Positions 1 to 64,000 of a DNA stretch of 64,000 nt are shown piece after piece. The position numbers were made by a program, and so were the translations under genes. The stretch lies in the IMG/VR virus record IMGVR_UViG_3300023174_000033, positions 124,001-188,000 of that record. One strand, written 5' to 3'. Positions within the stretch are counted from its first letter, which is position 1. The number at the start of each line of letters is the position of its first letter. The notes beneath the pieces are model-generated. The model was not told the DNA's origin and did no database searches. It saw only the letters and a program-made list of their open reading frames with translations.

Positions 1-327
1 ATTCTCGGGCACAATCCGATATTCAATTGTAACACCACTTTTGGTATTCTTAAATTTAACCCATGTAAGTAGTTGAACTGTACCATCATCAATAATACCC
101 TCTAAAATTTCAGCATCTGCCAATTTTTGTGAAAGATTATTAATTTTTCTATTCAAATCATCAAGGGCTGTTTTAGCAGCATCATATTCAGCATTTTCAG
201 ATAAGTCACCCTTATCTTTTGCTTCTGCTAAATTTTGAATATGTTCCCTAAGTTGAGGACCCCTCATATCTCTTAGTTCTTGTTCTAGTTTTTGAAACCC
301 TTCACGGGTCATAGGTATTCTTGCCAT
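1..327 (-). CDS. greA: Transcription elongation factor GreA (3' end runs off the window)
   Basis: Manual translation from ATG at 327: MARIPMTREGFQKLEQELRDMRG...AEAKDKGDLSENAEYDAAK, with the GDLSENAEY Gre signature. Missing from the ORF track because it is truncated. Confidence 0.93.
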   Translation of the reverse strand, partial: MARIPMTREGFQKLEQELRDMRGPQLREHIQNLAEAKDKGDLSENAEYDAAKTALDDLNRKINNLSQKLADAEILEGIIDDGTVQLLTWVKFKNTKSGVTIEYRIVPEN

Positions 328-349
328 ATTTTTAATTTTAATTTGAATT

Positions 350-646
350 TCAGTTATATTTATCTAATTCTAAAAGTTGATTTATTTTTTTGTCCCTAAG
401 TTTGTTTTTTATCAAGTCATAACTAAGTATGAAGTGTTTATACATTTCTTCTTCTGTAAAATATGATAAATTTCTATAATCTCCATCAAGTCCAACAGCA
501 TATCCAAATCCTTTTTTATCAGTAGCATTGTTCCAAGTCAAATCACCACACCCACTTATTCTATAAGTGCATCCATACTTCATGGGCAAGATTTCATTAA
601 AACAATAAATACTATCCCCTACTTCAAATCCAATTTCTTTTTTCAT
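350..646 (-). CDS. Hypothetical protein (N-terminal FEVGD SH3/KOW-like start, C-terminal RDKKINQLL motif)
   Basis: 98-aa ORF co-oriented and overlapping with the upstream phosphoesterase. Confidence 0.65.
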   Translation of the reverse strand: MKKEIGFEVGDSIYCFNEILPMKYGCTYRISGCGDLTWNNATDKKGFGYAVGLDGDYRNLSYFTEEEMYKHFILSYDLIKNKLRDKKINQLLELDKYN

Positions 647-1245
647 CGGTTTGTATCTGATTCGTGGTGGTCAATAAATTTTATATCAATCTTATCCATG
701 ATCTTGAAGATTTCATTTATATGGTAGGGTCTAAACTCTGGGTGAGTATCTACCCCAACATCCATAGACCTACCAATCCCCTTTAGACTTCCGTGGCTGT
801 GACCAAAAAGATGTATAACACCTTTGTGTGAAGCTGGCCATACTTGATGTGAGTAATGTGATAGGTGGAACTCCCTTGAACCAATTTTACCAGTAAAGAC
901 ATTTTGAACAGATTCAAAAAGGTCCATTGGATTAAAAGAAGTATCATGAAATTTAATTTCTTTGTTTGTGATGTGTTGGTCGTGGTTGCCCAACATTAGG
1001 TGAATGTTTTTGCAGATAAGTGATTTTCTAAAGTAGTAGATATTGTGGACACCCCCAAAGCTCCAATCACCTAGGTGATAAAGAATATCATCTTCACCAA
1101 CAACATTGTTGATGTTCTTAATAAGTGTATCGTTCATTTCTTGAACGGAATTGAAGTTTCTATACCCATCTTTCCAAGAAGAAACTTTAGGACCAGCAAT
1201 ATTGGTATGTCCGAAATGAGTGTCTGATGTAAACCATATGTTCAT
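643..1245 (-). CDS. Calcineurin-like metallophosphoesterase
   Basis: Motifs SDTHFGH, LGDW, GNHD, SHY, FGHSH. Confidence 0.9.
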   Translation of the reverse strand: MNIWFTSDTHFGHTNIAGPKVSSWKDGYRNFNSVQEMNDTLIKNINNVVGEDDILYHLGDWSFGGVHNIYYFRKSLICKNIHLMLGNHDQHITNKEIKFHDTSFNPMDLFESVQNVFTGKIGSREFHLSHYSHQVWPASHKGVIHLFGHSHGSLKGIGRSMDVGVDTHPEFRPYHINEIFKIMDKIDIKFIDHHESDTNR

Positions 1246-1249
1246 AATA

Positions 1250-1281
1250 CAAAAGTAGTATAAATCTTTTCAATTACCAAA
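1250..1281 (-). promoter_or_regulatory. Bacteroidota-type primary-sigma promoter (-33 TTTG / -7 TACTTTTG)
   Basis: Minus strand reads TTTG-N20-TACTTTTG-TATT-ATG(1245). Confidence 0.75.
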
Positions 1282-1285
1282 TTTT

Positions 1286-1293
1286 AATATATA
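1286..1293 (+). promoter_or_regulatory. Putative late promoter AATATATA (representative of about 16 copies)
   Basis: AATATATA 5 nt before ATG 1299; recurs in correct orientation before many genes (see findings). Confidence 0.6.
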
Positions 1294-1298
1294 AAAAT

Positions 1299-1676
1299 AT
1301 GAAGTATCTAAAAAAATTTGAAATGTTCCACTCCACTGGGTTAGATGATGGTAAAGATCACGTTGTTCCCAAGTATAATCCAAAAATAAGAAAGGAAGTG
1401 AGTGATTTTTTAGATGATTTGCCGGAGAGTAGTAAAATACAAGTTTTAAAATGTGTCGGAATTGAAGCGAACACTGAAGAAGATGGTGAGTTTGAGAAAC
1501 AATTTGAATTAGCAAAAAAGAAATTTATTGATTTCTTTGAAAACAACACAAATTTATCTATACAAACTATAGACTTGGAAAAATTCACAATTCCGGGGAA
1601 AGGCGGGGATGGAATACCTAGGGTAATGAATATTGGGGGAACAAGCCAAACTAACTCATTTAGGATAGGTCAGTAA
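1299..1676 (+). CDS. Hypothetical protein with capsid-targeting-like N-terminus (MKYLKKFE)
   Basis: 125-aa ORF directly after an AATATATA box. Confidence 0.65.
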   Translation: MKYLKKFEMFHSTGLDDGKDHVVPKYNPKIRKEVSDFLDDLPESSKIQVLKCVGIEANTEEDGEFEKQFELAKKKFIDFFENNTNLSIQTIDLEKFTIPGKGGDGIPRVMNIGGTSQTNSFRIGQ

Positions 1677-1729
1677 GAAACAATTTTGTAAAAACTAAAT
1701 ATAAGTAGAAATACAAAATTATTTTTATT

Positions 1730-2947
1730 ATGGCTAAAAAAGAAAAAGATTCCAAGAAATTTGAATTTAGTAAAATCGGTTCTTTGATGAACAATATTGC
1801 AAAAACTGTTCCTATCATAATTGATACCGAAATTAAAGAAAAGAAATTTATATCAACTGGTGTTTATTTATTAGACGCCGCTCTATCATCCAGACTGATT
1901 GGTGGTGGTGTACAAACTAACAGAATTACTTGTTTTGCAGGAGAATCCGGTACAGGAAAATCATTTCTAGCGTATTCAGTTGCTAAAAATGCACAAAAAG
2001 AAGGATATGGTGTAGTTTACATTGATACTGAATATTCAGTTGAATTAGACGAGATACATAAGTTTGGCATTGATGCCAATCCAGAAAAATTCATTCTAGT
2101 TAGATCTAATAAGGTTGAAGATATTAATATTACCTTGTCACAACTACTCGATTCACTAAAAGAAGAAAAATTGAATGGCAATGAAATTCAACCACTTATG
2201 ATTGTATTGGATTCAATTGGTCAATTGGCTTCTAATAAAGAAAAGGCTGATTTGTTGAAAGGAGATATCAAACAAGATATGACAAAAGCAAAAGCAATTG
2301 GTTCACTATTCAGGTCAATCAACTCTGACCTTGGATTTCTTGAAATCCCAATGATTGTTTGTAATCATACTTACCTCACCCAAGATTTATTTCCGCAAGA
2401 AGTTTTAAAGGGTGGTCGGTCACTTGTTTATTCAGCTTCAGTAATTGGTATGATGTCAAAATCAAAACTGAAAACTGGTGAAGAAGATGATATGGACTTG
2501 GGCCAGTCTGGTATAACCGTACTTTTCAAAACCGCTAAAAATAGATTAGCAAAACCAAAGAAAATTAGATTTGATATTTCATTCAACCATGGTATGAATC
2601 CTTATACTGGACTTGATGCTTTTTGTAGACCAGAATATTTTAACCAAATTGGTATAGCGCAAGGAAAGGTTGAGGTTGACAAGAAAACTGGTGAAATGAC
2701 TTTCAACCCAGGTGGGATTCGGTGGTACGTAAGTCACTTGGACAAATCCTTCAATACAAAAAATTTATTCACACCGGAAATCTTCACACCGGAAGTCCTT
2801 AAGAAAATGGAACCAATTGTAAATGAATATTTCAAATACAAATCCTTGCAAGAAATAGAAGATGTTGACCGACTATTAGATGGTGGTGACGATGACGATA
2901 CTAACGGATTTTCCGATGATGTTTCCGCTGACGATTTGTTTAGTTAA
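1730..2947 (+). CDS. uvsX: UvsX/RecA-like recombinase
   Basis: Walker A GESGTGKS, YIDTE, Walker B VLDS, acidic C-terminal tail. Confidence 0.92.
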   Translation: MAKKEKDSKKFEFSKIGSLMNNIAKTVPIIIDTEIKEKKFISTGVYLLDAALSSRLIGGGVQTNRITCFAGESGTGKSFLAYSVAKNAQKEGYGVVYIDTEYSVELDEIHKFGIDANPEKFILVRSNKVEDINITLSQLLDSLKEEKLNGNEIQPLMIVLDSIGQLASNKEKADLLKGDIKQDMTKAKAIGSLFRSINSDLGFLEIPMIVCNHTYLTQDLFPQEVLKGGRSLVYSASVIGMMSKSKLKTGEEDDMDLGQSGITVLFKTAKNRLAKPKKIRFDISFNHGMNPYTGLDAFCRPEYFNQIGIAQGKVEVDKKTGEMTFNPGGIRWYVSHLDKSFNTKNLFTPEIFTPEVLKKMEPIVNEYFKYKSLQEIEDVDRLLDGGDDDDTNGFSDDVSADDLFS

Positions 2948-2966
2948 TAATTTTTTCTTACCTTTG
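2935..2966 (+). promoter_or_regulatory. Bacteroidota-type primary-sigma promoter
   Basis: TTTG(2935)-N20-TACCTTTG(2959-2966)-N5-ATG. Confidence 0.75.
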
Positions 2967-2971
2967 TATCT

Positions 2972-3364
2972 ATGAAAAAGTTATTTTTAGACGATATCAG
3001 GATTCCAAAAGATTGTGCCAATGGACTGGTTCCTTCCCACATGAACAAAATGTTTTGGGAAAATGATTGGTACATAGTGAGATCTTATGACCAATTCGCA
3101 AAATGGATTGTTGAAAATGGGTTACCCGACTTCATTGCCTTTGACCACGATTTAGCGGATGTTCACTATAGAATGGATTTTTCGGGAAATAAAGAGAACC
3201 AAGGCACCGAAAGAACTGGATATGACTGTGCAAAATGGCTCGCCGACTATTGTATTCAAAATGGTAAAAAGTTACCCGAATTCGTAGTTCACTCTCAAAA
3301 TCCAGTGGGGAAACTAAATATTCAGTCGTATTTAGCAAATGTGAAAAAGTTCTTTGGAAATTAA
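2972..3364 (+). CDS. Cyclic-phosphate-processing receiver-domain protein
   Basis: Motifs LFLDDIR, FDHDL, TGYD, HSQNPVG. Confidence 0.8.
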   Translation: MKKLFLDDIRIPKDCANGLVPSHMNKMFWENDWYIVRSYDQFAKWIVENGLPDFIAFDHDLADVHYRMDFSGNKENQGTERTGYDCAKWLADYCIQNGKKLPEFVVHSQNPVGKLNIQSYLANVKKFFGN

Positions 3365-3378
3365 AAATATATAACACC

Positions 3379-3645
3379 ATGAGGATTCTTGTGGTGTTTT
3401 TAATTTTTTTGACTATATTTTCCTGTAAGAAAGAGAAATGTTATGACTGTGTACAAGTAATAAAAATTACTTGCAATAAAGATATTAAGGGGTATCCAGT
3501 AAACACTAAAACTCCACTAGTATCATGTGGGGACAATATAGACATAGTAGATGATCCCAAACCAATAATTTTCATTGATACTCTCGGTGACACAATTTAC
3601 ACGTATTGGAAAGATACTGATTGTAAAGAACAGGGATTATTCTAA
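3379..3645 (+). CDS. Small Cys-rich lipoprotein
   Basis: Hydrophobic signal ending in lipobox IFS-C, followed by KKEK. Confidence 0.7.
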   Translation: MRILVVFLIFLTIFSCKKEKCYDCVQVIKITCNKDIKGYPVNTKTPLVSCGDNIDIVDDPKPIIFIDTLGDTIYTYWKDTDCKEQGLF

Positions 3646-4386
3646 AATTTTTAGAACAACTTCCTCTACAAACTTTCTCATATCTTCTACACTGATTGTA
3701 TCAATAGTGTCTTTTGAAGAATGACAATTTCGCAGTAAAGATGTATCCAAGTAAACACCATCTGACCATTCAACACTTGAAGTTATACCCTCTTTGAGTA
3801 TTGGCAAAGGATTGATAACGACAGAATCAATACCATTTCTTCTTAATGTTACACTATCATTATATGGAGTATTATAGGTTGGGCAATTAAAACGGTCTTT
3901 TATCAAATCGTATAAAGGACCAGGATAATTACCTACAAAGAATTTCTCACCACCAGAACCTGTTAGTTCTAGGTTCAAGACCCAATCAATTTTCCCAAAG
4001 TCGCCCGCAATAATTTGTTGAGATAACCTTTGAGATCCTTTACCACCACACTCCTCACCATCTAAAAGAACCACATTTACATCTGGACGAAGTTTTTTAA
4101 CCATTATCGCATTAATCACAGACGCTGAATTATCATTCGCGTTATCAATATTAGGATTTACAATATCATGATGTGCTACTAACATTTTAGTGGACTCACC
4201 TTTCAATATAATATTGAAACCAGAAGTAGAACCACCAACATCAAATTTGTCCAAATAGAAGTTTATTGATTCTCTATTTAGGAGATCGCAAATAAACTGA
4301 ACTCTTTGTGTTGGGGTATCAATATTATTTTCGTAAATATTTCCAATATTACGAACTTTACAAAATTCAAAAATTTGATTGTACAT
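3637..4386 (-). CDS. M28-family metallopeptidase-like protein
   Basis: Zn-ligand motifs AHHD, ANDNSAS, DGEE, LNLE, C-terminal CHSSKDT. Confidence 0.8.
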   Translation of the reverse strand: MYNQIFEFCKVRNIGNIYENNIDTPTQRVQFICDLLNRESINFYLDKFDVGGSTSGFNIILKGESTKMLVAHHDIVNPNIDNANDNSASVINAIMVKKLRPDVNVVLLDGEECGGKGSQRLSQQIIAGDFGKIDWVLNLELTGSGGEKFFVGNYPGPLYDLIKDRFNCPTYNTPYNDSVTLRRNGIDSVVINPLPILKEGITSSVEWSDGVYLDTSLLRNCHSSKDTIDTISVEDMRKFVEEVVLKILE

Positions 4387-4388
4387 AA

Positions 4389-4793
4389 TTATTTTTTTCT
4401 ACAATAGGGACCAAGACCAGTTTCTACTGAAATAGGATCAGTTAATTGACGACCACACTTACCACACTTACCATCGTGAAAAATTTCAATGGACGTATTT
4501 AGTGTACCCATGCCCAAGTGATGAAATACATAATCAAACACAATTACAGATTTAGCATCATTACTAATTTTAGATTTTTTTGAGTATCTGAATCCATAAT
4601 TTATAATAGTTCCAAGAAACATATAATTATCTGGATTAGTCAGAACATGAACAAAGTAAATATCATCATACTTATGTTTTACCACTTTATAGGTAAAACG
4701 ATTACCAGATACTGGATTCTGAAATGTTACAAAAGCTTTTCCACCAAGAATAAAATCAGGTGCTCTGTCGTGTGATATCTGTCCTACTTTCAT
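4389..4793 (-). CDS. DUF6011-like Zn-finger protein
   Basis: C-terminal CGKCGRQLTDPISVETGLGPYC; TATCTTTG box (4798-4805) lies 4 nt before the ATG. Confidence 0.75.
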   Translation of the reverse strand: MKVGQISHDRAPDFILGGKAFVTFQNPVSGNRFTYKVVKHKYDDIYFVHVLTNPDNYMFLGTIINYGFRYSKKSKISNDAKSVIVFDYVFHHLGMGTLNTSIEIFHDGKCGKCGRQLTDPISVETGLGPYCRKK

Positions 4794-4862
4794 AATACAA
4801 AGATATAAAATCTTGGAAACAAAACCTAATTAGTGTGTATAAAAATAAAAAAATTATTTGGA

Positions 4863-5486
4863 ATGGAAAATAATAAACCGCTTATAGTAACGTCACATTT
4901 TAGTGAGGATTTGAATTGGTTAATTAATCAAAATGAATATGATTACAAAATCTATACAAAAAATAAACCGAGTTGTATTGGATACCCAGCAGACAAACTA
5001 TACGAGTGTCCAAATGTTGGCAAAGAAGCTTCTTCCTATCTTTGCTACATAATTGAAAATTATGACAAACTTCCAGACTATGTAGCTTTTATACACGGAC
5101 ATGATACATCATATCATCAGACCGATACAATACTTAATCTATTAAAAGATGTAAAATTCACTGGTTATGAACCACTCAATAGAAAAGATTATAGAAATGT
5201 ATTTAACGATGATGTTCAAGAGGAGTCTCCAAAAAAGAATTGGGAACTTGTAAAATATTTCTACGATGAACTTGGATTGAATTTACCAAGACCAAGTAAA
5301 TTGGAGTATACAGCTTGTGCTCAATTTGTCGTTAGTAAAGAAGTTATACTATCCAACCCTCTAGAAACATATAAAAATATATTGAGTTGGTTATTAAGAA
5401 GAACCGACATTCACATGGAATGGACATCAAGAGTTTTAGAACATCTTTGGTGTTATATCTTAACACACAAGGAAGTGGAGGAGTAG
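4863..5486 (+). CDS. DUF3431-like protein (glycosyltransferase-associated)
   Basis: NVGKEASSYLCYIIENYDKLPDYVAFIHG, AQFVVSKE, LEHLW; probable start at ATG 4863. Confidence 0.75.
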   Translation: MENNKPLIVTSHFSEDLNWLINQNEYDYKIYTKNKPSCIGYPADKLYECPNVGKEASSYLCYIIENYDKLPDYVAFIHGHDTSYHQTDTILNLLKDVKFTGYEPLNRKDYRNVFNDDVQEESPKKNWELVKYFYDELGLNLPRPSKLEYTACAQFVVSKEVILSNPLETYKNILSWLLRRTDIHMEWTSRVLEHLWCYILTHKEVEE

Positions 5487-5516
5487 GGAGTCACTAATTA
5501 TTTCATAAATATAATT

Positions 5517-6215
5517 ATGAATATAATTGGAATAGACCCCTCTCTGATATCAACTGGAGTTTGTATAAATGGTAAAGTCTTCAACTATTGCAGAGAAAGT
5601 GATGCGACACTCAGTAAAGGTGGGTTTAGTAAGTGGTTTAAATTATGTGAGGGTAAATTAGAACTTAGATGGATTTCTTACAGGAATTTTGACAATTATT
5701 CCGACGGTGAGTTAGTTAAACTAAAAGACTATGACAAAATAACTGACCTCATTTTAGAAGATTTGGAAAAAAACATTGATCCAAATGTGAAAACAATTGT
5801 TGGAATTGAGGGTTATAACTTTGGAGCACAAGTTGGGGATTTGATTGATTTAGTTGCCTTTTCAACACTCCTCCGGAAGAAAATATATGATTATATCACT
5901 AAAGAAATTTTGGTTTTTTCTCCAAGTACTTTGAAGCAGGAAAGTTGTAAACTTACTTATAAACCTATTGATATTGGAAAAAAGAAACAAAAATTGGAAT
6001 GGCGTAACAATTTTGGAATAAGTGGTGGGAATTTTACAAAAAGAGAAATGTTCTTATCAATCATTGAAAATGAGGAATTTCAAGACGAGTGGTCATTACA
6101 TTGTAAATCAGTTTCATCAGAAATATTAGATAATAAAACAATCAAGAAACCATATGAGGATGTAAATGATGCATACCTCATTTACCAAATTATCAAAAAA
6201 CAATATTCAATTTAG
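5517..6215 (+). CDS. RuvC-like Holliday junction resolvase
   Basis: IIGIDPSLISTG, IEGY, DVNDAY acidic catalytic pattern. Confidence 0.75.
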   Translation: MNIIGIDPSLISTGVCINGKVFNYCRESDATLSKGGFSKWFKLCEGKLELRWISYRNFDNYSDGELVKLKDYDKITDLILEDLEKNIDPNVKTIVGIEGYNFGAQVGDLIDLVAFSTLLRKKIYDYITKEILVFSPSTLKQESCKLTYKPIDIGKKKQKLEWRNNFGISGGNFTKREMFLSIIENEEFQDEWSLHCKSVSSEILDNKTIKKPYEDVNDAYLIYQIIKKQYSI

Positions 6216-6229
6216 TAGTATAATCAATT

Positions 6230-7960
6230 ATGATTATACAAGAAATTGGGATAAAAGGATTCAAATCATTTGGTAACAGTGAACAAGTCGTTAAGTTGAA
6301 TTCCGATAAGGGGGAATTAATTCTACTCACGGGTAGTAACGGAAATGGAAAAAGTTCCTTCATTGAAAGTTTTGAATATGTACTTTATGGGAAGGTTAAA
6401 TCAATGAAGAAAAAGAAATGGGCCACCCTTGGCACATTACCCAATAGAATTAATGGAGAATTACAGAATAGAATAAAATTCCTTTCCAATGGTACGGAGG
6501 TTGAAGTTATACGAGGAATTAGTCCAAACACTTTGAAACTCATAGAAAATGGTATTGAAAATGACAGGGCCGGCAAGGCAAACATTGACGAAAAAATTGA
6601 AAATTACATAGGACTTGATATTGAAACCTTCAAATCTTTCATATCAATGAGTATTAATGACTTCAAAAACTTTATCAGTTTATCTAATGACGAAAAGCAA
6701 ATGTTATTGGACAAATTATTCAATCTTGAGGTTATCAATATTCTAAACAATATTCTAAAAGATTTATCTAAAACTAATAAATTACAAAATGCAAAATTTG
6801 AATCTGAAATAAATATTTTGAATGACTCAATACAAAGAATTGAAAATTCAATAAAAAAATCAATTGAAAAAGAAAAAGAAAATATCCAATTAGAAATTGA
6901 TGAATTCAAAAATAAAATTGAAGAGAGAAAGGATGAATATCAACAGCTAAAAGATAAAGTTGATAAGATAAAATTAAAGGATGATCAACTAAAATCAGAA
7001 TTGGATACGGAGAAAGAACAATACATTAAGTTAGTACAAGAAATAAAATTTGCACAAAAAGACATAGATTTGTATGAATCTGGCAAATGTCCCACTTGTG
7101 GAACTGACTTTCTCAATGATCATTTTATTGGACTAAAACAATCTTTATCCGATAAAAAGACTTCATTAGAAAAACTGAAAAGTGAGATTGAAGATAATAT
7201 CAAATCAATCAGGGATAAACAAATCAAATTAACCGATATAAGTGAAAAGACCAAGAAAGTATTTGATGAAATTACTTTCTCACTCCGTGGATATAAACAA
7301 GAAATTGACAAACTCCAAAACCAAAAAGACTCCGAATCAGGGAAAACAAATATAAATACTCAAGAGTTTGAAAAAACTATATTTGAACTAACTGAAAAGA
7401 AGTCAATTAGTCAAGATGGTCAGACAATCTGCAAAGAAAAAGAACTTTATTATAAAGAACTTTCAAAAGTTTTTGGAGAAGATGGGGTGAAAAAGACAAT
7501 AATTTCTGGAATAATAAAACCAATAAATCATTTTATTCAAGAGAATGTAAGAAAAATGAATCTAACATTTCAAGTAAAATTAGATGAAACTTTCACGGCA
7601 GAAATACGGCACTTGGGAAATATAATTGAACATGATAGTTTGAGCACCGGCGAGACAAAGAAAGTAAATCTTTGTATCTTAATTGCTTATCTGAAACTAA
7701 TCAGAACAAAAAAACATATTAATATCTTATTTCTTGATGAAGTTTTTTCAAGTATGGATATAGAGTCTTGTGAATCAATTCTAAATCTTCTAAAATCATT
7801 TGCCAACGAATACAAAATAAATATTTTTGTTGTGCACCATGCAATATTAAACCAAGAAATATTTGACAGAATACTTCAAATTAATAAAGAAGTGTTCACA
7901 AATATATCCGAGGTTATTATGGACCAATACGAAAAAACTTATGATATTAACTACATATAA
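6230..7960 (+). CDS. gp46/SbcC/Rad50-like recombination ATPase
   Basis: GSNGNGKS, long coiled coil with CPTC zinc hook, LSTGE signature, ILFLDE, VVHH. Confidence 0.92.
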   Translation: MIIQEIGIKGFKSFGNSEQVVKLNSDKGELILLTGSNGNGKSSFIESFEYVLYGKVKSMKKKKWATLGTLPNRINGELQNRIKFLSNGTEVEVIRGISPNTLKLIENGIENDRAGKANIDEKIENYIGLDIETFKSFISMSINDFKNFISLSNDEKQMLLDKLFNLEVINILNNILKDLSKTNKLQNAKFESEINILNDSIQRIENSIKKSIEKEKENIQLEIDEFKNKIEERKDEYQQLKDKVDKIKLKDDQLKSELDTEKEQYIKLVQEIKFAQKDIDLYESGKCPTCGTDFLNDHFIGLKQSLSDKKTSLEKLKSEIEDNIKSIRDKQIKLTDISEKTKKVFDEITFSLRGYKQEIDKLQNQKDSESGKTNINTQEFEKTIFELTEKKSISQDGQTICKEKELYYKELSKVFGEDGVKKTIISGIIKPINHFIQENVRKMNLTFQVKLDETFTAEIRHLGNIIEHDSLSTGETKKVNLCILIAYLKLIRTKKHINILFLDEVFSSMDIESCESILNLLKSFANEYKINIFVVHHAILNQEIFDRILQINKEVFTNISEVIMDQYEKTYDINYI

Positions 7961-7975
7961 AAAATATGATCCAAA

Positions 7976-8233
7976 ATGAGTTCAATGCGCAATATTGTTA
8001 AATTTATAATAATTTTTATAATAAGTTTTCTTATAACTGAGTTGTCAGAATATTTATTAGACGTGTACTTTGGAATTGATTTTAAATTTCTAACTTGGGG
8101 TTGGTTGGGCCTCATGCTTATGTATGGATTCAAATACCACATAATATGTTGTTTAGTTCCCGCTATTTGGGCTGGGTATAAATGCAGACATAAGAAATGT
8201 GAACATGAATATTGTCATGGTGAAAAAAAATAA
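7976..8233 (+). CDS. Small membrane protein with Cys/His-rich C-terminal tail
   Basis: 2-3 hydrophobic segments, then KCRHKKCEHEYCHG. Confidence 0.55.
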   Translation: MSSMRNIVKFIIIFIISFLITELSEYLLDVYFGIDFKFLTWGWLGLMLMYGFKYHIICCLVPAIWAGYKCRHKKCEHEYCHGEKK

Positions 8234-8241
8234 ATTTAAGT

Positions 8242-8580
8242 ATGGCTATTAAAAAACTAACAAACACATCAAATATTTTAAATACTGGTCACTATTGGGG
8301 AACTTGTACTACTACTGGAACTACTACCGGAAATATAACTACAACTGGTGGATATGTTTACCCGTCAACAACTCTCATTGCTAATCCTGGTAGTCTCCAA
8401 TCATCAGGTACTATAAGTTGGGGTGATGGTATATCAATGAATTCAGATATAATTGAATATATTGATATATTCTATCAGTTTATGGGAATTGATATGGACT
8501 ATAAAAGATTTTCTATAATGACAAAGGAAGAAAAGATATCATTTATTAGAGACCTTAAACTACAAAAATTAATTGATTAA
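8242..8580 (+). CDS. Hypothetical protein (Thr/Gly-rich N half, C-terminal RDLKLQKLI motif)
   Basis: 112-aa ORF within the operon. Confidence 0.6.
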   Translation: MAIKKLTNTSNILNTGHYWGTCTTTGTTTGNITTTGGYVYPSTTLIANPGSLQSSGTISWGDGISMNSDIIEYIDIFYQFMGIDMDYKRFSIMTKEEKISFIRDLKLQKLID

Positions 8581-8583
8581 AAA

Positions 8584-9219
8584 ATGAATTCTAATACCAA
8601 CGAACAAGAATTATTCCAGATGGTTTCGGGATTTTACAACGGGTTCAAAGGAACTTTTGTTGAAATAGGATCCGGTCACCCAATTGAAAATAGTAATACA
8701 TATTTCCTAGAAAGGAGTGGGTGGAGTGGCATGTTGGTTGAACCAATAACCGAATATAATTCCCTTTATAAGATAAACAGACGTAGCTCAATTGTTGAAA
8801 ATTTCGCCTGTGTTGAGAAGGGGTACAATCAAAAAAAAATTGAATCTTACATAACAGAACCACTTAATAAGTCTAATGTAACAGGTATTTATGGCAAAGA
8901 AAGTGCAAATACAACAAAATGGCCAGTTAGTACCATATCAAAACTCCTAAAAAAACACTCAATTAAATTAGTTGATTTTTTAATGATAGATGTCAATGGA
9001 TATGAACATGAAGTTTTAACTGGTATTGACTTTGGGGATGTTAATTTTGGATTGATTGGAATTCAGTGGCACGATTATAATTGGAACAATAAGTCAAATG
9101 ACTTCACATATTTAGGAGACTATGGATACAGTTACCTAACGATGGCGGGAACTGTTGAAATATGGGCAAATAATGTATTTCCTTTGATTAGTAGGGAAAG
9201 ATATAAAACAAACTTATAA
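8584..9219 (+). CDS. FkbM-family methyltransferase
   Basis: FVEIGS, NSNTYFLE, LVEP, IDVNGYE. Confidence 0.8.
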   Translation: MNSNTNEQELFQMVSGFYNGFKGTFVEIGSGHPIENSNTYFLERSGWSGMLVEPITEYNSLYKINRRSSIVENFACVEKGYNQKKIESYITEPLNKSNVTGIYGKESANTTKWPVSTISKLLKKHSIKLVDFLMIDVNGYEHEVLTGIDFGDVNFGLIGIQWHDYNWNNKSNDFTYLGDYGYSYLTMAGTVEIWANNVFPLISRERYKTNL

Positions 9220-9248
9220 AATATATAAAGAAAAATAATTATATTCAT

Positions 9249-9443
9249 ATGATAATAGTTGAAGTACATGGTGGAAAAGATGGTTTAGAAAAAGCCTTGA
9301 AAAAGTACAAAAGGAAATTTGAAAAGATTGGTGTTGGAAGAGAACTAAGAAGGAGAAAAGAATTCACAAAACCATCAGTTGAGCGTAGAAACGAAATTAA
9401 AAAAGCAAAATATATTCAAAATAAATTTTTGGATAATTTATAA
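9249..9443 (+). CDS. rpsU: Ribosomal protein bS21
   Basis: LEKALKKYKRKFEKIGVGRELRRRKEFTKPSVERR...KAKYIQ; Bacteroidota-like C-terminus. Confidence 0.92.
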   Translation: MIIVEVHGGKDGLEKALKKYKRKFEKIGVGRELRRRKEFTKPSVERRNEIKKAKYIQNKFLDNL

Positions 9444-10162
9444 TGGATTTAAAAAAAAATTACTATGGAATTTTGGGAGTTGATAAAAAGTCAACACAAA
9501 ATGAAATAAAGAAAAAATATTATAAACTGTCTTTTGAACACCACCCAGATAAAGGTGGAGACTCTGTAATTTTTTCCGAAATTACTGAAGCCTATGATTG
9601 CCTTTCAAGTGATTTGAGGGATGAATATGATAACAAAAGTAGATATGGCAGTAACTATGATGAATCCTATGAATTTTTAAATTATGAATTTGACAGTCTG
9701 AAATCAGGATGGGACGAATCAAAATATGAAGATTGGAAAAAAGATAATCAACTAAACATAGTAGTAAGGGTTGATGAGAATTTCAATGGTAAGGTAACCT
9801 ATGAAAGATATCTAACCTGTAAAGAGTGTGGGGGATCCGGTAAAGATTTGAAATCTAAAATTGTAATACGGGGAGATAATGGGGAAATATTGAAAATATT
9901 TGATGGTGATGAAGGTTGTGATTTCTGTGATGGGACTGGGAAAAACCCATTTGGTGAAGAATGTGGATTCTGTGTAGGTAAAGGTAAAGTTGGTTCAGAA
10001 AATTGTAAAAAATGTAATGGTAATAAGCGTGTCCTTGGTAAACAAACTATAAGTGGTGTAAAATTCAAGGAAGGTGAAAACCCAACTAAAGTAGAATTCA
10101 TGGGACATACCTCCAAAGATGGAAAGGGGAAAGTTGGACATCTTTGGGTTTTGAAACCCTGA
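9443..10162 (+). CDS. dnaJ: DnaJ-like co-chaperone (J domain plus Zn finger, shortened C-terminus)
   Basis: HPD motif and four CxxCxGxG/K repeats; TAATG overlap with the bS21 stop. Confidence 0.88.
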   Translation: MDLKKNYYGILGVDKKSTQNEIKKKYYKLSFEHHPDKGGDSVIFSEITEAYDCLSSDLRDEYDNKSRYGSNYDESYEFLNYEFDSLKSGWDESKYEDWKKDNQLNIVVRVDENFNGKVTYERYLTCKECGGSGKDLKSKIVIRGDNGEILKIFDGDEGCDFCDGTGKNPFGEECGFCVGKGKVGSENCKKCNGNKRVLGKQTISGVKFKEGENPTKVEFMGHTSKDGKGKVGHLWVLKP

Positions 10163-10169
10163 TTCAATA

Positions 10170-13100
10170 TTATCCTCCAGGCCCAGGTCCGCCTCCACCC
10201 GGATCCTCTGTAGCTACTTGACCCGAAGCTTTTAAGAAATCACTGTCTGAAAGTTGTGAAGTTGTTGTCAAGTCAAAAACTGCCTCACTTGACTTGCTAA
10301 TAAATTTAGAACTTATTGAAATCTCAAAATTGTCAGTGAATGAGAAATTATTATTAGACAACTCAACGAATGGAGCTCTACCCTCTTGTGGAATTCTTGG
10401 ACTAAAGTCAATTTGTGTGGGTATATATGGGGCCCTCCCAAGAATCTTTGATGGGTCAGGATTTTCACCAGCTGCTAGAAAACTATTTGTATCAAAAACA
10501 GATGCTGAAAAGTATGAGAAAAATGGTAACATATTTACCTCATTTAATGATATATTTGAAATATCAATACTAAGTGGACCACCTCTTACAGGAAAACTAT
10601 TGAAAAATGTTATATCAAGATTTGTTTTATTCATAAAATATTCTGTTGACCTAACTCTCACTTTTGGATTTGGAAGAGGTTGTCCGGGTAAATTTGTTTG
10701 CGCCACAATTTCACCATTATAAAAATGATTCATGTATTGGTGAAGATTCTTTTGAGGTAATCCAAGGTTATCAGATTGCTGATCCAAATAACCGAAAATA
10801 TCGTCCAAGAATAAACCCTGATAGAAACCATCAAGTTGTGGAGGAGTTGGAGCATAATTTACTTTTAAATTATAAGTTATGTCAACAGACAATTCATAAT
10901 ATCTATTCGGCACAGGTTTAATATTTTTATTTTGAAGTATTTGTATCCAGTTTAATGGTGAGAATGTTGGAGCAAATGTTTCCACATAATCCGAAATTGT
11001 TAGTTTCAAAATATTATCATTGGCACTATCAGTATTCGAATCATAAGAATAATTCGCAGGTAAGTTCTTTGTCCAAACAGGTTCCGGTATTGGCAATACT
11101 GTTATTTTTCCATAGGCATTATAGGGATTAAATTCTGTTGGATTGTATCTCCTTTCCCCATTTAAACCGGCTCTATTCAATTGATCTTTAAAATAACTTA
11201 CCCATTGTTGCACAGACCCGCCAGCATCATACAATCCACTAGCATTAAATTCAGACCAGTCACCATAAATCAAATTTGTTGGAGCAAGTCTCATCAAGTT
11301 CTGATAGAAATGCACACCATGTGTTAGACCAGGTGTCTTTGGAGCCGAATATGGACCAGGTCCAGTTCTACCAGTTGTCTGATTTGTCTGAATAGGTGGT
11401 AATCCAGTAAACGATGATCTCTCACCAGTGGCTGTATTTATTGATCTTGACTGTGGATAGTCGTATCCAGCATCGGTAAAAGCCCATCCCAAAACGTCCG
11501 TATCGAATTTTATATCACCATATGGCGTTATACTCTGCCACCCTGTGGTTAATTGTATTCTGTTACCCAAAGGAGCGGATGTTCCACCATAACCGACGGC
11601 ACTAAATCCCCTTGGAATCCAACGGGCAGGTCCCCCAAATCTAGCTCCCTGATTATTATTAAATGCGTTCCATCCAAAATATTCATGTCCATTATTATTC
11701 CAACCACCACCAAGGCCATTAATTTGATTCGCAACAGCATAAATAAAACTAGCTAGTGGGTACGGGTACGGAGTACCGCCAAAGTAACCGAATGGGGTGG
11801 TAACGCCAGGATTATAATAAGCACCATTATTGCTATAATCATTGAATGGGTAGCAAGCATTTTTATAATATCCCATAGGTTGATTAACCTGAAATTCTTG
11901 GACCCCACTTCCTCCGTTCCTACCTCTAGCTTTTAACCAAGTTGGATAAGTACCATTTGCGACACCAGGCGTTCCGGACCATTTCAATGCTGGTTTTCGC
12001 AAATCATTCATTCTAAACTCAATTATATCACCTGAGGTAACAACTATTTCCCTTGGTTCGTAAGTTAGTGGCTTATCCTTGTCTCCATGCCCGACCTGAT
12101 TAATATACCAAGTTTTTGGAGCGGATCCGGCATATCCGGGCGGTACGTATTCAGACCCAACCCTTTGCCACAATGTACTAAACGTAAATCCTATACTAGT
12201 AAGTGTGGTAGCTACCGATCCAAGTTGTCTGGAAAAAGTAGCATTCGAGGAAATTGGTTTAATGAAATTACCATCGTTAGCGAGTAAATTAGAAAATACT
12301 TTTCTTTTTGTACCCAAATTATAAGTTCTTTTTGTCGTGGTTAGGAAATCTCTAAATTCGGAAACACTTGATAAAACATCAAGTGTTGGATAACCTTGTA
12401 AATTTGGAGCATTGAAAACTGTTGAAGTTGTTCTTGGTTTCCAACCGCCAACATTTGGATTCACACTTGTCGCCCCCGTAACTAGGTCTACTAATGGTTT
12501 ATCTTCATATTCTTGAAAATAAGCAGCATCTGCTTTTTCCGAACCTATCATCATTGGTATGAAATCACTAACACGCAATTGTGTAGTATCCAATTTCAAA
12601 TTAACTTTTGATTGAGTTGAGTAAACAACATCAATCCAAGATAGATACCGATTTGTAATATCCTCAGCCACAGTTGATTCCCATTTCCGGTTAGGGGCTG
12701 GGTTATTCAAATCTTTAAACCTGAAGTTTTGTATTAGACCGGTGTTGTGCCTTTGATAAATTGTAGAATTAGCTTTCTTTTCAACTGATTTAAAATGACC
12801 ACCTTCAAAAGCCCCATCAATGAAGTGGGAATCAATCATCTCTGTCAACACTGGAGTTCCTTTGAATAAACCATTATTCCAAACCCCTCTGAAAACACCA
12901 TTTAGAAAAGCTCCATTGGTCCAAACATTTGTTGTTATGTATATTAAATGATTAGAAGAGTCTTTCTTTATATAGGAAATAGGTGTCAAACTTTTATAAG
13001 TAACTGTAAGAGTATTTTCTTCCAATGAATAACTTTCCACATCTAATACACCGGAAATATAAATTCTACGATCATTATTATCATAAGCTGCCAAGTTACT

Positions 13101-16100
13101 CACAGATATTTTTTGCCCAACATCCAATTTTAGTTGGTACGCTGAAAGGCTATCAACTAATTGTATTTTTATAGACCAAAGTGTATCCCTAGATGTTTTT
13201 CTTATAGCAAAAAGTATATCGTTTGCTTTTAGCAAATCATCTACCTCAAAGAATCCAAAAGAACTTGAGTTAAATCTATAACCACCATTCCACACACCAT
13301 TCTCCCAAACACCTTGTCTGAAAACTCCATTTCCAAAGACAATACTATTTTGTCTATCAAACCCAGTGGGTAAACTTAAAACCACACTTGGAGTTGCTGG
13401 AATACCGATAAATTTTTTAGTTTGATCCACACCGGAATATAAGGCATTATTAAAATCAAAATTATACTCAATTTTTCTCCTGGTGACTCTCCAACTGTAA
13501 ATTCTTAAAATACCAAAAGAAGTCTTTCTTACCCAAAATCTATTTCTATCAGGATCTGGATTGTTAAGAACCTCTGGAGTAGTAATGTAATTAAATTTTA
13601 ACCTATAGAAAGCTGGAAAGAAACTTTCTCTCGGAACTCCTTCAGCACTATAATTAGCCTTTTTACTCTTTAAATCATATGTTGAATATGAAGCACCCGC
13701 CATCCAAACTTCAAAACTAACAGTATCGGTTAGTTCTACAGAAACTTCCATCTCGGTATAATATTGGTAACCATACCCTTGATAAATATCAACACCGCCA
13801 AGAGCAAAGTAGTAAGCTCTTCTTACGTCAAATTGTCTTTGAACACCCGTAGGAAAGCTAGCGATGTCTGTTCCATTTGGTGAAATTCCAAAATTAACAG
13901 ATAAAAATCCACTTAAATTCGGAGTTACACTCGCAGAAGATCCAAAATCCCATCCTGCAGTAACTGAGACACCCTGACCATAATATTGAGATCCAACATT
14001 TATTACCACATAACGGTTTTCAGTTGGAGAATACCAAGGGAATCCCGATATACCAATTTCCCTTATCAATTCAATTGCCTGATCTCGTTTTTCATCATCA
14101 GTTCCGGCAATCGCAGTTGTCGGTAAACCAACTTCCCTACTAAATTCCCTTGGAAAACCTGCGATGTCCATATTGTAGAAATAAATACCAATTCTGCTAC
14201 CAGTAACTCCATTGAAAGGTTTTTGGGAGGTGGTCGCTATTGCAGCATTAATTTGGGATATTAATGTATCAAATTGAGCCATAGAGTATCCTTTGGCAGC
14301 GTTTATACTCGCATACGATAACCATCTTGCATAAATCTTGTGACTCGGAGAACTATTTGGTATTAAACCACTCGCTCCCCCACTCACTGGTGCACCACTT
14401 TGTACATTATCCTCGGGTATATTTATTTGACTTTCCCCTAAATATCTTTTTGGATAAGTGTTATAACCCCTTGGGCTACTATTTATAGTCCTTGAATCAG
14501 ATGGCTCTGGTATAGGAAGGTTACCGTAATCTGAAAATTTGGTATAAAGATTAACTGGATTCCTATTCTGAGTTGTTGTGTCAAATGTTATCAAATTAGG
14601 CAATCCAGTGCTCGCATCATATGTGCCGTTCCAATAAAAAGGTATATTCAAAGACTGATCCCAATCTGAGCAAGCTTTAATGCTTGTCTCAAAATTTTTA
14701 ACTATTGCACTATTTCCATACTGAACAACTGGGACATAATCCAAAGCTTCATATGTTTCAGTAAGAGGTTTCGCCGGGTCCCCTGGTACATTATGTTCAA
14801 CAATTGCATTGCCCTCAGTGAAATGCGAACCTGTGGCCCAACCTCGGATAAACTCTGCGCTCTTATTGAGATCTAAAATATAACCCAATGAATTTTCAAC
14901 ACTGCTTATTGTTAAATACGCCTGAATTGTAGTTGAAGGATTATATATCGGCCAAGTGGGATTATTTCTGTAATTATAAAATCTAAGTTTAACACCAGCC
15001 TTGCCTTTAAAATTGTAAGGCAGCCCCGTTACATAAAAAAGTCCACCAAAAGTTAATCCCTCCACTATTGTGCAGAATTGTGTTGGCGTCGTTGTGGAAG
15101 TCACTGAACCCGCTGGTATAGTAGCTATAGGTGTCCCCACACTAGGATTGTAGGTGAAATCACTACCACCTAACCAACCAAACTTTTGACTTCTAGTAAA
15201 TTCCCAAGTTGAATCATTAGCACCCGATTGTCCACTCATCGTAAAAAAATTAAAACTTTGACCAGATAACCAAAATGTTAAGGGATTTGTAGTTAGAGCA
15301 GTCCTAACGTCGGTAAATGCCAGCACTGCTGGTGAAGCATTTGTTTTTACAGCGTAGGGGAAATAAATCTCATGATATTCCGAATCCCTTAATCTCAGAG
15401 CATTTGGGCTCTCCACCCCAAAGTTAAAACTGTAAGGACTAGCACTAAATACATTTGAAACAAAAATATAAGAGGTATCATTACTTTCAGCGGTTTTAAA
15501 AGTTTGTGGATAAGATTCTCTCATGAATCTATCGGTCCTCAAGATAATATCAAATTCCCTACCACGAGCAACGCTATGTGAATATCCAACTTCGCCTGGA
15601 TTTGCTGGACCAGTAGCAACGACTAAATGATTAAATGGAGATCCATTCCAATTTCCGTTTCTCCAAGTGCCACCATCCCAAAATATATTATCAGCATTTC
15701 CATATTCCCATATGCCATTTTTCCAATAAGCTCCCGACATATATCCGTTTTTGAATAAACCATTTTGCCATTCAGCCGCGTAAAAAGATCCTGTGACAAA
15801 AACACCTCTTTCCCATTTTATTAAATTTGGTTCAAAATAAAAAGCACTCGAAGCTGTAGAATATAAATAATCCCTATCTACATATGGGTTGAAAACACCA
15901 CCATCAAATGTACCATTGCTAAATGTTCCCTTACAAAAAAGTGAATTTTTAAATGTTGAATTTTCATAATCATATAGACCATCAATCCAAACAACATTTT
16001 GAAAATTAACCCTACTTTTTCTATCAGTTGTTTTTATAGCCCTCTTGATTTTTGACACAACTTTTTCATTGGTCACGTATAAAGATTTTTTCTCTGTAAC

Positions 16101-19100
16101 GACCCCATCAACCCACAATCCATAAAAAAGTCCTCGAATGTCGTCACCATTAGCCAAATTGAATGAATTCGGGTCTCTAAATGGAGCAAAACTTAAATAA
16201 ATATCTTTTTCTATAGTGTTATCTTCATTTGAAGGTATGCCAGATGGATAATTTGGAACAGATCCCATGAAATTACCACCAGAGAATACCCCATTACGCC
16301 AAAGTCTACCTCGGAATATCCCATCATTGAATTCACCAGAACCCCATATCGAATTATTTATCAATTCTCCTGTACCAAATTCACCACCATTGAAAACTCC
16401 AGACTCCCAAGAAAAAACTGTTGTGTTTTGAGGTCTAGTTACAAATGTTTGTTCCTCTGATCCATATATTGATATAAATTTACCACTATTGAATATTCCA
16501 TTTTTCCATTGGGCATAATTTCCAAATACACTTCCATAGAAAGTTCCATTATACCATATTGACTGCATGTTTGAGCTAGCACTAGCAGATGTAAATTCAC
16601 CAGCGGACATTTGACCATTATACCAGAAAACTACACCATTACCACCAACTAAACCATTCTGAACAACTCCTCCAAAAAACTTTGATTGAGTTCTGCCCAA
16701 GAATTCCGGAATAAATCCAAATCCGTTAACTGCATAAATTGTTGGTAGCCAATTAATACCACCTACGGGAAATGGGGAATACCAACCATATCCAAAAGTT
16801 GTTTCTTCATATTTTATTGATTGGTCGCCAAAAATTCCAGATTCAAAGTCACCTGCAAACCATTTAGACCTCCAAAATTTACCATTACTGAATGTACCAT
16901 CTACCCAATATGAATTATAAAATTCACCAGAAAGGAATTTACCATCATTCCAGATTCTTCTGATTGGTTTTTTAGCAATATCAAAGTAATTTATAGCTGA
17001 AATATAAGGATTTACACTTCCCTCATTTGTCTCATCATTAGTCTGATAAACTTGTTCTGTTCCAAAAATTGGAGTAATATAATACCAAGTTAAACTATTG
17101 GAATCGGAAAATTTCCCATTAAGGAAAGTTCCATTCAACCAATATCCACTTTGGAATTCTCCGTTTGAAAAGGTTGCACCATTCCAATAACAAGAGTGGA
17201 AATATCCACCAGTATTGGTGATATTTGTTATATGGGATTGATATATAAATCCATTCTCAACCAAGGAATTATTCCTAGCAAAAACTACATTTACAACTTT
17301 TGGTAAGGATGTTGGGTCTATATCAAAAGTAGATGGCTTTACATATGGGACACGGTTTGTTAGTTTTGTATTCTTGAAATAAACACGTTTGAATACCCCA
17401 CTATAAACTGTGGAGTTTTCAATTACAACTCTGTGCATAGATGCGTAATTTACTGTTTCCGAACCAATTATGCTGTAGGTCCCCACGTTAGTCAAGAATG
17501 ATGACATGGGTGAATTTGGAGATGATACATTTTCAGATATGGATACCAATGGACTAGTACCCCAAGTTGGTCTACCCAAGTTATAATAAGGTAGTCCACC
17601 CAGTAAATTCTGAACCCCATTAACATACTGTCCCTCTAACTCCACTCTTTGGGTAGGGGATTGATAGGTAATTGAGTTTATGTGGATCACTTCCCCCAAC
17701 TGTGGTAATTTTATTGCCGGATTAAACCAACTCGCATTCCCTCTTAATTGGTTGAATTTTGTAAATATATTAAAATTTGATGATAGTGGGGAAACTCCAG
17801 GCTGCTGCCTAGACATTACTAATTTAGCTCCAAACTTTACACCACCCGTAACTTCACTAGCAATAGTGGACCTATTGTAAATAACAAGTTCAAAATCCTC
17901 AATCAAAGAACCACTAACCCAATTTGAATTAACAAAAACCCCACTGTGGAAATTTGAATTTTTCAAAAGAACATTTTTGAAAATCTTGTCAACTATATTT
18001 GTTGGAAGGAGATTATCCATTTTGGGCTTCAATGGCATAGTAATCGTTGTTTGGTCCCTATCAAAAGTGTAAACATCTTTATTTAGCTGCACATCCCTAT
18101 ACCAACCGAGAGCTCTAGTTTCTATGTCAATTGAACAATAATTATAATATTTTGATGTTTCAGATGCCAGAACTTTTTGATTCGCCCCACCTATTGTATA
18201 TTGCCTCGTAACATAAGAATCAGGTGTTAATTGTGGGTTATGTGGCACTAAACATTGATAATATTCCCACTTTTCTGTCTGTGGGTTGTAAATTCTAACA
18301 ACGTCGTTTATTTGGTAACTATTTGCTCCATATATAGGTGTTGTTTGATTAATCAAAAATGATTGAATATCTGTACTATATTCTCCTCTGAATTGTCCAC
18401 GGGAAAGAGAATCAAATGGGCCAGTAGTATTGGAGAAAACTCTTTCATAGGCTTCCGCATTTAAGGGGGTATAACCATCTGTAGCCAATATGGGATCTTG
18501 TAAAGTAGGTACTGAAATATATTTAAAAATATGAAGTGTCTGTCCGTAACCATATATGCTTACAGGTCCACCAATTTGGTCAACGGGCACAGCAATAATA
18601 ACTTCCTCGAAAGCTGGCAGTTCAATTAATCCTTGCCCGCCACGTATTGGAGGAGCGACTTGTTGTGGAATTTCATATAAATAATAAAACCAAGTTCCAG
18701 CAGCAACTTCCGCTGGTGTTGGTGTCCAAGACGAGTCATAAGCAGGAGATAACCTGTTTGCTTGTGAACTAAATCTAGCGGTCACATCAGTCCACCAAGT
18801 AATACCATTAATTTGTGTGGTGTTCGGTACTTCCTTTGTTTGAAATTGGGCACTAGTTGACCTACTTATGTAAAATCTGTTCCTATTTGACCTCTTATCT
18901 CTAACCGAAACTGCTTGTTTTGAACCAACCTTTGATGTAAATTCAGCATCCCAATATAAGTTCAAAAGATACTTTGTTTCATATGGTAGAATAATTCGGT
19001 TATCAGCGTCAAGAGTTCCAAGAAAGAATTCCTTATTGACTCTCTCAATATAAAAAGTATCATTTTTCTCCATTCTGAAAAAATCTTCATCAGAAATGAA

Positions 19101-20837
19101 AAGTTTTAATATTCCAACCATCTGTGAATTGTCAGCAAAATTACCCAATTGGGGATCCCAAGAATTTAATTCGGCCCCTAGTATTCTTATACCACTGTCT
19201 GAATTAAATTCACCACTGTCAAACACACTATTAAAAATTTGACTATTAACAGCTTTAGTTCTTTTCAAATTTGAATTTTCAACTATCGAATCAGCCAGTG
19301 TTGAACTTGATAAAATAACTGATTCCAAATCACAAAATTTGAATTTTGAAAAATTAGCCGTAATATCGTAATTTTGAGTTGTTTTAGAATAGTAATTCGG
19401 CACAGTCGGAATACTACTGCCTTTGATATTACAATTTTCAAAAGTTGACTGTATAAAAACACCCTTTATAATTTTAGAATCTATCACCAAATTATATCCG
19501 AGTCCAGAATTGTTTGTGGTGTCAATAACTTGTGAAACATATGGTATGGAGAATTGGTCATATAATAGACTAGCCCTCACAACCCCATCACCAACTTTTG
19601 TGTTTGTGTTCATGAGTCCATTATTCCAATCGGAGTTTATCATAACACCATAATTCCAGGTCGCATTCTGCCACTTATTAGATTTTAGATAAGTGCCAAA
19701 TAATCCACCATTATGTTCACCAACAAATTTACCATATTTGAAATATGTAGCAGTTATAATAGGAATTTTATACTGTCGGTCTATAACCCACTTTGAGGTA
19801 GTTTTGTCAAATTTATAAATTTGTCTTTCTTGAAAATTTGTTCCCTCCCAAGTAAAATCCTCACCCAGAATGAATAATCTTTTATTTCCTATTTCATTTG
19901 TGGGATTTGATAAAGTATCCATCAAACGAATTTGATTGGTCCTGATTTGAGTACTAACGTCAATCCAGTTACCAGTAACTGGTGATGATAAACTATCTCT
20001 AACAAAGAAAGCACCACCAGGTATGGATCCAGGTGGTGTAAAAGCACCAGTGTGGTTATCTAAAAAATCAACGTCCGTTGTATTTTTGGATTGTGCAAAT
20101 TTATTGAAAATTATGTTACCAGTCCAAGTTCTTAAAACATTACTAACAACCTTTCCTTGAAAAAGGGAAACTAAATCACCAGGAATTGTAGTGTCCGTAA
20201 CATATGTTTTGAATGTACTTATGTAATTAAATGGCTCCGAGTAGCTTGAAACGTAGTTAGTGGCGGTATAATCTATATTATGTACAAATATGAGATCGTT
20301 TATATCAAGTGGTGACTCATATGGATTCACTCCAGTATAGTCAACATCAAGAACAACTTTACAATCTTCAATAAGAAGAACTTTGTATCCATCACTACCC
20401 TTTGAATATTTATCATTTAATATTTTATCATGAGAATCATAATTGCCATTAATAATATATACCCTTTCACCTACTTTGAAATTTGTTGAAATTTCAGAAT
20501 AGAAAGCAGTTTTCCTAACACCACCGACTTCATATGGCTCAACATAGTTGAGTAACTTTGAGGTGAATTTATTTTTATTTGATGTGGGACTAGTATATTT
20601 TACCGATCCCTCGTTTTTTGAAATGTTCGGACGTAAAACATTTGGTCTAGAACCAATTGGTATAGTTGGAACAGCAATTGATACTGTTGCTATAATCTCT
20701 TGTTGTGGCTGATCAGCCTGAACAATTGGAATATTTACATTCTCTTCAACTGGTTTCGGCCCCTCAGGAGTTCCCTTTTTTAAAAAAGTATTATTGTTCT
20801 GTGAATTGTTATTAAAAATTACTTTATTTAACGGCAT
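10170..20837 (-). CDS. Giant (3555 aa) putative virion structural / tail-associated protein with (W/F)xxGx pentapeptide repeats
   Basis: Size, G/N/S/T/aromatic-rich composition, repeat blocks such as WNDGKFLSGEFYNSYWVDGTFSNGKF, AATATATA box upstream. Confidence 0.65.
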   Translation of the reverse strand: MPLNKVIFNNNSQNNNTFLKKGTPEGPKPVEENVNIPIVQADQPQQEIIATVSIAVPTIPIGSRPNVLRPNISKNEGSVKYTSPTSNKNKFTSKLLNYVEPYEVGGVRKTAFYSEISTNFKVGERVYIINGNYDSHDKILNDKYSKGSDGYKVLLIEDCKVVLDVDYTGVNPYESPLDINDLIFVHNIDYTATNYVSSYSEPFNYISTFKTYVTDTTIPGDLVSLFQGKVVSNVLRTWTGNIIFNKFAQSKNTTDVDFLDNHTGAFTPPGSIPGGAFFVRDSLSSPVTGNWIDVSTQIRTNQIRLMDTLSNPTNEIGNKRLFILGEDFTWEGTNFQERQIYKFDKTTSKWVIDRQYKIPIITATYFKYGKFVGEHNGGLFGTYLKSNKWQNATWNYGVMINSDWNNGLMNTNTKVGDGVVRASLLYDQFSIPYVSQVIDTTNNSGLGYNLVIDSKIIKGVFIQSTFENCNIKGSSIPTVPNYYSKTTQNYDITANFSKFKFCDLESVILSSSTLADSIVENSNLKRTKAVNSQIFNSVFDSGEFNSDSGIRILGAELNSWDPQLGNFADNSQMVGILKLFISDEDFFRMEKNDTFYIERVNKEFFLGTLDADNRIILPYETKYLLNLYWDAEFTSKVGSKQAVSVRDKRSNRNRFYISRSTSAQFQTKEVPNTTQINGITWWTDVTARFSSQANRLSPAYDSSWTPTPAEVAAGTWFYYLYEIPQQVAPPIRGGQGLIELPAFEEVIIAVPVDQIGGPVSIYGYGQTLHIFKYISVPTLQDPILATDGYTPLNAEAYERVFSNTTGPFDSLSRGQFRGEYSTDIQSFLINQTTPIYGANSYQINDVVRIYNPQTEKWEYYQCLVPHNPQLTPDSYVTRQYTIGGANQKVLASETSKYYNYCSIDIETRALGWYRDVQLNKDVYTFDRDQTTITMPLKPKMDNLLPTNIVDKIFKNVLLKNSNFHSGVFVNSNWVSGSLIEDFELVIYNRSTIASEVTGGVKFGAKLVMSRQQPGVSPLSSNFNIFTKFNQLRGNASWFNPAIKLPQLGEVIHINSITYQSPTQRVELEGQYVNGVQNLLGGLPYYNLGRPTWGTSPLVSISENVSSPNSPMSSFLTNVGTYSIIGSETVNYASMHRVVIENSTVYSGVFKRVYFKNTKLTNRVPYVKPSTFDIDPTSLPKVVNVVFARNNSLVENGFIYQSHITNITNTGGYFHSCYWNGATFSNGEFQSGYWLNGTFLNGKFSDSNSLTWYYITPIFGTEQVYQTNDETNEGSVNPYISAINYFDIAKKPIRRIWNDGKFLSGEFYNSYWVDGTFSNGKFWRSKWFAGDFESGIFGDQSIKYEETTFGYGWYSPFPVGGINWLPTIYAVNGFGFIPEFLGRTQSKFFGGVVQNGLVGGNGVVFWYNGQMSAGEFTSASASSNMQSIWYNGTFYGSVFGNYAQWKNGIFNSGKFISIYGSEEQTFVTRPQNTTVFSWESGVFNGGEFGTGELINNSIWGSGEFNDGIFRGRLWRNGVFSGGNFMGSVPNYPSGIPSNEDNTIEKDIYLSFAPFRDPNSFNLANGDDIRGLFYGLWVDGVVTEKKSLYVTNEKVVSKIKRAIKTTDRKSRVNFQNVVWIDGLYDYENSTFKNSLFCKGTFSNGTFDGGVFNPYVDRDYLYSTASSAFYFEPNLIKWERGVFVTGSFYAAEWQNGLFKNGYMSGAYWKNGIWEYGNADNIFWDGGTWRNGNWNGSPFNHLVVATGPANPGEVGYSHSVARGREFDIILRTDRFMRESYPQTFKTAESNDTSYIFVSNVFSASPYSFNFGVESPNALRLRDSEYHEIYFPYAVKTNASPAVLAFTDVRTALTTNPLTFWLSGQSFNFFTMSGQSGANDSTWEFTRSQKFGWLGGSDFTYNPSVGTPIATIPAGSVTSTTTPTQFCTIVEGLTFGGLFYVTGLPYNFKGKAGVKLRFYNYRNNPTWPIYNPSTTIQAYLTISSVENSLGYILDLNKSAEFIRGWATGSHFTEGNAIVEHNVPGDPAKPLTETYEALDYVPVVQYGNSAIVKNFETSIKACSDWDQSLNIPFYWNGTYDASTGLPNLITFDTTTQNRNPVNLYTKFSDYGNLPIPEPSDSRTINSSPRGYNTYPKRYLGESQINIPEDNVQSGAPVSGGASGLIPNSSPSHKIYARWLSYASINAAKGYSMAQFDTLISQINAAIATTSQKPFNGVTGSRIGIYFYNMDIAGFPREFSREVGLPTTAIAGTDDEKRDQAIELIREIGISGFPWYSPTENRYVVINVGSQYYGQGVSVTAGWDFGSSASVTPNLSGFLSVNFGISPNGTDIASFPTGVQRQFDVRRAYYFALGGVDIYQGYGYQYYTEMEVSVELTDTVSFEVWMAGASYSTYDLKSKKANYSAEGVPRESFFPAFYRLKFNYITTPEVLNNPDPDRNRFWVRKTSFGILRIYSWRVTRRKIEYNFDFNNALYSGVDQTKKFIGIPATPSVVLSLPTGFDRQNSIVFGNGVFRQGVWENGVWNGGYRFNSSSFGFFEVDDLLKANDILFAIRKTSRDTLWSIKIQLVDSLSAYQLKLDVGQKISVSNLAAYDNNDRRIYISGVLDVESYSLEENTLTVTYKSLTPISYIKKDSSNHLIYITTNVWTNGAFLNGVFRGVWNNGLFKGTPVLTEMIDSHFIDGAFEGGHFKSVEKKANSTIYQRHNTGLIQNFRFKDLNNPAPNRKWESTVAEDITNRYLSWIDVVYSTQSKVNLKLDTTQLRVSDFIPMMIGSEKADAAYFQEYEDKPLVDLVTGATSVNPNVGGWKPRTTSTVFNAPNLQGYPTLDVLSSVSEFRDFLTTTKRTYNLGTKRKVFSNLLANDGNFIKPISSNATFSRQLGSVATTLTSIGFTFSTLWQRVGSEYVPPGYAGSAPKTWYINQVGHGDKDKPLTYEPREIVVTSGDIIEFRMNDLRKPALKWSGTPGVANGTYPTWLKARGRNGGSGVQEFQVNQPMGYYKNACYPFNDYSNNGAYYNPGVTTPFGYFGGTPYPYPLASFIYAVANQINGLGGGWNNNGHEYFGWNAFNNNQGARFGGPARWIPRGFSAVGYGGTSAPLGNRIQLTTGWQSITPYGDIKFDTDVLGWAFTDAGYDYPQSRSINTATGERSSFTGLPPIQTNQTTGRTGPGPYSAPKTPGLTHGVHFYQNLMRLAPTNLIYGDWSEFNASGLYDAGGSVQQWVSYFKDQLNRAGLNGERRYNPTEFNPYNAYGKITVLPIPEPVWTKNLPANYSYDSNTDSANDNILKLTISDYVETFAPTFSPLNWIQILQNKNIKPVPNRYYELSVDITYNLKVNYAPTPPQLDGFYQGLFLDDIFGYLDQQSDNLGLPQKNLHQYMNHFYNGEIVAQTNLPGQPLPNPKVRVRSTEYFMNKTNLDITFFNSFPVRGGPLSIDISNISLNEVNMLPFFSYFSASVFDTNSFLAAGENPDPSKILGRAPYIPTQIDFSPRIPQEGRAPFVELSNNNFSFTDNFEISISSKFISKSSEAVFDLTTTSQLSDSDFLKASGQVATEDPGGGGPGPGG

Positions 20838-20892
20838 TTAACTCCTATAAATTTATTTATATATTAAATGGAGTTTATTTTCTTGAATGATT

Positions 20893-21459
20893 TTAATAAT
20901 TATCTTTAACCCAATTTATCAAATCCAATAAATTATCCATATTTTTGGGATATTTATCAACTAAACCTTCAAGAAAGATTAATCTATGTTTTTTATAGAC
21001 CCCCGTATCAATATCCGAATATTCCTTTCTTAAATTTTTCTCCCAATCAAGTAGTTCATTTATTCCCCTTTGACATATGTTCATATCATAGGAAATAAAC
21101 TTTTCAGAAAGTGGGGTAGATGCTACATGGTCTTTAGTGTCTAGTATCATCTGCCTTATCTCAACTACATCAATATCATGTTTCTCTGAACAAAATTTTA
21201 AAAAAAGATTAGCTGACTTTTCCTCATTATTATCAGATCCAACTTCATATACAATATCATGAAATAAAGCAGTTATTATTAACTTTTTTCTTTGGTTTGA
21301 ATCTATCACACCATCACCATAATCTTCATTAATTTGAGATATCAAATCAGTTAAATGATTCAAATCATGATAAAATCTATGGGATTCATTCCATTTATCA
21401 AGTAATGTCTTAACATCACATTTTACTCCAAATTCATTTAATATGCCTTGTAGTTCCAT
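20893..21459 (-). CDS. HD-superfamily phosphohydrolase
   Basis: RFYHDLNHL, FHDIVY, NEEKSA. Confidence 0.8.
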   Translation of the reverse strand: MELQGILNEFGVKCDVKTLLDKWNESHRFYHDLNHLTDLISQINEDYGDGVIDSNQRKKLIITALFHDIVYEVGSDNNEEKSANLFLKFCSEKHDIDVVEIRQMILDTKDHVASTPLSEKFISYDMNICQRGINELLDWEKNLRKEYSDIDTGVYKKHRLIFLEGLVDKYPKNMDNLLDLINWVKDNY

Positions 21460-21462
21460 AGT

Positions 21463-22578
21463 TTACTCAAATTCTTTATTATCCAAAGATACATAAAAAT
21501 TATCAAAATCATAAAATTCTTCATAAATATCTCTTAACTTATCATAATTTATAGTTTTAATAATTTCTTTAATTGACCAACCTTCTGGGTTAATCCAATT
21601 GTTTACATTTTCGTATCTCATTATTTTATCTTTCTTCAGTCTTAATAAATAATGATTCTTAATTATTTCAAATCTTTTCTTCGTTAGAAACTTATCAGGA
21701 TTACTCAAAATATTCTTCACAGTTTTGATTATTTTCTGCGCATTCTGTTCTGTGGTCTGTGTTGTTATACTCGTCAATCCTTGATTGTTGTATCTACTTT
21801 GACCGCATCTAATATAATAGACCAATCCCTGTTTTTCTCTACACTCTTGATACAGAGGAGAATCAAGCCCCATAGATAACATCGCATTTATAAAATTGAC
21901 CCAGTTGAAATTTTCTTCAATGAGTGGTGAAGTCATAATCAGAGAAACTTTTTTACCAAACTTTTCCCTTGGCTCCAAAATAACATCATCATAGGGCCCG
22001 AAAACAGATTTTGTTTCAATATTTTGAGACGCGAAACTATCAGTATATTTGAAAGGTGAACTTTTTGAAACATTTATAATTTTACTTGGATACTTAAATT
22101 GTTTTTCAAAAAAATTCAAACAGTCCATAAATTTCATTGATTCTAGATCCTCCCTCAACCCTATCGCGTCATAATCTTTAAATAATTTCCTTGACAAATT
22201 CAATGCGTGTGACTCGGTTTGGTCGGAAAAATAATCCCCATATTCCTGTAGAACAATTTCACGTTCCATTTCAAACTGCTCTTTCGTTATATTGAATTGA
22301 CTCATAAGATCAACTAACTCATATCTCCTTCTACTTAACATTTCATCAAGACCCGTGAAATAAAAAACAATTTCATTTTTTGAGGTGTAAGCATTCCAAG
22401 AAATTGCTTCTCTCTCAAAAATCTCTCTTAAATTTTCAAAATTTTTACACATTAAATGTTCCATCAAATGTGATATACCAAAAATTCCCCTTTCCTCTAT
22501 GTTAGTCGATCCATAGTAAACAAGGTAAAATCCCGATAAGTCCGTTTCACTCTTTAAGTTTATAAGCATTTTAGTCAA
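21463..22578 (-). CDS. M16 (insulinase/pitrilysin) zinc peptidase
   Basis: Inverted zinc motif HLMEH, NAYT, REKQGLVY. Confidence 0.9.
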   Translation of the reverse strand: MTKMLINLKSETDLSGFYLVYYGSTNIEERGIFGISHLMEHLMCKNFENLREIFEREAISWNAYTSKNEIVFYFTGLDEMLSRRRYELVDLMSQFNITKEQFEMEREIVLQEYGDYFSDQTESHALNLSRKLFKDYDAIGLREDLESMKFMDCLNFFEKQFKYPSKIINVSKSSPFKYTDSFASQNIETKSVFGPYDDVILEPREKFGKKVSLIMTSPLIEENFNWVNFINAMLSMGLDSPLYQECREKQGLVYYIRCGQSRYNNQGLTSITTQTTEQNAQKIIKTVKNILSNPDKFLTKKRFEIIKNHYLLRLKKDKIMRYENVNNWINPEGWSIKEIIKTINYDKLRDIYEEFYDFDNFYVSLDNKEFE

Positions 22579-23083
22579 AAGTAATTATGAAATAATTGTT
22601 TCTTATTTCGGTATTTTTTGTATAAAAAATAGATATATTTTCCAAAATTGAAATTATATCTTCGTTTGAAAAAGTATCTTCTGTAGATTCAATTGATTTT
22701 TTCTCATTAACCCCACCCATAAAACTTGATAATGTCTTTATCTCACGATCACGCCTTGTTGATTCCTTCAAATTATCAACTTCGGTGAATATACCAAAAT
22801 TGATAACATCAACAAATTCTTGTATGGGCACATATAAGGAACTGTTTTCTAACTTTATTTGTTTTTTCAATCTTTCCTTAATGCTGGAAAATATTTCCTT
22901 ACTTAAAATATCATTTGATTGAAACATTTTTTCAACTAATATATTGTCTTTGAAATCATTAGCAACTTTTTCCAAATAAACTTCTCTTGACAAATTATTT
23001 GTTTTAAGAATTTTTGTAAGTCTCCCCTCTTTTAATAAGTAGGAATCTATAAATTTAATTTTTTTATTATCAAACGTAATCAT
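22571..23083 (-). CDS. Hypothetical protein
   Basis: 170-aa ORF; AATATATA at 23107-23114 (-). Confidence 0.6.
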   Translation of the reverse strand: MITFDNKKIKFIDSYLLKEGRLTKILKTNNLSREVYLEKVANDFKDNILVEKMFQSNDILSKEIFSSIKERLKKQIKLENSSLYVPIQEFVDVINFGIFTEVDNLKESTRRDREIKTLSSFMGGVNEKKSIESTEDTFSNEDIISILENISIFYTKNTEIRNNYFIITFD

Positions 23084-23136
23084 ATTTTAAAAAGATTTTA
23101 ATATTTTATATATTAAATAACTTTTTGGTTAATTTA

Positions 23137-23168
23137 TTTGTACAATCCAATTTCATTCCCTACCTTTG
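23137..23168 (+). promoter_or_regulatory. Bacteroidota-type primary-sigma promoter
   Basis: TTTG(23137)-N20-TACCTTTG(23161-23168), ATG at 23176. Confidence 0.75.
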
Positions 23169-23175
23169 TGACACT

Positions 23176-23799
23176 ATGATAAAAGTGGGATTAACTGGCA
23201 ACTTATACTCGGGACAAGACCAAGTACAAAAAATATTCAAATATTTGAGTGTGCAGGTTTTTGATGCAGATCTTATGTTAAGGTATTTTATAAACCACTC
23301 ACCAAAACATATAGAAAGGATTAAGAAAAATTTTGGAGATAGTGCTTATTCTCTAGGCACTTTGAATATCAATATGTTCAGAAATTTTGACGAATTAGAA
23401 TCATTATTGGATATTATTGAGTTTGATATTTTAATCGCTTACGCTAAATTCAGATTAGAAAAAAAACATGAATCATATACTGTTTTTAAATACAGTTTTT
23501 TATTTGAACGTGAATTAGAGACAGATTTTGACTACAATATAAATGTATCTAGGCCAAAATATTTAAGAGAAAGAGATCTTAAAAACCTAACAATGATACC
23601 AACCATCAGTATCAATAATATTTTAAAAGGTGAGTATCCCGAAAAGAAAAAGAACTCAATTGCTAATTTTATAATCACTAACAACGATATGACAGATGTG
23701 ACAAAAACAGTTTTAACGACAAGTTCTGTCTATGACCAAGTGATCAAAATTCACAAAACTATGTCAAGAAAAATCCCCCAAGAAATTTTGGGGGATTAA
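23176..23799 (+). CDS. Dephospho-CoA kinase (CoaE)-like protein with degenerate P-loop
   Basis: MIKVGLTGNLYSGQD...VFDAD, LFE, ANFIITNN; start revised to 23176. Confidence 0.7.
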   Translation: MIKVGLTGNLYSGQDQVQKIFKYLSVQVFDADLMLRYFINHSPKHIERIKKNFGDSAYSLGTLNINMFRNFDELESLLDIIEFDILIAYAKFRLEKKHESYTVFKYSFLFERELETDFDYNINVSRPKYLRERDLKNLTMIPTISINNILKGEYPEKKKNSIANFIITNNDMTDVTKTVLTTSSVYDQVIKIHKTMSRKIPQEILGD

Positions 23800-23802
23800 T
23801 TA

Positions 23803-24117
23803 TTAAGAAACTTTAATAACAATATCTTCTCCAGATTCTGAATATGATTTCAGACAAGTCAGGGACTTGGAAATCAGATACCTATCCAAATCGTTGAAAT
23901 GGTCTTTATCATACGATACCTGAACAGCGTTAATCAAAATATTGATTGCAGTAGTTGGTTCTAATTTTTCAGCTTTAATAAGTTCGTTGATTTCATCATA
24001 TCTTTCTTTTTCTTCTTCAGTTAAAGATTCATAATCAAAATCAACGTTTTCATCCGGAGACTCAACAATTGGAGATTCATCTAGGATTTCATTTGATTGT
24101 TCAATAGAGTTTTCCAT
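23803..24117 (-). CDS. Acidic hypothetical protein
   Basis: 104-aa ORF. Confidence 0.6.
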   Translation of the reverse strand: MENSIEQSNEILDESPIVESPDENVDFDYESLTEEEKERYDEINELIKAEKLEPTTAINILINAVQVSYDKDHFNDLDRYLISKSLTCLKSYSESGEDIVIKVS

Positions 24118-24149
24118 AAAATATTTTTTTTACTTATATCTATAAATAA

Positions 24150-24180
24150 TTTGAAAGTTCCCTTTTTTTTCTTAAATTTG
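24150..24180 (+). promoter_or_regulatory. Bacteroidota-type primary-sigma promoter
   Basis: TTTG(24150)-N19-TAAATTTG(24173-24180). Confidence 0.6.
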
Positions 24181-24215
24181 TAATTCAATTCAAATATATT
24201 TTATAAATAAAGCCT

Positions 24216-24938
24216 ATGAACGTAATTTGTATAAAATCAACAAAGAAACTTGTTAAGAATGCAACATATAGAGTTGCTTCTTTCTCAAACGACAACAATA
24301 AAAAATCCCCATATTTCAGACCAATGATAAGAATCTATCTTACTGATAATATGGTATCGGCCTTTCCTTTAGAATCTTTTAAACCAACAGACTCTCCCGA
24401 CTTCCAACAAATAAATTGGATTTGTCCAGAATATTCTCAAATATTGGAGGAAAAACAACAAATGAGAATTGATGCAACTTTGAAAGCTGGTGACTACATA
24501 ATTCCTTTATATGATAGCTTAAAGACACTCATAAAAGGTCGTAAATATAAAGTGAAGGAGGTTATGGTAGATAAAAGTCAATGGGGTGGTATTAAGATAA
24601 AATTAATGGGATCTGAAAGGTGGTATACAAGTTGGCATTTCAGAAGATGTACAAATCAAGAATCAAGGGAAATAAGTTTGAAAAACCTTTTTGATGAATC
24701 AACAGACACCGAGGTCGTAAATAGATTCAAAAGAAAATTTGATTACCTATCAGAAGAAGAGAAAAAGGACATCCTAATAAAGATATTTTTCCAATCATAC
24801 CTTGATAGAAACAGAAATAATTCCGATGTGGTTGATTGGGCAATTACAAAAATCGGATGTACTTATAATCTGAAAAATGAGGATTTAGAAATGATACTTG
24901 ATACATCAATACGAGATATTATAAAATCTTTAAAATAA
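24216..24938 (+). CDS. Hypothetical protein (possible tandem SH3-like domains)
   Basis: 240-aa ORF; VICIKS and LKAGDYII...GRKYKV segments. Confidence 0.6.
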   Translation: MNVICIKSTKKLVKNATYRVASFSNDNNKKSPYFRPMIRIYLTDNMVSAFPLESFKPTDSPDFQQINWICPEYSQILEEKQQMRIDATLKAGDYIIPLYDSLKTLIKGRKYKVKEVMVDKSQWGGIKIKLMGSERWYTSWHFRRCTNQESREISLKNLFDESTDTEVVNRFKRKFDYLSEEEKKDILIKIFFQSYLDRNRNNSDVVDWAITKIGCTYNLKNEDLEMILDTSIRDIIKSLK

Positions 24939-24964
24939 AAAGGGGAGTTTTAACTCCCCTTTTT
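24937..24964. terminator. Bidirectional intrinsic terminator
   Basis: AAAAAGGGGAGTT-TT-AACTCCCCTTTTT between convergent genes. Confidence 0.88.
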
Positions 24965-26059
24965 TTAATTCAGTGTAAGAAAAATCTTTCGGGCTGACCT
25001 ATCAACCGCTATCACTTTTACTTTAACCTCTTTACCAGATTCCAACTTTTGATTTGACTTTTCAAGTTCAGAAGTGTGGATAAGTCCATTTGTTTCTTCG
25101 TCCAATTGAATCAAAGCTCCGAATGGTTTCATATCTTTAACCTTTCCTGGTATGATTTGACCAACCTTAATCTTATCCCATAGAGTTTCACGTAAGATTT
25201 GTGTAAGGATAATTTTATCCTTAATGATTTCTTTGATGTAAAACTCAATCGCAACTCCTGGACTAATTTGATTAATTCTATTGGTCCAATCAGAGTGCAT
25301 GTTTGTTTTGTGAATCATGCCGGTCAAACACTCATTAAATTCAACGAATACACCAAAGTCCGTTGTTCCAGTAACGTTACCTAGATAAGTAGTGCCAAAT
25401 TCAAGTTTCTGAATCTCTTGGGGTATAAGTGTTTGTAGATATCTTCTTCTACTTACAATGTAAGTTCCTTCTTCTCTGGAATAAGATTCAATCGCTAATT
25501 CCAAGTTTTGGCCAACAATTGATTCTGGTTTGTACAATTTATTGATACCAGCTAGTGTATTAGGCATAAACCCTGGTAATATAACACCTTCAAATTCAAT
25601 CTCTACCGAATATCCAGCCGGAGTAAGTTCTTTTATAGTACCCTTAACTATCGTGCCATCATCAAGAGCTGCGAGATTTCTACGAGCTATGTTTTCGTAA
25701 AGTTCAACAAAAGAACCTCTGATAAAATAATTATCTTCATCAATTTTTGTGACCAACACGTCAACCTGTTGACCAACTTCCAAATTCCGTAGATATGCAG
25801 CTTCAGAGGGTCTATCTTCAACCCGAATCCAATCTTTGAACCCAGCTTCAAATGCGAAATATCCTTGAGAGACACCCACAAAAACTGACTTAAAAAGTTC
25901 TCCCTCAACAGGACTCAAAGGTGAACTGTCTTCGTACAATCTTTTCAACTTTTCTCTGGATTGAGGGGAATTCATCACCTTTTCTTCCAAACTAATTTCC
26001 TTCTCAAAGAGATCCAAGTGCAAAAACCTAGCATCTCCGTAAAATCTTTTTTTCTTCAT
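24965..26059 (-). CDS. rpsA: Ribosomal protein bS1-like (about four S1 domains)
   Basis: S1 repeats, e.g. GNVTGTTDFGVFVEF...GMIHK and GKVKDMKPFGALIQL...GLIHTSEL, plus IVSRR. Confidence 0.82.
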   Translation of the reverse strand: MKKKRFYGDARFLHLDLFEKEISLEEKVMNSPQSREKLKRLYEDSSPLSPVEGELFKSVFVGVSQGYFAFEAGFKDWIRVEDRPSEAAYLRNLEVGQQVDVLVTKIDEDNYFIRGSFVELYENIARRNLAALDDGTIVKGTIKELTPAGYSVEIEFEGVILPGFMPNTLAGINKLYKPESIVGQNLELAIESYSREEGTYIVSRRRYLQTLIPQEIQKLEFGTTYLGNVTGTTDFGVFVEFNECLTGMIHKTNMHSDWTNRINQISPGVAIEFYIKEIIKDKIILTQILRETLWDKIKVGQIIPGKVKDMKPFGALIQLDEETNGLIHTSELEKSNQKLESGKEVKVKVIAVDRSARKIFLTLN

Positions 26060-26111
26060 AAATATTAAATATATTTTCTTATAGTTAATATTTATACTTG
26101 TGTTTAATTAG

Positions 26112-26474
26112 TTAATCTTCTTTTGAGATTTTTTTAAGATAATCTCTAATCCTTATGGCATCTTCGTATCTTTCCTCTTTAATACAAACATCCAATTCTT
26201 TATTTAATTCGGTCTTTAAATCTTGCAAATTTCCCTTTTTAGAATTCTTGTTTATCAAAGATTGAAAAAATGTATTCATATGATTTATATCAATAAAATA
26301 AATTTCTAAATCTTTACTTTTCGAATCCAATAAATTTTCGTTATTATCCAAAGATTTTAAAAATTTATTATTTAGTGTATCATTTTCAAGGAGATATTTC
26401 GCCAAATGATGTGGTCTACCAATGAAAAATTTCAAAAAATTTACTAGACTTTTATATTTTTCACTATTTTCCAT
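26112..26474 (-). CDS. UVR (UvrB/C motif) domain protein
   Basis: C-terminal ELDVCIKEERYEDAIRIRDYL. Confidence 0.75.
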   Translation of the reverse strand: MENSEKYKSLVNFLKFFIGRPHHLAKYLLENDTLNNKFLKSLDNNENLLDSKSKDLEIYFIDINHMNTFFQSLINKNSKKGNLQDLKTELNKELDVCIKEERYEDAIRIRDYLKKISKED

Positions 26475-26479
26475 TTAAA

Positions 26480-27169
26480 TTATATTTTTTCAAAGAATAA
26501 ATTGAAATAATATTTGAAAGCATAGAGGTTCGCTGGTTTTTCTTGATTAAAAGATATTTTTACCTGACTCTCATCAAATTCTGTAGCTTGTTGAAATTTA
26601 GTAAATCTTTTTGAATCAATTGCAATATTTTGGTCAAATTTGTTTGAATATCTAATCCCATTCACACTCAAAAGGTTTATATAATCAATGTACATATCAA
26701 CTTTTTGTAGTTTATATCTCGACCTTATATTCAAATCAATATACTTTCTAATTGATGTGTTTATATCACCATTAACTGTCATTTCATTTTTCATACCTTC
26801 AAAGGTCCTATATTTTTTCAATAGACCAAAAACACAATTTGACAAAATTAAATCTAAATCTATGGTCAATTCCCAACTAGCATTATTTCTTTTTTGATAG
26901 TCACTTTGGATATCCAAAAGCGTTAGGGTGTGATTATCCCTCTTATCACTAACTTGATCATAGATGCCAGGAGTTAAAGTCAATTCAGATTCAAGATCAA
27001 GTTGTTCGTTATTTGACTGTTGATAATAAAAGAGAGATTCGTTAGTCAAACTTATTAAATCTTCAATCTCAATCATTTTTGATCCAAAAAACGATGCCTG
27101 CTCAAGTAAATTATAACTACCATATATTGGTTGGTAAGTAAATTCCGGACTTATATAAGTTCTTCTCAT
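26480..27169 (-). CDS. Hypothetical protein, probably structural
   Basis: Lies in the operon of large structural-type ORFs. Confidence 0.55.
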   Translation of the reverse strand: MRRTYISPEFTYQPIYGSYNLLEQASFFGSKMIEIEDLISLTNESLFYYQQSNNEQLDLESELTLTPGIYDQVSDKRDNHTLTLLDIQSDYQKRNNASWELTIDLDLILSNCVFGLLKKYRTFEGMKNEMTVNGDINTSIRKYIDLNIRSRYKLQKVDMYIDYINLLSVNGIRYSNKFDQNIAIDSKRFTKFQQATEFDESQVKISFNQEKPANLYAFKYYFNLFFEKI

Positions 27170-27173
27170 AATA

Positions 27174-30100
27174 TTATAGTAATCTTGTTCCTGTTTTTAT
27201 ATTTACTTCCTTTCTCTTAATTAACTTACTACCAACTTCTAGACTAACAACAGGAATTTGTGTTTGAAAATGATATTTAAAATCCCAAGTTGATTTAAAT
27301 ATGAATGACCTAACTACATGATAACCAAACTCATCTAACATCGGATAAATTGATTTAGCACTTGATACATTTGTCAATTTTAGCAAATTCTTATCTTTGT
27401 TGACTTTTGAAATAATTCTCTCACCACTCATTCCGAAATATGTTAGACTGGTATCAAATTTGTAATTTCCATAATTATCAGTTTCAGTATAAGATTTGAA
27501 AAGTTCAATATTTTTGAATATTGGACTGTAAAATCCACTGTGTCTGTACATCTTGTTAAATATTTCATTTTTCAAACCAGAAAAATTCGGAACAGGTTGT
27601 TTATCAACTCTATTATACCTTATTAAATTCGCATAAGGAACATCACTCACATAATCTAATTTTTCTTTAGAATCTATAACACCATCTTTTAATTCAAACC
27701 TAGGTTTTAATAAATTTGAATCAGTTTCCAAAGCCTCAACTATATTAGTATCTCTTTTTACAAAAAATTCATCTGGTCCCTCACACGTTATGAAAAATGG
27801 TAATTTTGAAACAGATGTCAAATTGTCAAAGTCATAAATTTTAATTTCACCGGTTTCTTCGGTGATTATATACCTCACAGAATTCATAAAATCGTATTTA
27901 TTAGATAAATCATTTAAGGCATTCATAAAATTATTTGCAGATAATTTTTGAAAAATATCTGTATACAATTCATCTCTATTTTTTTCTCTTAATTTATTGC
28001 CCAATTTTATCAACTTACTAACTCCAGAGGGACTTGTCTCCGGCCAAACATCTCCAAGGTTAAGTTCTAATAACGAAGGATCATATGTGTGGTCATTGAT
28101 ATAAATATTAATTAATATATTTTTGAATTTTTTATTTATGTAAATCGCAATACCATTATCCAATGTGCCATCAATCACATCCACCCCTTGAGCAAGTGGG
28201 GTCGCGACGACATTACTATCTTTCAAATACATATAATACCTATTATTCATCTCAATTATATTATTGCCCCTGAAAGTATTATCATATACGAAATCTTTAT
28301 CTGGTTTCAAACTGTATAACCTTACCCAATTTGGATTTTGGTCTGGTGGAAGTGAGTTCTTTGGAATTACAGTAGTACTTGGGCCAGTCATTCCATATAC
28401 AACATCCTTATACAGAACTATATCAAAAGCTTGGTTTTCGTAAGTTTTTGTACCGTTACGAGTGAAAATCCCACCAGTATTTTTTATATTTGGGGAACCA
28501 CCTGCATCAAAACCGTAACCATTGAGTATATTTAATCCAGTTAAACTACCATAACTTACCTTGGGCGTGTATGGATATGTTACTTGTATTGTTCCAACCA
28601 CACCACCGTTGAGATTTGTGTATTCTTTAGTTCCCCTATATTCTACCGAACTACTCCATAGATTTATTTTCTGCCATCTACCCCAGGGCTTATTATTTGG
28701 CTGCAGGGGAGTTCCAGAAAGGGTAAATCCACCAATTGAAGGAATTTCCTTATTTCTCAAATCCGACATTTGAAAAGGAGATTCAACCCAATATGGGAAG
28801 TTCTCAAAAGTATATCTACCGAGAGAAAACTTACTTTGAATAACTTGACCAATTGTACCAGGTATTGTCCTAACTTTGTTGTCACCAGATGTTGGTACAT
28901 TTGTTATTTGACCAGTTGGATTCGCAAACCATATCTTACCTTTATAATAAGCAGCTATTTTTGGTCCGTAACCGATATTAATAAGATCCCAAGGCATAGT
29001 AGATCCAGGTATTGCAGTATCATACCACCATTCATCATCATAATAAACAAAAGGGTGAACTTGTGGAAAAGCAGCATTTGAATAATTACCACTACCCACT
29101 TTCGCAGAAGAAAGAAAAACAGTTTCTGTTACATATTTCGTACCATTTGGATTCCCAACATAATTCCAACCATTGTAATTTGATCCCGCTATCGCATATC
29201 CATTGGACAAATCAACCCAGTATTTATCACTCGGTCTTAAATCAACTTGATTTGCAGGATTAAATGTCGGATCAGTTTCGGTTCTTGTTCCCACTCTCAA
29301 AATCGGATCGTATCCAATTTTCTGTTTTTCAGGATCTGTAGGTTTTGTAGTTATAAAAATTTTATTATTCCAAATTGTCATCTCATACCAATAATACGGT
29401 TTGTCCATTTTCCAATTGTCAATTATGGTCCAATTCATACTATTAAAAAATGATTGGGTCACACCTCTATTTGGATCATCTCCACTTGGAACAACTCTTG
29501 TGTTGTTATCAGATACCAATATGCTAAATTTATAATCGTCAAATTTATTAGTTACCTTTACATTTATTTTATCTAATTTTCCATTTGAAATGTTAACACT
29601 CGCAACATCGTAAATTTTAAATTTCAAACCTCTAAATAAAGTCGAGTTAGTGGTGATCCCATCAGATGGATTGAACTGTGACCATTTTTTTGTGTTTTTG
29701 ATTATTTTGCCATCAGAAAAATCTGTTTTTTGTCCAAAAAAATAAGAGAAATAATCTAAATCTGTTTTGACATATTTTATCACATCAAATTTTAAGTTGA
29801 TGTCAAGTTCACCACCACCTGTGATATTTTTTATATGTAAAGTATGGTTAATATACTTTGTATCATCTGGATTTATTGTATAAAAATAATCTAAATTTTT
29901 CTCACTTCTATTAACTTCAGTTACAAAAGGATTGACTGTTTTATTATAATCATCTGCTAAAAATGAATTATTAAGAAGATATGGATAATCACCATCTGAT
30001 AAAGAATTTTGAAAGGCCCATTTTACTCTCGTTGAGTTTTTTCTCCATAATTCATTTAAATCATTTTCAACAATTCTAAAGGTTTCATTATTAGCAGTGT

Positions 30101-31754
30101 ATTCAGAGGATACAGGAACATTTACAACTTCACCCTCAACTACAAAATCATCAAATTGTTTTGGCTTTGATGTGGATTTTAAATTTTGTAAGTAAAATTT
30201 CGGCTCATCATTTTCAGTTAATATTTGGTCTTCCTCGTACTCAAATTTTGAAAATTCTGTGTCTACTATATCAGTATCCCAATCTTTTATATCTGTGAAT
30301 TCACAACGGTAAATTTCAAATTCTACAGGCTCAATGTCAGCACTACTAACTAAATTAATTGTCTTCTTTAAACTAGGATCCGCCTCATTTATGTAATATT
30401 CAAATTTATCATCAGATTGTATAAAGGCATAATCAGTAACTATAGTGATTATACCATCTACATTCTTATTTAATTTATGATAAAGGTCACCAATCTTTAT
30501 TATCCACATATCATAATTATCAAAATCCGATATTTGAAATTGATTACCATTTTGTAAATAAATAAAATTCTCTCCTTCTTCGGAAATAACTTTTACTAGA
30601 TTTGCATTAATTATTGATTGTTGGTTAGAAAGAGAAACATCTGATAAAATCTTATATTTTATTATTTCTGTTGGAACAATCTTATCAACATAGTTTCCAC
30701 TTTCGGTTAATACTTTTTTCCTTTTTTGCTCACCAATCACTTTGTATTTTTCAACCTTATAAACTCTTCCACCAATTTCAATAAATGGATTCAGATCCAT
30801 ATTATCCAAAAAGGGTGAACTACCGTCAGGCATTTCTAAATTATTATCAAATGTTATAATCGCACCAGGTTTAACTTGTGTGAATTTGTTGGGACTAACT
30901 GATAGAACAAATTCCATTTTATTAAAATAAAATCCCATATATCTATTAATGGACCACTTTCTAATAGAAAGTGGTGTTGCTGGCATATCGTCAAAAAGAA
31001 AACTAAAATTTAAAATATGTGGATATACTATCTTGTTATCGGAAAATCCTTTGTAGATAAACTTTTCCATATCCATAAAGGTGAATTCATTTTGAAAAAC
31101 ACTCTCTAGCATCATAGACCTTTTTGTGTAACCACCGGTCTCATAATCCATACCTATAAAGTATGAAAACTCTAACTTTGAAAATTCAATTTCAAGAGAT
31201 GTAGCTGGAAAATTTGTATTATCAGTAACATTTCTCCTTAAAAATTCTCCCAAATCGGTTTTTGGAGTCATGTCAAATACCTTAACAACTTTCATTTTTG
31301 AAAGTATTTCCGTTTGGAAATTTTCCTTATTCAATTCAATCAGACCAGGTCCATCAATCCTTAATATTATGAAATGTGTTGGTAATCCACTTTTACTAAT
31401 GTGTAAAGGAGCGAAGTATTCAAACTCCTCCGTATAATCTTTATTATCATAAATATTTCTAGCTCCACAATTATATAAGTCATCATATTGTTTTGAGAAA
31501 TCACTATACATTGTGTCATTGTCACCGTCGTATTTAACACCATAAGCAACCTCTACTGGGGTGTTTCTAAAAAAATGTGGGATTAACTCATCAATAAAAT
31601 TTTCTTTTTTGAACCTGTATTTTCTATAACGTACATTATTCAATTCCGGACTGGAGTCAATACAATCCAAATATAATTCGTATCCACTACCAACTACAAA
31701 TTTCGCATTAGTAGTCAGTCCAGTATTCGTTCTAAGTAATCCATGACTTCTCAT
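27174..31754 (-). CDS. Large (1526 aa) putative virion/baseplate protein
   Basis: Size, composition and position in an AATATATA-led operon; no enzyme motifs. Confidence 0.55.
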   Translation of the reverse strand: MRSHGLLRTNTGLTTNAKFVVGSGYELYLDCIDSSPELNNVRYRKYRFKKENFIDELIPHFFRNTPVEVAYGVKYDGDNDTMYSDFSKQYDDLYNCGARNIYDNKDYTEEFEYFAPLHISKSGLPTHFIILRIDGPGLIELNKENFQTEILSKMKVVKVFDMTPKTDLGEFLRRNVTDNTNFPATSLEIEFSKLEFSYFIGMDYETGGYTKRSMMLESVFQNEFTFMDMEKFIYKGFSDNKIVYPHILNFSFLFDDMPATPLSIRKWSINRYMGFYFNKMEFVLSVSPNKFTQVKPGAIITFDNNLEMPDGSSPFLDNMDLNPFIEIGGRVYKVEKYKVIGEQKRKKVLTESGNYVDKIVPTEIIKYKILSDVSLSNQQSIINANLVKVISEEGENFIYLQNGNQFQISDFDNYDMWIIKIGDLYHKLNKNVDGIITIVTDYAFIQSDDKFEYYINEADPSLKKTINLVSSADIEPVEFEIYRCEFTDIKDWDTDIVDTEFSKFEYEEDQILTENDEPKFYLQNLKSTSKPKQFDDFVVEGEVVNVPVSSEYTANNETFRIVENDLNELWRKNSTRVKWAFQNSLSDGDYPYLLNNSFLADDYNKTVNPFVTEVNRSEKNLDYFYTINPDDTKYINHTLHIKNITGGGELDINLKFDVIKYVKTDLDYFSYFFGQKTDFSDGKIIKNTKKWSQFNPSDGITTNSTLFRGLKFKIYDVASVNISNGKLDKINVKVTNKFDDYKFSILVSDNNTRVVPSGDDPNRGVTQSFFNSMNWTIIDNWKMDKPYYWYEMTIWNNKIFITTKPTDPEKQKIGYDPILRVGTRTETDPTFNPANQVDLRPSDKYWVDLSNGYAIAGSNYNGWNYVGNPNGTKYVTETVFLSSAKVGSGNYSNAAFPQVHPFVYYDDEWWYDTAIPGSTMPWDLINIGYGPKIAAYYKGKIWFANPTGQITNVPTSGDNKVRTIPGTIGQVIQSKFSLGRYTFENFPYWVESPFQMSDLRNKEIPSIGGFTLSGTPLQPNNKPWGRWQKINLWSSSVEYRGTKEYTNLNGGVVGTIQVTYPYTPKVSYGSLTGLNILNGYGFDAGGSPNIKNTGGIFTRNGTKTYENQAFDIVLYKDVVYGMTGPSTTVIPKNSLPPDQNPNWVRLYSLKPDKDFVYDNTFRGNNIIEMNNRYYMYLKDSNVVATPLAQGVDVIDGTLDNGIAIYINKKFKNILINIYINDHTYDPSLLELNLGDVWPETSPSGVSKLIKLGNKLREKNRDELYTDIFQKLSANNFMNALNDLSNKYDFMNSVRYIITEETGEIKIYDFDNLTSVSKLPFFITCEGPDEFFVKRDTNIVEALETDSNLLKPRFELKDGVIDSKEKLDYVSDVPYANLIRYNRVDKQPVPNFSGLKNEIFNKMYRHSGFYSPIFKNIELFKSYTETDNYGNYKFDTSLTYFGMSGERIISKVNKDKNLLKLTNVSSAKSIYPMLDEFGYHVVRSFIFKSTWDFKYHFQTQIPVVSLEVGSKLIKRKEVNIKTGTRLL

Positions 31755-34700
31755 TTATGACAAATTGGTTGTAGTTGTTACTAAATTTTTTCTGACTAAA
31801 GTTTTTGCTCTATTCAATGTAAATTTGAGAGTAAATGTAAATGGTTTATTTTCGGCTTCATTTTCCAAGAAGAATTTCACTTTTTTAATATGCTTTACAT
31901 TATTACGATTGTTATTTAAGTTTATGTAATTATAATTCAAGTCTGTTTGATTTGGATCCAATGAATTCATCTTAAAATAAATATTAATCGGCACATTTAT
32001 ATCATTTTCTTGACCACCATCAATTGTCTTAACTTTATCTTGATTTGTTTCTTGTATTACACTCAAAGATTGAATTTGTGGGTGAATAGAAGTCAATAAT
32101 TTTGTCGTTGACGCAGCTGTTGGTACAGTTTTCTCAATCCACTTTGATGCATCAAACAATGAATTGTTATTACCAATAAATGTGAGAAGTTCCGACTCTG
32201 AATAACCTATATTATACTCTTCAGATGAAAGAGTATTTACTAAAGAGTTACTATTATCCGAGACGAAATCATTTCCTATGTTTGAAGAAATCTTTGATAA
32301 ACTGTTTTGGTCAACTTTATCATAGTTTACACACCATATAAACTGATTATCTACCTGAGTTATTGTTTTAGTGCCAGACTCGCTGGTTATAAGTTCGTTT
32401 TGTGAATTAACCCAAAAAACTTGAGGAGCTGAAGTGTTGTAAACATCAGTGTTTGAAACTGCAACGTATTCTCTATTTGAAAGAAGACCTAAAGATGTTT
32501 CTGTTGATTTATTTCTGAATTTAAGCAAGAAATCTTTTATTACGTAGATGTTATTAACATAAACACGACCAGTTGGAACTCCAGACGCAACATACGTGTC
32601 AAGATAATCCTCAAGTTCAATATTGAATGAAAGTTCAGAACCATTCTTAACAATAAATTGTTCACTATTTCTATAGAGAATAATCTCAAGTTCTCCTTTA
32701 GTTCTCTTAATCCTTTCTTCAAGGGATTTAACTCTAGCCTCAAGTTTTTGTAGGTATGTAAATAGGTCCATACTCAAACCGTTCTCATCCCTAAACCCTG
32801 ATAAGATACTATCAGAGTTATGATAGTATGTGTTGCCATTTACTGTAATTTGATCAGATAAGTGATCATCAAGTCCACGAGCCGATAGATTTGCTTGAAC
32901 AGAAACCCTTAAACTTTCTTTATCAGCTTCCTTTAATATGAAATCATTTTCATTTAATACGTTAGCTAAATTTTCAGGAAACTCAATTATTATCGGTTCA
33001 CTCCACTCAGATTCAACTGGTGATTCTGGCCAACCAACTTCAGAAATTGATTTGATTTTTAATTCTACTCTTTCATTAGCTTGAATTGCAATATCAATTT
33101 GGTTGATATTCGGAGTTTCAGCATCAGTAACATCTTCAATTTGCCAAGTGTATGTATTATTAGCTTTATCAAATGTTCTTTTTCTAACATCTGTTTTCAT
33201 TTCCTCCCAATTGGACGCAGCGGCTGTTTGAGTAGTACCTCCAACTTTTTCAAACCTAATTGTTTCAACTGGAGATTCTCTACCATCTTTACTTAAGTAT
33301 CTATATTGTATACGGAATTGTACTATTTCTTGTGGTTGTGAACCCCTTGTAATCACCGCCTCTGGGAATTCCCAGAATCCTCTGATTCGGTATTTTGGTT
33401 CAACTTTTGTTTGTGGAGATTTAGATAAATCCAATAATTGAGTAGTAACAGATGATAACAAATTCAATTTTGATTCTCTGTTCCTATTCAAAACATCCAC
33501 ATCTAATGATATTTGTTTTTGAACCCCATCAAAAGCAAATTTACCAAACTTAGATTGAGCCATCTTATCCTTTAATGACTTTTCCAATTGCTCAACTTCG
33601 GATTTAAGACTCCTCTGTTGATTGTGTAAATTTTTAAGTTTATTTGTATCAGGTGTATCAGTAAGGTGCTTATTTATCTGAACTACTTTGAAGTTATTAA
33701 TATTCAAAACTGGAACATTTGGTATCCCAGCTTGTTTGTTTGGAGTTTTTTTGACTACAAGGTCATTCAATACATCTCCATAATCCATAACAACATCAGT
33801 ATAATATTGCTCAAGGGAAATTGATGAATTCACTTCTCTCAAATCGTTTGTCCAAAAACCCATACCCTGACTCCAGTTTTTTGACATTATGAAGTTATCC
33901 ATATTCATGGATTTTAGGAAAATAATATTTCTTTCGTTATAACCGATACTTACTCTAACCCTCTTATTATATTGGACTGGTGAATAAATTTTCATTATGT
34001 TATCACCAATTGGTATTGGTTCCATTCCCTCAACCCTTTCAAATCTCAATCTTGGGTAAGATAATTCAGTTGATAATTCAATTACCTTATATCTAGTTGA
34101 AGTGACCGGTGTGTTAATAATAAACTCATCACCAATTTTAACTGTTCTGATTTCTTGAACTACCTCATTGTTCAACTTTATATTTCTGATATACTGTAGA
34201 GTATTTGTCACATACCATAATTTCCTATTCAAGAAATCCTCTTCTGTTCTTAAAATGCTGAAAAAACCGTCTAGTTCCAAGAAGTTTGGCTCAAGATCGA
34301 ACATTTGTTCGTCATAGTTTGGGTTATTAGGTTCAACCAATCCAGGTGTATTTATATGCCAAGTCAAAAATTCATCTAATGAAAAAGCATTTTGATTTCT
34401 AAATAAAGTATTGAATGAATTTAAAGCAGCTTGACCAAGTGGAGTAAAATTACCATCAACGTCTTGAGCGAACTCAACAATATATCTCCTACAAAGAATC
34501 TTTCTAACATTGTTCTCAACTTGTCCATCAAGATTCATTTCCAAAAATAACTGAGGATTCAATAAACCATCAAAGAACCAGTTTTTCTGAGTAACGAAAG
34601 TTGTCTGTTGTACTAAAGTTCCTATATCATTTGGTTCTCTATTCAAATCAACCGTTACGACCTTTCTGAATTTAGTACCATTTGATGGTTGGATCAAAGC

Positions 34701-34946
34701 GCCAGCATCATTTATACTATAAATTGAATTTAAATTATTATTTAATCTGTCAATTTCAGACTTCAAGTATCCAAAAGACGGAAGACTTACTTGGCGTGTA
34801 TTACCAGTACCATCAACTAAATTGAAAGTAACAGAATTCTCATTGCCGGAAATTAAACTATTTATACTTGATAGTACATTGACTACGTTTTCATTTAACT
34901 TTAATACCTCCTCTGCTAAAACATGGTAGGAACTGTTTATTGCCAT
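31755..34946 (-). CDS. Large (1063 aa) putative virion structural protein with coiled-coil segments
   Basis: AATATATA at 34968-34975 (-); heptad segments LKSEVEQLEKSL and LQKLEARVKSLEERI. Confidence 0.55.
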   Translation of the reverse strand: MAINSSYHVLAEEVLKLNENVVNVLSSINSLISGNENSVTFNLVDGTGNTRQVSLPSFGYLKSEIDRLNNNLNSIYSINDAGALIQPSNGTKFRKVVTVDLNREPNDIGTLVQQTTFVTQKNWFFDGLLNPQLFLEMNLDGQVENNVRKILCRRYIVEFAQDVDGNFTPLGQAALNSFNTLFRNQNAFSLDEFLTWHINTPGLVEPNNPNYDEQMFDLEPNFLELDGFFSILRTEEDFLNRKLWYVTNTLQYIRNIKLNNEVVQEIRTVKIGDEFIINTPVTSTRYKVIELSTELSYPRLRFERVEGMEPIPIGDNIMKIYSPVQYNKRVRVSIGYNERNIIFLKSMNMDNFIMSKNWSQGMGFWTNDLREVNSSISLEQYYTDVVMDYGDVLNDLVVKKTPNKQAGIPNVPVLNINNFKVVQINKHLTDTPDTNKLKNLHNQQRSLKSEVEQLEKSLKDKMAQSKFGKFAFDGVQKQISLDVDVLNRNRESKLNLLSSVTTQLLDLSKSPQTKVEPKYRIRGFWEFPEAVITRGSQPQEIVQFRIQYRYLSKDGRESPVETIRFEKVGGTTQTAAASNWEEMKTDVRKRTFDKANNTYTWQIEDVTDAETPNINQIDIAIQANERVELKIKSISEVGWPESPVESEWSEPIIIEFPENLANVLNENDFILKEADKESLRVSVQANLSARGLDDHLSDQITVNGNTYYHNSDSILSGFRDENGLSMDLFTYLQKLEARVKSLEERIKRTKGELEIILYRNSEQFIVKNGSELSFNIELEDYLDTYVASGVPTGRVYVNNIYVIKDFLLKFRNKSTETSLGLLSNREYVAVSNTDVYNTSAPQVFWVNSQNELITSESGTKTITQVDNQFIWCVNYDKVDQNSLSKISSNIGNDFVSDNSNSLVNTLSSEEYNIGYSESELLTFIGNNNSLFDASKWIEKTVPTAASTTKLLTSIHPQIQSLSVIQETNQDKVKTIDGGQENDINVPINIYFKMNSLDPNQTDLNYNYINLNNNRNNVKHIKKVKFFLENEAENKPFTFTLKFTLNRAKTLVRKNLVTTTTNLS

Positions 34947-35006
34947 TACTATGGTTTATTTTTTCAATATATATTAAGTTCCGACCTCTCAAATAAGTAT
35001 CGGAAG

Positions 35007-36875
35007 TTAATTTCGAACATTTGACCAGTTATATTCATAATCGGTCTGTAATTTCATCACATAATTTGCCGCTGATTCTTCAATCCCAAATTTACTCTCG
35101 CAACTCAATGGATTCTGTGGATTAAATTCATAAGCCCAGTCTTTAATACCAAACTGGTCAAATCTCATTTTAATTTGATCATTGTAATATGTACTAATCA
35201 TTCTCACTCTCCGTTGAATATCTTTTCTAGTAAAGTTTTGAGTGTTTGAATCGTGGTAGAATTGTAGATACAAAAGTTTTGGAATCCTAACCATCTTTGT
35301 CATTAGAAAAGTTCTAACTAGTAATTCATAATCATCAGCAATTGAAAGTCTTCTATTATGACCACCAATTGAATGGTAGAAAAATCTATCCCAAGCTCTA
35401 AAGTGATTTGGAACTCCGACAATATGTCTAATTGTTTTCGGATTTAGATTTGGTGTATTAACTGTTTTGTAATTCCTCCCATTAAAAGATTCATCACGAT
35501 AAGCCCCATATCCAAAAGAGAAGTAATCACCATAAGTTAATGAATTGTGATTTTCATCTATTTCTGTAAAATCTGAATAAACAAATTTACAGTCTGGGTA
35601 TTTCTGAAAAGCCTCAACCATTAGGGATATAGCGTCAGGTGTTATGTAATCGTCATGGTCTAATTCCATTAGATAAACACCATTACACAAACAAGCTGCT
35701 CTATATTTTGACTCACCAACTATACCTTGTGTTTTCTTATGAAAATTATAAACTTTTACACGAGCATCCAATTCAGCAATTTTTTCAGCGATCTTTAGTG
35801 TTTTACCACCATCATTTGAATCGTCCACTAATACCCACTCCCAATTTGAATAACTTTGATTCTTCACAGACTCATAAGTTCTCCATAATTTGTTACCGGT
35901 ATTATAAATAGGTGTGAAAATACTAGCAAGTGGATTATTACGGTAGTGTTGATCAATGATGAAATTTGAACCACAATTAAAAGCAGCATCTCCTATTTCC
36001 TCTTTGAACTTATCAAAATGAATCCATCTTTTTCTTATATCATAAGATTTATGGGTTAAGTTTTTAAAATCACCATATGATTCACCAACCGTAACTATAC
36101 AATCAGGATCAAAAGATTTTATTTTTTTATCAAGTTCACTGTCGTTTTTTTCTTGTGAAGTATAAAGTTCAACAGATTCAAATTTAGCATAAAACTTTGA
36201 TTTTAATTCAATTTCTTCATCTACCCCCAACAGTAGTATCCTCGGTAATGTTCTTTTGTTTGGTTTTTTAATTTGTTGGAAATAATTATAATAACACAAA
36301 ACTTCATTAACAAATACAAACTTTTTTTCATTTTCATTGAAAATCTCTTCAATGAACATGCCATCACCAACATAATGTCCTTTTGGAATTCTGTAGTTTC
36401 CAATGAGGTCTCTCCTCAATAAAAATTGAGCCATGTCAATCTTACCAACTTTTACCAAATCTTTACCACATTCACGAATGTCAAGTTTGGTAAAATCAAT
36501 ACCACCAACTTTCTGGTCAAATATAATAGCTGTGGATTTTTTATTTTCTTTTATTATTTGATAAACTCTTTCATAAAAATTTTCGTGTATGATATTATCA
36601 TCATCCACAACGTAAACCCAACCATCTTTGATTGAATCAATTGTATCATTGATCAATTGGTGCCCATGATCTCCATCATCACTTTTCCTATAGGTTGTTT
36701 TAATTCGCTCTTCGTTTAAAAGGATTATTGTTTCAACTGAAACTTCTTGTATGACATTTGTGTCAAAAATAATATACCACGTGACATTGAATTTGTCAGT
36801 ATTAAAAACAGTCTTTTTAATTTCAGCAAGATGTGACAACCTTGTGCAACGGGTGATGATGTGAATTGATTCCAT
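35007..36875 (-). CDS. Two-domain GT2/GT-A glycosyltransferase
   Basis: N domain IITRC...VVDDDN; C domain SIFTPIYN...LVDDS...ELDHDD...ADDYEL. Confidence 0.85.
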   Translation of the reverse strand: MESIHIITRCTRLSHLAEIKKTVFNTDKFNVTWYIIFDTNVIQEVSVETIILLNEERIKTTYRKSDDGDHGHQLINDTIDSIKDGWVYVVDDDNIIHENFYERVYQIIKENKKSTAIIFDQKVGGIDFTKLDIRECGKDLVKVGKIDMAQFLLRRDLIGNYRIPKGHYVGDGMFIEEIFNENEKKFVFVNEVLCYYNYFQQIKKPNKRTLPRILLLGVDEEIELKSKFYAKFESVELYTSQEKNDSELDKKIKSFDPDCIVTVGESYGDFKNLTHKSYDIRKRWIHFDKFKEEIGDAAFNCGSNFIIDQHYRNNPLASIFTPIYNTGNKLWRTYESVKNQSYSNWEWVLVDDSNDGGKTLKIAEKIAELDARVKVYNFHKKTQGIVGESKYRAACLCNGVYLMELDHDDYITPDAISLMVEAFQKYPDCKFVYSDFTEIDENHNSLTYGDYFSFGYGAYRDESFNGRNYKTVNTPNLNPKTIRHIVGVPNHFRAWDRFFYHSIGGHNRRLSIADDYELLVRTFLMTKMVRIPKLLYLQFYHDSNTQNFTRKDIQRRVRMISTYYNDQIKMRFDQFGIKDWAYEFNPQNPLSCESKFGIEESAANYVMKLQTDYEYNWSNVRN

Positions 36876-36986
36876 AAAGGATTTTATTTTATTTTAAATT
36901 TTTGTTGTTTTATAAAGAATAATAAAATATATTTGTACTCCGATTACGAATGATGAAAACAAACCAAAGAAATCCAATATAAATAT

Positions 36987-37001
36987 TGGCACATTATTTG
37001 T
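36987..37001 (+). promoter_or_regulatory. Possible sigma54-type -24/-12 promoter of the phage sigma gene
   Basis: TGGCAC-ATTAT-TTGT has the canonical spacing, but -12 reads GT rather than GC. Confidence 0.4.
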
Positions 37002-37040
37002 TGTCATGGGAGAAAATAGAAAAAAATTAAATTAAAATAT

Positions 37041-37646
37041 ATGTCAGAAACAAATCAAATTAATTCATTTAGAGAACATGAAACTCTTTTCAAAGAAAGA
37101 ACTGGTAACGATTTCACTTTCTTTTACAAGAAGTATTACCCCAAGTTAATTTACTACACCTCAAAAATGTGTGGAGATCAACAAAAAGCAGAGGATATTA
37201 CAACAGAGTCTTTCATGACTGCTTTTGAGAAGATTGAAAAGTATGAGAAAGAAAAAGCCCAATTCTCTACTTGGTTGTTTACAATCGCGAGAAATATTCT
37301 TTTACAGGATATCAAAGCTTCAAAAAAGACAATTTCACTTGATATTGAATACGATGAAGAGGGAACCACTCTTAAAGATTTTATTCAAGAGGAATCCTCT
37401 GAAACACACGTTCATGAAGTAAATCAGAAGAAAGCTGAAATCATGAAGGAACACATTTCAAAATTAAAAGATCCTTATAAAAAGGTGATTGAAATGAGAG
37501 AAATAAAAAGAATGGCTTATAAAGATATCGCCGATGAATTAGGAAAAAATCTTTCAACCATTAAGAGCCAAATAAGAAATGGAAGAATTCTTCTTATCTC
37601 TCAAACAAAAAAAGAATTTGATCTACTTGATGAATTCTATCTATAA
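37041..37646 (+). CDS. RNA polymerase sigma-70 (ECF-like) factor
   Basis: Region 2 AEDITTESF...FSTWLFTIARN; region 4 YKDIADELGKNLSTIKSQIRNGR. Confidence 0.9.
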   Translation: MSETNQINSFREHETLFKERTGNDFTFFYKKYYPKLIYYTSKMCGDQQKAEDITTESFMTAFEKIEKYEKEKAQFSTWLFTIARNILLQDIKASKKTISLDIEYDEEGTTLKDFIQEESSETHVHEVNQKKAEIMKEHISKLKDPYKKVIEMREIKRMAYKDIADELGKNLSTIKSQIRNGRILLISQTKKEFDLLDEFYL

Positions 37647-37661
37647 AAATAATTATTAAGT

Positions 37662-37985
37662 ATGTATTACTCAACAAAAATTAACAACGAAAGCCTAGAC
37701 AGTTTTCTATCAACAGCCCAATTAGCAATGTTGTATATAAAAGCCTCATGGTGTGGTCCTTGCAAAATATTGTCACCGGTAGTTGAAGAAATTGCCAACG
37801 AACCAAATAACAATTTAGTTGTTGGAAAAATTGACGCAGATGATGATATGGAATTTGTAAAGTCTCTAAACGTAAGAAATGTGCCAACTATTTTATTTTA
37901 TAAAGAAGGTGAACTTGTGGAAAGGAGTGTGGGGGCTAAATCAAAAGGTGATATCCAAAAGATAATTGAAAATTTAACAGCATGA
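37662..37985 (+). CDS. trxA: Thioredoxin
   Basis: WCGPC and VRNVPT. Confidence 0.92.
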   Translation: MYYSTKINNESLDSFLSTAQLAMLYIKASWCGPCKILSPVVEEIANEPNNNLVVGKIDADDDMEFVKSLNVRNVPTILFYKEGELVERSVGAKSKGDIQKIIENLTA

Positions 37986-38950
37986 GTTTAATTCGCAAAT
38001 TTGTAAATAAACATTACAAACACTTCAATTCAGCGTCTCTTAAAGATGCTTCAGATTCTTACATTTCACACATTGAGGAAGGTGGTAAAATGATGATCAC
38101 TTTAGCCGGCGCTATGAGTACAGCCGAGCTTGGAATTTCTTTGGCTGAAATGATTAGACAAGATAAAGTACATATTATCTCTTGTACAGGAGCAAACCTA
38201 GAAGAAGATTTAATGAATCTAGTTGCTCACTCACACTACAAAAGAGTTCCAAACTATCGTGATCTAACACCACAAGATGAATGGGATTTATTAGAACAGG
38301 GACTAAATAGAGTAACAGATACTTGTATACCAGAAGAAGAAGCTTTCAGAAAGATTCAGAAAGTGATTGAGAAGTATTGGAGAATTTCTAATAAAACTGG
38401 AATTCCAATGCTGCCACACGAATACCTATACCTAATTATTAACAATGGTGATTTGGAGTCTGAATATGAAATTGATCCAAAAGATTCTTGGTTGGTAGCA
38501 GCCGCTGAAAAAAACATCCCCTTAATTGTACCAGGTTGGGAAGATTCCACCCTTGGAAATATATTCGCATCAAATGTGATTAAGGGAAATCTTAAATCAA
38601 CTGACATTAAAGGTGGTATTGATTACATGGTTTTCCTATCTGATTGGTATAGAAATAACTCTGATGGTAAAGGAGTTGGGTTCTTTCAAATTGGTGGAGG
38701 TATCGCAGGAGACTTTCCAATCTGTGTAGTTCCGATGATGTATCAAGATTTAGAATGGACTGATGTTCCTTTCTGGTCTTACTTCTGTCAGATTTCTGAT
38801 TCAACCACAAGTTATGGTTCCTATTCTGGAGCTGTGCCAAATGAAAAGATTACTTGGGGTAAATTAGATATAACAACACCAAAATTCATCATTGAAAGTG
38901 ATGCTACAATAGTAGCTCCTTTGATGTTTTCTTACATTCTAGGAGAATAA
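37982..38950 (+). CDS. Deoxyhypusine synthase-like protein (bacterial DHS/SpeY type)
   Basis: LAGAMSTA, TGANLEED, IGGG, SYSGAVPNEKITWGK (catalytic Lys), ESDATIVAPL. Confidence 0.9.
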   Translation: MSLIRKFVNKHYKHFNSASLKDASDSYISHIEEGGKMMITLAGAMSTAELGISLAEMIRQDKVHIISCTGANLEEDLMNLVAHSHYKRVPNYRDLTPQDEWDLLEQGLNRVTDTCIPEEEAFRKIQKVIEKYWRISNKTGIPMLPHEYLYLIINNGDLESEYEIDPKDSWLVAAAEKNIPLIVPGWEDSTLGNIFASNVIKGNLKSTDIKGGIDYMVFLSDWYRNNSDGKGVGFFQIGGGIAGDFPICVVPMMYQDLEWTDVPFWSYFCQISDSTTSYGSYSGAVPNEKITWGKLDITTPKFIIESDATIVAPLMFSYILGE

Positions 38951-38952
38951 AT

Positions 38953-39138
38953 ATGGACACAAATGAAATTTGGGTTATCACGAAGAGTACCGATGGTGGT
39001 ATGGAACTAAAACCTTTTGAAAATTCAAAAGGTTTTGAGATCATTGAAGAGTTTGAAAGTTTCAACGAGGCAAAAGAAGCATTTAATTTCTACTGTTACC
39101 TTTTACTACCAAGATTTGGACAAAACATGAATTTTTAG
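38953..39138 (+). CDS. Small hypothetical protein
   Basis: 61-aa ORF filling the operon gap. Confidence 0.5.
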   Translation: MDTNEIWVITKSTDGGMELKPFENSKGFEIIEEFESFNEAKEAFNFYCYLLLPRFGQNMNF

Positions 39139-39146
39139 TATATTTG
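39115..39146 (+). promoter_or_regulatory. Bacteroidota-type primary-sigma promoter
   Basis: TTTG(39115)-N20-TATATTTG(39139-39146)-TATT-ATG. Confidence 0.75.
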
Positions 39147-39150
39147 TATT

Positions 39151-39888
39151 ATGATTATAATGTTAGGTGATATCCATGGAAACTTTAATTTCCTAAAAAA
39201 TCAAATCCAATCTAAAAAAATTACTGATTGTACGATAATACAAGTCGGTGATTTTGGAATTGGTTTTACACATAAGGACAATGACGAAATAACTTTAAAA
39301 AATTTAAACGATTTTTTGGAGTCACATAATGTTAATCTTTATGCAATTCGTGGTAATCACGATAATCCGGATTTTTTTGATGGAAGTTTTAGATATAGTA
39401 ATTTGAAACTTTTAAAGGATTACACAACTCTTAATATAGATGGGTTGAATTTTCTTTTCATTGGTGGGGCTATAAGTGTGGATAGAACCCAAAGAATTAA
39501 AGAAAATACAAGTAACATTAAATATGGTAGTAAAAAAAGGTGTTATTGGGAAAAAGAAGTATTGGAATACAAACCAGAGATTGTTAAATCTTTAAAAGAT
39601 ATAGATATTGTAATAACACACACTGCTCCAGATTGGTGTAGTCCAAGCAATAAATTGGGATTTGGAAGTTTTGTTGAAGATTGGAGTAAATATGATAGGT
39701 CTCTTATTACAGACTTACTTTCCGAAAGAAATCAAATGTCAAATTTATTTCTAGATTTATACGAAAACAATAAAATAAAAAAACACTTTTATGGACACTT
39801 CCATGATAGTAAATTTGAAACATATGATGGAGTTGATCATCACCTACTTGATATTAATGAATTTTATACATTAAATATAGATAGATAA
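39151..39888 (+). CDS. Calcineurin-like metallophosphoesterase
   Basis: GDIHG, VGDFG, RGNHD, THTAP, YGHFH. Confidence 0.9.
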   Translation: MIIMLGDIHGNFNFLKNQIQSKKITDCTIIQVGDFGIGFTHKDNDEITLKNLNDFLESHNVNLYAIRGNHDNPDFFDGSFRYSNLKLLKDYTTLNIDGLNFLFIGGAISVDRTQRIKENTSNIKYGSKKRCYWEKEVLEYKPEIVKSLKDIDIVITHTAPDWCSPSNKLGFGSFVEDWSKYDRSLITDLLSERNQMSNLFLDLYENNKIKKHFYGHFHDSKFETYDGVDHHLLDINEFYTLNIDR

Positions 39889-39972
39889 AAAACATTTTTT
39901 ATTTACGATATATAACTTCAAGTTTGATAAAAGAGATTGGGCCCCACAAAGGGGTTCAAAAAAAAAATTTCT

Positions 39973-40821
39973 ATGTTTAACACACTTACTTACCATGCTC
40001 TCGTACAAAAGATGCGAGACTTTTTTTTGCAAAAAGGATTCTATGAAGTCCCCACGCAATCAAGACTGTCAATACTAGCAGCTTGTGAAAATCCTCACTC
40101 AATAACCACCTACAATTACCAAGGACTGGTTTGGCCACTTCCTCAAACGGGGCAAATGTGGTTAGAGTATGAATTACTCAAAAATCCAGAATGGCCAGGA
40201 TGTTTCTGTATTTCTACATCTTATAGACAAGAGAAAGATCCAATTCCTGGAAGACACGAACTAATTTTCCCAATGTTTGAATTTGAGTCTAAAGGAGGCA
40301 TTGAGGAAATGAAAAAACTTGAATCGGAACTACTTGAACATCTAGGATTCTCAAAACCTGTTGAAGTAAAGTATGACGATGTTTGTGAGGAGTATGGTGG
40401 AGTCCAAATCCTTGAGAACGAACACGAACAAAAAATGTGGAATGAAAAGGGTTCTGTAGTTTCTCTACAATATTTTCCAAGAAGAACAAACCCATTCTGG
40501 AATATGAAGAATAAAGATGGGCAAATTTTCAATAAAATTGATGTTATTCTCTATGGTCAAGAAACTATTGGTTCTGCTGAAAGAAGTTGTGACATTGAAA
40601 AAATGAGAGAAATGTTCTATACTATTGAAGATGGAAAATATTCAGATAAACTTTTTGAACTATTCGGTAAAGAAAGAGTTGAAAATGAATTAGAAGAATT
40701 TTTCAAACATGATTTCTTTCCAAGATTTGGAGGAGGAATTGGAATGACTAGATTAGCAAGGGCTTACGAATTGTTACAAAAAGAAAAGGTCACCACTCAA
40801 ATAGAAGAAAATGTTTATTGA
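39973..40821 (+). CDS. Class IIb (Asp/Asn/Lys) aminoacyl-tRNA synthetase paralogue, catalytic domain only
   Basis: Motif 1 MRDFFLQKGFYEVPT, motif 2 SYRQE...RH...FPMFEFE, ETIGSAER, motif 3 GGGIGMTRL; no anticodon-binding domain; probable start at ATG 39973. Confidence 0.82.
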   Translation: MFNTLTYHALVQKMRDFFLQKGFYEVPTQSRLSILAACENPHSITTYNYQGLVWPLPQTGQMWLEYELLKNPEWPGCFCISTSYRQEKDPIPGRHELIFPMFEFESKGGIEEMKKLESELLEHLGFSKPVEVKYDDVCEEYGGVQILENEHEQKMWNEKGSVVSLQYFPRRTNPFWNMKNKDGQIFNKIDVILYGQETIGSAERSCDIEKMREMFYTIEDGKYSDKLFELFGKERVENELEEFFKHDFFPRFGGGIGMTRLARAYELLQKEKVTTQIEENVY

Positions 40822-41374
40822 GCCACTTATAACTCAAAAAAACGTAGGATGGATTGAAGTAATCTGCGGATCAATGTTCTCGGGTAAAACCGAGGAATTG
40901 ATCCGTAGATTAAATCGTGGTATTTTAGCTAAAAAAGAAATATATATCTTCAAACCAAAAATTGACGATAGATACGACGAAAAAAACATCGTATCTCACA
41001 ATAAAAAATCAATTAATTCTATTCCGATAGAAAGTCCAAACGAAATACTACAACACATAAAAGATGGTGGGATTATTGGAATTGACGAGGCACAGTTTTT
41101 TGATAATTCCCTAATAGATATAGTGGAGTATTTAGCTAATAAGGGATTTAGAATTATAATTGCTGGGTTGGATATGGATTACTTGGGAAAACCATTCGGA
41201 CCTATGCCACAATTACTTTCTATTGCGGAATTTGTTACCAAGGTTAACGCAATATGTATGAATTGTGGAGGAGTTGCGTCTCATACATACAGATTGGATT
41301 CCTCCGAAGAGCAGATTCTAATCGGATCGACTTCTAAATACGAAGCAAGATGTCGTAAGTGCTACTCACTCTAA
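40811..41374 (+). CDS. tdk: Thymidine kinase
   Basis: GSMFSGKTEEL, IDEAQF, AGLD, CMNC and CRKC zinc site. Confidence 0.95.
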   Translation: MFIEPLITQKNVGWIEVICGSMFSGKTEELIRRLNRGILAKKEIYIFKPKIDDRYDEKNIVSHNKKSINSIPIESPNEILQHIKDGGIIGIDEAQFFDNSLIDIVEYLANKGFRIIIAGLDMDYLGKPFGPMPQLLSIAEFVTKVNAICMNCGGVASHTYRLDSSEEQILIGSTSKYEARCRKCYSL

Positions 41375-41376
41375 AT

Positions 41377-43626
41377 TCAAGAATATTTAGTTTGCCCAGT
41401 TGGATAATTAGGTAAAGATAATCTCTGATTTGCATTATCAGCAAACACTAGATACTTTGAATCGTCTCTAACAATCGATTGATTCAATATTGTAGATTGT
41501 TGATTTTTAGGAATTATTTGAGTGAACATTCTCAAATTAGTAATCTTCATATCACAAGATTGTAATCTAAATTGTTCATTCTCAATTAACATATCCACTG
41601 GTGTATGAGGTAAAGATTTTGAATAAACTAATCTTAATTCAGTTGAATTTAATAAAGCTCCTCTGTTTTCATTATTAATATTTCGTTTATAAAGGAATTG
41701 ATCAACAGTCCTATTCCTTTGGTCAATATTGAGAATATAACCATACCAAGTTTCTTCTTCAATTCCAATCGCACCACCACTAGTAGCACCTAGAGTTAAG
41801 GGATACTCAACATTGTTTATTGTTGTGGTTATTTGATCATGTTTCAAACTAACTTTGAATCCTTGATTGGTGTTTTCGTCATAATAAGTTGATAGGTAAT
41901 AATTATCATTTACAGTGTAATTATTAATATTAAACCAACAAGTAAAGGATATATTATCAGACTTTGAGTAACTTGACTTGATCTTTCTATAAACGACAGC
42001 ATCACTTGTAAATGTAGCACCAAATAAACCAGTTGATAAATCATAATTTGTTCTACTGATAACATTTTCAGCATTTTCCACCAATTGTTTAATTATAGGA
42101 GCCCCGATAAATGTTCTCAAATCATCTCTAGTAAGAGGTTTGAATTGTTCTTTGTTAGCAACTGCTGCCTTGTCTTCTTGCTTTTCTTTTCCAAAGAGTT
42201 CATCAATAGTAGAGTTCTTTGTAAGAGATCTGACTTTGTCGGTAATTGTTTGATTCGCTCCAATAATGTTGGCCTTTTGAGTGTATTTCTTCAACATTAC
42301 CTTGTAATAGATGGCGTAATTATTGAAAGACCTAAACGGTTGAGCGTGTTCAACAGTGAACATTCTGTTTATCTCTGCGAACCAAAGGAAGTCTTCTTTT
42401 GAAGGTCTCTTCTCTACTCCAAATGCTTTCTTGAAAATCTCTTTTGGTATATGGATTTCAAAACTATCAAATAGAGATAAATCAAATTGATTTATACTAC
42501 CATTGTTTTCAGGAAATTGATTATTCTCAACTGAAACTTTAACCAATGCCTCACACACATAGTTAAAAAGTTGGTATTCGTGAAACGTATAATCTGTTCC
42601 CTTTTTATCTGGGTCAGTGAGGAAATATACAACTTCATGTCCAAATATTTCATTTGAATCATTACTCAATTTATTTAAAAGTGTATTTACCTGATTTAAC
42701 TGGTATGGTTTGAACAACTGATTTTTCTGATCATCTGTTAAAGTTGGTAAAGTATTTGTTTGAATTTGTTGAGTAAGTAATTGTGATTGACCACCAGTAG
42801 GAAATTGATTAGCATTTGATGGGTCTCCAACAATATTTAATTTTAACGAGTTAGCATTTTCCCTAACACCAAAAAGATTTGTTTTTTTGTAATCTAAACT
42901 AACATTTTGAAAATCACCTATTAAATTAATATCATGAATTTTAGTATTTGATTCACCAAGATAAGTCAAAAGATATTCAATTTGGAAAAATCTGATGGGT
43001 GTGATTCTTGCTGTTGAAATATTTTCTTTATTTAGAAATTCCCAATCAGTGACAGTCCTCCCATAATCTTGTGAGTATCTATACTTAATTGTAACATCAT
43101 TAATATCACCAGTATAAAGAATTTCAACATCTTCAATTTTAAATACTTTGTAAATATAAGGTGGTTTTAGAATAACTTCTGAATTATTTTCTGTTAGTTG
43201 TATGGTCTTGTCACCAGTTTCAATAACACGTTCTAAATCCCCCAGTAATTTGTATTCTAATAGTTTCAACACCCCAATGTCGGAAGTGCCCTTTCTAACA
43301 AATCTTAAGTCTAAATGTAAGTTATCGGTAGTATTGAATGGTGGGAAGTTAATTATGTTTGATGGTAAGTTACACCATTCTGTCCAAGATAAACCATTTC
43401 GGCTTATTCTGAACTCTGCATTGAGATACCTTGTATCTGTTTTACCAGTATAGTCAAAGGTGAATGTTTTGAATTTTTCAACACCATAGACCTCCGCAAA
43501 ACTTACACTATATTCTTGACCCGAGTAAGAAAAGGTTGGAGCAGCATTTGGACCAGTTGCACTTATTGGAAAAGAATCAGATATTGTAATAACACCATTT
43601 GAACTATCTTTAATTATTTGTGGCAT
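41377..43626 (-). CDS. T4 gp14-like neck/head-completion protein with N-terminal extension and C-terminal LamG-like domain
   Basis: FGHEVVYF...FEIHIPKEIF...RPSKEDFLWF...MFTVEH resembles gp14; ISFTCWFN...TWYGY...ITNLRMF resembles LamG; start revised to 43626, 5 nt after AATATATA. Confidence 0.55.
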   Translation of the reverse strand: MPQIIKDSSNGVITISDSFPISATGPNAAPTFSYSGQEYSVSFAEVYGVEKFKTFTFDYTGKTDTRYLNAEFRISRNGLSWTEWCNLPSNIINFPPFNTTDNLHLDLRFVRKGTSDIGVLKLLEYKLLGDLERVIETGDKTIQLTENNSEVILKPPYIYKVFKIEDVEILYTGDINDVTIKYRYSQDYGRTVTDWEFLNKENISTARITPIRFFQIEYLLTYLGESNTKIHDINLIGDFQNVSLDYKKTNLFGVRENANSLKLNIVGDPSNANQFPTGGQSQLLTQQIQTNTLPTLTDDQKNQLFKPYQLNQVNTLLNKLSNDSNEIFGHEVVYFLTDPDKKGTDYTFHEYQLFNYVCEALVKVSVENNQFPENNGSINQFDLSLFDSFEIHIPKEIFKKAFGVEKRPSKEDFLWFAEINRMFTVEHAQPFRSFNNYAIYYKVMLKKYTQKANIIGANQTITDKVRSLTKNSTIDELFGKEKQEDKAAVANKEQFKPLTRDDLRTFIGAPIIKQLVENAENVISRTNYDLSTGLFGATFTSDAVVYRKIKSSYSKSDNISFTCWFNINNYTVNDNYYLSTYYDENTNQGFKVSLKHDQITTTINNVEYPLTLGATSGGAIGIEEETWYGYILNIDQRNRTVDQFLYKRNINNENRGALLNSTELRLVYSKSLPHTPVDMLIENEQFRLQSCDMKITNLRMFTQIIPKNQQSTILNQSIVRDDSKYLVFADNANQRLSLPNYPTGQTKYS

Positions 43627-43649
43627 AATTATATATATTTTATATTTTT

Positions 43650-43681
43650 TTTGGCAATCCAAGATATTTGTAGTAATTTTG
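43650..43681 (+). promoter_or_regulatory. Bacteroidota-type primary-sigma promoter
   Basis: TTTG(43650)-N20-TAATTTTG(43674-43681). Confidence 0.7.
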
Positions 43682-43711
43682 TATATGGTAAATTATAACC
43701 AAAATACAAAT

Positions 43712-44824
43712 ATGGAAATAAAAGAAAAATTTATTGAATTAACAAATAGAACCTATCCACACGGTACGGAACAAGACCTATTTCATTTGCTACCCGAAAA
43801 TCTAGAAACCGATGAATTCGGAAATAAATTCATCATTATTGGAGAAAATCCAACTACTTTATTCACTTGCCATCTTGATACCGCCTCTTCTACTGTTACT
43901 GATGTAGTGCATAAGTTTGATGGAGATTTTATTAAAACAAATGGTTCATCAATTCTTGGAGCTGATGATAAGGCTGGATGTGTGATTTTGCTAAAAATGA
44001 TTGAAAACGGAATTAAAGGAATTTATTACTTTTTTCTTGGTGAGGAAAGGGGGTGTATAGGTTCTAGGAAACTTGCTAACAAACATAAGACCAATCCACT
44101 TCCACATATTACAAAAGTAGTATCATTTGACAGAAGGGGAACTGATTCGGTAATCACACATCAACTTGGTGGTAGGTGTTGTTCTGATGAATTTGGGGAT
44201 GCGCTCTCACATCAGTTAAACATTAATGGTAGAGATTTTAAATACTCTACTGACCCTACTGGAATTTATACCGATTCAGCTCAATTTATAGATATATACC
44301 CAGAGTGTACAAATATATCCGTTGGATATTACGATGAACACACAACTCACGAAAGACAGAATATTGATCACCTGAAAAGACTTTCAGAATCAGTACTAAA
44401 GGTTAATTGGGAAAAACTTCCAATAAAAAGAAATCCTAAAATAAATGATTTTTATGAAGAAGAGGATTATGGTTACTTTGGGGGATATACCTATGATACA
44501 AAACCAACTAGTTCGTTTAAAAAGAAAACTGTGTACTTTATAGATCCTATTTACAATTACAGGTCATCAGTTACCTTTAGTAGTTATAGTAATAAAATAT
44601 CGGAAATGGAATTATCTCCTGATAGACTTCAACAAGAGGAGGATAGAATACACGACTTGTTTAGATCGTTTAATATAGAATTTGAAAGTTTCAGATGGGA
44701 TGGTGCTTGTTTGTATATTACATATAACGAAACGCACACTTCAACAATGTATAGACAAGAACTTGCTGAATATATTGGTGGTTTTGATTTTTGGAAATCA
44801 GAATGTGATTATGATGATTTCTGA
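43712..44824 (+). CDS. M28/M20-type metallopeptidase-like protein (paralogue of 56185-57360)
   Basis: CHLDT, LGADDKAG, EERGCIGS, SFDRRG, TNISVGYYDEH; start taken from alignment with the paralogue. Confidence 0.82.
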   Translation: MEIKEKFIELTNRTYPHGTEQDLFHLLPENLETDEFGNKFIIIGENPTTLFTCHLDTASSTVTDVVHKFDGDFIKTNGSSILGADDKAGCVILLKMIENGIKGIYYFFLGEERGCIGSRKLANKHKTNPLPHITKVVSFDRRGTDSVITHQLGGRCCSDEFGDALSHQLNINGRDFKYSTDPTGIYTDSAQFIDIYPECTNISVGYYDEHTTHERQNIDHLKRLSESVLKVNWEKLPIKRNPKINDFYEEEDYGYFGGYTYDTKPTSSFKKKTVYFIDPIYNYRSSVTFSSYSNKISEMELSPDRLQQEEDRIHDLFRSFNIEFESFRWDGACLYITYNETHTSTMYRQELAEYIGGFDFWKSECDYDDF

Positions 44825-45621
44825 TTTAAGTAGTCAATAATTGCATTATTGGATTGGACATAACTATAGTCTAACCTTAATGTTCTCCAATTAAAATTGT
44901 AAATTGGGAAACTTGGATTTAACTCTCTTGAAAGTATCCTTTTATAAATAATACAATTTAAAATATCTTGTTCCTGACAACCCCTCAATTTTGATTCAGG
45001 ATGGGGGTTGGAGTTCGGAGATACTTTAAGGAGATCTTTATTTTTACAAAGTTCTTTCCATTCCTTAACTAATTCTCTTGATTTTAAAGAATTACGAAAC
45101 ACCATTTGACCACAATTCATCAAAAATGAATCCTTCACAACATTTTGTTCAATTTCATTTTCAATTAAATAATCAACCGTGTAGTTTTTAACAAAATTTT
45201 TCACGTAACAACCATTAAGTTCAAACCTTAACCAGTAATCGGATTGATTATCATCCATCAGCTTTATCAATAATTTTTCCAAATTATTCCAATCTGTTTG
45301 CCAATAACTAGGATACTTATTGAAATTTATATCATGCCATAAGACTATACTACCTTCAGGTACAATTGATAAAACATAATCAATTAAAAATGGTTTAAAG
45401 TCAAAATAACCTAGTTTATTCCCGTTTTTAAAATCAGTTTCTTCCTCCCATTCATTGCATACCCAATCACTATCTGGTAATTCTTTTATTGTTCTCTTAT
45501 TAAAAATAAACATATCTTCAAAATATGAAGAGATACTTTTATCTACTTCACGTTTTATTTGACGTAAATCATAGCACCCATCAACGTCAGGGCCTTCTGT
45601 GTAAAATGATAGAAAATACAT
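44809..45621 (-). CDS. Putative glycosyltransferase-like protein
   Basis: GYFDFKPFLI...LWHDIN...NCGQMVF...QEQDILN pattern typical of GT-A-like viral proteins. Confidence 0.45.
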   Translation of the reverse strand: MYFLSFYTEGPDVDGCYDLRQIKREVDKSISSYFEDMFIFNKRTIKELPDSDWVCNEWEEETDFKNGNKLGYFDFKPFLIDYVLSIVPEGSIVLWHDINFNKYPSYWQTDWNNLEKLLIKLMDDNQSDYWLRFELNGCYVKNFVKNYTVDYLIENEIEQNVVKDSFLMNCGQMVFRNSLKSRELVKEWKELCKNKDLLKVSPNSNPHPESKLRGCQEQDILNCIIYKRILSRELNPSFPIYNFNWRTLRLDYSYVQSNNAIIDYLNQKSS

Positions 45622-45768
45622 AACTTAAATTATATATTTTAAAGTAAAATAAAGTCCAAAAAATATTATAGAGTATATGTATCATGATCTTGCATGTTTT
45701 GCGTTTTTTTTCACCTCCAAAACTTACAAATCCAAGAACATATAATAATAAAACAAAGTGTGTACACT

Positions 45769-47184
45769 ATGCTGACAAACGAAAATCAACCAAATAATGA
45801 ATTGATACAAGAGGAGACTAATTACCCAAAGGTATCCAATTCGCTTCAAGACGACGATGATGAAGCTGATAAATTTAAATCTGCAAAAAAACCAACCGAT
45901 CCCAAGTCCAAAACACCGGTACTTGATACATTTAGCAGAGATTTAACCAAGTTAGCGGAAGAATCAAAGATTGACCCAATTATTGGTAGAGAAAAAGAAA
46001 TTGAAAGGGTAAGTCAGATTCTCGCCAGAAGAAAAAAGAACAATCCAATACTTATTGGTGAACCTGGTGTAGGTAAGTCCGCCATAGCGGAGGGACTAGC
46101 ATTGAGAATAGTTCAAAGAAAAGTATCAAGAGTTCTCTTCAATAAAAGAATTGTTACCTTGGATTTAGGTTCAATGGTTGCTGGTACAAAGTACAGAGGT
46201 CAATTTGAAGAGAGAATAAAAGCTGTAATGCAGGAGGTTGAAAAAGACCCAAATATAATTCTTTTTATTGATGAAATTCACACTATTATAGGCGCTGGTG
46301 GATCTAGTGGATCACTTGACGCTTCAAATATGTTTAAACCGGCCTTGGCACGTGGTGAAATTCAACTTATTGGAGCTACAACCCTTGATGAATTCCGCAA
46401 ACATATTGAAAAGGATGGTGCTCTTGAGAGAAGATTTCAGAAGGTTGTGGTTGAACCAGCTTCACCAGAAGAGACTCTATTAATCCTACATAATATTAAG
46501 GATAAATATGAAAGTCACCATAATGTTAATTACACCGATGAAGCTATTAAAGCTTGTGTGGACTTAACTACCAGGTTTATGACTGATCGTTTTTTGCCTG
46601 ATAAAGCTTTAGACGCACTAGATGAAGCTGGATCTAGGGTTAATATTTTTAATATTGAAGTTCCAAAGGAAATTACCGATATTGAAAATAAAATACTTGA
46701 AGTTAAAGAGAAAAAAACAATTGTAGTTCGTAATCAAAGGTATGAGGAAGCAGCTCAATTACGCGATGTTGAAAAACAACTGCAACAAAATCTTGAAGAT
46801 TCAAGAAAGAAATGGGATGAAGATCAGAAAAATTCAAGAAAGACAGTTGACGAGGATAGTGTTGCTGATGTAGTTAGTATGATGACTGGCATTCCTATGA
46901 GGAAAGTTTCTCAAAAAGAGAATGAAAAACTATCTTCATTAGCATCAATAATTACGTCAAATGTAATTGGACAAGATGACGCTGTTCAGAAGGTAGTGAA
47001 GTCAATTCAAAGAGGTAGGGTAGGTCTGAAAGATCCAAATCGTCCAATCGGGTCTTTTTTGTTCTTGGGACCAACAGGTGTTGGAAAATGCGTTACAAAA
47101 GATACAAGTATAACCCTTCGTAATAAAAAGACAGGTGAAATATATACTTGCACGATATTTGATTTATTGCAACAAATATCCTAA
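45769..47184 (+). CDS. clpC: ClpC/ClpB-family AAA+ unfoldase, N-terminal fragment (no N-domain, ends in a split-intein N part)
   Basis: DPIIGRE, GEPGVGKS, FIDEIH, LERRF, RFLPDKA, UVR middle domain, VIGQ, FLFLGPTGVGK, then intein-like sequence and stop. Confidence 0.92.
   Translation: MLTNENQPNNELIQEETNYPKVSNSLQDDDDEADKFKSAKKPTDPKSKTPVLDTFSRDLTKLAEESKIDPIIGREKEIERVSQILARRKKNNPILIGEPGVGKSAIAEGLALRIVQRKVSRVLFNKRIVTLDLGSMVAGTKYRGQFEERIKAVMQEVEKDPNIILFIDEIHTIIGAGGSSGSLDASNMFKPALARGEIQLIGATTLDEFRKHIEKDGALERRFQKVVVEPASPEETLLILHNIKDKYESHHNVNYTDEAIKACVDLTTRFMTDRFLPDKALDALDEAGSRVNIFNIEVPKEITDIENKILEVKEKKTIVVRNQRYEEAAQLRDVEKQLQQNLEDSRKKWDEDQKNSRKTVDEDSVADVVSMMTGIPMRKVSQKENEKLSSLASIITSNVIGQDDAVQKVVKSIQRGRVGLKDPNRPIGSFLFLGPTGVGKCVTKDTSITLRNKKTGEIYTCTIFDLLQQIS
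47089..47181 (+). mobile_element. Atypically split intein, short N-fragment (31 aa)
   Basis: CVTKDTSITLRNKKTGEIYTCTIFDLLQQIS* directly after Walker A GK: block A C-x3-DT-x-I plus the TIxDL helix. Confidence 0.85.
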
Positions 47185-47201
47185 AAAAATATTTAAATAA
47201 T

Positions 47202-47435
47202 ATGGAAACAAATACTGAAGAAAAAGAAGTTAAAGTTTACAGTCCTCTATGGGAAAACTACTTGGAGAAATTAAACGATTTAGGATTGGAAGAAAAAACA
47301 AAATGGATGAAAATTGTTGATCCTCTGGTAGAATTACCTTTTGTAACAAAAAATTATTTTCCACTGGCAGAACGTGAATTTTTGGAAAAATTAGAAAGTG
47401 ATGAATCTTTCAAAGAAAAATGGGGTCAGATCTGA
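47202..47435 (+). CDS. Hypothetical protein
   Basis: 77-aa acidic ORF after clpC-N. Confidence 0.55.
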   Translation: METNTEEKEVKVYSPLWENYLEKLNDLGLEEKTKWMKIVDPLVELPFVTKNYFPLAEREFLEKLESDESFKEKWGQI

Positions 47436-47449
47436 CCCCATTTTTCTTT
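47412..47449. terminator. Perfect 38-bp palindrome, bidirectional terminator
   Basis: AAAGAAAAATGGGGTCAGA|TCTGACCCCATTTTTCTTT between convergent genes. Confidence 0.82.
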
Positions 47450-48563
47450 ATCCTAATCTATCAATTGAATATTGTAAGTTCTGTTGGACTCTAGGTATGT
47501 AATGAGTTGGTAGTCTGTTTTCATTTAATAATTTCTCACAAGCTGATTTTGAATCCAAATAATTTTTTGACCAAAATGAAACTATTGAGAACTCATCTAA
47601 AACACCGTAATTATACATCCACGATTCTATGAACAGAGAGTCCCTAGGAATTTGAATAGTTATAGCTTGCTTACCAATCATGTAACCTTGATGATGAAGA
47701 GCATTTATCCTACAAGTGTATAAGGCCCCATATAGACATTCTACTCTGTAAGGTATCAACTCATTTCCCCGCAGAAAAGTTTGTATTACATCTTCCTTTG
47801 TATATCCCAAATCTCTCATCATATTAGCTGCATTGAATAAACTAACATATTGTTCCTCATTCCAATATCCCATGTCTGCTCTTTTTAGATAACATTCAAG
47901 GGATTTTTCAATATTACCAGAATCTCTGTAAGACTGAGCTAGATAGAACATATATCTTGATGATATCCAATTTCCCTTTTCTTCTTTTGAGATAGCATCT
48001 TCTAGCAGTTCTATATCACGTAGAAATTTATTACCACTGCGGTTTCTATTACTATCTTGAATTGGGTTATTTTTTATGCCTTCTAAAAAGCCACGACTCC
48101 CACCAATTGACAAATCTAAAAATTCGTGAACAACTCCAACGTATCTGAAGGGTTTTTTATTTGAGGTTAATTGAGGTCTATTATACAAGTGACTACCCAT
48201 AACTGTTTGAATGTCATAGTAATCAAGATCTAATTGATTTTTGAAATCTTCAACACTAAACCCTTCAGAATAAGTCAAGATTTCGTCAGCATCAATCATT
48301 AATGCGTAATCAATCCATTCTTTATCTCTTAATTTCTCTAAAGCAAAAGATCTATTGTAAGCAAAGTTCTGCCAAGGTTCTGAAATTATCTCACCTTTGA
48401 TATTATTGTTTTCTAACCATGATTCAATTGTTTTAATAGTATTATCTGATGAACCAGTATCAACTATTTGAACCCAATCAATTATGGGTTTTACGGAATT
48501 TAAACATCTTTCAATAACGTGAGATTCATCTTTTACGATTATACAGAATCCAATTTTTTTCAC
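47448..48563 (-). CDS. GT2 glycosyltransferase with TPR-like C-terminus
   Basis: CIIVKDES, VDTGSSD, IDADE, YVGVVHE, RYMFYLAQSYRD. Confidence 0.85.
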   Translation of the reverse strand: MKKIGFCIIVKDESHVIERCLNSVKPIIDWVQIVDTGSSDNTIKTIESWLENNNIKGEIISEPWQNFAYNRSFALEKLRDKEWIDYALMIDADEILTYSEGFSVEDFKNQLDLDYYDIQTVMGSHLYNRPQLTSNKKPFRYVGVVHEFLDLSIGGSRGFLEGIKNNPIQDSNRNRSGNKFLRDIELLEDAISKEEKGNWISSRYMFYLAQSYRDSGNIEKSLECYLKRADMGYWNEEQYVSLFNAANMMRDLGYTKEDVIQTFLRGNELIPYRVECLYGALYTCRINALHHQGYMIGKQAITIQIPRDSLFIESWMYNYGVLDEFSIVSFWSKNYLDSKSACEKLLNENRLPTHYIPRVQQNLQYSIDRLG

Positions 48564-48624
48564 AGGTTTGGTTTTACTTTTTATATTATTTTTAATTTTT
48601 AAGTTTTTGTGTTATATTTGTCAT

Positions 48625-49263
48625 GTGAAATTTGATAACTATAGATACATCTATCCACCAAGACCGAAGAATGCTATATCCCCAAGTGAATTAAATTTTT
48701 GGGATAATAAGTCTCTCATTGTGCAACCAAAGTTTAATGGATCAAATACTACGATTTATACTGATGGTAGGAAAATAATCACCATGAATAGACATGGGCA
48801 AAAACTTACAAATTTTAAGATCAAGGATAATGAAATTTTAAATCTGCACAAATCTGGTTTGGGTAAGTGGACCGTTATAAACGGTGAATATATGAATAAG
48901 GGAAAAGTTGATGAAAAAAAAATAAACTTTAATGATAAATTTATAATTTTTGATATTTTAGTTTTTAATTCAGAATATTTAGTTGGTGAAACTTTTGCTA
49001 ATAGGATTGAACTTTTAAACAATACTTTTCCAATATACAATATTGGTTCCTCAACTTACAGTTTGTTTTCTGAAAATATAGGAATTGTTAAAAGTTATGA
49101 AAGTGGATTTTCAAATCTCTTTGAAAATCTATCAAAAATTGATATGATTGAGGGGTTAGTTATGAAAAGAAAAACCGCAAAGTTGGAAATTGGAAATACT
49201 GAAACTAATAACACCAAGAGTCAATTGAAATGTCGGAAACCAACCAAGAATTATAAATATTGA
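48625..49263 (+). CDS. Minimal ATP-dependent polynucleotide ligase-like nucleotidyltransferase
   Basis: Motif I QPKFNG, motif III INGE, IIIa IFDI, IV EGLVMK, V KCR; GTG start 4 nt after TATATTTG (48613-48620). Confidence 0.75.
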   Translation: MKFDNYRYIYPPRPKNAISPSELNFWDNKSLIVQPKFNGSNTTIYTDGRKIITMNRHGQKLTNFKIKDNEILNLHKSGLGKWTVINGEYMNKGKVDEKKINFNDKFIIFDILVFNSEYLVGETFANRIELLNNTFPIYNIGSSTYSLFSENIGIVKSYESGFSNLFENLSKIDMIEGLVMKRKTAKLEIGNTETNNTKSQLKCRKPTKNYKY

Positions 49264-49283
49264 AATTGAATATATAATTATGT

Positions 49284-50891
49284 ATGTTCAAATATTTACA
49301 CAAATTTCAATCTTTCTTTGAAGCAACTCTTAATATTCAAGAACTAGAAAAACCAGAGAAATCTTCTTCAAAGAAGAGAGGTCAAGTTCTTGTTAATAAG
49401 TTAAAATCAAAAGATCCAATTAAGAAAAAGGATGGTAAATTAGTTACTGTTGACAAGATGTATGTGGATGGTGATTGGGAAGAACCATTGGATGCTGTAG
49501 ACCAAATAACGACAGATGGTGAATATGACCAGGAAAAGGGTAAAGAATATTTTATAAAGAACTTCACACCTGATATGGATCCCAAAAAGTACAAGTATAG
49601 GGGAGTTTTCAAAGATGATGATGGTGACGAGTTTGGATTAACTCAAATTTTCAAATCTGTTGATTTTGGTTCAAAAGGAGCTGGAGTTGATACTGGAACT
49701 AATGAAGTTTTGCAAGCAATATTTATAGGAATCAGATTGGAAAGTAATGAGGACTTGAGTGCGGAAACTATAAGAAAGAGTTACCAAAGATATCTTATTG
49801 AAAGTGAAAAATCACCAACAGTAATGGTTGATGATAAATATGAAAATATTGATGATGAAAAATTGGAAAAGTTTTTATCAAGTCCAAATTGGGTAGAAAC
49901 ATTTATCAACATACCAAACCTTTTATTTTCATATGAAAAGGTTGTGGATAAACAATTCTCTCCTCTAATAGACCCCCAAAAATCATATCTGGTCTATCAC
50001 ACAAGTTTTAAATCCGATAAATCTCCATATTTAATTCTAAAAAAGAAATTCTTACAACTTTCTAAACTATCTAGATCCACAAAAAAAGACTTTAGTAAGG
50101 TAAATTTCAATAAGTTTTGTCCTGGTGATGTTTATCTGTTTGAGCCAAACTCAATCGGTGAATTCAAAAATGATATTGATAATTGTTCAGATATTGATCA
50201 GTTGATCAAAATTTGTGAACGTTATTATAATGAGAGTAGACTCATTCCAATATCACTGAAAATGGTAAAAGTTGGTGGTAGTTACAGTATAATTACCAAT
50301 AACGAGATTGGTTCAAATTCACCTCTATTCCTAATTGATAAGTTTATAATAAATGATGATCCATATAGGGGTATCAATTCAAAGATCAAAACTTCTTCTA
50401 TTTGGTTCTACAGGAAAGAAAATGTACATAGAGACAGGACTATAAATTTTGATTCGTCTGATACATCAAAATATACAGAGATTGATGGTGAAGTTGATGG
50501 ATCAACTTCTAGACATGGTAAAATTTCTCTTGAGCAAATAATTAGAATTATAAGAAAGAATAAACAATTAAATAAGATTGAATCAGTGAATGATTTGAAA
50601 AAATTAACTATTGGAGAGCTGGATGAGAAATTAATGAAATTGTTTGAAGAGTTAGACTCAAAGAGTGGAAATAAGATTCAATACAATTTATCTGATAGAG
50701 GATCAAAGATAGAAGGTAGTGAGAAGAAAATAATTTCAAAAATTCAATCTTTACAAGTTTTAAAAACTTTTTTTGATATTTATTCCAAAGACGAGAAAAT
50801 AGCGAACATTATAATGACAGATATTATGAAATTTGCTTTATCAATTCAAGTTGACTACTTCCTAACTCCTTACTATCTAAGGGTAATCTAA
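49284..50891 (+). CDS. Hypothetical protein, possible PD-(D/E)xK-type nuclease, with capsid-targeting-like N-terminus
   Basis: NE...PGDVYL...IPISLK pattern; begins MFKYLHKFQSFFEA. Confidence 0.5.
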   Translation: MFKYLHKFQSFFEATLNIQELEKPEKSSSKKRGQVLVNKLKSKDPIKKKDGKLVTVDKMYVDGDWEEPLDAVDQITTDGEYDQEKGKEYFIKNFTPDMDPKKYKYRGVFKDDDGDEFGLTQIFKSVDFGSKGAGVDTGTNEVLQAIFIGIRLESNEDLSAETIRKSYQRYLIESEKSPTVMVDDKYENIDDEKLEKFLSSPNWVETFINIPNLLFSYEKVVDKQFSPLIDPQKSYLVYHTSFKSDKSPYLILKKKFLQLSKLSRSTKKDFSKVNFNKFCPGDVYLFEPNSIGEFKNDIDNCSDIDQLIKICERYYNESRLIPISLKMVKVGGSYSIITNNEIGSNSPLFLIDKFIINDDPYRGINSKIKTSSIWFYRKENVHRDRTINFDSSDTSKYTEIDGEVDGSTSRHGKISLEQIIRIIRKNKQLNKIESVNDLKKLTIGELDEKLMKLFEELDSKSGNKIQYNLSDRGSKIEGSEKKIISKIQSLQVLKTFFDIYSKDEKIANIIMTDIMKFALSIQVDYFLTPYYLRVI

Positions 50892-51307
50892 TTTACCTTT
50901 GACTTGACTTCCCAGAAATCGTGTGGAATCATATCTCTGTAGATATCTTCAAACATATCCATAAAGTATTCAAATTCTGGCCTCAAAGCTTTTTCAAAAC
51001 TATCAATGTAATTTTTCCCCTTACTTGATCCAAAATGTACGTTATTATTAAAGTCTGTAATTATATAAATATCAAAACTTGATTTATTTATGGTAATTTT
51101 AGTTCTGAAAATTAATTCATCACCCTCACACCTTAAATCATAAACTTGAACTTTGATCACATCCTCATCATAAATCCGATTGATTGTTTTGGAATTGAAA
51201 AAATAATCTTCATCGTCTTCATTTTTAAGAAAAGGATAAAGACCCAAATTAAATGTTTCCTCGGGTGTCATTAGTTCATTAAATTTCTTTATCCCTTTGT
51301 TTTTCAT
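50888..51307 (-). CDS. Hypothetical protein (begins MKNKGIKKFNE)
   Basis: 139-aa ORF with TATATATA 4 nt upstream. Confidence 0.6.
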   Translation of the reverse strand: MKNKGIKKFNELMTPEETFNLGLYPFLKNEDDEDYFFNSKTINRIYDEDVIKVQVYDLRCEGDELIFRTKITINKSSFDIYIITDFNNNVHFGSSKGKNYIDSFEKALRPEFEYFMDMFEDIYRDMIPHDFWEVKSKVN

Positions 51308-51349
51308 AATCTATATATAATTTTGAATATATAAGTAAATATATTAGGT

Positions 51350-51916
51350 ATGCAAAAATTCTCAAATTTAAGACCCGAAGAGGAATCAAAGTTTAAAAAA
51401 GATGATGTACTTTTTAAAAATGGATCTATGAAAGTAGTAAAGTACGAAGAGTGGCCAGTTATCACAGACAAAGACGCAGTTATCTGCATTCCGTACCTCA
51501 CCGAATTGAATAAGTTTATTATCAGACAAGAATACATACCTTCTTACAAGTATAAAGAAGGTCAACAAAATCACTTGTCTTGCGTCGGTGGCTCAATTGA
51601 AATGGGTGAAACACCGGAAGAAGCTTTATTTAGAGAATTACAAGAAGAAGCTGGAATTGTTTTAAGGGATGGTTATACAATTGAATTTGACAAACCTTTA
51701 TTTTTTATGAAGGGTTCGGCTAACAAATTTTATTCCGCTATAATACCTTTGACTGAAAATGATTATCATGAGGTTGTTATACAAGGTGATGGTAGTTTAT
51801 TAGAGAAAATGAGCCAAACTGCAAAAGTTGATATTAAATACTTAAACTCTATGTTCCCGTCGGATGTGGTTACGGAATATATGTTTATGAAATTAAGACA
51901 GTTTGCTAATCTGTAA
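51350..51916 (+). CDS. Nudix hydrolase
   Basis: Nudix box GGSIEMGETPEEALFRELQEEAG. Confidence 0.9.
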   Translation: MQKFSNLRPEEESKFKKDDVLFKNGSMKVVKYEEWPVITDKDAVICIPYLTELNKFIIRQEYIPSYKYKEGQQNHLSCVGGSIEMGETPEEALFRELQEEAGIVLRDGYTIEFDKPLFFMKGSANKFYSAIIPLTENDYHEVVIQGDGSLLEKMSQTAKVDIKYLNSMFPSDVVTEYMFMKLRQFANL

Positions 51917-53249
51917 TCTCAACAGTTGAGGTTCTACCCTCTCTTTTCATTATTCCTAATATCATTGATTGGACTTGCTTATTAAAGTCTTTTGAATCTG
52001 GTGTTACATATTCATCTATTCTAACTCTAAGTCTATTATCATCTCTATATGTTTTAGATAACCATTCACCCCAAACAGATCTTAACCATTCATCACCCCC
52101 TTCAAAGTACTCTAGCCAATCTAAATTGAATTTCATCGTTAAGAATGGGTGTCCATCTTTCCAATAGTTTTTTACTACCTTGGTTTCTAGGTTGTCCTCT
52201 ATAACTTCTTCCAAAGCTCTGACTATTTTGTTTTGGAATTCATCTACATAAGCATCTACTTGCATATTACTATATAAATCCCTAATTTCATCAATAGTAT
52301 CTTCATCTATTTCATATAGTAATTTACCAATATTCTTTATTCCAACCTTTTGAATCCTTGAAATCAATTCTTCTTTGGAATTTATACCAACACCAACAAG
52401 AGTTTCATACTCATCTTCATCAACTTCTTTGATTTTTTCGAAGTCTGTCACTAGATAATCTACTAATAATTGAATAGTTTTTATGTTTAAATAATAATCA
52501 AACAGTGACTCAACATCTGGTCTATCTGCATAGTCCCAATATCTATCCCATAGTGATTCAAAACCATTATCATCAACTAATATATTGTAGTAATCATCTC
52601 TTGAGGAAACCAAATATCCAGCATATGTATCAGCTGGATATGTTACATAAGCCTGTTCCTTATCATCATAATAAACTTCCAATTTATCATCAAAATCGTG
52701 ATATTCAAATATCATCTTATCGGTTAGATAAAGTGACTTATACCAAATAAGATTTATATTAATAGTTGAAACACCAACTATATCATCTGGTTCTACTTCA
52801 TATTCAATACCACCCTTTATTGTTAATTTGTCCAACTGAAGCATACCATCATCATCAAATAGTTCTATTTTACCAAACTTTGGTTTTATTCTTTTTATGA
52901 ATGATGTTAAAACATATGTTAGGTTTTCATCTGATAGTTCATTTTTTCTTGTCCCACTCATTATCTTAGGACTTACTTCAACTCTAACACAAGGAGTTAA
53001 TTCCCTTTTATTCAAAACTTTTACTAAATTATAAGGTGTGTCTTCTGTTTGATCTATAAATGAAAATGTATAGTTTATTATATAACCACCTTCTTCTAAT
53101 TCAAAAAGTAAATCTTCTATTTCTTCAGGTGTGATTGGCCAGTAATTTTTATATTTCAATTCTGGCCGTTCATACATAGTTCCTTGGAAAAGGTCTAATT
53201 GTTTCTCTTTTAACAAAAAAGTTTTCCAATCAATTAGGTGTTTTGACAT
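51906..53249 (-). CDS. Acidic hypothetical protein (begins MSKHLIDWKTFLLKE)
   Basis: Long ORF; start revised to ATG 53249. Confidence 0.65.
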   Translation of the reverse strand: MSKHLIDWKTFLLKEKQLDLFQGTMYERPELKYKNYWPITPEEIEDLLFELEEGGYIINYTFSFIDQTEDTPYNLVKVLNKRELTPCVRVEVSPKIMSGTRKNELSDENLTYVLTSFIKRIKPKFGKIELFDDDGMLQLDKLTIKGGIEYEVEPDDIVGVSTININLIWYKSLYLTDKMIFEYHDFDDKLEVYYDDKEQAYVTYPADTYAGYLVSSRDDYYNILVDDNGFESLWDRYWDYADRPDVESLFDYYLNIKTIQLLVDYLVTDFEKIKEVDEDEYETLVGVGINSKEELISRIQKVGIKNIGKLLYEIDEDTIDEIRDLYSNMQVDAYVDEFQNKIVRALEEVIEDNLETKVVKNYWKDGHPFLTMKFNLDWLEYFEGGDEWLRSVWGEWLSKTYRDDNRLRVRIDEYVTPDSKDFNKQVQSMILGIMKREGRTSTVEITD

Positions 53250-53262
53250 AGAACATTTTTTT

Positions 53263-53895
53263 TTATTCGGAACTCCAAGAACCATCGCGACCAGATTTTT
53301 TCCAACCGGTTCTTCTTATTACCACTTGAAATTCATTCACTTCATATCTGTCTTTCCCTGATTCTAATTGATTGTAGAATCCATTTAGTCTTTCTGCCTT
53401 GGATAGTGTGGATTTTAGTGGGTTAACATTTAATCTTTTTACTCTTTCACCCAGTGATTTTGTGTATTTCACAAAACTATCAAGGGTATCATTGTCTTTA
53501 TACATTTTTATTTTATACTCATACTGACTACTGTAAACTATAAACGAATATCCATCATCAATGATATCTAAAAAAATATCTTCTATTTCAGCAATTTCGG
53601 GGAAAACACTCCTTTCTTCCCTTATCATTTTATAAACTTGAAATATTTTTTCTTTAAGTTCGGGACTTCCAGAATTTACAACACCATAGAGTTTTTGAGT
53701 GGCTGCTTTATACTCATCATATCCACTTTCATAAAAGTTAAATAAATTCTCAGTTTCTGAATTATTAAAAAAAAGGTCCGATATTGAGTTTGTTGGTTTT
53801 GAATCTTCTGAAAAATAATAAACAATTTCCATTGCCATTTCTTCCGTGAACCTACCATCCACTGATTCATTAAATGTATTCCACCCCTTTATCAT
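53263..53895 (-). CDS. Hypothetical protein (begins MIKGWNTFNES)
   Basis: 210 aa; AATATATA 5 nt upstream. Confidence 0.65.
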   Translation of the reverse strand: MIKGWNTFNESVDGRFTEEMAMEIVYYFSEDSKPTNSISDLFFNNSETENLFNFYESGYDEYKAATQKLYGVVNSGSPELKEKIFQVYKMIREERSVFPEIAEIEDIFLDIIDDGYSFIVYSSQYEYKIKMYKDNDTLDSFVKYTKSLGERVKRLNVNPLKSTLSKAERLNGFYNQLESGKDRYEVNEFQVVIRRTGWKKSGRDGSWSSE

Positions 53896-53946
53896 AAGGG
53901 TATATATTAAAGTTACAGATTTTTATTTTTAGAAAAAACGATACTA

Positions 53947-54393
53947 TCAAACATATGTTTCAAGAGAATCCCTCCCATCGAAAATAACCACCATAGAATC
54001 GTGCATACCAGCTTTGTCACTCACAGACTCCCCCTTAGTGTTTATTCCACTAAATTTCAATCTACCTCTGATGAATCTAATCTCGGTTTTGTTTGGGACT
54101 ATATGGTCATGAAATAATCTTGTAGATGTAGAGACCGGTAGGAGCATAACACAGAGTTTACCCTTTTTTGATTCCTCTATAGCTTTTATTACAAAAGACT
54201 CTTTTAATTTTTGTGAGTATGGTGGATTGATAAAGTTTCTTTCCTTCCATTCAACTTTCAAACCATCCCATTTTTCAATGTCATGATTTAGTGGACAAGG
54301 ATCAAAATTGAAATCAAATTCTTTATTCAAATCATTGTAGAATGATGAGGGAGTTCCCCAATCATCTTTATGATTAAGATTTCTATTCTTCAT
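53947..54393 (-). CDS. Phage DNA N6-adenine methyltransferase (small Dam-type)
   Basis: DDWGTP, FDPCP, FINPPY, LLPVSTST, GRLKF. Confidence 0.85.
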   Translation of the reverse strand: MKNRNLNHKDDWGTPSSFYNDLNKEFDFNFDPCPLNHDIEKWDGLKVEWKERNFINPPYSQKLKESFVIKAIEESKKGKLCVMLLPVSTSTRLFHDHIVPNKTEIRFIRGRLKFSGINTKGESVSDKAGMHDSMVVIFDGRDSLETYV

Positions 54394-54398
54394 AAAAA

Positions 54399-54812
54399 TT
54401 ATATGTAAGAATCATCAAAAGTTAACTCGGTCGGAACTCTTGGAAAATTTTTTCCTCTTTGAATTAGATTTTTCTCAACTCTTTCAGGTTTGAATAATTC
54501 CAGGATATATTTCTCTGCTTTTTCCACATCAAATGGTTTACAAGAAAACATATCTATGAATGTATATCCCTTGTCTTCAAATGAATGAATTGATAGATGA
54601 CTTTCAGCAATTATAACGATTCCTGTGATTCCTCTGTCCTCAGGCACAAGACCTGAATATGGAAAAACATAAGGTTGAGTTATAGGTGTCATACCAATCA
54701 TTTCTGGTAATTCTTTCAATAGTTCAAAATGTAAATTATAATTACTGAGGATTTCTTTTGGACAACCAATTAAATCTAGGGTTAGATGTGGACCGAAAGC
54801 GTCATTATTCAT
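54399..54812 (-). CDS. speD: S-adenosylmethionine decarboxylase (SpeD, pyruvoyl-dependent) family
   Basis: GPHLTLDL, GITGIVIIAE-SHLSIH autocleavage site, IDMFSC. Confidence 0.88.
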   Translation of the reverse strand: MNNDAFGPHLTLDLIGCPKEILSNYNLHFELLKELPEMIGMTPITQPYVFPYSGLVPEDRGITGIVIIAESHLSIHSFEDKGYTFIDMFSCKPFDVEKAEKYILELFKPERVEKNLIQRGKNFPRVPTELTFDDSYI

Positions 54813-54888
54813 TTTTTAATACTTTATTTTTTTTTTTAAAAAAGTATATATTCATTATTAAGTTTCTATTTGAAATATATAAATGGTA

Positions 54889-55440
54889 ATGAAAAGAATT
54901 TTTACCACCCTCAATGAATATGCCTCCTCACAAGAGTATGATAGGTTATTGCAAGTCCGTATGGATAAGATTTTTGATACTATCGAGGAATATAAGACAA
55001 AACATAAGATGAAAATTGAAGTTAGTGATGTAAACTTTGATGCCTATACAGATTTTTCAAAAAAACATTTATTAGAGATAAATGATTTTATTTCTAGTAT
55101 TAATAAAGAGGGTAAGATTTGGCACTGTGATTTCCCCACTTTTTGGGTAAGTAAAATGGATGATTTGGGAGAGGGTCCACAGATCGATGAATTAGAAATA
55201 GAACAGATTCCAATTAGTATTGAGTATAAATATACTCACGTATATTATCCATTTGATCATAAGAAACGTGGATTTGACTATGAGTTAGAGGATAGGTACA
55301 AAGTAACATATAAGGGGTCTACAGATGAATGGTCAAGTGAAGAGTTACTAGAATTGATGAGGGATGGGGCATTTCATTCTGAGTATGGCATTATGGGATT
55401 AACACCGGAAGATGTTAAGAGATGCATTGATAGGATATAA
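54889..55440 (+). CDS. Hypothetical protein (begins MKRIFTTLNE)
   Basis: AATATATA at 54874-54881; start at 54883 or 54889. Confidence 0.6.
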   Translation: MKRIFTTLNEYASSQEYDRLLQVRMDKIFDTIEEYKTKHKMKIEVSDVNFDAYTDFSKKHLLEINDFISSINKEGKIWHCDFPTFWVSKMDDLGEGPQIDELEIEQIPISIEYKYTHVYYPFDHKKRGFDYELEDRYKVTYKGSTDEWSSEELLELMRDGAFHSEYGIMGLTPEDVKRCIDRI

Positions 55441-55452
55441 TTTTTTAATAAA

Positions 55453-56049
55453 TTAGTGCCAATCTTTGAATTCTATACCTAATTCCTCAATTTTAGAAAC
55501 CAATTCTGCTTTCAAATTACCATAATGTGGTGGGAAGTAATGTGGATGAAACTCAACAAATAATTTTTTTATTTTCCTAATCTGGTTAGTTTCAATTAAA
55601 TGTTCCAGTACTGCGAATTCACTACCCTCAATATCCATTTTGCAAATTATATTTGAATCGTCTGGTAAATTTTTCAAAAATTCTGAAAAATTTAAACTTT
55701 CTATCTTTATTGGTTCAACGATACCACATCTTTCCAAATATTGATTTTTCATATCATCAATAACAATTGATGAAGCGTGACCATCAACATTTGATACTCC
55801 ATCTGTGGGTGAATTTGACATACTCTTCACATGATTTTCTTGTTTGAAAAAAACATAACCGTCTTCAATCCAAACAGCTTTCTCAATTGGTGTTATGTTT
55901 GGATGATTTTTAGTACGTTCTACAATCATACATGCCGGATTCGCTTCAAATGAGTAAATATGATAGGTATCGTCAATAATCCCCATACTCAAAAATTGAT
56001 TAATTCCCTCTCCTAGATGAAATCCACAGTCTAGAAATATATTTTGCAT
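55453..56049 (-). CDS. FkbM-family methyltransferase
   Basis: FLDCGFHLGEG, FEANP, KMDIEGSE, VEFH. Confidence 0.85.
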   Translation of the reverse strand: MQNIFLDCGFHLGEGINQFLSMGIIDDTYHIYSFEANPACMIVERTKNHPNITPIEKAVWIEDGYVFFKQENHVKSMSNSPTDGVSNVDGHASSIVIDDMKNQYLERCGIVEPIKIESLNFSEFLKNLPDDSNIICKMDIEGSEFAVLEHLIETNQIRKIKKLFVEFHPHYFPPHYGNLKAELVSKIEELGIEFKDWH

Positions 56050-56114
56050 TTAATTTATATTAATTTTGATATTTATAATTCGGAAAAACATTAAAGTTTT
56101 TTTTTGTAAATTAT

Positions 56115-56145
56115 TTTGAATTCTAAAAACATTCCATTATCTTTG
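56115..56145 (+). promoter_or_regulatory. Bacteroidota-type primary-sigma promoter
   Basis: TTTG(56115)-N19-TATCTTTG(56138-56145). Confidence 0.7.
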
Positions 56146-56184
56146 TATTAAGAATTATAACGCACTTTTTAAAAAAACTATTTA

Positions 56185-57360
56185 ATGGATATAAGAAAAA
56201 AATTCCTAAAATTAACAAAACGTACTTACCCTTATGGAACAGAAACTCAACTGGTTTCTTTTTTGCCACAAGGATATTTCATGGACAAACATGGTAATTA
56301 CTATTATAAAATTGGTGAATCCAAGACAGCTTTCACTTGTCACCTAGATACCGCATGTAAAACACAAGTCACTGTAAATCATAAGATTGACAAGAATATA
56401 ATTTCTACTGATGGGAAATCAATCCTTGGAGCTGATGATAAAGCTGGTATGACAGTACTACTTTACATGATAGAGAAAAACATTCCTGGTCTTTACTGTT
56501 TCTTTATCGGAGAAGAAGTTGGGTGTATTGGATCTGGTAAAGCTTGTTATGACTACGAATTCACCAATTATGACCGTATGGTTTCTTTTGACCGAAGGGG
56601 TACAGAGTCAATAATCACCTTCCAATCATCAAAAAGATGTTGCTCTGATGAATTCGCTAACGAATTGGCAAATAGATTGAATAAGCATGGACTAACTATG
56701 AGGTCGGATAACACAGGTGTCTACACTGATTCTGCTGAATTCATTGATGCTATACCAGAGTGTACAAATATTTCAGTTGGTTATTACCGAGAACACACAA
56801 ACTTTGAGCATCAAGATATTGACCACTTGATTAAACTTTGTATAGCTGTTGCCAAAATTGATTGGGAAACACTTCCAGTTCAGAGAGATAAGACAAAGGT
56901 TGAATATAAGTCCTATTCATATAGTTCTTATAGTAACAAAGGATTTTCGTCTTACGATTATGATTCAAAAAAATACGGAAATGAAGCTGGATTTAGCACT
57001 TATGACTCTTGGTCAGGTTGGGACAAGTCTCCATCAAGGAGGAAAAAATATAAGAAAGAGTATGGTTACTATGACGATTTCTACTTTGAAGATGAAGAGA
57101 AGTATGACAAATATAGTTATGACCTAGATACTGGAGAAGAAAAAGTCGGAAGGTCTTACTATAACAGTATTGATAACGATATAACAGATTCTCGTAGCAA
57201 TCCTTATGTCAATAAATATTCCTCTTTAAGAGAAATGGTTTATGATGATAGACTGACCGATGCTGAAGTTCTTACTCTAAAAGATCAATACTTTGATTTG
57301 ACCGATAGAGAACAATTGGAAACTTATATTGATTTGAGAAATCAAGCGGCTTCCCTATAA
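56185..57360 (+). CDS. M28/M20-type metallopeptidase-like protein with Tyr/Ser/Asp-rich tail
   Basis: CHLDT, LGADDKAG, EEVGCIGS, SFDRRG, TNISVGYYREH. Confidence 0.82.
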   Translation: MDIRKKFLKLTKRTYPYGTETQLVSFLPQGYFMDKHGNYYYKIGESKTAFTCHLDTACKTQVTVNHKIDKNIISTDGKSILGADDKAGMTVLLYMIEKNIPGLYCFFIGEEVGCIGSGKACYDYEFTNYDRMVSFDRRGTESIITFQSSKRCCSDEFANELANRLNKHGLTMRSDNTGVYTDSAEFIDAIPECTNISVGYYREHTNFEHQDIDHLIKLCIAVAKIDWETLPVQRDKTKVEYKSYSYSSYSNKGFSSYDYDSKKYGNEAGFSTYDSWSGWDKSPSRRKKYKKEYGYYDDFYFEDEEKYDKYSYDLDTGEEKVGRSYYNSIDNDITDSRSNPYVNKYSSLREMVYDDRLTDAEVLTLKDQYFDLTDREQLETYIDLRNQAASL

Positions 57361-57560
57361 GGACAAATAATTTCTGAAGATTTTATTTTTTCATCAGGAG
57401 CATTTTGTATCTTTGACTCTGGTATGTTGTGGCTAATTAATAATTTGCTACCCTTTTTTTCAACAATTTGTACTGGTGTGACCATGTTGTTATACCAGTA
57501 TTCTATTAAAACCTTATCACCGATATTAAAATAATTTTTGTACTCTAAAATAAATTTCAT
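57342..57560 (-). CDS. Small SH3/KOW-like protein (begins MKFILEYKNY)
   Basis: FNIGDKVLI; AATATATA 5 nt upstream. Confidence 0.55.
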   Translation of the reverse strand: MKFILEYKNYFNIGDKVLIEYWYNNMVTPVQIVEKKGSKLLISHNIPESKIQNAPDEKIKSSEIICPYREAA

Positions 57561-57577
57561 ACTTTTATATATTAATT

Positions 57578-58561
57578 ATGAGAAAAGCAATTCAGATAAC
57601 AAGGAACCTTTCAGTTGATCAAGAGTTTTTTCAATTTTTATTGAATAATTCATGTTTTATTTCTAATATCTTTATCAATCTAGAATTTGAAAATGAGATA
57701 AATTTCATTGCACCAACGGATGATATAGATAGGATTTCATATCTACCCTCTTCTAAATTTGTTAATAATGAAGATTTTGACCCCTTCGGTAAAGGTGTTG
57801 GTAGGGTAAATTTGAAGATTGGTAGATTCTTAAATAAATTCATTCCAAAAGAAATCATGGAAAAATTTAATATAACAAAATCCGATGTTGAATCTTTTGT
57901 TAATTTATACAAATCCTGGTTTGATAAAAGTAACTTTTGCTTTAAAGTAGTTAGTGGTGAAGAAATTAGAAAGTGGTACGATGAAGAAAACTACTTCAAA
58001 CCAAATGGTTTGGCCATCGGCACACTTTGGAACTCATGTATGCGTTATAAAAAACGTTTGAAGTTTCTTGATTTGTATTGCGAAAATCCAAATATTAAAA
58101 TGTTAGTAATGATTCAAGGAGAAGGTGATGATGCCAAGGTAAGAGCTAGATCTTTACTCTGGGAAAATGTAAATTTAATAAAAGATTTTTCACAAACACT
58201 TCCTGAAAATATAAAAATAATGGATAGAATTTATTCAGTATTTGATTCTGACGTTATAACTTTTAAAAAGTGGGCGAATGAAAATGGGTATATCCCAAAA
58301 TTTGAACAAAATGCGAAATCACACCAGTTCTTTGATATAAAGGGAGAAGTTGTGAGACTCGGGTGCTCGGTTAAATTGGAAAAAACAAAATTCAATAATT
58401 ATCCCTACCTTGACACATTCCCTTTCTTTTCTTGGTATGATGGTGTTCTTTGTAACGACGAATACAATTTCAACTGGGAGTATAAACTTGTGCAAGCGGA
58501 TGGTACCTTGGAAAGACAAGAGCAAGAGGAGGATAATTATGAAGAGAATAATGACTGGTAA
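57578..58561 (+). CDS. Phage hypothetical protein (SCMR / ARxLLW / DRIY / YPYLDT motifs)
   Basis: GTLWNSCMRY, ARSLLW, MDRIYS, YPYLDTF. Confidence 0.65.
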   Translation: MRKAIQITRNLSVDQEFFQFLLNNSCFISNIFINLEFENEINFIAPTDDIDRISYLPSSKFVNNEDFDPFGKGVGRVNLKIGRFLNKFIPKEIMEKFNITKSDVESFVNLYKSWFDKSNFCFKVVSGEEIRKWYDEENYFKPNGLAIGTLWNSCMRYKKRLKFLDLYCENPNIKMLVMIQGEGDDAKVRARSLLWENVNLIKDFSQTLPENIKIMDRIYSVFDSDVITFKKWANENGYIPKFEQNAKSHQFFDIKGEVVRLGCSVKLEKTKFNNYPYLDTFPFFSWYDGVLCNDEYNFNWEYKLVQADGTLERQEQEEDNYEENNDW

Positions 58562-58563
58562 TC

Positions 58564-59343
58564 TTAATTAGTCCTATATCTTTTCATTATTTCTATTAGA
58601 AATGGATCTCTAACGATTTCATCATCGGTGAATTCTATAAAACCTATTCCTGGCAGTCCTTCTAGTCTGTCAATAGCATCTTCTAGTCCACATTTCTCGC
58701 CTTTCATAAGTTTAAGGTCAATTTGGTCGGTATCTCCTAGAATAACAAGTTTTGAGTTCTCACCCATACGAGAAATGAAAGTTTTCATTTCAGTTACTGT
58801 GCAGTTCTGACTTTCATCAAAAATACAAAATGATCCAACAGATTGACCATCTGATGTATATTGCCCAAAAGTAGAACCCCTCAAAAAGTTAAGTATGGTT
58901 TCCTTTATGAATCCATTGTCCTTTAAATATTTGGTTTGATAACTACCAACAAGCTTTATCAAATTATCATAAAAGTGTGTGTAGTAAGCTAAAGTTTTTT
59001 CATTTATATCACCTGGTAAGGCACCAAGTCCTCTTTGTGATGTAATCTCAACAATTGGCTTTGTTAATATTATTTGACCAATATTCATATCTTTATTTTT
59101 AAGACATTCCAAACCAGCCATTAGGGATATCAAAGTTTTTCCGGTACCGGCACTGCCACGGACAAATGTTATCCGATTGTTCAAAATTGTATCAAAAAGC
59201 TCCTTTTGCTTTTTATTTTTGAATTTGCAATTAATTTTATATTGAAATGTGCGGAGTTGGTCTTTTAGATAGTTGTCCATCTCCTGCATTTCCTGCATCT
59301 CTTGTTCAATTGTTTTTTTAGCCCTTGGTTTAATTTTTGGCAT
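58564..59343 (-). CDS. phoH: PhoH-family ATPase
   Basis: GSAGTGKT, LGALPGD, FLRGSTF, DESQN, GDTDQID, IVRDP. Confidence 0.92.
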   Translation of the reverse strand: MPKIKPRAKKTIEQEMQEMQEMDNYLKDQLRTFQYKINCKFKNKKQKELFDTILNNRITFVRGSAGTGKTLISLMAGLECLKNKDMNIGQIILTKPIVEITSQRGLGALPGDINEKTLAYYTHFYDNLIKLVGSYQTKYLKDNGFIKETILNFLRGSTFGQYTSDGQSVGSFCIFDESQNCTVTEMKTFISRMGENSKLVILGDTDQIDLKLMKGEKCGLEDAIDRLEGLPGIGFIEFTDDEIVRDPFLIEIMKRYRTN

Positions 59344-59426
59344 TTTTTTAAGGTTTTTTTATTATATATTCCCAAGTTCTTTATCCGAGAAGGGTGTTTT
59401 AATATATAAACAAAGAATTACATTCA

Positions 59427-59645
59427 ATGTTGAAAGAGAGAGAAGAATTGATTTACGATTTAATATTTTCCGAGATAACTGAATATAAGATAAATATCTC
59501 TGAATATATTGAAGACATCTACAAATATGACAGATTCATTGATGATATAAAGTCAGTTTTGAAAAAATCAAAGGTGGCCATAATCAAAGAAAAGGTTGAT
59601 TTGGAGGAAACGAATGTTATTTGGAATCTAAAAGTAAAAAAATAA
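59427..59645 (+). CDS. Hypothetical protein
   Basis: 72-aa ORF after AATATATA (59401-59408). Confidence 0.6.
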   Translation: MLKEREELIYDLIFSEITEYKINISEYIEDIYKYDRFIDDIKSVLKKSKVAIIKEKVDLEETNVIWNLKVKK

Positions 59646-59648
59646 ACG

Positions 59649-62600
59649 ATGTGGAAAAAAAATTCAGATACTGGTAAATGGGTCTTCACTACTGACTCAA
59701 TAACAAAAGATGTTTATGAATTTTATAAACAAGAACTCAAATCGGTAAGACTTTATTCAAAATGTTTGAGTGGGTCAACTTACTTAAAAATAAATGATTT
59801 TGAGAATCTATATCCGGAATTGCAAAACGAAAGAATTGGATTCTATATCGGCACACAAAGTGTGCCTGTTCGTGGACCCCAAATAAGATTAAATGATATT
59901 ACTAGAAGAGAATTTTATGATAAGTATCTGAAGGAAGATGCTTTCACTCTCAAAAATTTATTCACACCTGAAAGATTATTAAGTGATCAAGGTACAAATT
60001 TTAAATACGTAGATGTAGCGACTACCGAGTCAATAACATTAACACAAATACAGAATTTAACCATTGATGGAATTGTTCTTAAAAACGGAGATAGGGTATT
60101 GGTTAAGGATCAAATATCAGTTGTATCAATTTCTCCGACTACAGACATTGATAATTATTTTAGGAACGTCATAACAGTTTCTAATTATTATTTTCAAAGT
60201 GAAGATACGAATAAAAATTATTATTATTACAACTCTGAAAACGGCGTTTACAAATATGATGGGTCACTTTTGATCCGTGAAAAGGATCTTTATGATTATG
60301 ATTCAGCTTACAAATACGCTGCATATGTTAGGAGAGGTAATTTGAATGGTGGTAAAGAATTTCATTTACAAAGACAAAAGTTTGGATATTTTCCGACCGA
60401 TGATTATAATGCTGAATTTTCTGAAAAGAAAAATTGGGTTTTAAGACACAGAGTTGATTATAACAATATCTATGATGTGAATATTTATGATGTTACAAAT
60501 CATGCTACACAGTCAATATATGATGTTGTAAGTTCCAAAACTTACTCAATTCCACAAAGAACAATTAGTGTTGGTGAATTTGGTGTAATTTTTGCTAACC
60601 AAGAAAGACTTTCCTCAAATGCTACTTATAGTATAACAAATGTAATACCTAGCAAATACAAAGTAAATTTATTTTCAATTGCTAATTGTTCAAAGCATTA
60701 TTGGATTTGTGGGGACGAGGGTCATATTTTGAAAATGAATAAGATTGATTTCTCAATAGAAAAAGTTAAAATAGATGAAGAACTACCTTTTATGTCAATT
60801 GATTTTTACACAGATCAATTTGGTATGGCTGTTGGAAAATTTAATAATATTTATTTTACAAGAGATTTTGGATCACAGTGGTTCAAATTAGAATTTCAAG
60901 AATTTGAAGAGTATTCATATAACAGAGTAATTCATTTTGATGAAAACACAACTTATGTTGCTGGAGAGGCGGGTATTTTTATTGAATTTTTATACACGGA
61001 GGGAAATTGGACGGCTTACAATAGAGCAGTGGTTAAAGATTTGACCGATGATGACGAATATTTATTAGTTGATGATATCACTGATTTAAAGAGATCTAAA
61101 TGGACAACTTTTAATGCCTTTACATTTTCACAAGATCAATCTTCCACATTACAAGGTAGATTGGTTTATGAAAATTCTCTTTTGGATAATTACAGAGTGA
61201 TGGAGATTTCTATAAGTTCAGACCAACTTATCCCATCAAATGCGTTTTATACAACTGCAGCCGCCAAACTTTTTATAGGTGTTTCTGTTAGTAATACAGA
61301 ATATATGAATAGTGGTGGGACGAGAGGATTCCTCAGGAACAATTCATCTTGGGGACAGGCGGCTTTACCAACTCTAAAAACTCAAGTTGATCTTTGGAAG
61401 AATATTTCATTCTCCCCAACAACAGATTTTAGTTTCACATTTAGTTTACCATTAGATGATTATGGTAATTTGGTAAATTCAACATACTTTGTTGATGTGG
61501 ATGTAAGACACAATTGGGATGTTACGACAAATGTAGTTCAGGGTAGTTATAATTCAACTATCACAAAATATAAATTCCAAACATACAATAACGATTTCCT
61601 TTTGATGTCTGGTAATAGTGGGGTGGCTGTTTGTTACGACATTAATAATTCATTTCGTAATTTAGATAATAATTTCATATTTTTATCTTTCACTCAAACT
61701 ACAACAGATATTAAGACAATTGAAAGACATAGAAGTGATATTTATGTTGGTGCTGATAGGGTATATAAATTTCCAGTTACTGATTTGGGAACTTACTCAA
61801 ATTCAACTATTAATGAGGCAAACATTACTTTAAGACCTCTTGAAAATAATTATGTTAATAGACTAGTTGCTGCAACCAATTCCTTGTTTGTCGTTGGAAA
61901 TGGTGGTCTTAATAACTACATTAACTTTTTGGATGTAGTAAATCCGACATTTTCGGTACCACTTGACCCATCGTTTAATGGTAGAATTAAATCAAAATTT
62001 TTGATGCTTGACTATGATGTGGCATCAAAGGTTAATTTCTTCACTGATGAGGGCGAGTATCGTCTTCCACAAATTGGTACATTTTCTTCTCAAGCTGCTT
62101 TTACATCTGTTGCTGGAACACAGTTATTTATAGGATCAATTGCTGGTCAAAGAAGTTGGGTGAATTATTCAATGGACTCAACAAAGACTTTTAGGTATTA
62201 CAGTATAATGAATGATGCCAATGCGGTTAGATTTAATGGGACATTCTCATACAGAACCACATCAGATCCGGTTGCGATTCCTGGTAATAGGATTGGTAGG
62301 ACACAAAGTTTTTTTGGACCATCTACCGCACAGTCCTTGGCCCCAAGTGTTTATTCTACAACTCAATCAAAATACTTTCATCCAGATGCTGCTCAAGGTA
62401 ATACTTGGAGACCCGCAACTGGAGTTGCTTATATGAGTGGTTTTCCTGGTGGGGCCTCTGCTGAAGAAACATATATAATGTTTTACGATGAAATTGGTAT
62501 TGTGGTTAGAAAGTTTACATCACTTCCCTCTTGTAATACCAACAACAGAACAGAAGTTGGTGATGTTATACAAATAAGTTCTAAAGTAATCGACACTACC

Positions 62601-64000
62601 TTCGTTGTTAACAGGATGGAGTGGTTTTCTGGGAACTTTGCAAACGCGGGCGCTTTAACTCAATATTTTGGTAGACCCGCTAATTTTCCAACCGTTGGTG
62701 GTAATCTAATTTTTGAATTTCAATATTTTTATAATAATCTAAACTCATCTATTACTGCTGAATTAACGAATAGTAGTGCTAATTTAACATATAGAAACTT
62801 AAACAATTATAAAACAATAACAGAATTATCCTCTAATATATCAAAACACCCAATAGGAGAGGCGTATGGATTGAGTTTTTCTCCAATATCCACTAGTGAG
62901 CCTTTCATTTTTGGCAAATTCAATGATAAGACGGCTTATTATAATTTACAGGCTCAAGTTGGTTTTGTAAATGCTGGTGTGAATAATGTCTCAAAGCCGA
63001 TGGCTTACAAAGATACTTTTCTTGATTTCGGTTTTTCCCCAACTTATAATTTAAGTGATTACCTTAACAAAATCAATCCAAGTGTGTTTACCGCGACCAA
63101 AAGATTTGGTGTGTTAGCCACATTTTCTGTAACCGGTAGAGGCACTACTAATTGGACAAGAGATAAAGTTCATTTCAGCACAGCTCCGCTTTCAACCCAA
63201 ACACAGAGTAACCTTCTTTGGTTTGGTGAATATTTAAGAAATAGTTGGGAATCTTTATTAGATCATACCTTCTTGGATATAGTAGCGGTTGGTAACACAT
63301 CAACTTTCACCCTTACACAGTATTTGGTAACCGAAAAATATGAACAAAAGGTTTCTTTTAGTGATGGGGTCGGTGGGTTTATATCTGGAACAGCATATGT
63401 TTTACAATTAAATAAACAATTACCTATTACTCAAGGTATAAATTTATATCATATTTCTACAAGAAATTCTTTAGCAAATATAAGTACGGACTTACAATTA
63501 CTTAATAATATTCACCGGTCAGAAGTTGACAAAGTTGTACAAACTGGTGTTTCCTTTAAGAATCTACAATCTCCAAGAATTGGAAAGTTCCCAACTGAAT
63601 CTTATATGAAAGCATTAGTTTCTGATTATGATATACAGGAAAACATAAGTGCTATTATGTATACCGATAGAAATTTTGACATAGCTTTGAATGTAGTTAA
63701 TGTTGAAAAAGAATTGGTATTCAATGCTGATAATATACAAAGTGCCGTAATATCCGGATTTTCTGGGGGAAAGATGAGATTGAAACCAAAGATAGATTCC
63801 GCGACACAGAGTTTCAGTAGGGGAGATTTGATAAAAGTGGAATTTGGTGAAGTTGATAAAGTTTCTAGATTTAGTGGATATCAAACTGTTATCGCTACCG
63901 ATAATCAATACATCTATACTTCTAAAGATTACGCCACAACAGATCCTGCTTTTTCTACCGCAACTATATCTGTAATTAAAAGAGATCCTTTCTTTAATTA
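59649..64000 (+). CDS. Very large putative tail-fibre/virion protein (appears open to the window end, about 1450 aa here)
   Basis: Manual translation from ATG 59649: MWKKNSDTGKW...VDVATTESITL...TIDGIVLKNGDRVLVKDQ...ENGVY (tail-fibre motif); beta-propeller/Asp-box-like segments WICGDEG and FTRDFGSQW. Missing from the ORF track because it has no stop in the window. Confidence 0.7.
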   Translation, partial: MWKKNSDTGKWVFTTDSITKDVYEFYKQELKSVRLYSKCLSGSTYLKINDFENLYPELQNERIGFYIGTQSVPVRGPQIRLNDITRREFYDKYLKEDAFTLKNLFTPERLLSDQGTNFKYVDVATTESITLTQIQNLTIDGIVLKNGDRVLVKDQISVVSISPTTDIDNYFRNVITVSNYYFQSEDTNKNYYYYNSENGVYKYDGSLLIREKDLYDYDSAYKYAAYVRRGNLNGGKEFHLQRQKFGYFPTDDYNAEFSEKKNWVLRHRVDYNNIYDVNIYDVTNHATQSIYDVVSSKTYSIPQRTISVGEFGVIFANQERLSSNATYSITNVIPSKYKVNLFSIANCSKHYWICGDEGHILKMNKIDFSIEKVKIDEELPFMSIDFYTDQFGMAVGKFNNIYFTRDFGSQWFKLEFQEFEEYSYNRVIHFDENTTYVAGEAGIFIEFLYTEGNWTAYNRAVVKDLTDDDEYLLVDDITDLKRSKWTTFNAFTFSQDQSSTLQGRLVYENSLLDNYRVMEISISSDQLIPSNAFYTTAAAKLFIGVSVSNTEYMNSGGTRGFLRNNSSWGQAALPTLKTQVDLWKNISFSPTTDFSFTFSLPLDDYGNLVNSTYFVDVDVRHNWDVTTNVVQGSYNSTITKYKFQTYNNDFLLMSGNSGVAVCYDINNSFRNLDNNFIFLSFTQTTTDIKTIERHRSDIYVGADRVYKFPVTDLGTYSNSTINEANITLRPLENNYVNRLVAATNSLFVVGNGGLNNYINFLDVVNPTFSVPLDPSFNGRIKSKFLMLDYDVASKVNFFTDEGEYRLPQIGTFSSQAAFTSVAGTQLFIGSIAGQRSWVNYSMDSTKTFRYYSIMNDANAVRFNGTFSYRTTSDPVAIPGNRIGRTQSFFGPSTAQSLAPSVYSTTQSKYFHPDAAQGNTWRPATGVAYMSGFPGGASAEETYIMFYDEIGIVVRKFTSLPSCNTNNRTEVGDVIQISSKVIDTTFVVNRMEWFSGNFANAGALTQYFGRPANFPTVGGNLIFEFQYFYNNLNSSITAELTNSSANLTYRNLNNYKTITELSSNISKHPIGEAYGLSFSPISTSEPFIFGKFNDKTAYYNLQAQVGFVNAGVNNVSKPMAYKDTFLDFGFSPTYNLSDYLNKINPSVFTATKRFGVLATFSVTGRGTTNWTRDKVHFSTAPLSTQTQSNLLWFGEYLRNSWESLLDHTFLDIVAVGNTSTFTLTQYLVTEKYEQKVSFSDGVGGFISGTAYVLQLNKQLPITQGINLYHISTRNSLANISTDLQLLNNIHRSEVDKVVQTGVSFKNLQSPRIGKFPTESYMKALVSDYDIQENISAIMYTDRNFDIALNVVNVEKELVFNADNIQSAVISGFSGGKMRLKPKIDSATQSFSRGDLIKVEFGEVDKVSRFSGYQTVIATDNQYIYTSKDYATTDPAFSTATISVIKRDPFFN

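What the first reader, a model, noticed from the sequence alone, without database searches (positions are those of the whole stretch)
1243..57573. Both promoter classes often abut the start codon, suggesting pervasive leaderless mRNAs
Seen: TAnnTTTG is followed by only 4-5 nt before the start at 1245(-), 2972, 4793(-), 39151 and 48625 (three of these use the identical spacer TATT). AATATATA is followed by exactly 5 nt before ATG at 1299, 3379, 43626(-), 53895(-) and 57560(-). Established: the Bacteroidota -7 box ends about 5 nt before +1, and the T4 late box has similar spacing. Inference: many early and late transcripts start at or next to the AUG. bS1 and bS21 govern leadered versus leaderless initiation, so the phage may tune ribosomes towards its own mRNA classes.
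Basis: partly seen in the sequence, partly recalled or inferred. Interest (0 to 1): 0.68.

Follow-up and report, generated by a model that had tools for sequence, protein, structure and literature searches.

The report
Promoters abutting start codons: leaderless genes
In this 465-kb phage of Bacteroidota, about a fifth of all genes have a promoter box ending 4-6 bases before the ATG, so their mRNAs should start at the start codon; this layout is rare in the hosts, is shared by related huge phages, and still needs 5'-end mapping.

Summary
All ten cited sites check out, except that the start at 48625 is GTG, not ATG.

Across the whole 464,605-bp phage genome, without gene calls, AATATATA ends 4-5 nt before a long-ORF ATG 35 times (1.8 expected). 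TAnnTTTG ends 4 nt before one 15 times (about 2 expected).

There are two promoter classes:
- **Host type:** a Bacteroidota TTTG-N19-20-TAnnTTTG promoter.
- **Phage-specific type:** a tTAATATATAa box with no -35 element. It shows no link to gene starts in 1.09 Mb of candidate-host-lineage (Bacteroidota) DNA.

Each class sits in one of two registers. In the first, the box ends 4-6 nt from the ATG, which predicts a leaderless mRNA. In the second, it ends 16-26 nt away with an A-rich leader. Few sites fall in between.

At least 92 of 461 called genes abut their promoter. Start codons are sound, and orthologues keep the same ATG while switching register.

For the phage-specific box, the pattern recurs in two diverged relatives and in the 735-kb 'Mahaphage' genome, but not in Lak phage. 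For the host-type box it is weaker in the two relatives and nearly absent from the 735-kb genome.

No RNA data could be obtained, so transcript 5' ends remain inferred. The proposed tuning of ribosomes by phage bS21 and bS1 is untested, and one relative with no bS21 hit keeps the architecture.

The parts
1243..1257 (-). Host-type -7 box TACTTTTG + spacer tatt + ATG of the phosphoesterase gene 643-1245 (predicted leaderless)
   Evidence: PHROG phosphoesterase aligns from residue 1. The N-terminus MNIWF is conserved in more than 20 relatives, about 10 of them with the box at exactly d=4. The JGI gene call uses the same start.
2959..2974 (+). TACCTTTG + tatct + ATG of the cREC_REC gene 2972-3364 (d=5)
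   Evidence: Orthologues L004 and L005 keep box-N4-ATG.
4791..4805 (-). TATCTTTG + tatt + ATG of the DUF6011 gene 4389-4793 (d=4)
   Evidence: Orthologues have d=4 (L004, L005, L053) or a 14-19 nt leader.
39139..39153 (+). TATATTTG + tatt + ATG of the metallophosphoesterase gene 39151-39888 (d=4), with TTTG about 20 nt upstream
48613..48627 (+). TATATTTG + tcat + GTG (not ATG) of the ligase-like gene 48625-49263
   Evidence: sequence. The ligase domain spans residues 28-197 counted from 48625, and the first in-frame ATG (48784) would cut it.
43674..43687 (+). TAATTTTG + tat + ATG of the peptidase gene 43685-44824 (d=3). It is divergent from 43626(-), 58 nt away.
22567..22583 (-). TACTTTTG + 6 nt + ATG of gene 21463-22569
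23161..23178 (+). TACCTTTG + 7 nt + ATG of gene 23176-23799
1286..1301 (+). Phage-specific box AATATATA + aaaat + ATG of gene 1299-1676 (d=5)
   Evidence: Six orthologues all have the box 4-5 nt before a conserved MK(Y/F/W) start. The JGI call uses the same start.
3366..3381 (+). AATATATA + acacc + ATG of gene 3379-3645 (d=5)
   Evidence: The ATG is conserved in L004 and L005. JGI called GTG 3391 instead.
43624..43639 (-). AATATATA + taatt + ATG of the 749-aa gene 41377-43626 (d=5)
53893..53908 (-). AATATATA + ccctt + ATG of gene 53263-53895 (d=5)
   Evidence: The JGI call uses the same start.
57558..57580 (.). A 17-nt divergent intergenic region. One palindromic TATATA (57566-57571) lies 5 nt from ATG 57560(-) and 6 nt from ATG 57578(+).
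   Evidence: There are analogous 14-nt and 23-nt divergent pairs elsewhere in the genome.
51305..51319 (-). TATATATA + gatt + ATG of gene 50888-51307 (d=4)
49269..49286 (+). AATATATA + 7 nt + ATG of gene 49284-50891
9220..9443 (+). AATATATA + a 21-nt A-rich leader + the phage bS21 gene (9249-9443): an example of the leadered register
   Evidence: The G002 orthologue has the box at d=23.
10170..20865 (-). AATATATA (20865-20858) + a 20-nt leader + the 3555-aa gene: leadered register. 14 of the 23 genes of at least 800 aa are in this class.
31755..34975 (-). AATATATA (34975-34968) + a 21-nt leader + the 1063-aa gene
37041..37646 (+). Phage ECF-type sigma factor (regions 2 and 4_2). It is a candidate reader of the AATATATA box. 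TATATTTG lies about 105 nt upstream, at 36928-36935.
   Evidence: best hit Sig70_bacteroi1. Conserved in G002 (68%) and G004 (65%), which share the box. Upstream sequence.
24965..26059 (-). Truncated bS1-like protein (364 aa, S1 domains)
   Evidence: It aligns to the N-terminal ~370 of 580 positions of bS1 models, at 125 bits against a cut-off of 524. Conserved in G002 and G004.

Best explanation
The phage uses two kinds of promoter, and each kind is placed in one of two fixed positions relative to the start codon.

**Class S** is the ordinary Bacteroidota housekeeping promoter (TTTG, 19-20 nt, TAnnTTTG), read by the host RNA polymerase with the host primary sigma factor.

**Class T** is a phage-specific box, tTAATATATAa, with no upstream -35/-33 partner. 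It is probably read by the host core polymerase carrying a phage-encoded sigma factor. The ECF-type sigma at window 37041-37646 is the conserved candidate.

**Abutting register.** The box ends 4 nt (up to 6 nt) before the ATG. Transcription should then begin on the A of the AUG, giving an mRNA with no 5' leader, which must be translated by the leaderless route.

**Leadered register.** The box ends 16-26 nt before the ATG. This gives a 12-22 nt A-rich leader of the usual Bacteroidota kind, without a Shine-Dalgarno sequence.

**Between the two.** Leaders of about 5-10 nt are avoided. The likely reason is that they suit neither initiation route.

**What is shown:**
- the motifs, their spacing statistics and their orientation;
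- the -33 element of class S;
- that the start codons are sound;
- conservation across the clade;
- that the T box shows no link to gene starts in 1.09 Mb of Bacteroidota (mostly Saprospiraceae) DNA.

**What is inferred:**
- the exact transcript 5' ends;
- which sigma factor reads the T box;
- the early and late timing of the two classes;
- how the leaderless mRNAs are translated.
For: **1. Spacing.**
- Sharp peaks at d=4-5 for both motifs, with a trough at d=10-15 and a broad second mode at d=16-26.
- Poisson tails are 1e-32 and 3e-9.
- Only the abutting mode is tight, as expected if a fixed box-to-+1 distance coincides with the ATG.

**2. Geometry.** In F. johnsoniae the -7 box is T-12..G-5 with 4-5 nt to the mapped start (PMC6847099). 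TTTG-N4-ATG therefore puts +1 on the A.

**3. Class S sites are full promoters.** T is 72-79% at -36..-34 and G about 50% at -33/-32. The spacer is 19-20 nt in both the abutting (n=29) and the leadered (n=22) sets.

**4. The two T registers share the same flanks.** Both show t-T-a-A-TATATA-a and no -35 element. In the leadered set, A rises to 71-82% at the 5th-6th nt after the box, which is where the A of the ATG sits in the abutting set. Pyrimidine at -1 is 79% in abutting genes against 61% in the rest (p=9e-4).

**5. Start codons are real.**
- The next in-frame ATG is a median 57 codons downstream. Only 9.5% of T-abutting genes have one within codons 2-12.
- The codon score of codons 2-9 equals that of the other classes.
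- N-termini are conserved across relatives.
- JGI's independent gene calls agree at 5 of 6 sites.

**6. No room for another promoter.**
- Divergent ATG pairs lie only 14, 17 and 23 nt apart and share or overlap their boxes.
- Twelve abutting genes have a hairpin plus T-run 15-55 nt upstream.

**7. Evolution.**
- The same conserved ATG has the box at exactly d=4 in about 10 relatives and at d=15-24 in others.
- Among G000-G002 orthologues, the register is kept in 19 of 23 T-T pairs.
- The same bimodal T-box histogram appears in G002 and G004, in 55 pooled loci, and in the 735-kb LR756501, where the peak is at d=5.

**8. Contrast with cells.**
- In 1.09 Mb of Bacteroidota (mostly Saprospiraceae) DNA, about 9% of TAHHTTTG-to-first-ATG pairs abut, and AATATATA shows no association with starts.
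- The literature gives 3.7% of 5' UTRs under 10 nt in B. thetaiotaomicron, 5.5% leaderless in F. psychrophilum, and 13% with leaders of 10 nt or less in F. johnsoniae.

**9. Transcription machinery.**
- No Pfam RNA polymerase catalytic subunit, TBP or TFIIB was found.
- The phage encodes two sigma factors and a GreA/GreB-like factor, which fits use of the host core enzyme.
Against: - No RNA 5'-end data.
- For class T, the distance from box to +1 is assumed, not known.
- The T box has no -35 partner, yet the candidate ECF-type sigma has a region 4. ECF sigmas normally need a -35 element.
- Features reported to favour leaderless translation do not differ between the registers: an unstructured 5' end and A at +4. 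Everything in this AT-rich genome is unstructured and A-rich.
- The excess of abutting class-S promoters is strong in G000 (28 sites at d=3-7 against 18 at d=16-40). It is weaker in G002 (13 against 26) and in G004 (8 against 25; 8 of 61 scored pairs, about 13%, close to the cellular ~9%). It is nearly absent from 150 kb of LR756501 (1 site each at d=4 and d=5).
- A minority of sites sit at d=6-9, which would give 1-5 nt leaders.
- My gene caller is crude and conservative, so the counts are approximate.
Confidence: 0.75

Rival explanations
1. The AU-rich T box next to the ATG works in the RNA, not the DNA. On this view it is a ribosome or S1 landing site (a Shine-Dalgarno substitute) inside longer transcripts made from promoters further upstream, so these mRNAs would be leadered.
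For: - Bacteroidota initiation relies on A/U-rich upstream sequence and bS1.
- The phage encodes a bS1-like protein.
- The T box lacks a -35 partner.
- A motif ending 4-5 nt before the start is also where ribosome-binding sites sit.
- No RNA data exclude this reading.
Against: - The same box, with the same flanks and orientation, forms a second mode 16-26 nt upstream. A ribosome-binding site could not act from there.
- Terminator-like hairpins with T-runs lie directly upstream of 12 abutting genes. Divergent ATGs only 14-23 nt apart leave the box as the only intergenic DNA.
- The parallel class S shows the identical two registers and is a DNA promoter with a -33 element.
- Leadered genes use an A-run at -10 to -13, not TATATA.
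Confidence: 0.1
2. The T box is a promoter with a TATA-box-like geometry, with +1 about 20-25 nt downstream. On this view the 16-26 nt class is the leaderless one, and the 4-6 nt class starts inside the gene or uses another signal.
For: - The second mode (d=16-26, peak 20-25) resembles the archaeal TATA-to-start distance.
- A figure legend in the huge-phage survey lists TFIIB among factors encoded by some huge phages (PMC7162821).
Against: - No TBP, TFIIB or RNA polymerase genes were found by Pfam.
- The 16-26 mode is broad (11 nt), while the 4-5 mode is tight. A fixed geometry should make the leaderless class the tight one.
- Class S, whose geometry is known from host experiments, shows the same two registers.
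- The sequence after the box in the 16-26 class is an A-rich stretch like host leaders.
Confidence: 0.05
3. The effect is an artefact of start-codon choice or base composition. On this view the true starts lie downstream, or AT-rich motifs simply pile up before the first ATG of any ORF.
For: - The genome is 32% GC.
- The extended box contains TAA, which can put an in-frame stop just before the ATG and so make it the 'first ATG'.
- JGI chose GTG 3391 rather than ATG 3379.
- At 54883 the box is at d=1, and a second ATG two codons later gives d=7.
Against: - The histogram made without gene calls shows the peaks.
- AT-rich control motifs that contain TAA (TATAAATA, AAATAAAA) and TATAAT are flat.
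- 90% of abutting genes have no alternative ATG within 12 codons.
- N-termini are conserved in orthologues.
- Bacterial DNA shows no T-box signal.
Confidence: 0.03

Closest known systems
Bacteroidota housekeeping (sigma-ABfr / sigma-A) promoters: -33 TTTG and -7 TAnnTTTG
   Same: - The consensus is the same, including the near absence of G at the two middle positions.
- The spacer to TTTG is 19-20 nt.
- T at -4 and A at -3 are preferred (PMC6847099; PMC7366714).
   Different: - In G000, 29 of 51 such promoters put the ATG at or within 3 nt of the predicted +1.
- The comparable share is about 4-13% in mapped host transcriptomes, and about 9% in the like-for-like scan of Bacteroidota (mostly Saprospiraceae) DNA.
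Leaderless genes with the promoter -10 box a few nt before the start codon (lambda cI from pRM; Mycobacterium, Deinococcus, Streptomyces; GeneMarkS-2 'leaderless' genome class)
   Same: - The box-to-ATG distance equals the box-to-+1 distance.
- AUG is nearly always the start codon.
- There is no Shine-Dalgarno sequence.
- The spacing peak is tight (PMC4007540 and PMC4633059 as listed).
   Different: - It occurs in a phage of a phylum where leaderless mRNAs are rare.
- Two different promoter classes use it.
- It coexists with a discrete second register of short A-rich leaders, and orthologues toggle between the two.
T4-type late promoters (TATAAATA, no -35, gp55/gp33)
   Same: - An AT-rich single-box promoter without a -35 element.
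- It lies in front of packaging genes and giant genes (TerL, and proteins of 1063-3555 aa).
   Different: - The consensus is tTAATATATAa. TATAAATA has no positional signal here.
- The conserved phage sigma is ECF-like with a region 4, unlike gp55.
- T4 late mRNAs are leadered and carry Shine-Dalgarno sequences (my own knowledge).
Huge 'Mahaphage' clade phages of Bacteroidota that encode bS21 and S1 (Al-Shayeb et al. 2020; Chen et al. 2022)
   Same: - The nearest GenBank records are LR745206 and LR756502 (76% RecA identity) and the 735-kb LR756501.
- bS21 and an S1-like gene are present, and there are no Shine-Dalgarno sequences.
- Those papers propose that the phage ribosomal proteins favour phage mRNAs.
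   Different: - Neither paper analyses promoters, 5' UTRs or leaderless genes: the search terms had zero hits.
- The architecture described here supplies the mRNA-side feature that hypothesis lacked.
- It is absent from 150 kb of Lak phage.
Jumbo phages with mapped transcription starts (phiKZ, AR9)
   Same: Very large genomes with many AT-rich phage-specific promoters, often one per gene.
   Different: - phiKZ has no leaderless transcript, and AR9 has 5' UTRs of 26-491 nt.
- Those phages bring their own multisubunit RNA polymerases. None was detected here.

Membership tests
Bacteroidota sigma-A (-33/-7) promoter | -7 box TAnnTTTG (TAHHTTTG) | tested here: met
   53 gene-proximal sites in G000. 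The two middle positions are never G in the abutting set.
Bacteroidota sigma-A (-33/-7) promoter | -33 TTTG/TTG about 19-20 nt upstream of the -7 box | tested here: met
   T is 72-79% at -36..-34 and G about 50% at -33/-32. TTTG lies at a 19-20 nt spacer in 14 of 29 abutting and 11 of 22 leadered sites.
Bacteroidota sigma-A (-33/-7) promoter | Transcription starts 4-5 nt after the G of the box | not testable with these tools
The geometry is taken from PMC6847099.
Bacteroidota sigma-A (-33/-7) promoter | The host is a member of Bacteroidota | tested here: met
   The nearest cellular bS21 homologues (51-62% identity) are all Bacteroidota, mostly Saprospiraceae and Haliscomenobacter. The sigma factor's best model is the Bacteroidetes ECF subfamily. 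This evidence is indirect.
Leaderless mRNA | The transcript 5' end lies at, or within a few nt of, the start codon | not testable with these tools
   No RNA reads and no transcript-like contigs.
Leaderless mRNA | The promoter's -10-type box ends at the box-to-+1 distance from the start codon, as a tight peak | tested here: met
   Peaks at d=4-5 in G000, G002 and G004, and at d=5 in LR756501.
Leaderless mRNA | An AUG (rarely GUG) start, with no Shine-Dalgarno sequence or other upstream ribosome-binding sequence | tested here: met
   There is no enrichment for GTG or TTG at d=4-5. None of the 92 abutting genes has an SD-like motif. One GTG case lies at 48625.
Leaderless mRNA | The annotated start codon is the true N-terminus | tested here: met
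   Next in-frame ATG is a median 57 codons away. Orthologue N-termini are conserved. The JGI gene calls agree. No proteomic data.
T4-type late promoter | TATAAATA consensus at -10 | tested here: not met
   TATAAATA shows no positional association with starts in G000, G002, G004 or the pooled loci. The box here is tTAATATATAa.
T4-type late promoter | No -35 element | tested here: met
   Information content is at most about 0.3 bit at every position upstream of -4 relative to TATATA.
T4-type late promoter | gp55-like sigma lacking region 4, with the gp33/gp45 co-activators | not tested
   Only sigma-70 region 2 was searched. Both hits also carry a region 4.
Ribosomal protein bS1 (for the S1-like gene) | A full-length match above the curated equivalog cut-off | tested here: not met
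   125 bits against a cut-off of 524. It covers profile positions 18-373 of 580.
Ribosomal protein bS21 | A match above the curated cut-offs | tested here: met
   Pfam 44.8 bits against 27. TIGR00030 40.9 bits against 28.95.

The most novel reading that the evidence does not exclude
This clade of huge Bacteroidota phages writes its genes in two discrete mRNA formats under both host-type and phage-specific promoters. One format is leaderless. The other has a 12-22 nt A-rich leader. On this reading, the phage-encoded bS21 and the truncated bS1-like protein remodel host ribosomes during infection, shifting initiation between the two formats or away from host mRNAs. That would make leader format a layer of temporal or quantitative control. 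It would also be the first mRNA-side explanation of why such phages carry ribosomal proteins.
Probability: 0.15. Interest if true: 0.85.

Novelty: new member of a known kind. Interest (0 to 1): 0.6.

Why it matters
- **A concrete mRNA feature for an open question.** Huge phages of Bacteroidota were reported to carry bS21 and S1 genes, and were proposed to favour their own mRNAs. No distinguishing feature of those mRNAs had been described. This analysis gives one that can be tested: at least 20% of all genes, and about 46% of genes with a recognisable promoter, are predicted to be leaderless. In the hosts only about 4-13% are.
- **A newly described phage promoter.** The tTAATATATAa box comes with a candidate phage sigma factor.
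- **A gap in leader lengths.** Leaders of about 5-10 nt are avoided, which bears on how ribosomes that do not use Shine-Dalgarno sequences choose between initiation routes.
- **A practical lesson for annotation.** Gene finders tuned to ribosome-binding sites can misplace these starts, as at 3379 versus 3391.

Tried and rejected
- **RNA evidence.** I did not try to get round this. I looked for short transcript-like contigs ending at the ATG with the look-up of encoding contigs on three abutting genes and found none.
- **5' structure.** The folding energy of the first 30 or 45 nt, and the GC and A content of codons 2-11, do not differ between abutting and leadered genes.
- **A at +4.** This was proposed as a recognition signal for lambda cI leaderless mRNA (PMC10491246). 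It is not enriched in abutting genes.
- **Function-based timing.** PHROG and Pfam annotation of 20 window genes was too sparse to confirm the 'early' and 'late' labels. Only the positions of TerL, bS21 and the giant genes behind T boxes point to late expression.
- **HK97 capsid Pfam model.** It found nothing.
- **Phage RNA polymerase, TBP and TFIIB.** None was found. The T7-type model rang in no control genome, so that negative carries little weight.
- **The second, RpoD-like sigma (genome 458973).** It is not found in G004 or in the fetched 400 kb of G002. It is therefore a poorer candidate for the clade-wide T box than the ECF-like sigma.
- **bS21 as a requirement.** G004 has no bS21 hit but keeps the architecture. 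That record is only 91% complete.
- **Lak-A2 control.** I read TAG through in my own script, because Lak phages are reported to recode TAG. That is my own knowledge and was not verified here. No other non-standard code was used.
- **Not used or not met.** The large protein searches were not needed.

Full report
**What the window is.** The window is bases 124,001-188,000 of a single 464,605-bp IMG/VR virus contig.
- The contig has 32% GC, reads well in the standard code, and is 98% complete by CheckV.
- By RecA-like protein, its nearest GenBank relatives are the uncultured huge phages LR745206 and LR756502 (76% identity) and the 735-kb LR756501 (49%). The Lak phages are far more distant, at 33%. 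These belong to the 'Mahaphage' clade of Al-Shayeb et al. 2020, which was predicted to infect Bacteroidetes.
- The phage bS21 is closest to the bS21 of Saprospiraceae, Haliscomenobacter and Lewinellaceae, at 51-62% identity. A Saprospiraceae-like host is therefore more likely than Flavobacterium.

**Checking the observation.** All ten cited motif-start pairs are in the sequence at the stated spacing.
- One correction: the in-frame codon at 48625 is GTG. An out-of-frame ATG lies at 48623.
- Six more abutting sites lie in the window: 43685, 22569(-), 23176, 51307(-), 57578 and 49284.

**Genome-wide test without gene calls.** I measured the distance from each motif end to any ATG that opens at least 80 codons.
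- AATATATA (163 sites) has 19 hits at 4 nt and 16 at 5 nt, against about 0.9 per distance bin further out. The Poisson tail is 1.4e-32.
- After that comes a trough at 10-15 nt, then a broad second mode at 16-26 nt.
- TAnnTTTG has 15 hits at 4 nt against about 2 per bin (3e-9).
- The AT-rich controls TATAAATA, TATAAT and AAATAAAA are flat.
- ATATAT/TATATA at -5/-4 is the strongest positional 6-mer upstream of gene starts. An A-run at -10 to -13 comes next.

**Two promoter classes.**
- Class S is the canonical Bacteroidota housekeeping promoter. Aligned on the -7 box, both the abutting (n=29) and the leadered (n=22) sites show T at 72-79% at -36..-34 and G at about 50% at -33/-32. That is a TTTG 19-20 nt upstream.
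- Class T has the consensus tTAATATATAa. It has no information upstream of the box, and its flanks are identical in the abutting (n=63) and leadered (n=89) sets.
- About two thirds of all AATATATA copies lie 3-30 nt upstream of, and oriented towards, a long ORF's ATG.
- In 1.09 Mb of Bacteroidota (mostly Saprospiraceae) chromosomal DNA, the T box shows no association with gene starts. It is therefore phage-specific.
- The genome shows no Pfam-detectable RNA polymerase catalytic subunit, TBP or TFIIB.
- It does encode two sigma-70-family factors and a GreA/GreB-like factor. This fits use of the host core enzyme.
- The ECF-like sigma in the window (37041-37646) is conserved in two diverged relatives that share the T box. 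The RpoD-like sigma is not.

**Why the abutting register implies leaderless mRNAs.**
- In Flavobacterium johnsoniae the -7 box occupies -12 to -5, with 4-5 nt to the mapped start (PMC6847099). TTTG-N4-ATG therefore puts +1 on the A of the ATG.
- In leadered class T genes, A rises to 71-82% at the fifth and sixth nt after the box. That is exactly where the A of the ATG falls in the abutting genes.
- Pyrimidine at -1 is enriched in abutting genes, 79% against 61% (p=9e-4).
- Only the abutting mode is tight, as expected when a fixed box-to-start distance coincides with the ATG. The other mode spans 11 nt.
- In several places no other promoter can fit. Divergent ATGs lie 14 nt apart (genome 41553/41568), 23 nt apart (434648/434672) and 17 nt apart (window 57560/57578), and they share or overlap their boxes.
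- Twelve abutting genes have a hairpin plus T-run 15-55 nt upstream.

**Are the start codons right?**
- In abutting class T genes the next in-frame ATG is a median 57 codons downstream. Only 9.5% have one within codons 2-12.
- The codon score of codons 2-9 equals that of the other classes.
- GTG and TTG are not enriched at the abutting distance, and no class has a Shine-Dalgarno sequence.
- The JGI pipeline's own gene calls use the same starts at 1245(-), 1299, 2972, 4793(-) and 53895(-). It chose GTG 3391 over ATG 3379, but the ATG at 3379 is the one conserved in relatives.

**Evolutionary evidence.**
- In 55 related IMG/VR loci the pooled histogram repeats the pattern: AATATATA has d4=82, d5=31 and a second mode at 19-26.
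- For the phosphoesterase gene at 643-1245(-), the N-terminus MNIWF is conserved. The -7 box sits at exactly 4 nt in about ten relatives, and 15-24 nt upstream with an A-rich leader in others. The DUF6011 gene at 4793(-) behaves the same way.
- Whole-genome scans were run on two diverged relatives: G002 (400 kb of its 476 kb) and G004 (344 kb). Counts of AATATATA at 3-7, 8-15 and 16-26 nt are 51, 6 and 55 in G002, and 33, 3 and 30 in G004. G000 has 47, 10 and 49.
- Among G000-G002 orthologues with co-linear N-termini, 19 of 23 T-T pairs keep their register. Promoter class almost never changes.
- In 150 kb of the 735-kb LR756501, AATATATA peaks at 5 nt (11 sites). In Lak-A2 there is no peak.

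**How unusual is it?**
- With a conservative gene call of 461 genes, 63 class T and 29 class S genes abut their promoter, and 88 plus 18 are leadered. That is at least 20% of all genes, and 46% of genes with a recognisable promoter.
- Mapped Bacteroidota transcriptomes give 3.7% of 5' UTRs under 10 nt (B. thetaiotaomicron), 5.5% leaderless (F. psychrophilum), and 13% with leaders of 10 nt or less (F. johnsoniae).
- My like-for-like scan of Bacteroidota (mostly Saprospiraceae) DNA gives about 9%.
- The class S excess is strong in G000, weaker in G002 and G004, and nearly absent from LR756501. The class T pattern is strong in all three genomes and present in LR756501.
- Among jumbo phages with mapped starts, phiKZ has no leaderless transcripts and AR9 has 5' UTRs of 26-491 nt.
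- I found no paper linking huge or Bacteroidota phages with leaderless genes. The two key papers on bS21 phages do not analyse promoters or UTRs.

**The ribosomal-protein idea.**
- bS21 (9249-9443) passes the curated cut-offs. It sits behind a T box with a 21-nt leader, as does its G002 orthologue.
- The S1-like protein (24965-26059, minus strand) aligns only to the N-terminal two thirds of bS1 models and falls far below their cut-off.
- G004 has no bS21 hit and keeps the architecture, so bS21 is not strictly required for it.
- E. coli work shows that ribosomes lacking uS2, bS1 and bS21 translate a leaderless mRNA better (PMC10491246). That gives no simple prediction for a phage that adds such proteins. 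The link remains a hypothesis.

**Limits.**
- No RNA data could be obtained. Transcript 5' ends, the sigma factor that reads the T box, and the temporal classes are all inferred.
- 5' structure and A at +4 did not discriminate between the registers.
- The gene counts come from a simple caller of my own that misses some real genes, for example 643-1245.

**Verdict.** The leaderless reading is the best-supported explanation (about 0.75). The ribosome-tuning extension is open.

Noticed in passing
window 1-327 (-), running off the left end (genome 123857-124327): The phage encodes a GreA/GreB-like transcript-cleavage factor (JGI gene call with PF03449 and PF01272). This fits a phage that relies on the host's multisubunit RNA polymerase.
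   Followed up: partly
window 9249-9443 (+); loci L099-L178: The closest cellular homologues of the phage bS21 (51-62% identity) are nearly all Saprospiraceae, Haliscomenobacter or Lewinellaceae. The likely host family is therefore Saprospiraceae rather than Flavobacterium.
   Followed up: partly
window 37041-37646 (+); genome 458973-459701 (+) (L003:1360-2088): The phage has two sigma factors. One is ECF-like (best model: the Bacteroidetes ECF subfamily) and is conserved in relatives G002 and G004. The other is a short RpoD-like factor (regions 1.2, 2 and 4) that was not found in those relatives.
   Followed up: partly
window 43685-44824 (+) and 56185-57360 (+): Two paralogous peptidase genes (both phrog_4191) carry class S boxes in different registers: d=3 at one and d=39 at the other. 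This is a within-genome example of register switching.
   Followed up: no
genome 41553(-)/41568(+), genome 434648(-)/434672(+), window 57560(-)/57578(+): Divergent gene pairs have ATGs only 14, 23 and 17 nt apart. One palindromic TATATA, or two overlapping boxes, appears to serve both directions.
   Followed up: partly
window 3379-3645 (+) and 54883-55440 (+): Start-codon details. The JGI pipeline starts the first gene at GTG 3391, but ATG 3379 is the codon conserved in relatives. At 54883 the box is only 1 nt away, and the in-frame ATG at 54889 (d=7) may be the real start.
   Followed up: partly
window 10170-20837 (-), 27174-31754 (-), 31755-34946 (-), 59649-63998 (+): Giant ORFs of 3555, 1526, 1063 and more than 1450 aa have no Pfam family, apart from a weak BNR-like hit in the last. 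Across the genome, 14 of the 23 genes of at least 800 aa use the leadered T register and only 2 use the abutting one.
   Followed up: no
window 53947-54393 (-): A Dam-type DNA methyltransferase (PF05869 in the JGI call) lies just upstream of the abutting gene 53895(-).
   Followed up: no
locus L182-L184 (LR756501.1, 560001-710000): In the 735-kb phage genome the T box abuts starts at 5 nt rather than 4, often as TATATAG. Class S abutting sites are almost absent there. This suggests a slightly shifted start-site geometry in that lineage.
   Followed up: partly
genome 261786-263930 (-): The large terminase (Terminase_6N, 83 bits) has its TATATA 10 nt before the ATG. That falls in the otherwise depleted zone between the two registers.
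   Followed up: no

What the first reader, a model, noticed from the sequence alone, without database searches (positions are those of the whole stretch)
37982..40821. Deoxyhypusine-synthase-like enzyme clustered with an anticodon-less class IIb aaRS paralogue: candidate phage translation-factor or polyamine modification system
Seen: a DHS-family protein with the intact WGK catalytic lysine, and three genes downstream a 282-aa protein with aaRS-II motifs 1-3 but no anticodon-binding domain. Established: DHS modifies eIF5A/aIF5A, and the catalytic-domain-only LysRS paralogue EpmA modifies EF-P, the bacterial eIF5A homologue. However, bacterial DHS homologues (SpeY) make homospermidine precursors, and AsnRS-derived paralogues can be asparagine synthetases. 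Inference: the phage either rewires EF-P or other protein lysine modification, or makes and aminoacylates a polyamine. The two genes may also be independent metabolic genes, since each has its own promoter-like site upstream.
Basis: partly seen in the sequence, partly recalled or inferred. Interest (0 to 1): 0.68.

Follow-up and report, generated by a model that had tools for sequence, protein, structure and literature searches.

The report
Two unrelated phage metabolic genes
A 465-kb freshwater phage carries a polyamine-synthesis gene copied from its Bacteroidota host and, three genes away, a virus-specific stripped-down asparaginyl-tRNA-synthetase core; the two are real and probably active, but they are neighbours by accident, not a system for modifying a translation factor.

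Summary
Both genes exist as described. The DHS-family gene is at 37982-38950 with the catalytic lysine K294. The 282-aa class IIb aaRS core ('X') is at 39973-40821, with no anticodon domain. They are not a conserved pair. Of 80 viral loci with X, one has the DHS gene within 10 kb. Of 24 viral contigs with the DHS gene, three have X, and in two of those X is on the opposite strand. The DHS-like protein is 64-79% identical to a single-copy Bacteroidia gene and keeps 183 of 193 positions invariant there. A Bacteroidota orthologue-type enzyme (SpeY) is published as making bis-guanidino-homospermidine from agmatine. Other phages and bacteria place an agmatinase-fold gene beside it. The phage has no efp. 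Most DHS-positive Bacteroidia have EF-P with Asn, not Lys, at the modification site. X belongs to a large, mostly viral family (phrog_29758, function unknown). It is closest to AsnRS cores and has an AsnRS-type pocket. Elsewhere X sits beside a long-variable-arm tRNA-Asn, or is fused or adjacent to PyrD/PyrE/PyrF. Its function is unresolved; asparagine supply or charging is my best guess. Phage-borne SpeY appears new.

The parts
36928..36935 (+). TAnnTTTG box (Bacteroidota-type -7 element), candidate promoter for the co-directional block sigma-trx-DHS
   Evidence: Pattern search. The motif is enriched in the window (137 against 102 +/- 10). Function is not shown.
37041..37646 (+). ECF-type sigma-70 family factor, first gene of the co-directional block
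   Evidence: Pfam Sigma70_r2 and r4_2; the best NCBIfam hit is a Bacteroidetes-type subfamily. It is syntenic in close relatives.
37662..37985 (+). Thioredoxin; its stop overlaps the DHS start by 4 nt
   Evidence: Pfam Thioredoxin, 2.4e-22. The junction was read.
37982..38950 (+). DHS-family protein (322 aa), SpeY-type, derived from the host
   Evidence: Pfam DS 2.4e-38. It is 64-79% identical to a single-copy Bacteroidia gene. It keeps 183 of 193 positions that are invariant in bacteria.
38861..38863 (+). Codon of the catalytic lysine K294 (I-T-W-G-K)
   Evidence: The residue is invariant in all 44 bacterial and viral homologues aligned.
38953..39138 (+). 61-aa ORF of unknown function
   Evidence: It is conserved at 74% identity in the closest relative, L018/L146. 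There is no family hit.
39151..39888 (+). Calcineurin-like metallophosphoesterase
   Evidence: Pfam Metallophos 2.4e-10; phrog_1649 2.5e-28. A metallophosphoesterase lies near X in part of the clade.
39810..39817 (+). TAnnTTTG box about 155 nt upstream of X, candidate separate promoter for X-TK
   Evidence: Function is not shown.
39973..40821 (+). X: a 282-aa class IIb aaRS catalytic core without an anticodon-binding domain, member of viral family phrog_29758
   Evidence: PF00152; phrog_29758 3.9e-102. AF2 model with pLDDT 96.3. Best structural matches are AsnRS cores, Z 27.7.
40225..40227 (+). Codon of R85, the motif 2 arginine of X
   Evidence: Family conservation.
40750..40752 (+). Codon of R260, the motif 3 arginine of X
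   Evidence: Family conservation.
40811..41374 (+). Thymidine kinase; its start overlaps the end of X by 11 nt
   Evidence: Pfam TK 9.4e-54; NF003296 257 bits, over its cut-off. The junction was read.

Best explanation
The two genes are independent auxiliary metabolic genes. They happen to lie in one tightly packed co-directional block (sigma, thioredoxin, DHS-like, 61-aa ORF, phosphoesterase, X, thymidine kinase). The block belongs to a roughly 465-kb freshwater phage that most likely infects Bacteroidota. (1) The DHS-like gene is a recent capture of the host's SpeY-type enzyme. By inference it uses NAD and K294 to couple two agmatine molecules into N1,N9-bis(guanidino)homospermidine. A host ureohydrolase or iminohydrolase then converts that product to homospermidine. 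This would raise the polyamine pool during infection. The phage supplies only this one step. (2) X belongs to a large, mostly viral family derived from an AsnRS/AspRS catalytic core. It keeps every residue needed to form an aminoacyl-adenylate and has the AsnRS-type side-chain pocket. My best guess is that it serves asparagine supply for translation of an Asn-rich proteome (7.0% Asn). It could do so as an AsnA/AS-AR-like asparagine synthetase or by activating Asn for tRNA-Asn. What is shown: gene presence, family membership, conservation, phyletic independence and contexts. What is inferred: both chemistries.
For: Independence of the two genes:
- One of 80 X-bearing viral loci has the DHS gene within 10 kb.
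- Three of 24 DHS-bearing viral contigs have X, all with at least 86% DHS identity. In two of them X is inverted, behind an SLT gene.
- X occurs in cyanophages and in other huge phages; no DHS homologue matched in the GenBank phage collection at E 1e-5.

SpeY reading of the DHS-like gene:
- It is 64-79% identical to a single-copy gene found in 44 of 61 Bacteroidia genomes.
- It retains 183 of 193 bacterial-invariant positions, including K294.
- A Bacteroidota SpeY (Winogradskyella algicola) and five other SpeYs make G44G, whereas human and plant DHS do not (PMC13625781).
- An arginase-fold gene lies directly upstream of the orthologue in genomes G013, G029 and G035. The same is seen beside the viral homologues in L158, L161 and L164.
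- Phage L161 carries arginase-fold, DHS-like, pyruvoyl-decarboxylase-like and agmatine-deiminase-like genes in one block.
- The best NCBIfam model is 'homospermidine biosynthesis protein'.

Against an EF-P role:
- The phage has no efp.
- 27 of 41 DHS-positive Bacteroidia have EF-P with Asn at the modification site, against 1 of 15 DHS-negative genomes.

X:
- The AF2 model has pLDDT 96.3.
- VIA Z-scores are 27.7 for AsnRS, 26.5 for archaeal AspRS, 24.2 for AS-AR and 23.7 for EpmA.
- The family profile against PDB gives AsnRS 2.6e-14, AS-AR 2.6e-6 and EpmA 2e-5.
- The pocket has the AsnRS-type 'Q..LE' and conserved R85, E197, S201, R204 and R260.
- A tRNA-Asn(GUU) lies 1-270 nt downstream of X in eight loci belonging to two clades.

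Other: contigs from an RNA library lie on the DHS gene, the phosphoesterase, X and TK.
Against: - SpeY activity was not tested for this protein.
- The sequence of the characterised W. algicola enzyme was not on hand, so orthology is inferred from single-copy status.
- The protein scores far below the NCBIfam equivalog cut-offs (110 against 450 bits).
- The phage lacks arginine decarboxylase and agmatinase.
- One candidate host-like genome (G001) showed no arginase-fold gene.
- For X, the asparagine reading leaves unexplained two natural fusions and two further adjacencies to PyrD/PyrE/PyrF.
- This genome has no tRNA-Asn of any kind.
- In this phage and in its closest relative, L018/L146, the genes are co-directional, separated by small gaps or short overlaps, and may be co-transcribed. 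A clade-specific joint use cannot be excluded.
Confidence: 0.6

Rival explanations
1. One reading: the DHS-like enzyme and X together modify EF-P or another protein lysine, by analogy with eIF5A hypusination and EpmA lysylation.
For: Both parent families include translation-factor modifiers. The genes are co-directional and closely spaced here and in L018/L146. In one compact Bacteroidia genome (G038) efp lies 45 nt from the DHS-like gene.
Against: The phage has no efp. X scores 16.8 bits against the EpmA model, whose cut-off is 286.9, and it is closer to AsnRS in both sequence and structure. The two genes do not co-occur outside one small clade, and their orientation flips within it. Most DHS-positive Bacteroidia, including G038, have EF-P with Asn rather than Lys at the tip. 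SpeY homologues, including a Bacteroidota one, are shown to be G44G synthases (PMC13625781).
Confidence: 0.04
2. Joint use specific to this clade: X ligates an amino acid (Asn or Asp) to the polyamine made through the DHS-like enzyme.
For: Tight co-directional packing in the window and in L146. Adenylate-forming enzymes can acylate amines (general knowledge).
Against: Seventy-nine of 80 X loci lack the DHS gene nearby, and 21 of 24 DHS loci lack X. X has the same active-site residues in phages without any DHS gene. In L147 and L160 X is on the opposite strand.
Confidence: 0.06
3. X is a pyrimidine-pathway enzyme. One candidate reaction is an ATP-driven ring closure of N-carbamoyl-aspartate to dihydroorotate: adenylation of the beta-carboxylate, as AsnA does with aspartate, followed by intramolecular amide formation. 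This would supply the step before PyrD.
For: There are two natural fusions, PyrD+X (P0249, found on 7 contigs) and X+PyrF (P0272). PyrE or PyrE-PyrF lies next door in both cases. PyrD and PyrE-PyrF are also adjacent to X in L129/L144 and in L134, the latter beside an NCLDV capsid gene. In the short stretches read (4.4-20.8 kb) PyrD, PyrE and PyrF were found beside X, i.e. pathway steps 4 to 6; no query for PyrB or PyrC was run there. The fused domains have the same key residues as the window's X. In the window X overlaps thymidine kinase, and relatives have dNK, NT5C or DHFR nearby.
Against: This genome has no PyrD, PyrE or PyrF. Three of the four pyr-linked arrangements (L014, L129/L144, L134) fall in one clade, and the fourth (L017) lies on a long, unplaced branch, so the linkage may have few origins. 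The pocket keeps the Glu that binds a free alpha-amino group in AsnRS. The tRNA-Asn linkage is left unexplained. There is no biochemical precedent in this fold.
Confidence: 0.2
4. [quoted passage not shown] It charges tRNA without reading the anticodon. Where a phage carries one, its partner is a dedicated tRNA(GUU) with a long variable arm.
For: Eight loci in two X clades have an 85-93-nt tRNA(GUU) directly downstream. It has a 4-7-bp variable-arm stem, U at position 37 and G73. The tRNA shows compensatory stem changes between the two groups, so pair and gene have travelled together. X has an AsnRS-type pocket and a motif 2 loop of AsnRS length.
Against: No such tRNA, and no tRNA-Asn at all, is found in this genome or in the 80 nearest viral loci. 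The three known anticodon-domain-less class IIb paralogues (AsnA, AS-AR, EpmA) do not charge tRNA (general knowledge). The tRNA keeps the normal AsnRS identity set (GUU and G73), so a host AsnRS could charge it.
Confidence: 0.2

Closest known systems
SpeY, the bacterial DHS homologue that makes N1,N9-bis(guanidino)homospermidine from agmatine (Li et al. 2026, PMC13625781)
   Same: It has the DS fold and the catalytic lysine. It is 64-79% identical to the single-copy Bacteroidia gene, and a Bacteroidota member of that group was assayed. Arginase-fold or agmatine-deiminase-like genes are neighbours in some bacterial and viral homologues.
   Different: It is encoded by a phage, without any partner gene in this genome. 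It scores below the NCBIfam equivalog cut-offs. Its activity is untested. A 2023 survey found no SpeY in viruses (PMC9992855).
Deoxyhypusine synthase of eukaryotes and archaea
   Same: Same Pfam family; the NAD-binding glycines and the catalytic lysine are conserved.
   Different: Similarity to solved DHS structures is only E 1e-9 to 1e-6. The phage has no eIF5A, aIF5A or EF-P. Human and plant DHS do not make G44G.
Asparaginyl-tRNA synthetase catalytic domain
   Same: It is the best structural match (Z 27.7, rmsd 1.8 A over 244 residues) and the best profile match (2.6e-14). Motifs 2 and 3 are shared, as is the 'Q..LE' plus Arg pocket.
   Different: X has no anticodon-binding OB fold and is about 30 residues shorter. 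Family-specific residues are C38, N177, K188, C206 and R251. It scores 22.8 bits against a cut-off of 342.6 for the asnS model.
Archaeal asparagine synthetase A (AS-AR, PDB 3P8T/3REU) and bacterial AsnA
   Same: Same architecture, a class IIb core alone of about 290 aa. The AS-AR structure aligns over its full length (Z 24.2).
   Different: AS-AR is a weaker match than AsnRS or AspRS (2.6e-6). There is no match to AsnA. X appears to be an independent truncation.
EpmA (GenX/PoxA), the EF-P lysine aminoacylase
   Same: A class IIb core without an anticodon domain.
   Different: EpmA is LysRS-derived. Its model scores 16.8 bits against 286.9, and its profile E-value is 2e-5. The phage has no EF-P; epmB was not searched for.
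HisZ, the HisRS-like regulatory subunit of ATP phosphoribosyltransferase
   Same: An aaRS-core paralogue tied to a phosphoribosyltransferase pathway. This mirrors the X-PyrE adjacency in some viruses.
   Different: As far as I know, HisZ has lost the catalytic residues (recalled, not tested here), whereas X keeps all of them. No sequence relationship was tested.

Membership tests
Deoxyhypusine synthase family (Pfam PF01916) | Profile match above the gathering score | tested here: met
   132.5 bits against 27, covering 10-287 of 288 profile positions.
Deoxyhypusine synthase family (Pfam PF01916) | Catalytic lysine that forms the enzyme-imine intermediate | tested here: met
   K294 in I-T-W-G-K aligns with the W-[NG]-K of solved DHS. 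It is invariant in 44 homologues.
True DHS (eIF5A/aIF5A modifier) | Equivalog-level similarity (TIGR00321, NF002006) | tested here: not met
   79.8 bits against 304, and 104 against 434.
True DHS (eIF5A/aIF5A modifier) | A protein substrate with an acceptor lysine (eIF5A, aIF5A or EF-P) | tested here: not met
   There is no efp in the 465-kb genome. EF-P of 27 of 41 DHS-positive Bacteroidia has Asn at the site.
SpeY (G44G synthase) | Orthology to a biochemically characterised SpeY | tested here: inconclusive
   It is 64-79% identical to a single-copy gene of 44 of 61 Bacteroidia. The assayed Winogradskyella sequence itself could not be fetched. NF001980 gives 110 bits against a cut-off of 450.
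SpeY (G44G synthase) | Genomic association with arginine decarboxylase and an agmatinase or agmatine iminohydrolase | tested here: inconclusive
   The partners are absent from this phage. They are present beside homologues in phages L161, L158 and L164 and in genomes G013, G029 and G035.
SpeY (G44G synthase) | Formation of G44G from agmatine | not testable with these tools
   Requires expression and LC-MS.
EpmA | Equivalog model TIGR00462 | tested here: not met
   16.8 bits against 286.9. It ranks below AsnRS, AspRS and AS-AR.
Asparaginyl-tRNA synthetase | N-terminal anticodon-binding OB fold | tested here: not met
   Only PF00152 is matched. The model begins at the catalytic core.
Asparaginyl-tRNA synthetase | Class II motifs 2 and 3 and the AsnRS-type Leu-Glu plus Arg pocket | tested here: met
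   R85, R260, L64-E65 and R204 are conserved in 88-92% of the family.
Asparaginyl-tRNA synthetase | Equivalog model TIGR00457 | tested here: not met
   22.8 bits against 342.6.
Asparagine synthetase A (AsnA / AS-AR) | Sequence membership | tested here: not met
   AsnA was not among the Pfam or NCBIfam matches of X at E 0.01. AS-AR matches only at 2.6e-6, weaker than AsnRS.
Asparagine synthetase A (AsnA / AS-AR) | Conversion of Asp, NH3 and ATP to Asn | not testable with these tools
   Requires an enzyme assay or complementation.
phrog_29758 (viral family, function unknown) | Profile match | tested here: met
   E 3.9e-102, covering 9-265 of 267 positions.

The most novel reading that the evidence does not exclude
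X represents a virus-specific enzyme class built on an AsnRS core, with a function not yet described. One possibility is an ATP-dependent dihydroorotate-forming step that completes a viral PyrD-PyrE-PyrF module. The other is an anticodon-blind synthetase paired with a dedicated long-variable-arm tRNA(GUU). Separately, the strikingly conserved Bacteroidia DHS-like gene (81-87% identity across the class) could have a second, macromolecular substrate.
Probability: 0.3. Interest if true: 0.8.

Novelty: new member of a known kind. Interest (0 to 1): 0.5.

Why it matters
A 2023 survey of virus-encoded polyamine metabolism found no SpeY or DHS homologue in any virus. Here there are 24 viral contigs with one. 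One of them is a phage with what looks like a complete agmatine-to-homospermidine module. This extends phage control of host polyamines to the homospermidine pathway used by many Bacteroidota.

The aaRS-like gene belongs to a very abundant, mostly viral family that has no assigned function. The family occurs in cyanophages, huge phages and giant-virus bins. Its recurrent links to an odd tRNA-Asn and to pyrimidine genes give concrete, cheap experiments. These could reveal a new viral route into either translation or nucleotide supply.

Tried and rejected
- **Phage efp:** searched and found none.
- **Phage arginase/agmatinase, ODC/ADC and relatives of the L161 pathway genes:** none found.
- **Phage PyrD/E/F:** none found.
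- **tRNA-Asn, or the long-arm tRNA(GUU), in this genome:** none found with ARAGORN, Rfam tRNA or a purpose-built covariance model. The only extra hit is a degenerate tRNA-like 3' half at G000:95929-96011.
- **Conserved neighbours of the DHS-like gene in 20 Bacteroidia loci:** none within 1.5 kb. The AMP-binding and dNK neighbours seen in one MAG are not conserved.
- **Sigma-70 promoter and terminator scan:** not above chance.
- **Whole-record search of the 591-kb and 147-kb relatives for the DHS gene:** those records are not held. Absence there is therefore known only for the 8 kb read on each side of X in those loci.
- **Alignment-based IMG/VR scan with the 51-sequence alignment:** The scan with the X+PyrF fusion found nothing.
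- **Literature searches:** no paper found on this aaRS-like family, its tRNA partner or its pyr fusions.
- **ESM Atlas look-up:** it only confirmed a mostly viral family.
- **Pfam on the giant ORFs:** nothing.
- **Not run:** a protein-protein complex prediction, because I make no binding claim.


Full report
**Observation.** The region holds seven co-directional genes, separated by 2-84 nt or overlapping by up to 11 nt:
- ECF sigma factor, 37041-37646
- thioredoxin, 37662-37985
- DHS-family protein, 37982-38950
- 61-aa ORF, 38953-39138
- metallophosphoesterase, 39151-39888
- class IIb aaRS catalytic core 'X', 39973-40821
- thymidine kinase, 40811-41374

The DHS-family protein matches Pfam DS at 2.4e-38. 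Its lysine K294 sits in I-T-W-G-K and aligns with the catalytic lysine region of solved DHS. X is 282 aa from the ATG that its database relatives also use. It matches only the catalytic domain PF00152. Only the claim of separate sigma-70-like promoters is not reproduced (19 sites against 20.9 expected).

**Genome and host.** The window is bases 124001-188000 of a 464,605-bp IMG/VR virus record. The record is rated 98% complete, has 32% GC and carries seven tRNAs, none for Asn. It recurs in freshwater and lake metagenomes from several studies. Identical contigs turn up in two runs of a second study. Contigs from one metatranscriptome library lie on parts of the DHS gene, the phosphoesterase, X and TK. 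This is weak evidence of expression, because DNA can contaminate such libraries. Three things point to a Bacteroidota host:
- the Bacteroidetes-type ECF sigma factor;
- enrichment of TAnnTTTG, 137 against 102 +/- 10;
- the origin of the DHS gene, described next.

**The DHS-like gene.**
- *Relatives.* Its nearest relatives (85-93% identity) are on phage-like contigs. Next come 'deoxyhypusine synthase family' proteins of Flavobacteriales, Chitinophagales and other Bacteroidota at 76-79%.
- *Distribution in bacteria.* In an even sample of 61 Bacteroidia genomes, 44 hold one copy at 64-79% identity. Twenty of those copies, from loci L098-L117, are 81-87% identical to the copy of one Flavobacteriales MAG.
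- *Conservation.* The phage protein keeps 183 of the 193 positions that are invariant in 20 of them. This points to an enzyme under selection with the host function.
- *Published function.* Li et al. 2026 (PMC13625781) showed that SpeY homologues from six phyla, including the Bacteroidota species Winogradskyella algicola, make G44G from agmatine. Human and Arabidopsis DHS do not. Ureohydrolases or iminohydrolases then finish homospermidine.
- *Context in bacteria.* An arginase-fold gene lies directly upstream of the orthologue in genomes G013, G029 and G035.
- *Context in viruses.* IMG/VR holds 24 contigs with a homologue. Three have an adjacent arginase-fold gene.
- *Phage L161.* This contig carries terminase, helicase, primase and polymerase genes. 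It also has arginase-fold, DHS-like, pyruvoyl-decarboxylase-like and agmatine-deiminase-like genes in one run.
- *What this phage lacks.* The window's phage has none of these partner genes. It would depend on host agmatine and on host finishing enzymes.
- *Novelty.* None of 50,697 GenBank phage records matched the protein at E 1e-5. The 2023 virosphere survey reported no viral SpeY or DHS (PMC9992855).

**Test of the EF-P idea.** The phage encodes no EF-P. I extracted EF-P from 56 of the 61 Bacteroidia genomes. The results are in the table.

| Genomes | Asn at K34-equivalent (P-G-N-L-R-A) | Lys | Other |
|---|---|---|---|
| DHS-positive (41) | 27 | 11 | 3 |
| DHS-negative (15) | 1 | 13 | 1 |

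The DHS-like gene is therefore associated with EF-P forms that lack the acceptor lysine. The Fisher p-value is 1.4e-4, uncorrected for phylogeny. This is the opposite of what an EF-P deoxyhypusination system predicts. The single genome where efp and the DHS-like gene are adjacent (G038) also has the Asn form.

**The aaRS-like gene X.**
There are 683 representatives at 50% clustering. X matches phrog_29758, which has no assigned function, and the family is mostly viral.
- *Structure.* An AF2 model has pLDDT 96.3. It aligns best with AsnRS catalytic domains (Z 27.7, rmsd 1.8 A, 244 residues). Archaeal AspRS follows at 26.5, AS-AR at 24.2, and EpmA and LysRS at about 23.5.
- *Sequence.* A family profile gives the same order against PDB: AsnRS 2.6e-14, AspRS 2.6e-13, AS-AR 2.6e-6, EpmA 2e-5, AsnA nothing.
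- *Active site.* The family conserves the motif 2 and 3 arginines, the acidic Mg/ATP residues and the Glu that binds the alpha-amino group. It has the AsnRS-type Leu-Glu where AspRS has Lys-Gln. Family-specific Cys38, Asn177, Lys188, Cys206 and Arg251 are also conserved.
- *Conclusion.* X is an active adenylate-forming enzyme with an Asn/Asp-type pocket. It is not an EpmA.

**Contexts of X elsewhere.**
- *(a) tRNA.* In cyanophages P-SSM2, P-SSM5 and P-SSM7, and in five marine viral contigs, an 85-93-nt tRNA(GUU) lies 1-270 nt downstream. It has a long variable arm, U37 and G73. The two tRNA groups differ by compensatory stem changes.
- *(b) Pyrimidine genes.* X is fused to dihydroorotate dehydrogenase (P0249, on 7 contigs) or to OMP decarboxylase (P0272). 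PyrE or PyrE-PyrF lies next door. X is also adjacent to PyrD and PyrE-PyrF in L129/L144 and in L134, the latter beside an NCLDV major capsid gene. The fused domains carry the same key residues as the window's X.
- *(c) The window's own clade.* In the 87-row clade that holds the window's X, neighbours vary and neither linkage occurs. Neighbours there include Hsp70, FKBP, phosphoesterase, lysozyme and PPK2 genes.
- *Caveat on the tree.* The tree is the quick IQ-TREE version. All 117 rows of at least 200 residues were kept, and L012, L017, L011 and L014 sit on long branches.

**Are the two genes a pair?** No.
- Of 80 IMG/VR loci with X (68-87% identity), only the closest relative has the DHS gene within 10 kb.
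- Of 24 contigs with the DHS gene, three have X. All are close relatives. In two of them, and in the 89-kb assembly L009, X is inverted behind an SLT gene.
Whole-record absence could not be checked for most contigs.

**Mechanism and odds.** I put about 0.75 on the DHS-like enzyme being a SpeY-type G44G/homospermidine-pathway enzyme that boosts host polyamines. For X the odds are:
- about 0.35 for asparagine synthetase-like supply of Asn;
- about 0.2 for direct tRNA-Asn charging;
- about 0.2 for a pyrimidine-pathway role;
- the remainder for something else.

Joint action on a polyamine gets about 0.06, and joint action on EF-P about 0.04.

**Limits.**
- No enzyme activity was tested.
- The SpeY assignment rests on inferred orthology.
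- The EF-P and context statistics are not corrected for phylogeny.
- Viral contigs are fragments, so absence is local.

Noticed in passing
L001:6786-6873, L013:3765-3852, L002:6778-6864, L135:2759-2843, L137:10800-10884, L138:5920-6012, L139:5235-5327, L140:1460-1546: A tRNA with anticodon GUU (Asn) but a long, type-II-like variable arm, U at position 37 and G73. It always lies directly downstream of an X homologue, in two X clades. In P-SSM2 the record's own tRNA-Asn coordinates differ from where ARAGORN finds it.
   Followed up: partly
L014:6793-8778, L017:544-2310, L129:7707-10798, L134:4341-6928: X homologues are fused to PyrD or PyrF, or sit beside PyrD and PyrE-PyrF. L134 also carries an NCLDV major capsid gene, so the family reaches giant viruses.
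   Followed up: partly
L161:6832-19254: A 130-kb phage contig carries arginase-fold, DHS-like, phrog_12759, pyruvoyl-decarboxylase-like and agmatine-deiminase-like genes. They are embedded among QueD, radical-SAM, GTP cyclohydrolase and QueC genes of the 7-deazaguanine pathway.
   Followed up: partly
Bacteroidia EF-P loci L170-L225: Many Bacteroidia EF-Ps have P-G-N-L-R-A in place of the canonical P-G-K-G loop. This form tracks the presence of the DHS-like gene (27 of 41 against 1 of 15). In G040, G032 and G046 efp lies within about 1 kb of an arginase-fold gene, and in G038 it lies 45 nt from the DHS-like gene.
   Followed up: partly
window 10170-20837 (-), 27174-31754 (-), 31755-34946 (-), 41377-43662 (-): Very large ORFs of 3555, 1526, 1063 and 761 aa have no Pfam match. 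The 1063-aa one matches phrog_29329, of unknown function.
   Followed up: partly
G000:C1:1-60 and 464546-464605 (outside the window): Both ends of the contig consist of similar G/C-rich short repeats of the kind seen in collagen-like (Gly-X-Y) genes. The assembly probably broke inside a repeat.
   Followed up: no
G000:C1:95929-96011 (-) (outside the window): A tRNA-like 3' half, with a T arm plus a long extra arm. It scores 21.9 bits with the long-arm tRNA model but is not called a tRNA by ARAGORN at default settings.
   Followed up: partly
window, whole: The Bacteroidota-type promoter box TAnnTTTG is over-represented: 137 against 102 +/- 10, and no shuffle reaches 137.
   Followed up: partly
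G048:C111:114-407: A short contig in a Bacteroidia MAG carries a fragment 89% identical to the phage DHS-like protein, with a TGA inside. It is probably phage DNA binned with the MAG.
   Followed up: no
L011:6919-8481: In the 735-kb uncultured phage LR756501, the X homologue is followed by a RimK-like ATP-grasp ligase gene.
   Followed up: no

Follow-up and report, generated by a model that had tools for sequence, protein, structure and literature searches.

A ClpC-type unfoldase of a huge phage apparently encoded by two distant genes that carry the parts of an atypically split intein

What is to be made of a gene for a ClpC-like AAA+ unfoldase that stops in the middle of its second Walker A motif? 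Such a gene lies in the window analysed here, a stretch of 64,000 nucleotides that occupies positions 124001-188000 of the 464,605-bp contig IMGVR_UViG_3300023174_000033. A preliminary description reported that the protein follows ClpC as far as FLFLGPTGVGK and then continues into a short tail and a stop codon, and we confirm this (Table 1). The N-extein contains NBD1 (with the Walker A motif GEPGVGKS), AAA_lid_9, a UVR-type M-domain, and the first strand of NBD2 together with its P-loop up to the Walker-A lysine. Pfam reports AAA, AAA_lid_9 and UVR in the N-half and, of the 166 positions of the AAA_2 profile, only 1-33; the genuine P-loop ends at about profile position 15, and the reported match extends 16 residues into the tail. 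No Clp_N domain is reported by Pfam in the 471-aa protein at E<=0.1, and the protein begins with a short acidic and lysine-rich stretch, as do contiguous relatives of about 700 aa. The ATG at 45694 is an alternative start that is also used by gene callers.

In GenBank the nearest relatives, L001 and L002, are assemblies of uncultured phages (642 and 635 kb). The N-extein is 75-78% identical to them up to GVGK; in both, one uninterrupted ORF encodes the ClpC-like protein (707 or 701 aa), which reads GVGK/TQLAK. Dozens of viral contigs among the matches listed also read through at GVGK, and their tblastn match to the window protein stops at residue 441. Since the single-ORF relatives read GVGK/TQLAK, the N-half departs from ClpC exactly at the P-loop lysine. 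The tail that follows opens with C-V-T-K-D-T, placing a cysteine at position 1 (Cys1) and D-T at positions 5-6. Related C-x-x-x-D-T tails, 30-34 aa past GVGK, occur at at least six distinct loci among the matches listed from the viral-contig collection, and in the 22 distinct split ClpC N-halves that were retrieved, including that of the window, the tail is 30-38 aa long and Cys1 is always present (22/22).

Table 1. Positions of the two ClpC-like halves, the intein parts and adjacent features. Numbering is that of the window; negative positions lie to its left.
Feature	Position	Strand	Remarks
N-half ORF, ClpC-like	45694..47184	+	496 aa; 471 aa if translated from 45769
N-extein, ClpC-like AAA+ unfoldase	45769..47088	+	440 aa, counted from the ATG at 45769
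IntN	47089..47184	+	31 aa and stop; tail 47089-47181, stop TAA 47182-47184
77-aa ORF	47202..47435	+	Outside the intein, directly 3' of IntN
18-nt perfect palindrome	47422-47439	.	Spans the 77-aa ORF's stop codon; a T-rich run comes next
IntC-ClpC(C)	-1919 to -3091 (L126 9626..10798)	minus	390 aa; IntC and the rest of NBD2

The preliminary description also found no C-half in the window, and proposed that a distant gene carrying the C-terminal intein part and the remainder of NBD2 completes the enzyme. Motif and tblastn searches of the 64-kb window in all frames agree with the former, revealing no ClpC NBD2 motif, no C-extein, no C-half and no IntC, cryptic or otherwise. The C-extein of L001, used as a query against viral contigs, led to the distant gene: it identified L126, part of the 464,605-bp contig, and the reverse complement of L126 matches window positions 1-7706 with 0 mismatches. 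The partner ORF lies on the same contig as the window, at contig positions 120909-122102 on the opposite strand (window -3091 to -1898), 47.7 kb from the N-half, and has both the junction SHN/TQLAK and the remainder of NBD2. Gene callers use the ATG at -1919, giving 390 aa, with the full ORF reaching to -1898; the gene begins about 1.9 kb beyond the left edge of the window, and the start-to-start distance between the two halves is 47,667 bp. A 41-mer spanning the GK/C junction of the window is unique to contig IMGVR_UViG_3300023174_000033.

The first 125-132 or so residues of the partner are IntC-like and end in Y-Y-T-N-G-L-L-S-H-N, followed by T-Q-L-A-K; the IntC has its own start, is 125 aa long and includes block B. 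The C-extein is 73% identical to L001; in the partner, Pfam reports ClpB_D2-small and positions 16-166 of the AAA_2 profile, the exact complement of what is found in the N-half. The predicted spliced product of 705 aa is 75-76% identical to the contiguous ClpC of L001 and L002, without a gap at the junction, and the full set of two AAA+ modules, AAA_lid_9, UVR-type M-domain, AAA_2 and ClpB_D2-small is complete only when both gene products are combined. A G-I-G-F motif is present in the C-extein at what we take to be the position of the ClpP-docking loop of ClpC (I/L/V-G-F/L in NBD2), and the spliced product may therefore work with a ClpP.

Are the extra residues those of an intein? In one relative, L035, an uninterrupted insertion of 173 aa occupies the same site; it runs from C-F-L-S-D-T to G-I-L-S-H-N, after which come T-Y-L-A-K and the remainder of NBD2. 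The window tail aligns with residues 1-26 of this insertion (46% identity, E 4e-5) and the partner IntC with residues 55-173 (53% identity, E 6e-43), and in a joint alignment IntN and IntC tile the L035 intein with zero overlap. An AF2 model of L035 (pLDDT 79, core above 90) displays a HINT fold, to which the window's halves are tied through these two alignments, and all 50 of the top 50 Foldseek PDB matches of the model are inteins. A profile of the family's IntCs, partner included, matches the solved inteins gp41-1 (E 2.6e-11), Cat, an engineered consensus of the atypical type (5.7e-9), and VidaL (6.2e-9). Against PF14890 (Intein_splicing; cut-off 35.8) the IntC of L045 scores 37.9, L035 31.4 and the window's partner 17.5; with the partner below the cut-off, its membership rests on homology to passing members of the family.

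The residues expected of a class-1 intein are present in the window's pair, namely Cys1, a block B reading A-D-N-H, a terminal S-H-N, and Thr+1; the block-B histidine is retained, with alanine in place of the usual threonine. All 60 of the split C-halves retrieved have the HN/T ending, and 58 of them the block-B pattern (C/A)AD(N/D)H. (MAFFT alignments that mixed short IntN with long IntC fragments misplaced the fragments and were left out of the results.) The insertion is in-frame within a conserved motif of the host protein, which halts at GVGK and picks up at TQLAK, and the intein is divided between two ORFs by a break that precedes block B, leaving an IntN far shorter than the IntC. In the preliminary description the tail was taken for the N-terminal part of an intein that is split at an atypical site and lies within the second Walker A motif, a reading now supported by homology to L035, by the 22 N-halves and by the IntC partner.

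We thus have two intact and complementary genes with intein homology and catalytic residues in place. The explanation that we favour, with a probability of roughly 85%, is that a ClpC-type double-ring AAA+ unfoldase of a huge phage is encoded as two genes that carry the 31-aa and 125-aa parts of an atypically split class-1 intein; judging from the sequences, functional enzyme is probably made only by post-translational joining of the two proteins. The NBD2 P-loop is split over two polypeptides, such that without splicing NBD2 could not exist. By established intein chemistry, the short IntN would be captured by IntC to give the HINT fold, and an N-S acyl shift at Cys1 would generate a thioester with the carbonyl of the Walker-A lysine. 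The acyl group would then be transesterified to Thr+1, the terminal Asn would cyclise, and an O-N shift would yield a native K-T bond, rebuilding the GPTGVGKT P-loop in a 705-aa ClpC. Threonine is generally the weakest +1 nucleophile among Cys, Ser and Thr, and with the block-B threonine absent as well, splicing could be slow.

The poor nucleophilicity of Thr+1, together with the tight binding that split-intein fragments show ahead of any chemistry, could also be taken to mean that the fragments are a non-covalent dimerisation handle, holding the parts of ClpC together with no splicing. However, docking alone would not require catalytic residues, and nearly all of the split members retain Cys1, the block-B histidine, the penultimate histidine, the terminal Asn and Thr+1. 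Moreover, a 156-aa HINT domain left in the NBD2 P-loop would separate the Walker-A Lys and Thr and so would block nucleotide binding, and we consider such a handle improbable.

The uncoupled arrangement is conserved. Four contigs from other, independent assemblies carry an identical 496-aa N-half with the same 77-aa ORF behind it, and the partner gene was likewise recovered in several samples. A second genome is represented by a contig of 201,277 bp that derives from a different sample. On it the C-half occupies 104,840-106,012 (minus strand) and the N-half 151,040-152,494 (plus strand), 45.0 kb apart and with the same neighbours as in the window contig on both sides; these halves are 79% and 83% identical to those of the window contig. 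A third sample yielded one contig with the N-half (L004, 91% identical) and one with the C-half (L204, 87%), each collinear with the matching part of the window contig. A break of this kind in a sequence that comes from metagenome assembly could be an artefact, arising from a chimeric contig or from a mis-joined contiguous intein, but the four contigs of other assemblies, the recurrence of the partner gene, and the same junction, stop position and flanking genes in two further samples at 83-91% identity make the chance of this negligible.

Compared with L004 and L288, the N-extein has pN/pS values of 0.06-0.08 and IntN of 0.31-0.47, with the length and stop of IntN kept in both. Across the three diverged genomes the values are 0.29-0.47 for the intein halves and 0.06-0.11 for the exteins; these are overestimates, since synonymous sites are close to saturated. 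In all three, IntN remains 31 aa with its stop and IntC remains 125 aa; from 98% down to 75% identity, IntN keeps its length and its stop, and the C-half stays at 390 aa. By these sequence comparisons, both intein halves are under purifying selection. These data bear on the proposal that both pieces are decaying relics, left by breakage at an intein or endonuclease followed by rearrangement, in a phage with no functional full-length ClpC. The halves are indeed distant and on opposite strands, an endonuclease-like ORF present in relatives (see below) has been lost, and intact ClpC is the norm in related phages, being uninterrupted in 97 of the best 120 N-half matches. Yet both ORFs are full-length with all of the catalytic residues present, the pN/pS values and the constant lengths are not those of decaying genes, and the arrangement is stable even though the halves are just 79-83% identical between genomes. 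We therefore regard decay as highly improbable, and continue with two genes joined by trans-splicing as the preferred interpretation. Current annotation labels the two halves 'ClpC' or 'hypothetical protein', under which they would be misread as a truncated gene and a fragment.

Downstream of IntN, the preliminary description listed a 77-aa ORF and a terminator as the next elements; the ORF is present as described, and the palindrome and T-rich run can be seen, but a consensus terminator scan made no call at 47422-47439. L004, L288 and L289 have the 77-aa ORF in the corresponding position; it is probably co-transcribed with the N-half and has no match in Pfam, PHROGs or NCBIfam and no similarity to IntC. 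A hairpin like that of the palindrome also occurs in L004, and a bidirectional terminator between convergent genes is possible from the sequence, the evidence for it being weak given the lack of a call by the scan. Sigma-70 promoter and terminator scans gave results no better than those with shuffled sequences, and no promoter motif common to the N-half and C-half genes was found. As to what the split might do, it is conceivable, though rather unlikely, that separate transcription units provide for conditional assembly of the second ring through timing or dosage, or that the N-half has an activity of its own, for example by mixing into host ClpC hexamers.

Relatives illustrate a series of states of the intein allele. 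It is contiguous in L035, and is fractured in L206, which belongs to the same clade as the window, in L028 and at about 18 further distinct loci, where an ORF of 380-406 aa separates the halves. In L037 a 91-aa remnant of this intervening ORF persists, L045 has a gap of just 78 nt, and the window's contig and two relatives have the uncoupled state. The preliminary description called the window gene 'fractured', a term that in its strict sense (a single locus with an endonuclease gene between the halves) holds for the relatives but not for the window genome, which is uncoupled.

Members of the intervening ORF family are found between intein halves at three insertion sites (ClpC NBD2, ClpC NBD1 and a terminase-like P-loop), and no homologue is found in the window, L126, L004, L203, L204 or L288. 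The ORF has no match in Pfam, NCBIfam or PDB sequences, and its AF2 model has a pLDDT of 48.6; the available leads are phrog_22677 (function unknown) and language-model neighbours with DUF559, Vsr and NUMOD3. It is a candidate free-standing homing endonuclease, mainly because its family lies between intein halves at three distinct insertion sites.

These states suggest an evolutionary order, following the series of Dassa et al., in which a contiguous intein would have given rise to a fractured gene with an endonuclease-like ORF, followed by loss of the ORF and then by genomic uncoupling. The glycosyltransferase genes that follow contiguous or fractured ClpC in relatives also follow the C-half of the window genome, and retention of these ancestral downstream genes indicates that it was the C-half that stayed in place. 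Synteny upstream of ClpC was not found between the window's clade and the contiguous or fractured relatives, only the downstream neighbours of the C-half being kept. A single inversion of about 49 kb, with a breakpoint in the gap between IntN and IntC, would give the uncoupled geometry.

Much of this has precedent, in that atypically split inteins, fractured phage genes, halves at separate loci (DnaE and Nanoarchaeum PolB) and the splicing mechanism are all known already. Full-text literature searches, with the supplementary tables of the Novikova survey outside their scope, returned no inteins in ClpC, ClpB, ClpA or Hsp100 ATPases, and in the literature searched the new features are the ClpC host, an atypical split with Cys1 and Thr+1 as its nucleophiles, a natural family of this size, and phage uncoupling that is conserved across genomes.

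The preliminary description had likened the tail to the AceL and GOS TerL type, and this link holds. The IntN/IntC sizes of these inteins are 25/104 aa for AceL-TerL, 37/115 for GOS-TerL and 30/104 for Cat (PMC11766414), and the family described here (31/125) shares with them a short IntN and long IntC, insertion at a P-loop, and phage or metagenomic origin. Homologous IntCs (37-52% identity) occur in terminase-like P-loops on other viral contigs (L112, L114, L115, L117 and L202), and the Cat-TerL chain 6dsl_B, besides matching the IntC profile, has a TM score of 0.68 normalised to the target. The family differs in its host, a ClpC-type unfoldase and not a terminase, and in its nucleophiles, which are Cys1/Thr+1 where the others have Cys/Cys or Ser/Cys. 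Its IntC exceeds theirs by about 20 aa, and the two genes of the window contig are 48 kb apart instead of sharing one locus. Natural atypically split inteins have been called rare in the engineering literature (PMC11766414). They are prized because an IntN of about 30 aa can be made synthetically, and this family offers dozens of natural pairs that have diverged (22 IntN and 60 IntC were retrieved) and that share a Cys1/Thr+1 junction inside a P-loop.

Even shorter IntN parts are known, that of VidaL being in the 15-16 aa range. VidaL is the top Foldseek match of the L035 model (E 8e-7) as well as one of the profile matches, and it and PolB16 OarG resemble the present family in being natural metagenomic inteins with a very short IntN (31 aa here), but they differ in their host proteins and nucleophiles. 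PolB16 OarG is split as 15/168 (PMC11766414, PMC10189870).

Closest in gene layout are the fractured genes of Dassa et al. 2009 (gp41-1, NrdJ-1 and IMPDH-1; PMC2677866), whose organisation is reproduced exactly in L206, L028 and the approximately 18 other loci; gp41-1 is also the best solved-structure match to the family (rmsd 2.3 A). The window genome departs from this layout, since its halves differ in locus and orientation and have no ORF between them. All of the eight host types in that study are enzymes of DNA synthesis or repair, whereas ClpC is a proteostasis enzyme, and an atypical split site was seen there only as a single exception (PMC2677866). Genomic uncoupling was the hypothetical 'step IV' of their model, and the only uncoupled cases that they name are cellular, these being cyanobacterial DnaE (Ssp/Npu) and Nanoarchaeum equitans PolB (PMC2677866). 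In those systems, as here, the halves of an enzyme are encoded at separate loci, and the trans-spliced enzymes are essential; they are, however, DNA polymerases with a canonical split (about 100 + 35 aa), whereas the present case combines a phage genome, an atypical split and an AAA+ unfoldase. By its sequences, this huge phage appears to have kept, through substantial divergence, a proteostasis enzyme encoded by two distant genes, and within one allele family every stage of the Dassa model can be seen, the final genomic uncoupling included.

In related phage ClpC genes the NBD1 Walker A motif carries a second intein, which is homologous to the one at NBD2 and ends at ...SHN|T-S-I-V-E-G-L-A, so that some of these genes are in three pieces. 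This insertion comprises an IntC-type ORF together with the same family of intervening ORF, a putative homing endonuclease, that is found at the NBD2 site.

A different extein (...HN|T-T-x-x-A-A-Y-I-L-W) also hosts IntC sequences, which share 37-52% identity with the ClpC intein. Four of these inteins have the same atypical break site and that of L117 is contiguous, preceded by S-R-Q-S-S-K. By its motifs, the only basis for the assignment, this extein looks like the P-loop of a large terminase.

The 77-aa acidic ORF that follows IntN matches nothing in any family library searched, its stop falls within an 18-nt palindrome, and it is kept in the same position in L004 (an N-half contig), L288 and L289. 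Elsewhere in the window, the S1-domain, M16, ligase-domain and PhoH genes and the M28-like pair make, with ClpC, a notable protease/proteostasis set. Both members of the M28-like pair match the same regions of L004 (52-54%), and the downstream paralogue itself has no Pfam match. The deoxyhypusine synthase homologue adjoins the synthetase-like gene, in which a 158-nt segment shares 79% identity with the Prochlorococcus phage P-SSM2 'tRNA ligase'. Both genes are translation-related and unusual in phage. No Pfam domain was found at E<=1e-5 in the 3555-aa and 1526-aa ORFs.

Features of the window and related loci (negative window coordinates lie to its left on the same contig)
Feature	Location	Strand	Remark
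208-211-aa paralogue	window 8584-9219	+	
208-211-aa paralogue	L126 8633-9259	opposite	
3555-aa ORF	window 10170-20837	-	
M16 peptidase	window 21463-22578	-	
S1 RNA-binding-domain protein	window 24965-26059	-	
1526-aa ORF	window 27174-31754	-	
Deoxyhypusine synthase homologue	window 37982-38950	+	PF01916, E 2.4e-38
Class II aminoacyl-tRNA-synthetase-like core	window 39937-40821	+	PF00152, E 4e-11
M28-like peptidase	window 43679-44824	+	PF04389
77-aa acidic ORF	window 47202-47435		directly 3' of IntN
ATP-dependent ligase domain protein	window 48568-49263	+	
M28-like paralogue	window 56185-57360	+	by similarity
PhoH	window 58564-59343	-	
tRNA-Cys(GCA)	L126 9482-9553	minus	window about -1775 to -1846
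tRNA-Cys(GCA)	L203 8345-8416		
tRNA-Cys(GCA)	L204 7417-7489		
IntC, non-ClpC extein	L112 3518-5254; L114 7312-9042; L115 1428-2465; L117 4316-6472; L201/L202		
NBD1 Walker A intein	L084, L085, L088-L090, L093, L096, L107, L110		e.g. L093 6911-7324, L110 6122-6541

Two paralogues of 208-211 aa, 46% identical and ~10 kb apart, flank the left edge of the window near the IntC gene, and repeats such as these could have mediated rearrangements. Upstream of the IntC-ClpC(C) gene, at 51-72 nt, is a tRNA-Cys(GCA) gene, and all three uncoupled genomes, which encode the ClpC halves at separate loci, keep it on this side; in L203 a methyltransferase gene sits between the two. This tRNA gene might mark the breakpoint of the rearrangement. 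A tRNA-Arg(TCT) gene is found ~1 kb further upstream than tRNA-Cys in L126, on the window's own contig, and immediately upstream of it in L203. Upstream of genes for C-halves, Dassa et al. (PMC2677866) observed RNA hairpins.

What the first reader, a model, noticed from the sequence alone, without database searches (positions are those of the whole stretch)
49284..57560. Unrelated late proteins share a capsid-targeting-like N-terminal peptide
Seen: MFKYLHKFQSFFEA (49284), MKNKGIKKFNEL (51307-), MSKHLIDWKTFLLKE (53249-), MIKGWNTFNES (53895-), MKRIFTTLNEY (54889), MKFILEYKNYF (57560-), more weakly MQKFSNL (Nudix, 51350), and outside this span MKYLKKFEMF (1299). Nearly all follow an AATATATA box, and the protein bodies are unrelated. 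Established: T4 internal proteins carry a roughly 10-aa capsid-targeting sequence (MKTYQEFIAE-like) cleaved after Glu by the prohead protease. Inference: this is a modular address tag for packaging cargo into the head for ejection, making these proteins candidate injected anti-defence or takeover effectors.
Basis: inference. Interest (0 to 1): 0.62.

Follow-up and report, generated by a model that had tools for sequence, protein, structure and literature searches.

The report
Shared N-terminal tag on huge-phage proteins

Summary
The window lies in a 464,605-bp, about 98% complete phage genome with a T4-type capsid protein. It is related to the uncultivated 'huge phages' LR745206 and LR756502.

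Only two of eight (window 49284 and 1299) belong to a statistically real family. The consensus is M-K-[YH]-[LI]-K-x-[FY]-E-x-F. It starts 58 of 516 ORFs, against 0 of 2,134 internal-Met controls and about 1 expected from shuffles. The 58 bodies (59 scored, one a signal-peptide false hit) fall into 46 BLAST-unrelated families.

Thirteen N-termini also fit the core of the T4 capsid-targeting sequence, [FYW]xxF[ILV]xE (0.6 expected).

- The tag is selected at peptide level.
- It is strictly N-terminal.
- AlphaFold models of two different folds leave it disordered.
- Orthologues swap it as a module.
- It is tied to an ATATATA promoter box shared with head and tail genes.
- It is common in viral contigs and nearly absent from 596 Gb of prokaryote genomes.

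The head protease-scaffold fusion carries nine to ten 14-residue repeats with the same T4-like core.

Best reading: a capsid-loading tag (about 0.5). Packaging, cleavage and any effector role are untested.

The parts
49284..49325 (+). Tag of the 535-aa ORF 49284-50891 (MFKYLHKFQSFFEA): a clear member, canonical motif offset by one residue
   Evidence: Matrix score 20.8, HMM 18.6 bits. In 52 aligned homologues (30-85% identity to the query) E13 is invariant and F11 is kept in over 90%. AlphaFold pLDDT is below 50 for residues 1-12, while the body scores 88.6.
49270..49276 (+). ATATATA promoter-like box 8 nt before the ATG at 49284
   Evidence: Genome-wide position peak at -11/-12.
1299..1328 (+). 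Tag of the 125-aa ORF 1299-1676 (MKYLKKFEMF): a clear canonical member
   Evidence: Matrix score 23.7, HMM 19.9 bits.
1287..1293 (+). ATATATA box before the ATG at 1299
57525..57560 (-). N-terminus of the 72-aa ORF 57342-57560 (MKFILEYKNYF): a borderline tag. Box at 57566-57572.
   Evidence: HMM 5.7 bits, in the zone where decoys become common. The N-terminus is conserved in orthologues of LR745206 and LR756502, but so is the whole small protein.
51272..51307 (-). N-terminus of the 139-aa ORF 50888-51307 (MKNKGIKKFNEL): a possible variant tag, not significant alone. Box at 51312-51318.
   Evidence: Matrix score 4.8, HMM 2.3 bits. It falls in the loose class with a mild excess. It is identical in the 96%-identical orthologue L143_09.
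53863..53895 (-). N-terminus of the 210-aa ORF 53263-53895 (MIKGWNTFNES): a possible variant tag, not significant alone. Box at 53901-53907.
53205..53249 (-). N-terminus of the 447-aa ORF read from the ATG at 53249 (MSKHLIDWKTFLLKE): not significant, no box, follows the upstream gene closely
   Evidence: A 23%-identical homologue in LR745206 starts with a clearer tag-like peptide scoring 13.2.
54889..54921 (+). N-terminus of the 183-aa ORF 54889-55440 (MKRIFTTLNEY): not above background. Box at 54875-54881.
   Evidence: HMM 2.6 bits.
51350..51916 (+). NUDIX hydrolase gene. Its N-terminus (MQKFSNL) is not a tag. Two boxes at 51313-51319 and 51327-51333 share the 42-nt divergent spacer with the gene at 51307.
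   Evidence: Pfam NUDIX E 1.8e-8. Matrix score -11.4.

Best explanation
The N-terminal peptide is a capsid (prohead-core) loading tag of the T4 capsid-targeting-sequence kind, used here on about 64 proteins.

It comes in two forms. The canonical form is M-K-[YH]-[LI]-K-x-[FY]-E-x-F. The rarer form is T4-like, [FYW]xxF[ILV]xE.

Proposed mechanism, all inferred:
- Tagged genes are transcribed from the same ATATATA-box promoters as the head and tail genes.
- The free, unstructured tag is recognised in trans by the prohead core. The core is built from the 690-aa protease-scaffold fusion (genome 247865-249937), whose scaffold part is a run of 14-residue units with a T4-tag-like core (YSEYIAE).
- The cargo is enclosed when the capsid shell assembles.
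- Where the tag ends in a hydrophobic-x-Glu site, the T4-type prohead protease removes it.
- The cargo then travels in the virion and enters the next host with the DNA.

Shown: the motif, its statistics, its modularity, its disorder in models, its restriction to viruses, its link to the promoter box, and the T4-type head genes. Inferred: binding to the core, packaging, cleavage and ejection.
For: 1. The motif is real and strictly N-terminal. It starts 59/516 ORFs against 0/2,134 internal Met and 1.2 shuffled. The HMM gives 67 against 1.8 decoys. Only 4 internal matches occur in 134,142 positions, with 2 expected.

2. The bodies are unrelated: 46 BLASTP families, and different Pfam folds or none.

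3. Selection acts on the peptide. Synonymous codons vary at the conserved residues. GC3 of codons 2-10 equals that of untagged genes, 0.236 against 0.232.

4. It behaves as a linear motif, not part of a fold. In AlphaFold models of the HAD-like enzyme and of the 535-aa window protein, residues 1-12 have pLDDT below 50, yet they are among the best conserved columns.

5. It is modular. Orthologues of the HAD-like enzyme that are about 80% identical carry either MKYLKLFENF or MIYKYSEFLD on the same body. Homologues of the window protein carry either form.

6. It links to T4.
- The T4 tag is MKTYQEFIAE and is cleaved off (PMC8442874).
- Its core pattern [FYW]xxF[ILV]xE occurs in residues 2-18 of 13/516 proteins here, against 0.63 expected (p 2e-13).
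- The same pattern ends exactly at residue 65 of T4 gp23, the length of its removed propeptide (PMC5694885).

7. The head machinery is T4-type. The capsid protein matches Pfam Gp23 at 86.7 bits. The protease matches phrog_207 at 1e-29 and weakly matches Peptidase_S77. The protease is fused to nine to ten YSEYIAENLDKNIA units, and these are conserved in six relatives. The capsid protein's N-terminal region has a clade-conserved hydrophobic-x-E-N site.

8. Expression context fits. 38/58 tagged genes have the box, against 132/458 untagged (p 8e-8). Most box-less tagged genes are overlap-coupled behind a boxed gene. The box also precedes the capsid, portal, protease, sheath and terminase genes.

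9. It is virus-specific. More than 116 stretches match in IMG/VR, against 3 in 596 Gb of prokaryote genomes. Relatives carry 16-24 strict copies each, with 0 in reversed-pattern controls. In the loci fetched around those hits, 302 of 1,373 ORFs are tagged.

10. There is precedent for scale: about 50 different head proteins in the giant phage SPN3US (PMC7411985 abstract).
Against: - There is no virion proteome, no cultured relative carrying the tag, and no expression timing.
- Only 21/58 canonical tags have [LIVM]-x-E at positions 6-8, and 34/58 have E at position 8. Cleavage there is doubtful for most.
- A profile of the scaffold repeat does not score N-termini above decoys. The canonical tag is therefore not a copy of the scaffold unit.
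- LR756501 has the scaffold repeats but no strict canonical tag, only variants.
- Tagged bodies are mildly acidic, unlike the basic T4 internal proteins.
- Twelve percent of all genes is a very large cargo list. It includes a well conserved HAD-like enzyme lying among replication genes.
- The box also precedes a topoisomerase II gene, so 'late' is not established.
Confidence: 0.5

Rival explanations
1. The tag is a trans-recognised sorting or control signal for a destination other than the capsid. Candidates are a phage-built intracellular compartment or assembly site, a phage chaperone, or timed degradation.
For: - A conserved but disordered N-terminal linear motif needs a partner, but nothing identifies that partner.
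- Twelve percent of the proteome is tagged, including enzyme-like proteins that could act in the cytoplasm.
- The canonical form differs from the T4 tag and mostly lacks a T4-type cleavage site.
- The bodies are acidic and hydrophilic.
Against: - No such N-terminal sorting signal is known for phage compartments (own knowledge).
- The a-priori T4 tag pattern is enriched at N-termini here.
- Both forms are exchangeable on the same orthologous body.
- The tag shares its promoter box with the head genes.
Confidence: 0.2
2. The conserved start is a nucleic-acid or translation-initiation feature of near-leaderless transcripts. The box ends 4-5 nt before the ATG in 22 tagged genes. On this reading it is not a protein signal.
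For: - There is no room for a leader or Shine-Dalgarno sequence behind many boxes.
- The tag's codons are A/T-rich.
Against: - Synonymous codons vary at conserved residues, and F/Y and L/I exchanges keep residue type.
- GC3 of codons 2-10 equals that of untagged genes.
- About 17 tagged genes have no box and start by overlap coupling inside operons, yet keep the tag.
- Host-type genomes do not use it: 3 matches in 596 Gb.
Confidence: 0.05
3. The peptide is a passenger with no function of its own. The promoter plus first codons would be a recombination cassette or a remnant of gene duplication that has spread to new bodies.
For: - Tagged genes cluster: 19 adjacent pairs against 6.5 expected. 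They are concentrated near the genome ends.
- One family has 11 tandem members.
- Some gene pairs share 22-32 identical bases across the promoter and tag.
Against: - The median shared word between tagged starts is only 8 nt.
- The tag is kept in orthologues down to about 30% identity, where E13 is invariant and F11 is kept in over 90%.
- It is kept across relatives whose capsid proteins are only 34-50% identical.
- This indicates purifying selection on the peptide.
Confidence: 0.07
4. For the five weak peptides in the reader's span (51307, 53249, 53895, 54889, 51350), the resemblance is only the usual Lys/Asn/Phe-rich make-up of N-termini in a 32% GC genome.
For: - Their scores lie where shuffled N-termini are as common as real ones. 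Scores of 4-8 give 12 observed against about 9 expected. HMM scores of 4-6 bits give 18 against 17.
- The tripeptide NES is not significant after correction for multiple testing.
Against: - A loose pattern class has a mild excess, 13 against about 5. It contains 51307 and 53895, both with a box at -11/-12.
- A distant homologue of the 53249 protein starts with a clearer tag-like peptide.
- The homologue family of the 49284 protein shows that such looser forms replace the canonical one.
Confidence: 0.5

Closest known systems
Capsid targeting sequence (CTS) of phage T4 internal proteins IPI, IPII, IPIII and Alt
   Same: - A roughly 10-residue peptide at the extreme N-terminus, shared by otherwise unrelated proteins.
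- An amphipathic, aromatic-plus-Glu make-up.
- The phage has a T4-type capsid protein and prohead protease.
- The T4 core pattern [FYW]xxF[ILV]xE is enriched at N-termini here. One protein just outside the window starts MRFQKFYEFIAEK.
- Tagged genes sit behind a promoter class shared with head genes.
   Different: - About 64 tagged genes (12% of ORFs), against a handful in T4.
- The main consensus MKYLKLFExF is not the T4 sequence.
- Only about a third of tags have a hydrophobic-x-Glu site at the expected place.
- The bodies are acidic rather than basic.
- The scaffold is fused to the protease and is built of 14-residue repeats.
- Packaging and cleavage are not demonstrated.
Polymorphic internal-protein loci of T-even phages: diverse proteins with only the CTS conserved (PMC3012670)
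   Same: - Unrelated bodies sit behind a conserved promoter-plus-tag start.
- Tags are exchanged between orthologues.
- Tagged genes are clustered.
   Different: Here the tagged genes are spread over the whole genome as well as in arrays. At least one (the HAD-like enzyme) is a well conserved gene rather than a fast-changing one.
N-terminal propeptides of head and ejection proteins of giant phages phiKZ, 201phi2-1 and SPN3US (PMC5694885)
   Same: - Giant phages with about 50 head proteins.
- Proteases related to T4 gp21 that cut after Glu.
- Propeptides proposed to target proteins into the prohead.
   Different: Those propeptides are mostly 100 residues or longer, are not a common short consensus, and were found by mass spectrometry. 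Here the tag is a 10-residue shared consensus found by sequence alone.
Cargo-loading peptides of encapsulins (own knowledge, not tested here)
   Same: A short, disordered terminal peptide that addresses unrelated enzymes to the inside of an HK97-fold shell.
   Different: - They are usually C-terminal and have a different consensus.
- They bind the shell protein itself.
- There is no protease step, no DNA and no ejection.

Membership tests
T4-type capsid targeting sequence | A short peptide at the extreme N-terminus, shared by proteins with unrelated bodies | tested here: met
   59/516 against 0/2,134 internal Met. 46 BLASTP families. Strictly N-terminal.
T4-type capsid targeting sequence | The peptide ends in a prohead-protease site (hydrophobic-x-Glu, cut after Glu) | tested here: inconclusive
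   - 21/58 canonical tags have [LIVM]-x-E at positions 6-8, and 34/58 have E8.
- 13 N-termini fit the extended T4 pattern, which also ends at residue 65 of T4 gp23, the length of its removed propeptide.
- No cleavage data exist.
T4-type capsid targeting sequence | The phage builds a T4-type prohead: gp23-like shell, gp21-like protease, scaffolding core | tested here: met
   Pfam Gp23 at 86.7 bits. phrog_207 head maturation protease at 1e-29, and Peptidase_S77 at 19 bits, below its cut-off. Portal phrog_213. Repeat scaffold fused to the protease.
T4-type capsid targeting sequence | Tagged proteins are present in proheads and virions | not testable with these tools
   All carriers of the tag are metagenomic. 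The cultured relative PTm1 has no tag.
T4-type capsid targeting sequence | The tag is sufficient to load a foreign protein into the capsid | not testable with these tools
   This needs an experiment. The only indirect support is tag exchange on orthologous bodies.
T4-type capsid targeting sequence | Sequence similarity to the T4 tag MKTYQEFIAE | tested here: inconclusive
   The core pattern is enriched about 20-fold, but it fits only 13 proteins. The main consensus differs.
Sec or lipoprotein signal peptide | A hydrophobic core of 7 or more residues followed by a cleavage site or lipobox | tested here: not met
   The tag has alternating charged and aromatic residues. The bodies are hydrophilic, GRAVY -0.63. 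True lipobox N-termini in this genome look different. One signal peptide (g390) was a false hit and was removed.
Huge-phage clade with LR745206, LR756502, LR756501 and, more distantly, Lak | Capsid protein similarity and a genome over 400 kb | tested here: met
   Capsid protein identity is 68%, 66%, 50%, 47% and 34% to the LR records, and 29% to Lak. The genome is 464,605 bp and 98% complete.

The most novel reading that the evidence does not exclude
The tag is not a capsid label. It is the address code of a so far unknown phage-specific protein-sorting system in huge phages of freshwater Bacteroidota-like hosts. One shared N-terminal peptide would route about an eighth of the phage proteome to a dedicated site in the infected cell, such as a compartment, an assembly factory or an export route. 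The T4 tag would then be a distant, specialised relative of that code.
Probability: 0.15. Interest if true: 0.85.

Novelty: new variant of a known kind. Interest (0 to 1): 0.7.

Why it matters
If the tag loads cargo into the head, a ten-residue motif would let the packaged, and probably ejected, proteome of uncultivated huge phages be read straight from sequence. That is about 60 proteins per genome and hundreds of families across the clade.

This would show how a 0.46-Mb phage prepares its next infection. It would give a ranked list of proteins to test for early host takeover. It would extend the T4 tag, used as a tool for loading foreign proteins into capsids, to a second and much more widely used consensus.

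The scaffold built of tandem units with the same core as the T4 tag also suggests how such tags are recognised. That is still unclear for T4 itself.

Even if the destination turns out to be different, a virus-only N-terminal code on 12% of a proteome is a concrete and testable feature.

Tried and rejected
- **Complex prediction.** Protease-scaffold residues 1-470 with the tagged HAD-like enzyme gave no answer (score 0.00, controls not run). It counts neither way.
- **Tag as a copy of the scaffold unit.** A profile of 52 repeat units does not score N-termini above decoys. I dropped this as a general claim. Only the 7-residue core is shared, and only g215 and g025 carry it near the N-terminus.
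- **Giant eukaryotic virus.** I considered this at first because of the mixed strands, AT-richness and a promoter abutting the ATG. I rejected it on the T4-type capsid, portal, sheath and terminase genes and the lipobox N-termini.
- **Cultured relatives with proteomes.** Tenacibaculum phage PTm1 has no tag and a different scaffold repeat. tblastn of two tagged proteins finds only uncultured huge phages or nothing.
- **Function of the 535-aa window protein.** No Pfam hit. One PHROG of unknown function. No Foldseek match (best E 0.046). Best VIA Z is 4.5 on a C-terminal subdomain. The Atlas gave only viral hypotheticals.
- **Protease or scaffold in other tag-rich IMG/VR fragments.** Nothing was found, and the records are incomplete, so there is no conclusion.
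- **Transcription evidence.** One metatranscriptome holds short contigs of a 95-99% similar relative over parts of two genes. Contigs cannot show transcript starts or prove transcription.
- **Literature search for the peptide strings.** No paper contains them.
- **Second-motif search.** Residual pair and tripeptide statistics are dominated by general N-terminal composition.

Full report
**What the window is.** The window is bases 124001-188000 of a single 464,605-bp contig with 32% GC. IMG/VR holds it as a virus record estimated 98% complete. My own simple ORF caller gives 516 ORFs covering 94% of the genome under the standard code.

The genome encodes:
- a T4-type major capsid protein (Pfam Gp23, 86.7 bits);
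- a portal, and a head maturation protease (phrog_207 at 1e-29, with a weak Peptidase_S77 match);
- tail sheaths and a large terminase.

Capsid protein identity to other phages is as follows.

| Phage | Identity |
|---|---|
| LR745206, LR756502 (uncultured huge phages) | 68%, 66% |
| LR756504, LR756501 | 47-50% |
| LR756500 | 34% |
| Lak phages | 29% |
| Tenacibaculum phage PTm1 | 28% |

Runs that hold the DNA are freshwater and lake metagenomes. Lipobox N-termini point to a bacterial host. This is a huge tailed phage, not a eukaryotic giant virus.

**The observation.** All eight peptides are at the stated places. Six of them sit 4-8 nt behind an ATATATA box.

Over all 516 N-termini, the following residues are 2 to 3.4 times enriched: K2, Y3, L4, K5, F7, E8 and F10. 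Internal Met positions show nothing.

- An iterated position matrix finds 59 N-termini at score 10 or more. This compares with 0 of 2,134 internal-Met controls and 1.2 per 516 shuffled N-termini. One of the 59 is a signal peptide.
- An HMM that allows offsets finds 67 at 8 bits or more, against 1.8 decoys.
- The consensus is M-K-[YH]-[LI]-K-x-[FY]-E-x-F.
- The whole motif occurs internally 4 times in 134,142 positions, with 2 expected.

The other five cannot be told from background. A looser class shows a mild excess, 13 against about 5, and includes 51307 and 53895.

**Not paralogy, not nucleotides.** The 59 bodies fall into 46 BLASTP families. One family of small proteins in tandem arrays has 11 members.

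Pfam finds nothing for most bodies. The exceptions are a poly(A) polymerase/CCA head domain, and weak HAD, nucleotidyltransferase and OmpA-like matches.

- Synonymous codons vary freely at the conserved residues.
- GC3 of codons 2-10 is the same in tagged and untagged genes.
- About 17 tagged genes that start by overlap coupling inside operons, without a box, still keep the tag.

The selection therefore acts on the peptide.

**A free linear motif, exchanged as a module.** The HAD-like enzyme (genome 232325-232984) has 548 metagenomic homologues. The listed orthologues, at 65-97% identity, nearly all start with the canonical tag. Nine of them, about 80% identical in the body, start instead with MIYKYSEF[LV]D.

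Its AlphaFold model has mean pLDDT 77.7. Residues 1-12 are left without structure at pLDDT below 50, and the fold begins with the strand at residues 15-19.

The 535-aa window protein (49284) has 73 homologues at 29-85% identity. Nearly all full-length ones start with either the canonical tag or a [FY]xxF[LF]E form. In the alignment E13 is invariant and F11 is kept in over 90% of sequences, while mean column identity is 34%. Its model is confident (pLDDT 88.6), except again for residues 1-12.

A peptide that is highly conserved, unstructured and interchangeable must be read by a partner in trans.

**Virus-specific and clade-wide.**
It matches only 3 stretches in 596 Gb of prokaryote genomes.
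- A degenerate 24-nt pattern occurs 21 times in this genome. It occurs 24, 22, 19 and 5 times in four other IMG/VR records, 16 times each in LR745206 and LR756504, and 8 times in LR756500. It never occurs in reversed-pattern controls. It is absent from LR756501, Lak-B5 and PTm1.
- LR756501 has variant forms instead.
- In the loci fetched around the IMG/VR hits, 302 of 1,373 ORFs are tagged, and 136 of these have the ATATATA box.

**Link to the promoter box.** 38 of 58 tagged genes have the box within 45 nt, against 132 of 458 untagged genes (p 8e-8). In 22 tagged genes it ends 4-5 nt before the ATG. Most of the box-less tagged genes are overlap-coupled behind a boxed gene.

The same box precedes the capsid, protease, portal, sheath and terminase genes. 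It also precedes a topoisomerase II gene, and some tail-fibre genes lack it. 'Late' is therefore a reasonable inference, not a finding.

**Link to T4.** The T4 tag is MKTYQEFIAE. It is cut off by the prohead protease and is enough to load foreign proteins (PMC8442874; PMC5694885; PMC3012670).

- Its core, written [FYW]xxF[ILV]xE, occurs in residues 2-18 of 13 of 516 proteins here. That compares with 0.63 expected from internal windows and 0.86 from shuffles (p 2e-13).
- Seven of those 13 are also canonical-tag members, so the union is 64 proteins.
- In T4 itself the same pattern ends at residue 65 of gp23. That equals the 65-residue propeptide reported for gp23. So the pattern looks like an extended protease recognition site.

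**The scaffold.** The 690-aa protease gene of this phage continues into nine to ten tandem 14-residue units, YSEYIAENLDKNIA (42-nt period). An acidic stretch and a C-terminal domain follow.

- The same architecture is present in six relatives. PTm1, which lacks the tag, has a different repeat.
- The unit core YSEYIAE is close to the T4 tag core and contains the T4-type I/L-x-E site.
- The capsid protein's N-terminal region has a clade-conserved hydrophobic-x-E-N site.

These observations suggest a conserved T4-like protease specificity and a scaffold made of tag-like units.

**Limits.**
- A profile of the whole scaffold unit does not pick out N-termini.
- Only 21 of 58 canonical tags have [LIVM]-x-E at positions 6-8.
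- Tagged bodies are hydrophilic and mildly acidic, unlike T4 internal proteins.
- The complex prediction gave no answer.
- No cultured phage carries the tag.
- The function of the window's main tagged protein remains unknown.
- Nothing supports or excludes an anti-defence role.

**Verdict.** I put about 0.5 on a T4-like prohead-loading tag and about 0.2 on another trans-recognised destination. Small weights go to translation-level or passenger explanations.

It is a new variant of a known kind. It has the same logic as the T4 capsid-targeting sequence, with a different main consensus, a roughly tenfold larger set of tagged proteins, and a repeat scaffold fused to the protease.

Noticed in passing
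outside the window: genome 247865-249937 (-), L003:2865-4937: The head maturation protease is fused to a scaffold-like region of nine to ten tandem 14-residue units (YSEYIAENLDKNIA, 42-nt period), followed by an acidic stretch. The unit core resembles the T4 capsid-targeting sequence. The architecture is conserved in six related huge phages.
   Followed up: yes
L159 (T4, NC_000866): gp23 residues 59-65: The T4 tag core pattern [FYW]xxF[ILV]xE also ends at residue 65 of T4 gp23 (FGSFLTE), which matches the reported 65-residue propeptide. T4 gp22 starts MLKEQLIAE.
   Followed up: partly
outside the window: genome about 430460-436973 (L021:5460-11973), plus scattered copies; window 24216-24938: A second recurrent N-terminus, MK-x-[IV]-C-I-[KDN], occurs on about 15 small proteins (66-118 aa), mostly in one tandem array. 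The tripeptide ICI is seen 8 times against 0.19 expected among untagged N-termini. It is probably a paralogous small-domain family.
   Followed up: no
window 51308-51349: A 42-nt divergent spacer between the genes starting at 51307 (-) and 51350 (+) holds three ATATATA boxes, at 51312-51318, 51313-51319 and 51327-51333. It looks like a compact bidirectional promoter.
   Followed up: partly
outside the window: genome 269815-278325 (L013:4815-13322): Two adjacent tail-sheath paralogues of about 1,400 aa (1,404 and 1,380 aa) have identical first 20 residues, and each follows a box at -33.
   Followed up: no
window 6230-7960 (+): A 576-aa ORF starts MIIQEIGIKGFKSF and scores 8.7 bits with the tag HMM. 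From my own knowledge this looks like the usual start of SMC/RecF-type ATPases, so it is probably a false hit. It has no box.
   Followed up: no
window 3379-3645 (+); also genome 48368, 61030, 315196, 438534: Five small ORFs have lipoprotein-type signal peptides (lipobox with Cys). This is evidence for a bacterial host.
   Followed up: no
window 54399-54812 (-): A 137-aa ORF contains FGPHLTLDLIGC and HLSIHSFE. It is conserved in L143 and in LR756501 (L158, 2336-). From memory it resembles a pyruvoyl-dependent decarboxylase proenzyme. I did not test this.
   Followed up: no
window 10170-20837 (-): A 3,555-aa ORF follows an ATATATA box (20858-20864). It lies in the higher-GC, negative GC-skew block at 10-36 kb, which also holds ORFs of 1,526 and 1,063 aa. 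These are probably structural genes.
   Followed up: no
window 48568-49263 (+): The ORF just upstream of the first tagged gene contains YRYIYPPRPKNAI. Homologues of 212-213 aa in LR745206 and LR756502 start further upstream. My ATG-only caller truncated it to 159 aa. From memory it resembles a ligase or capping-type nucleotidyltransferase. I did not test this.
   Followed up: no
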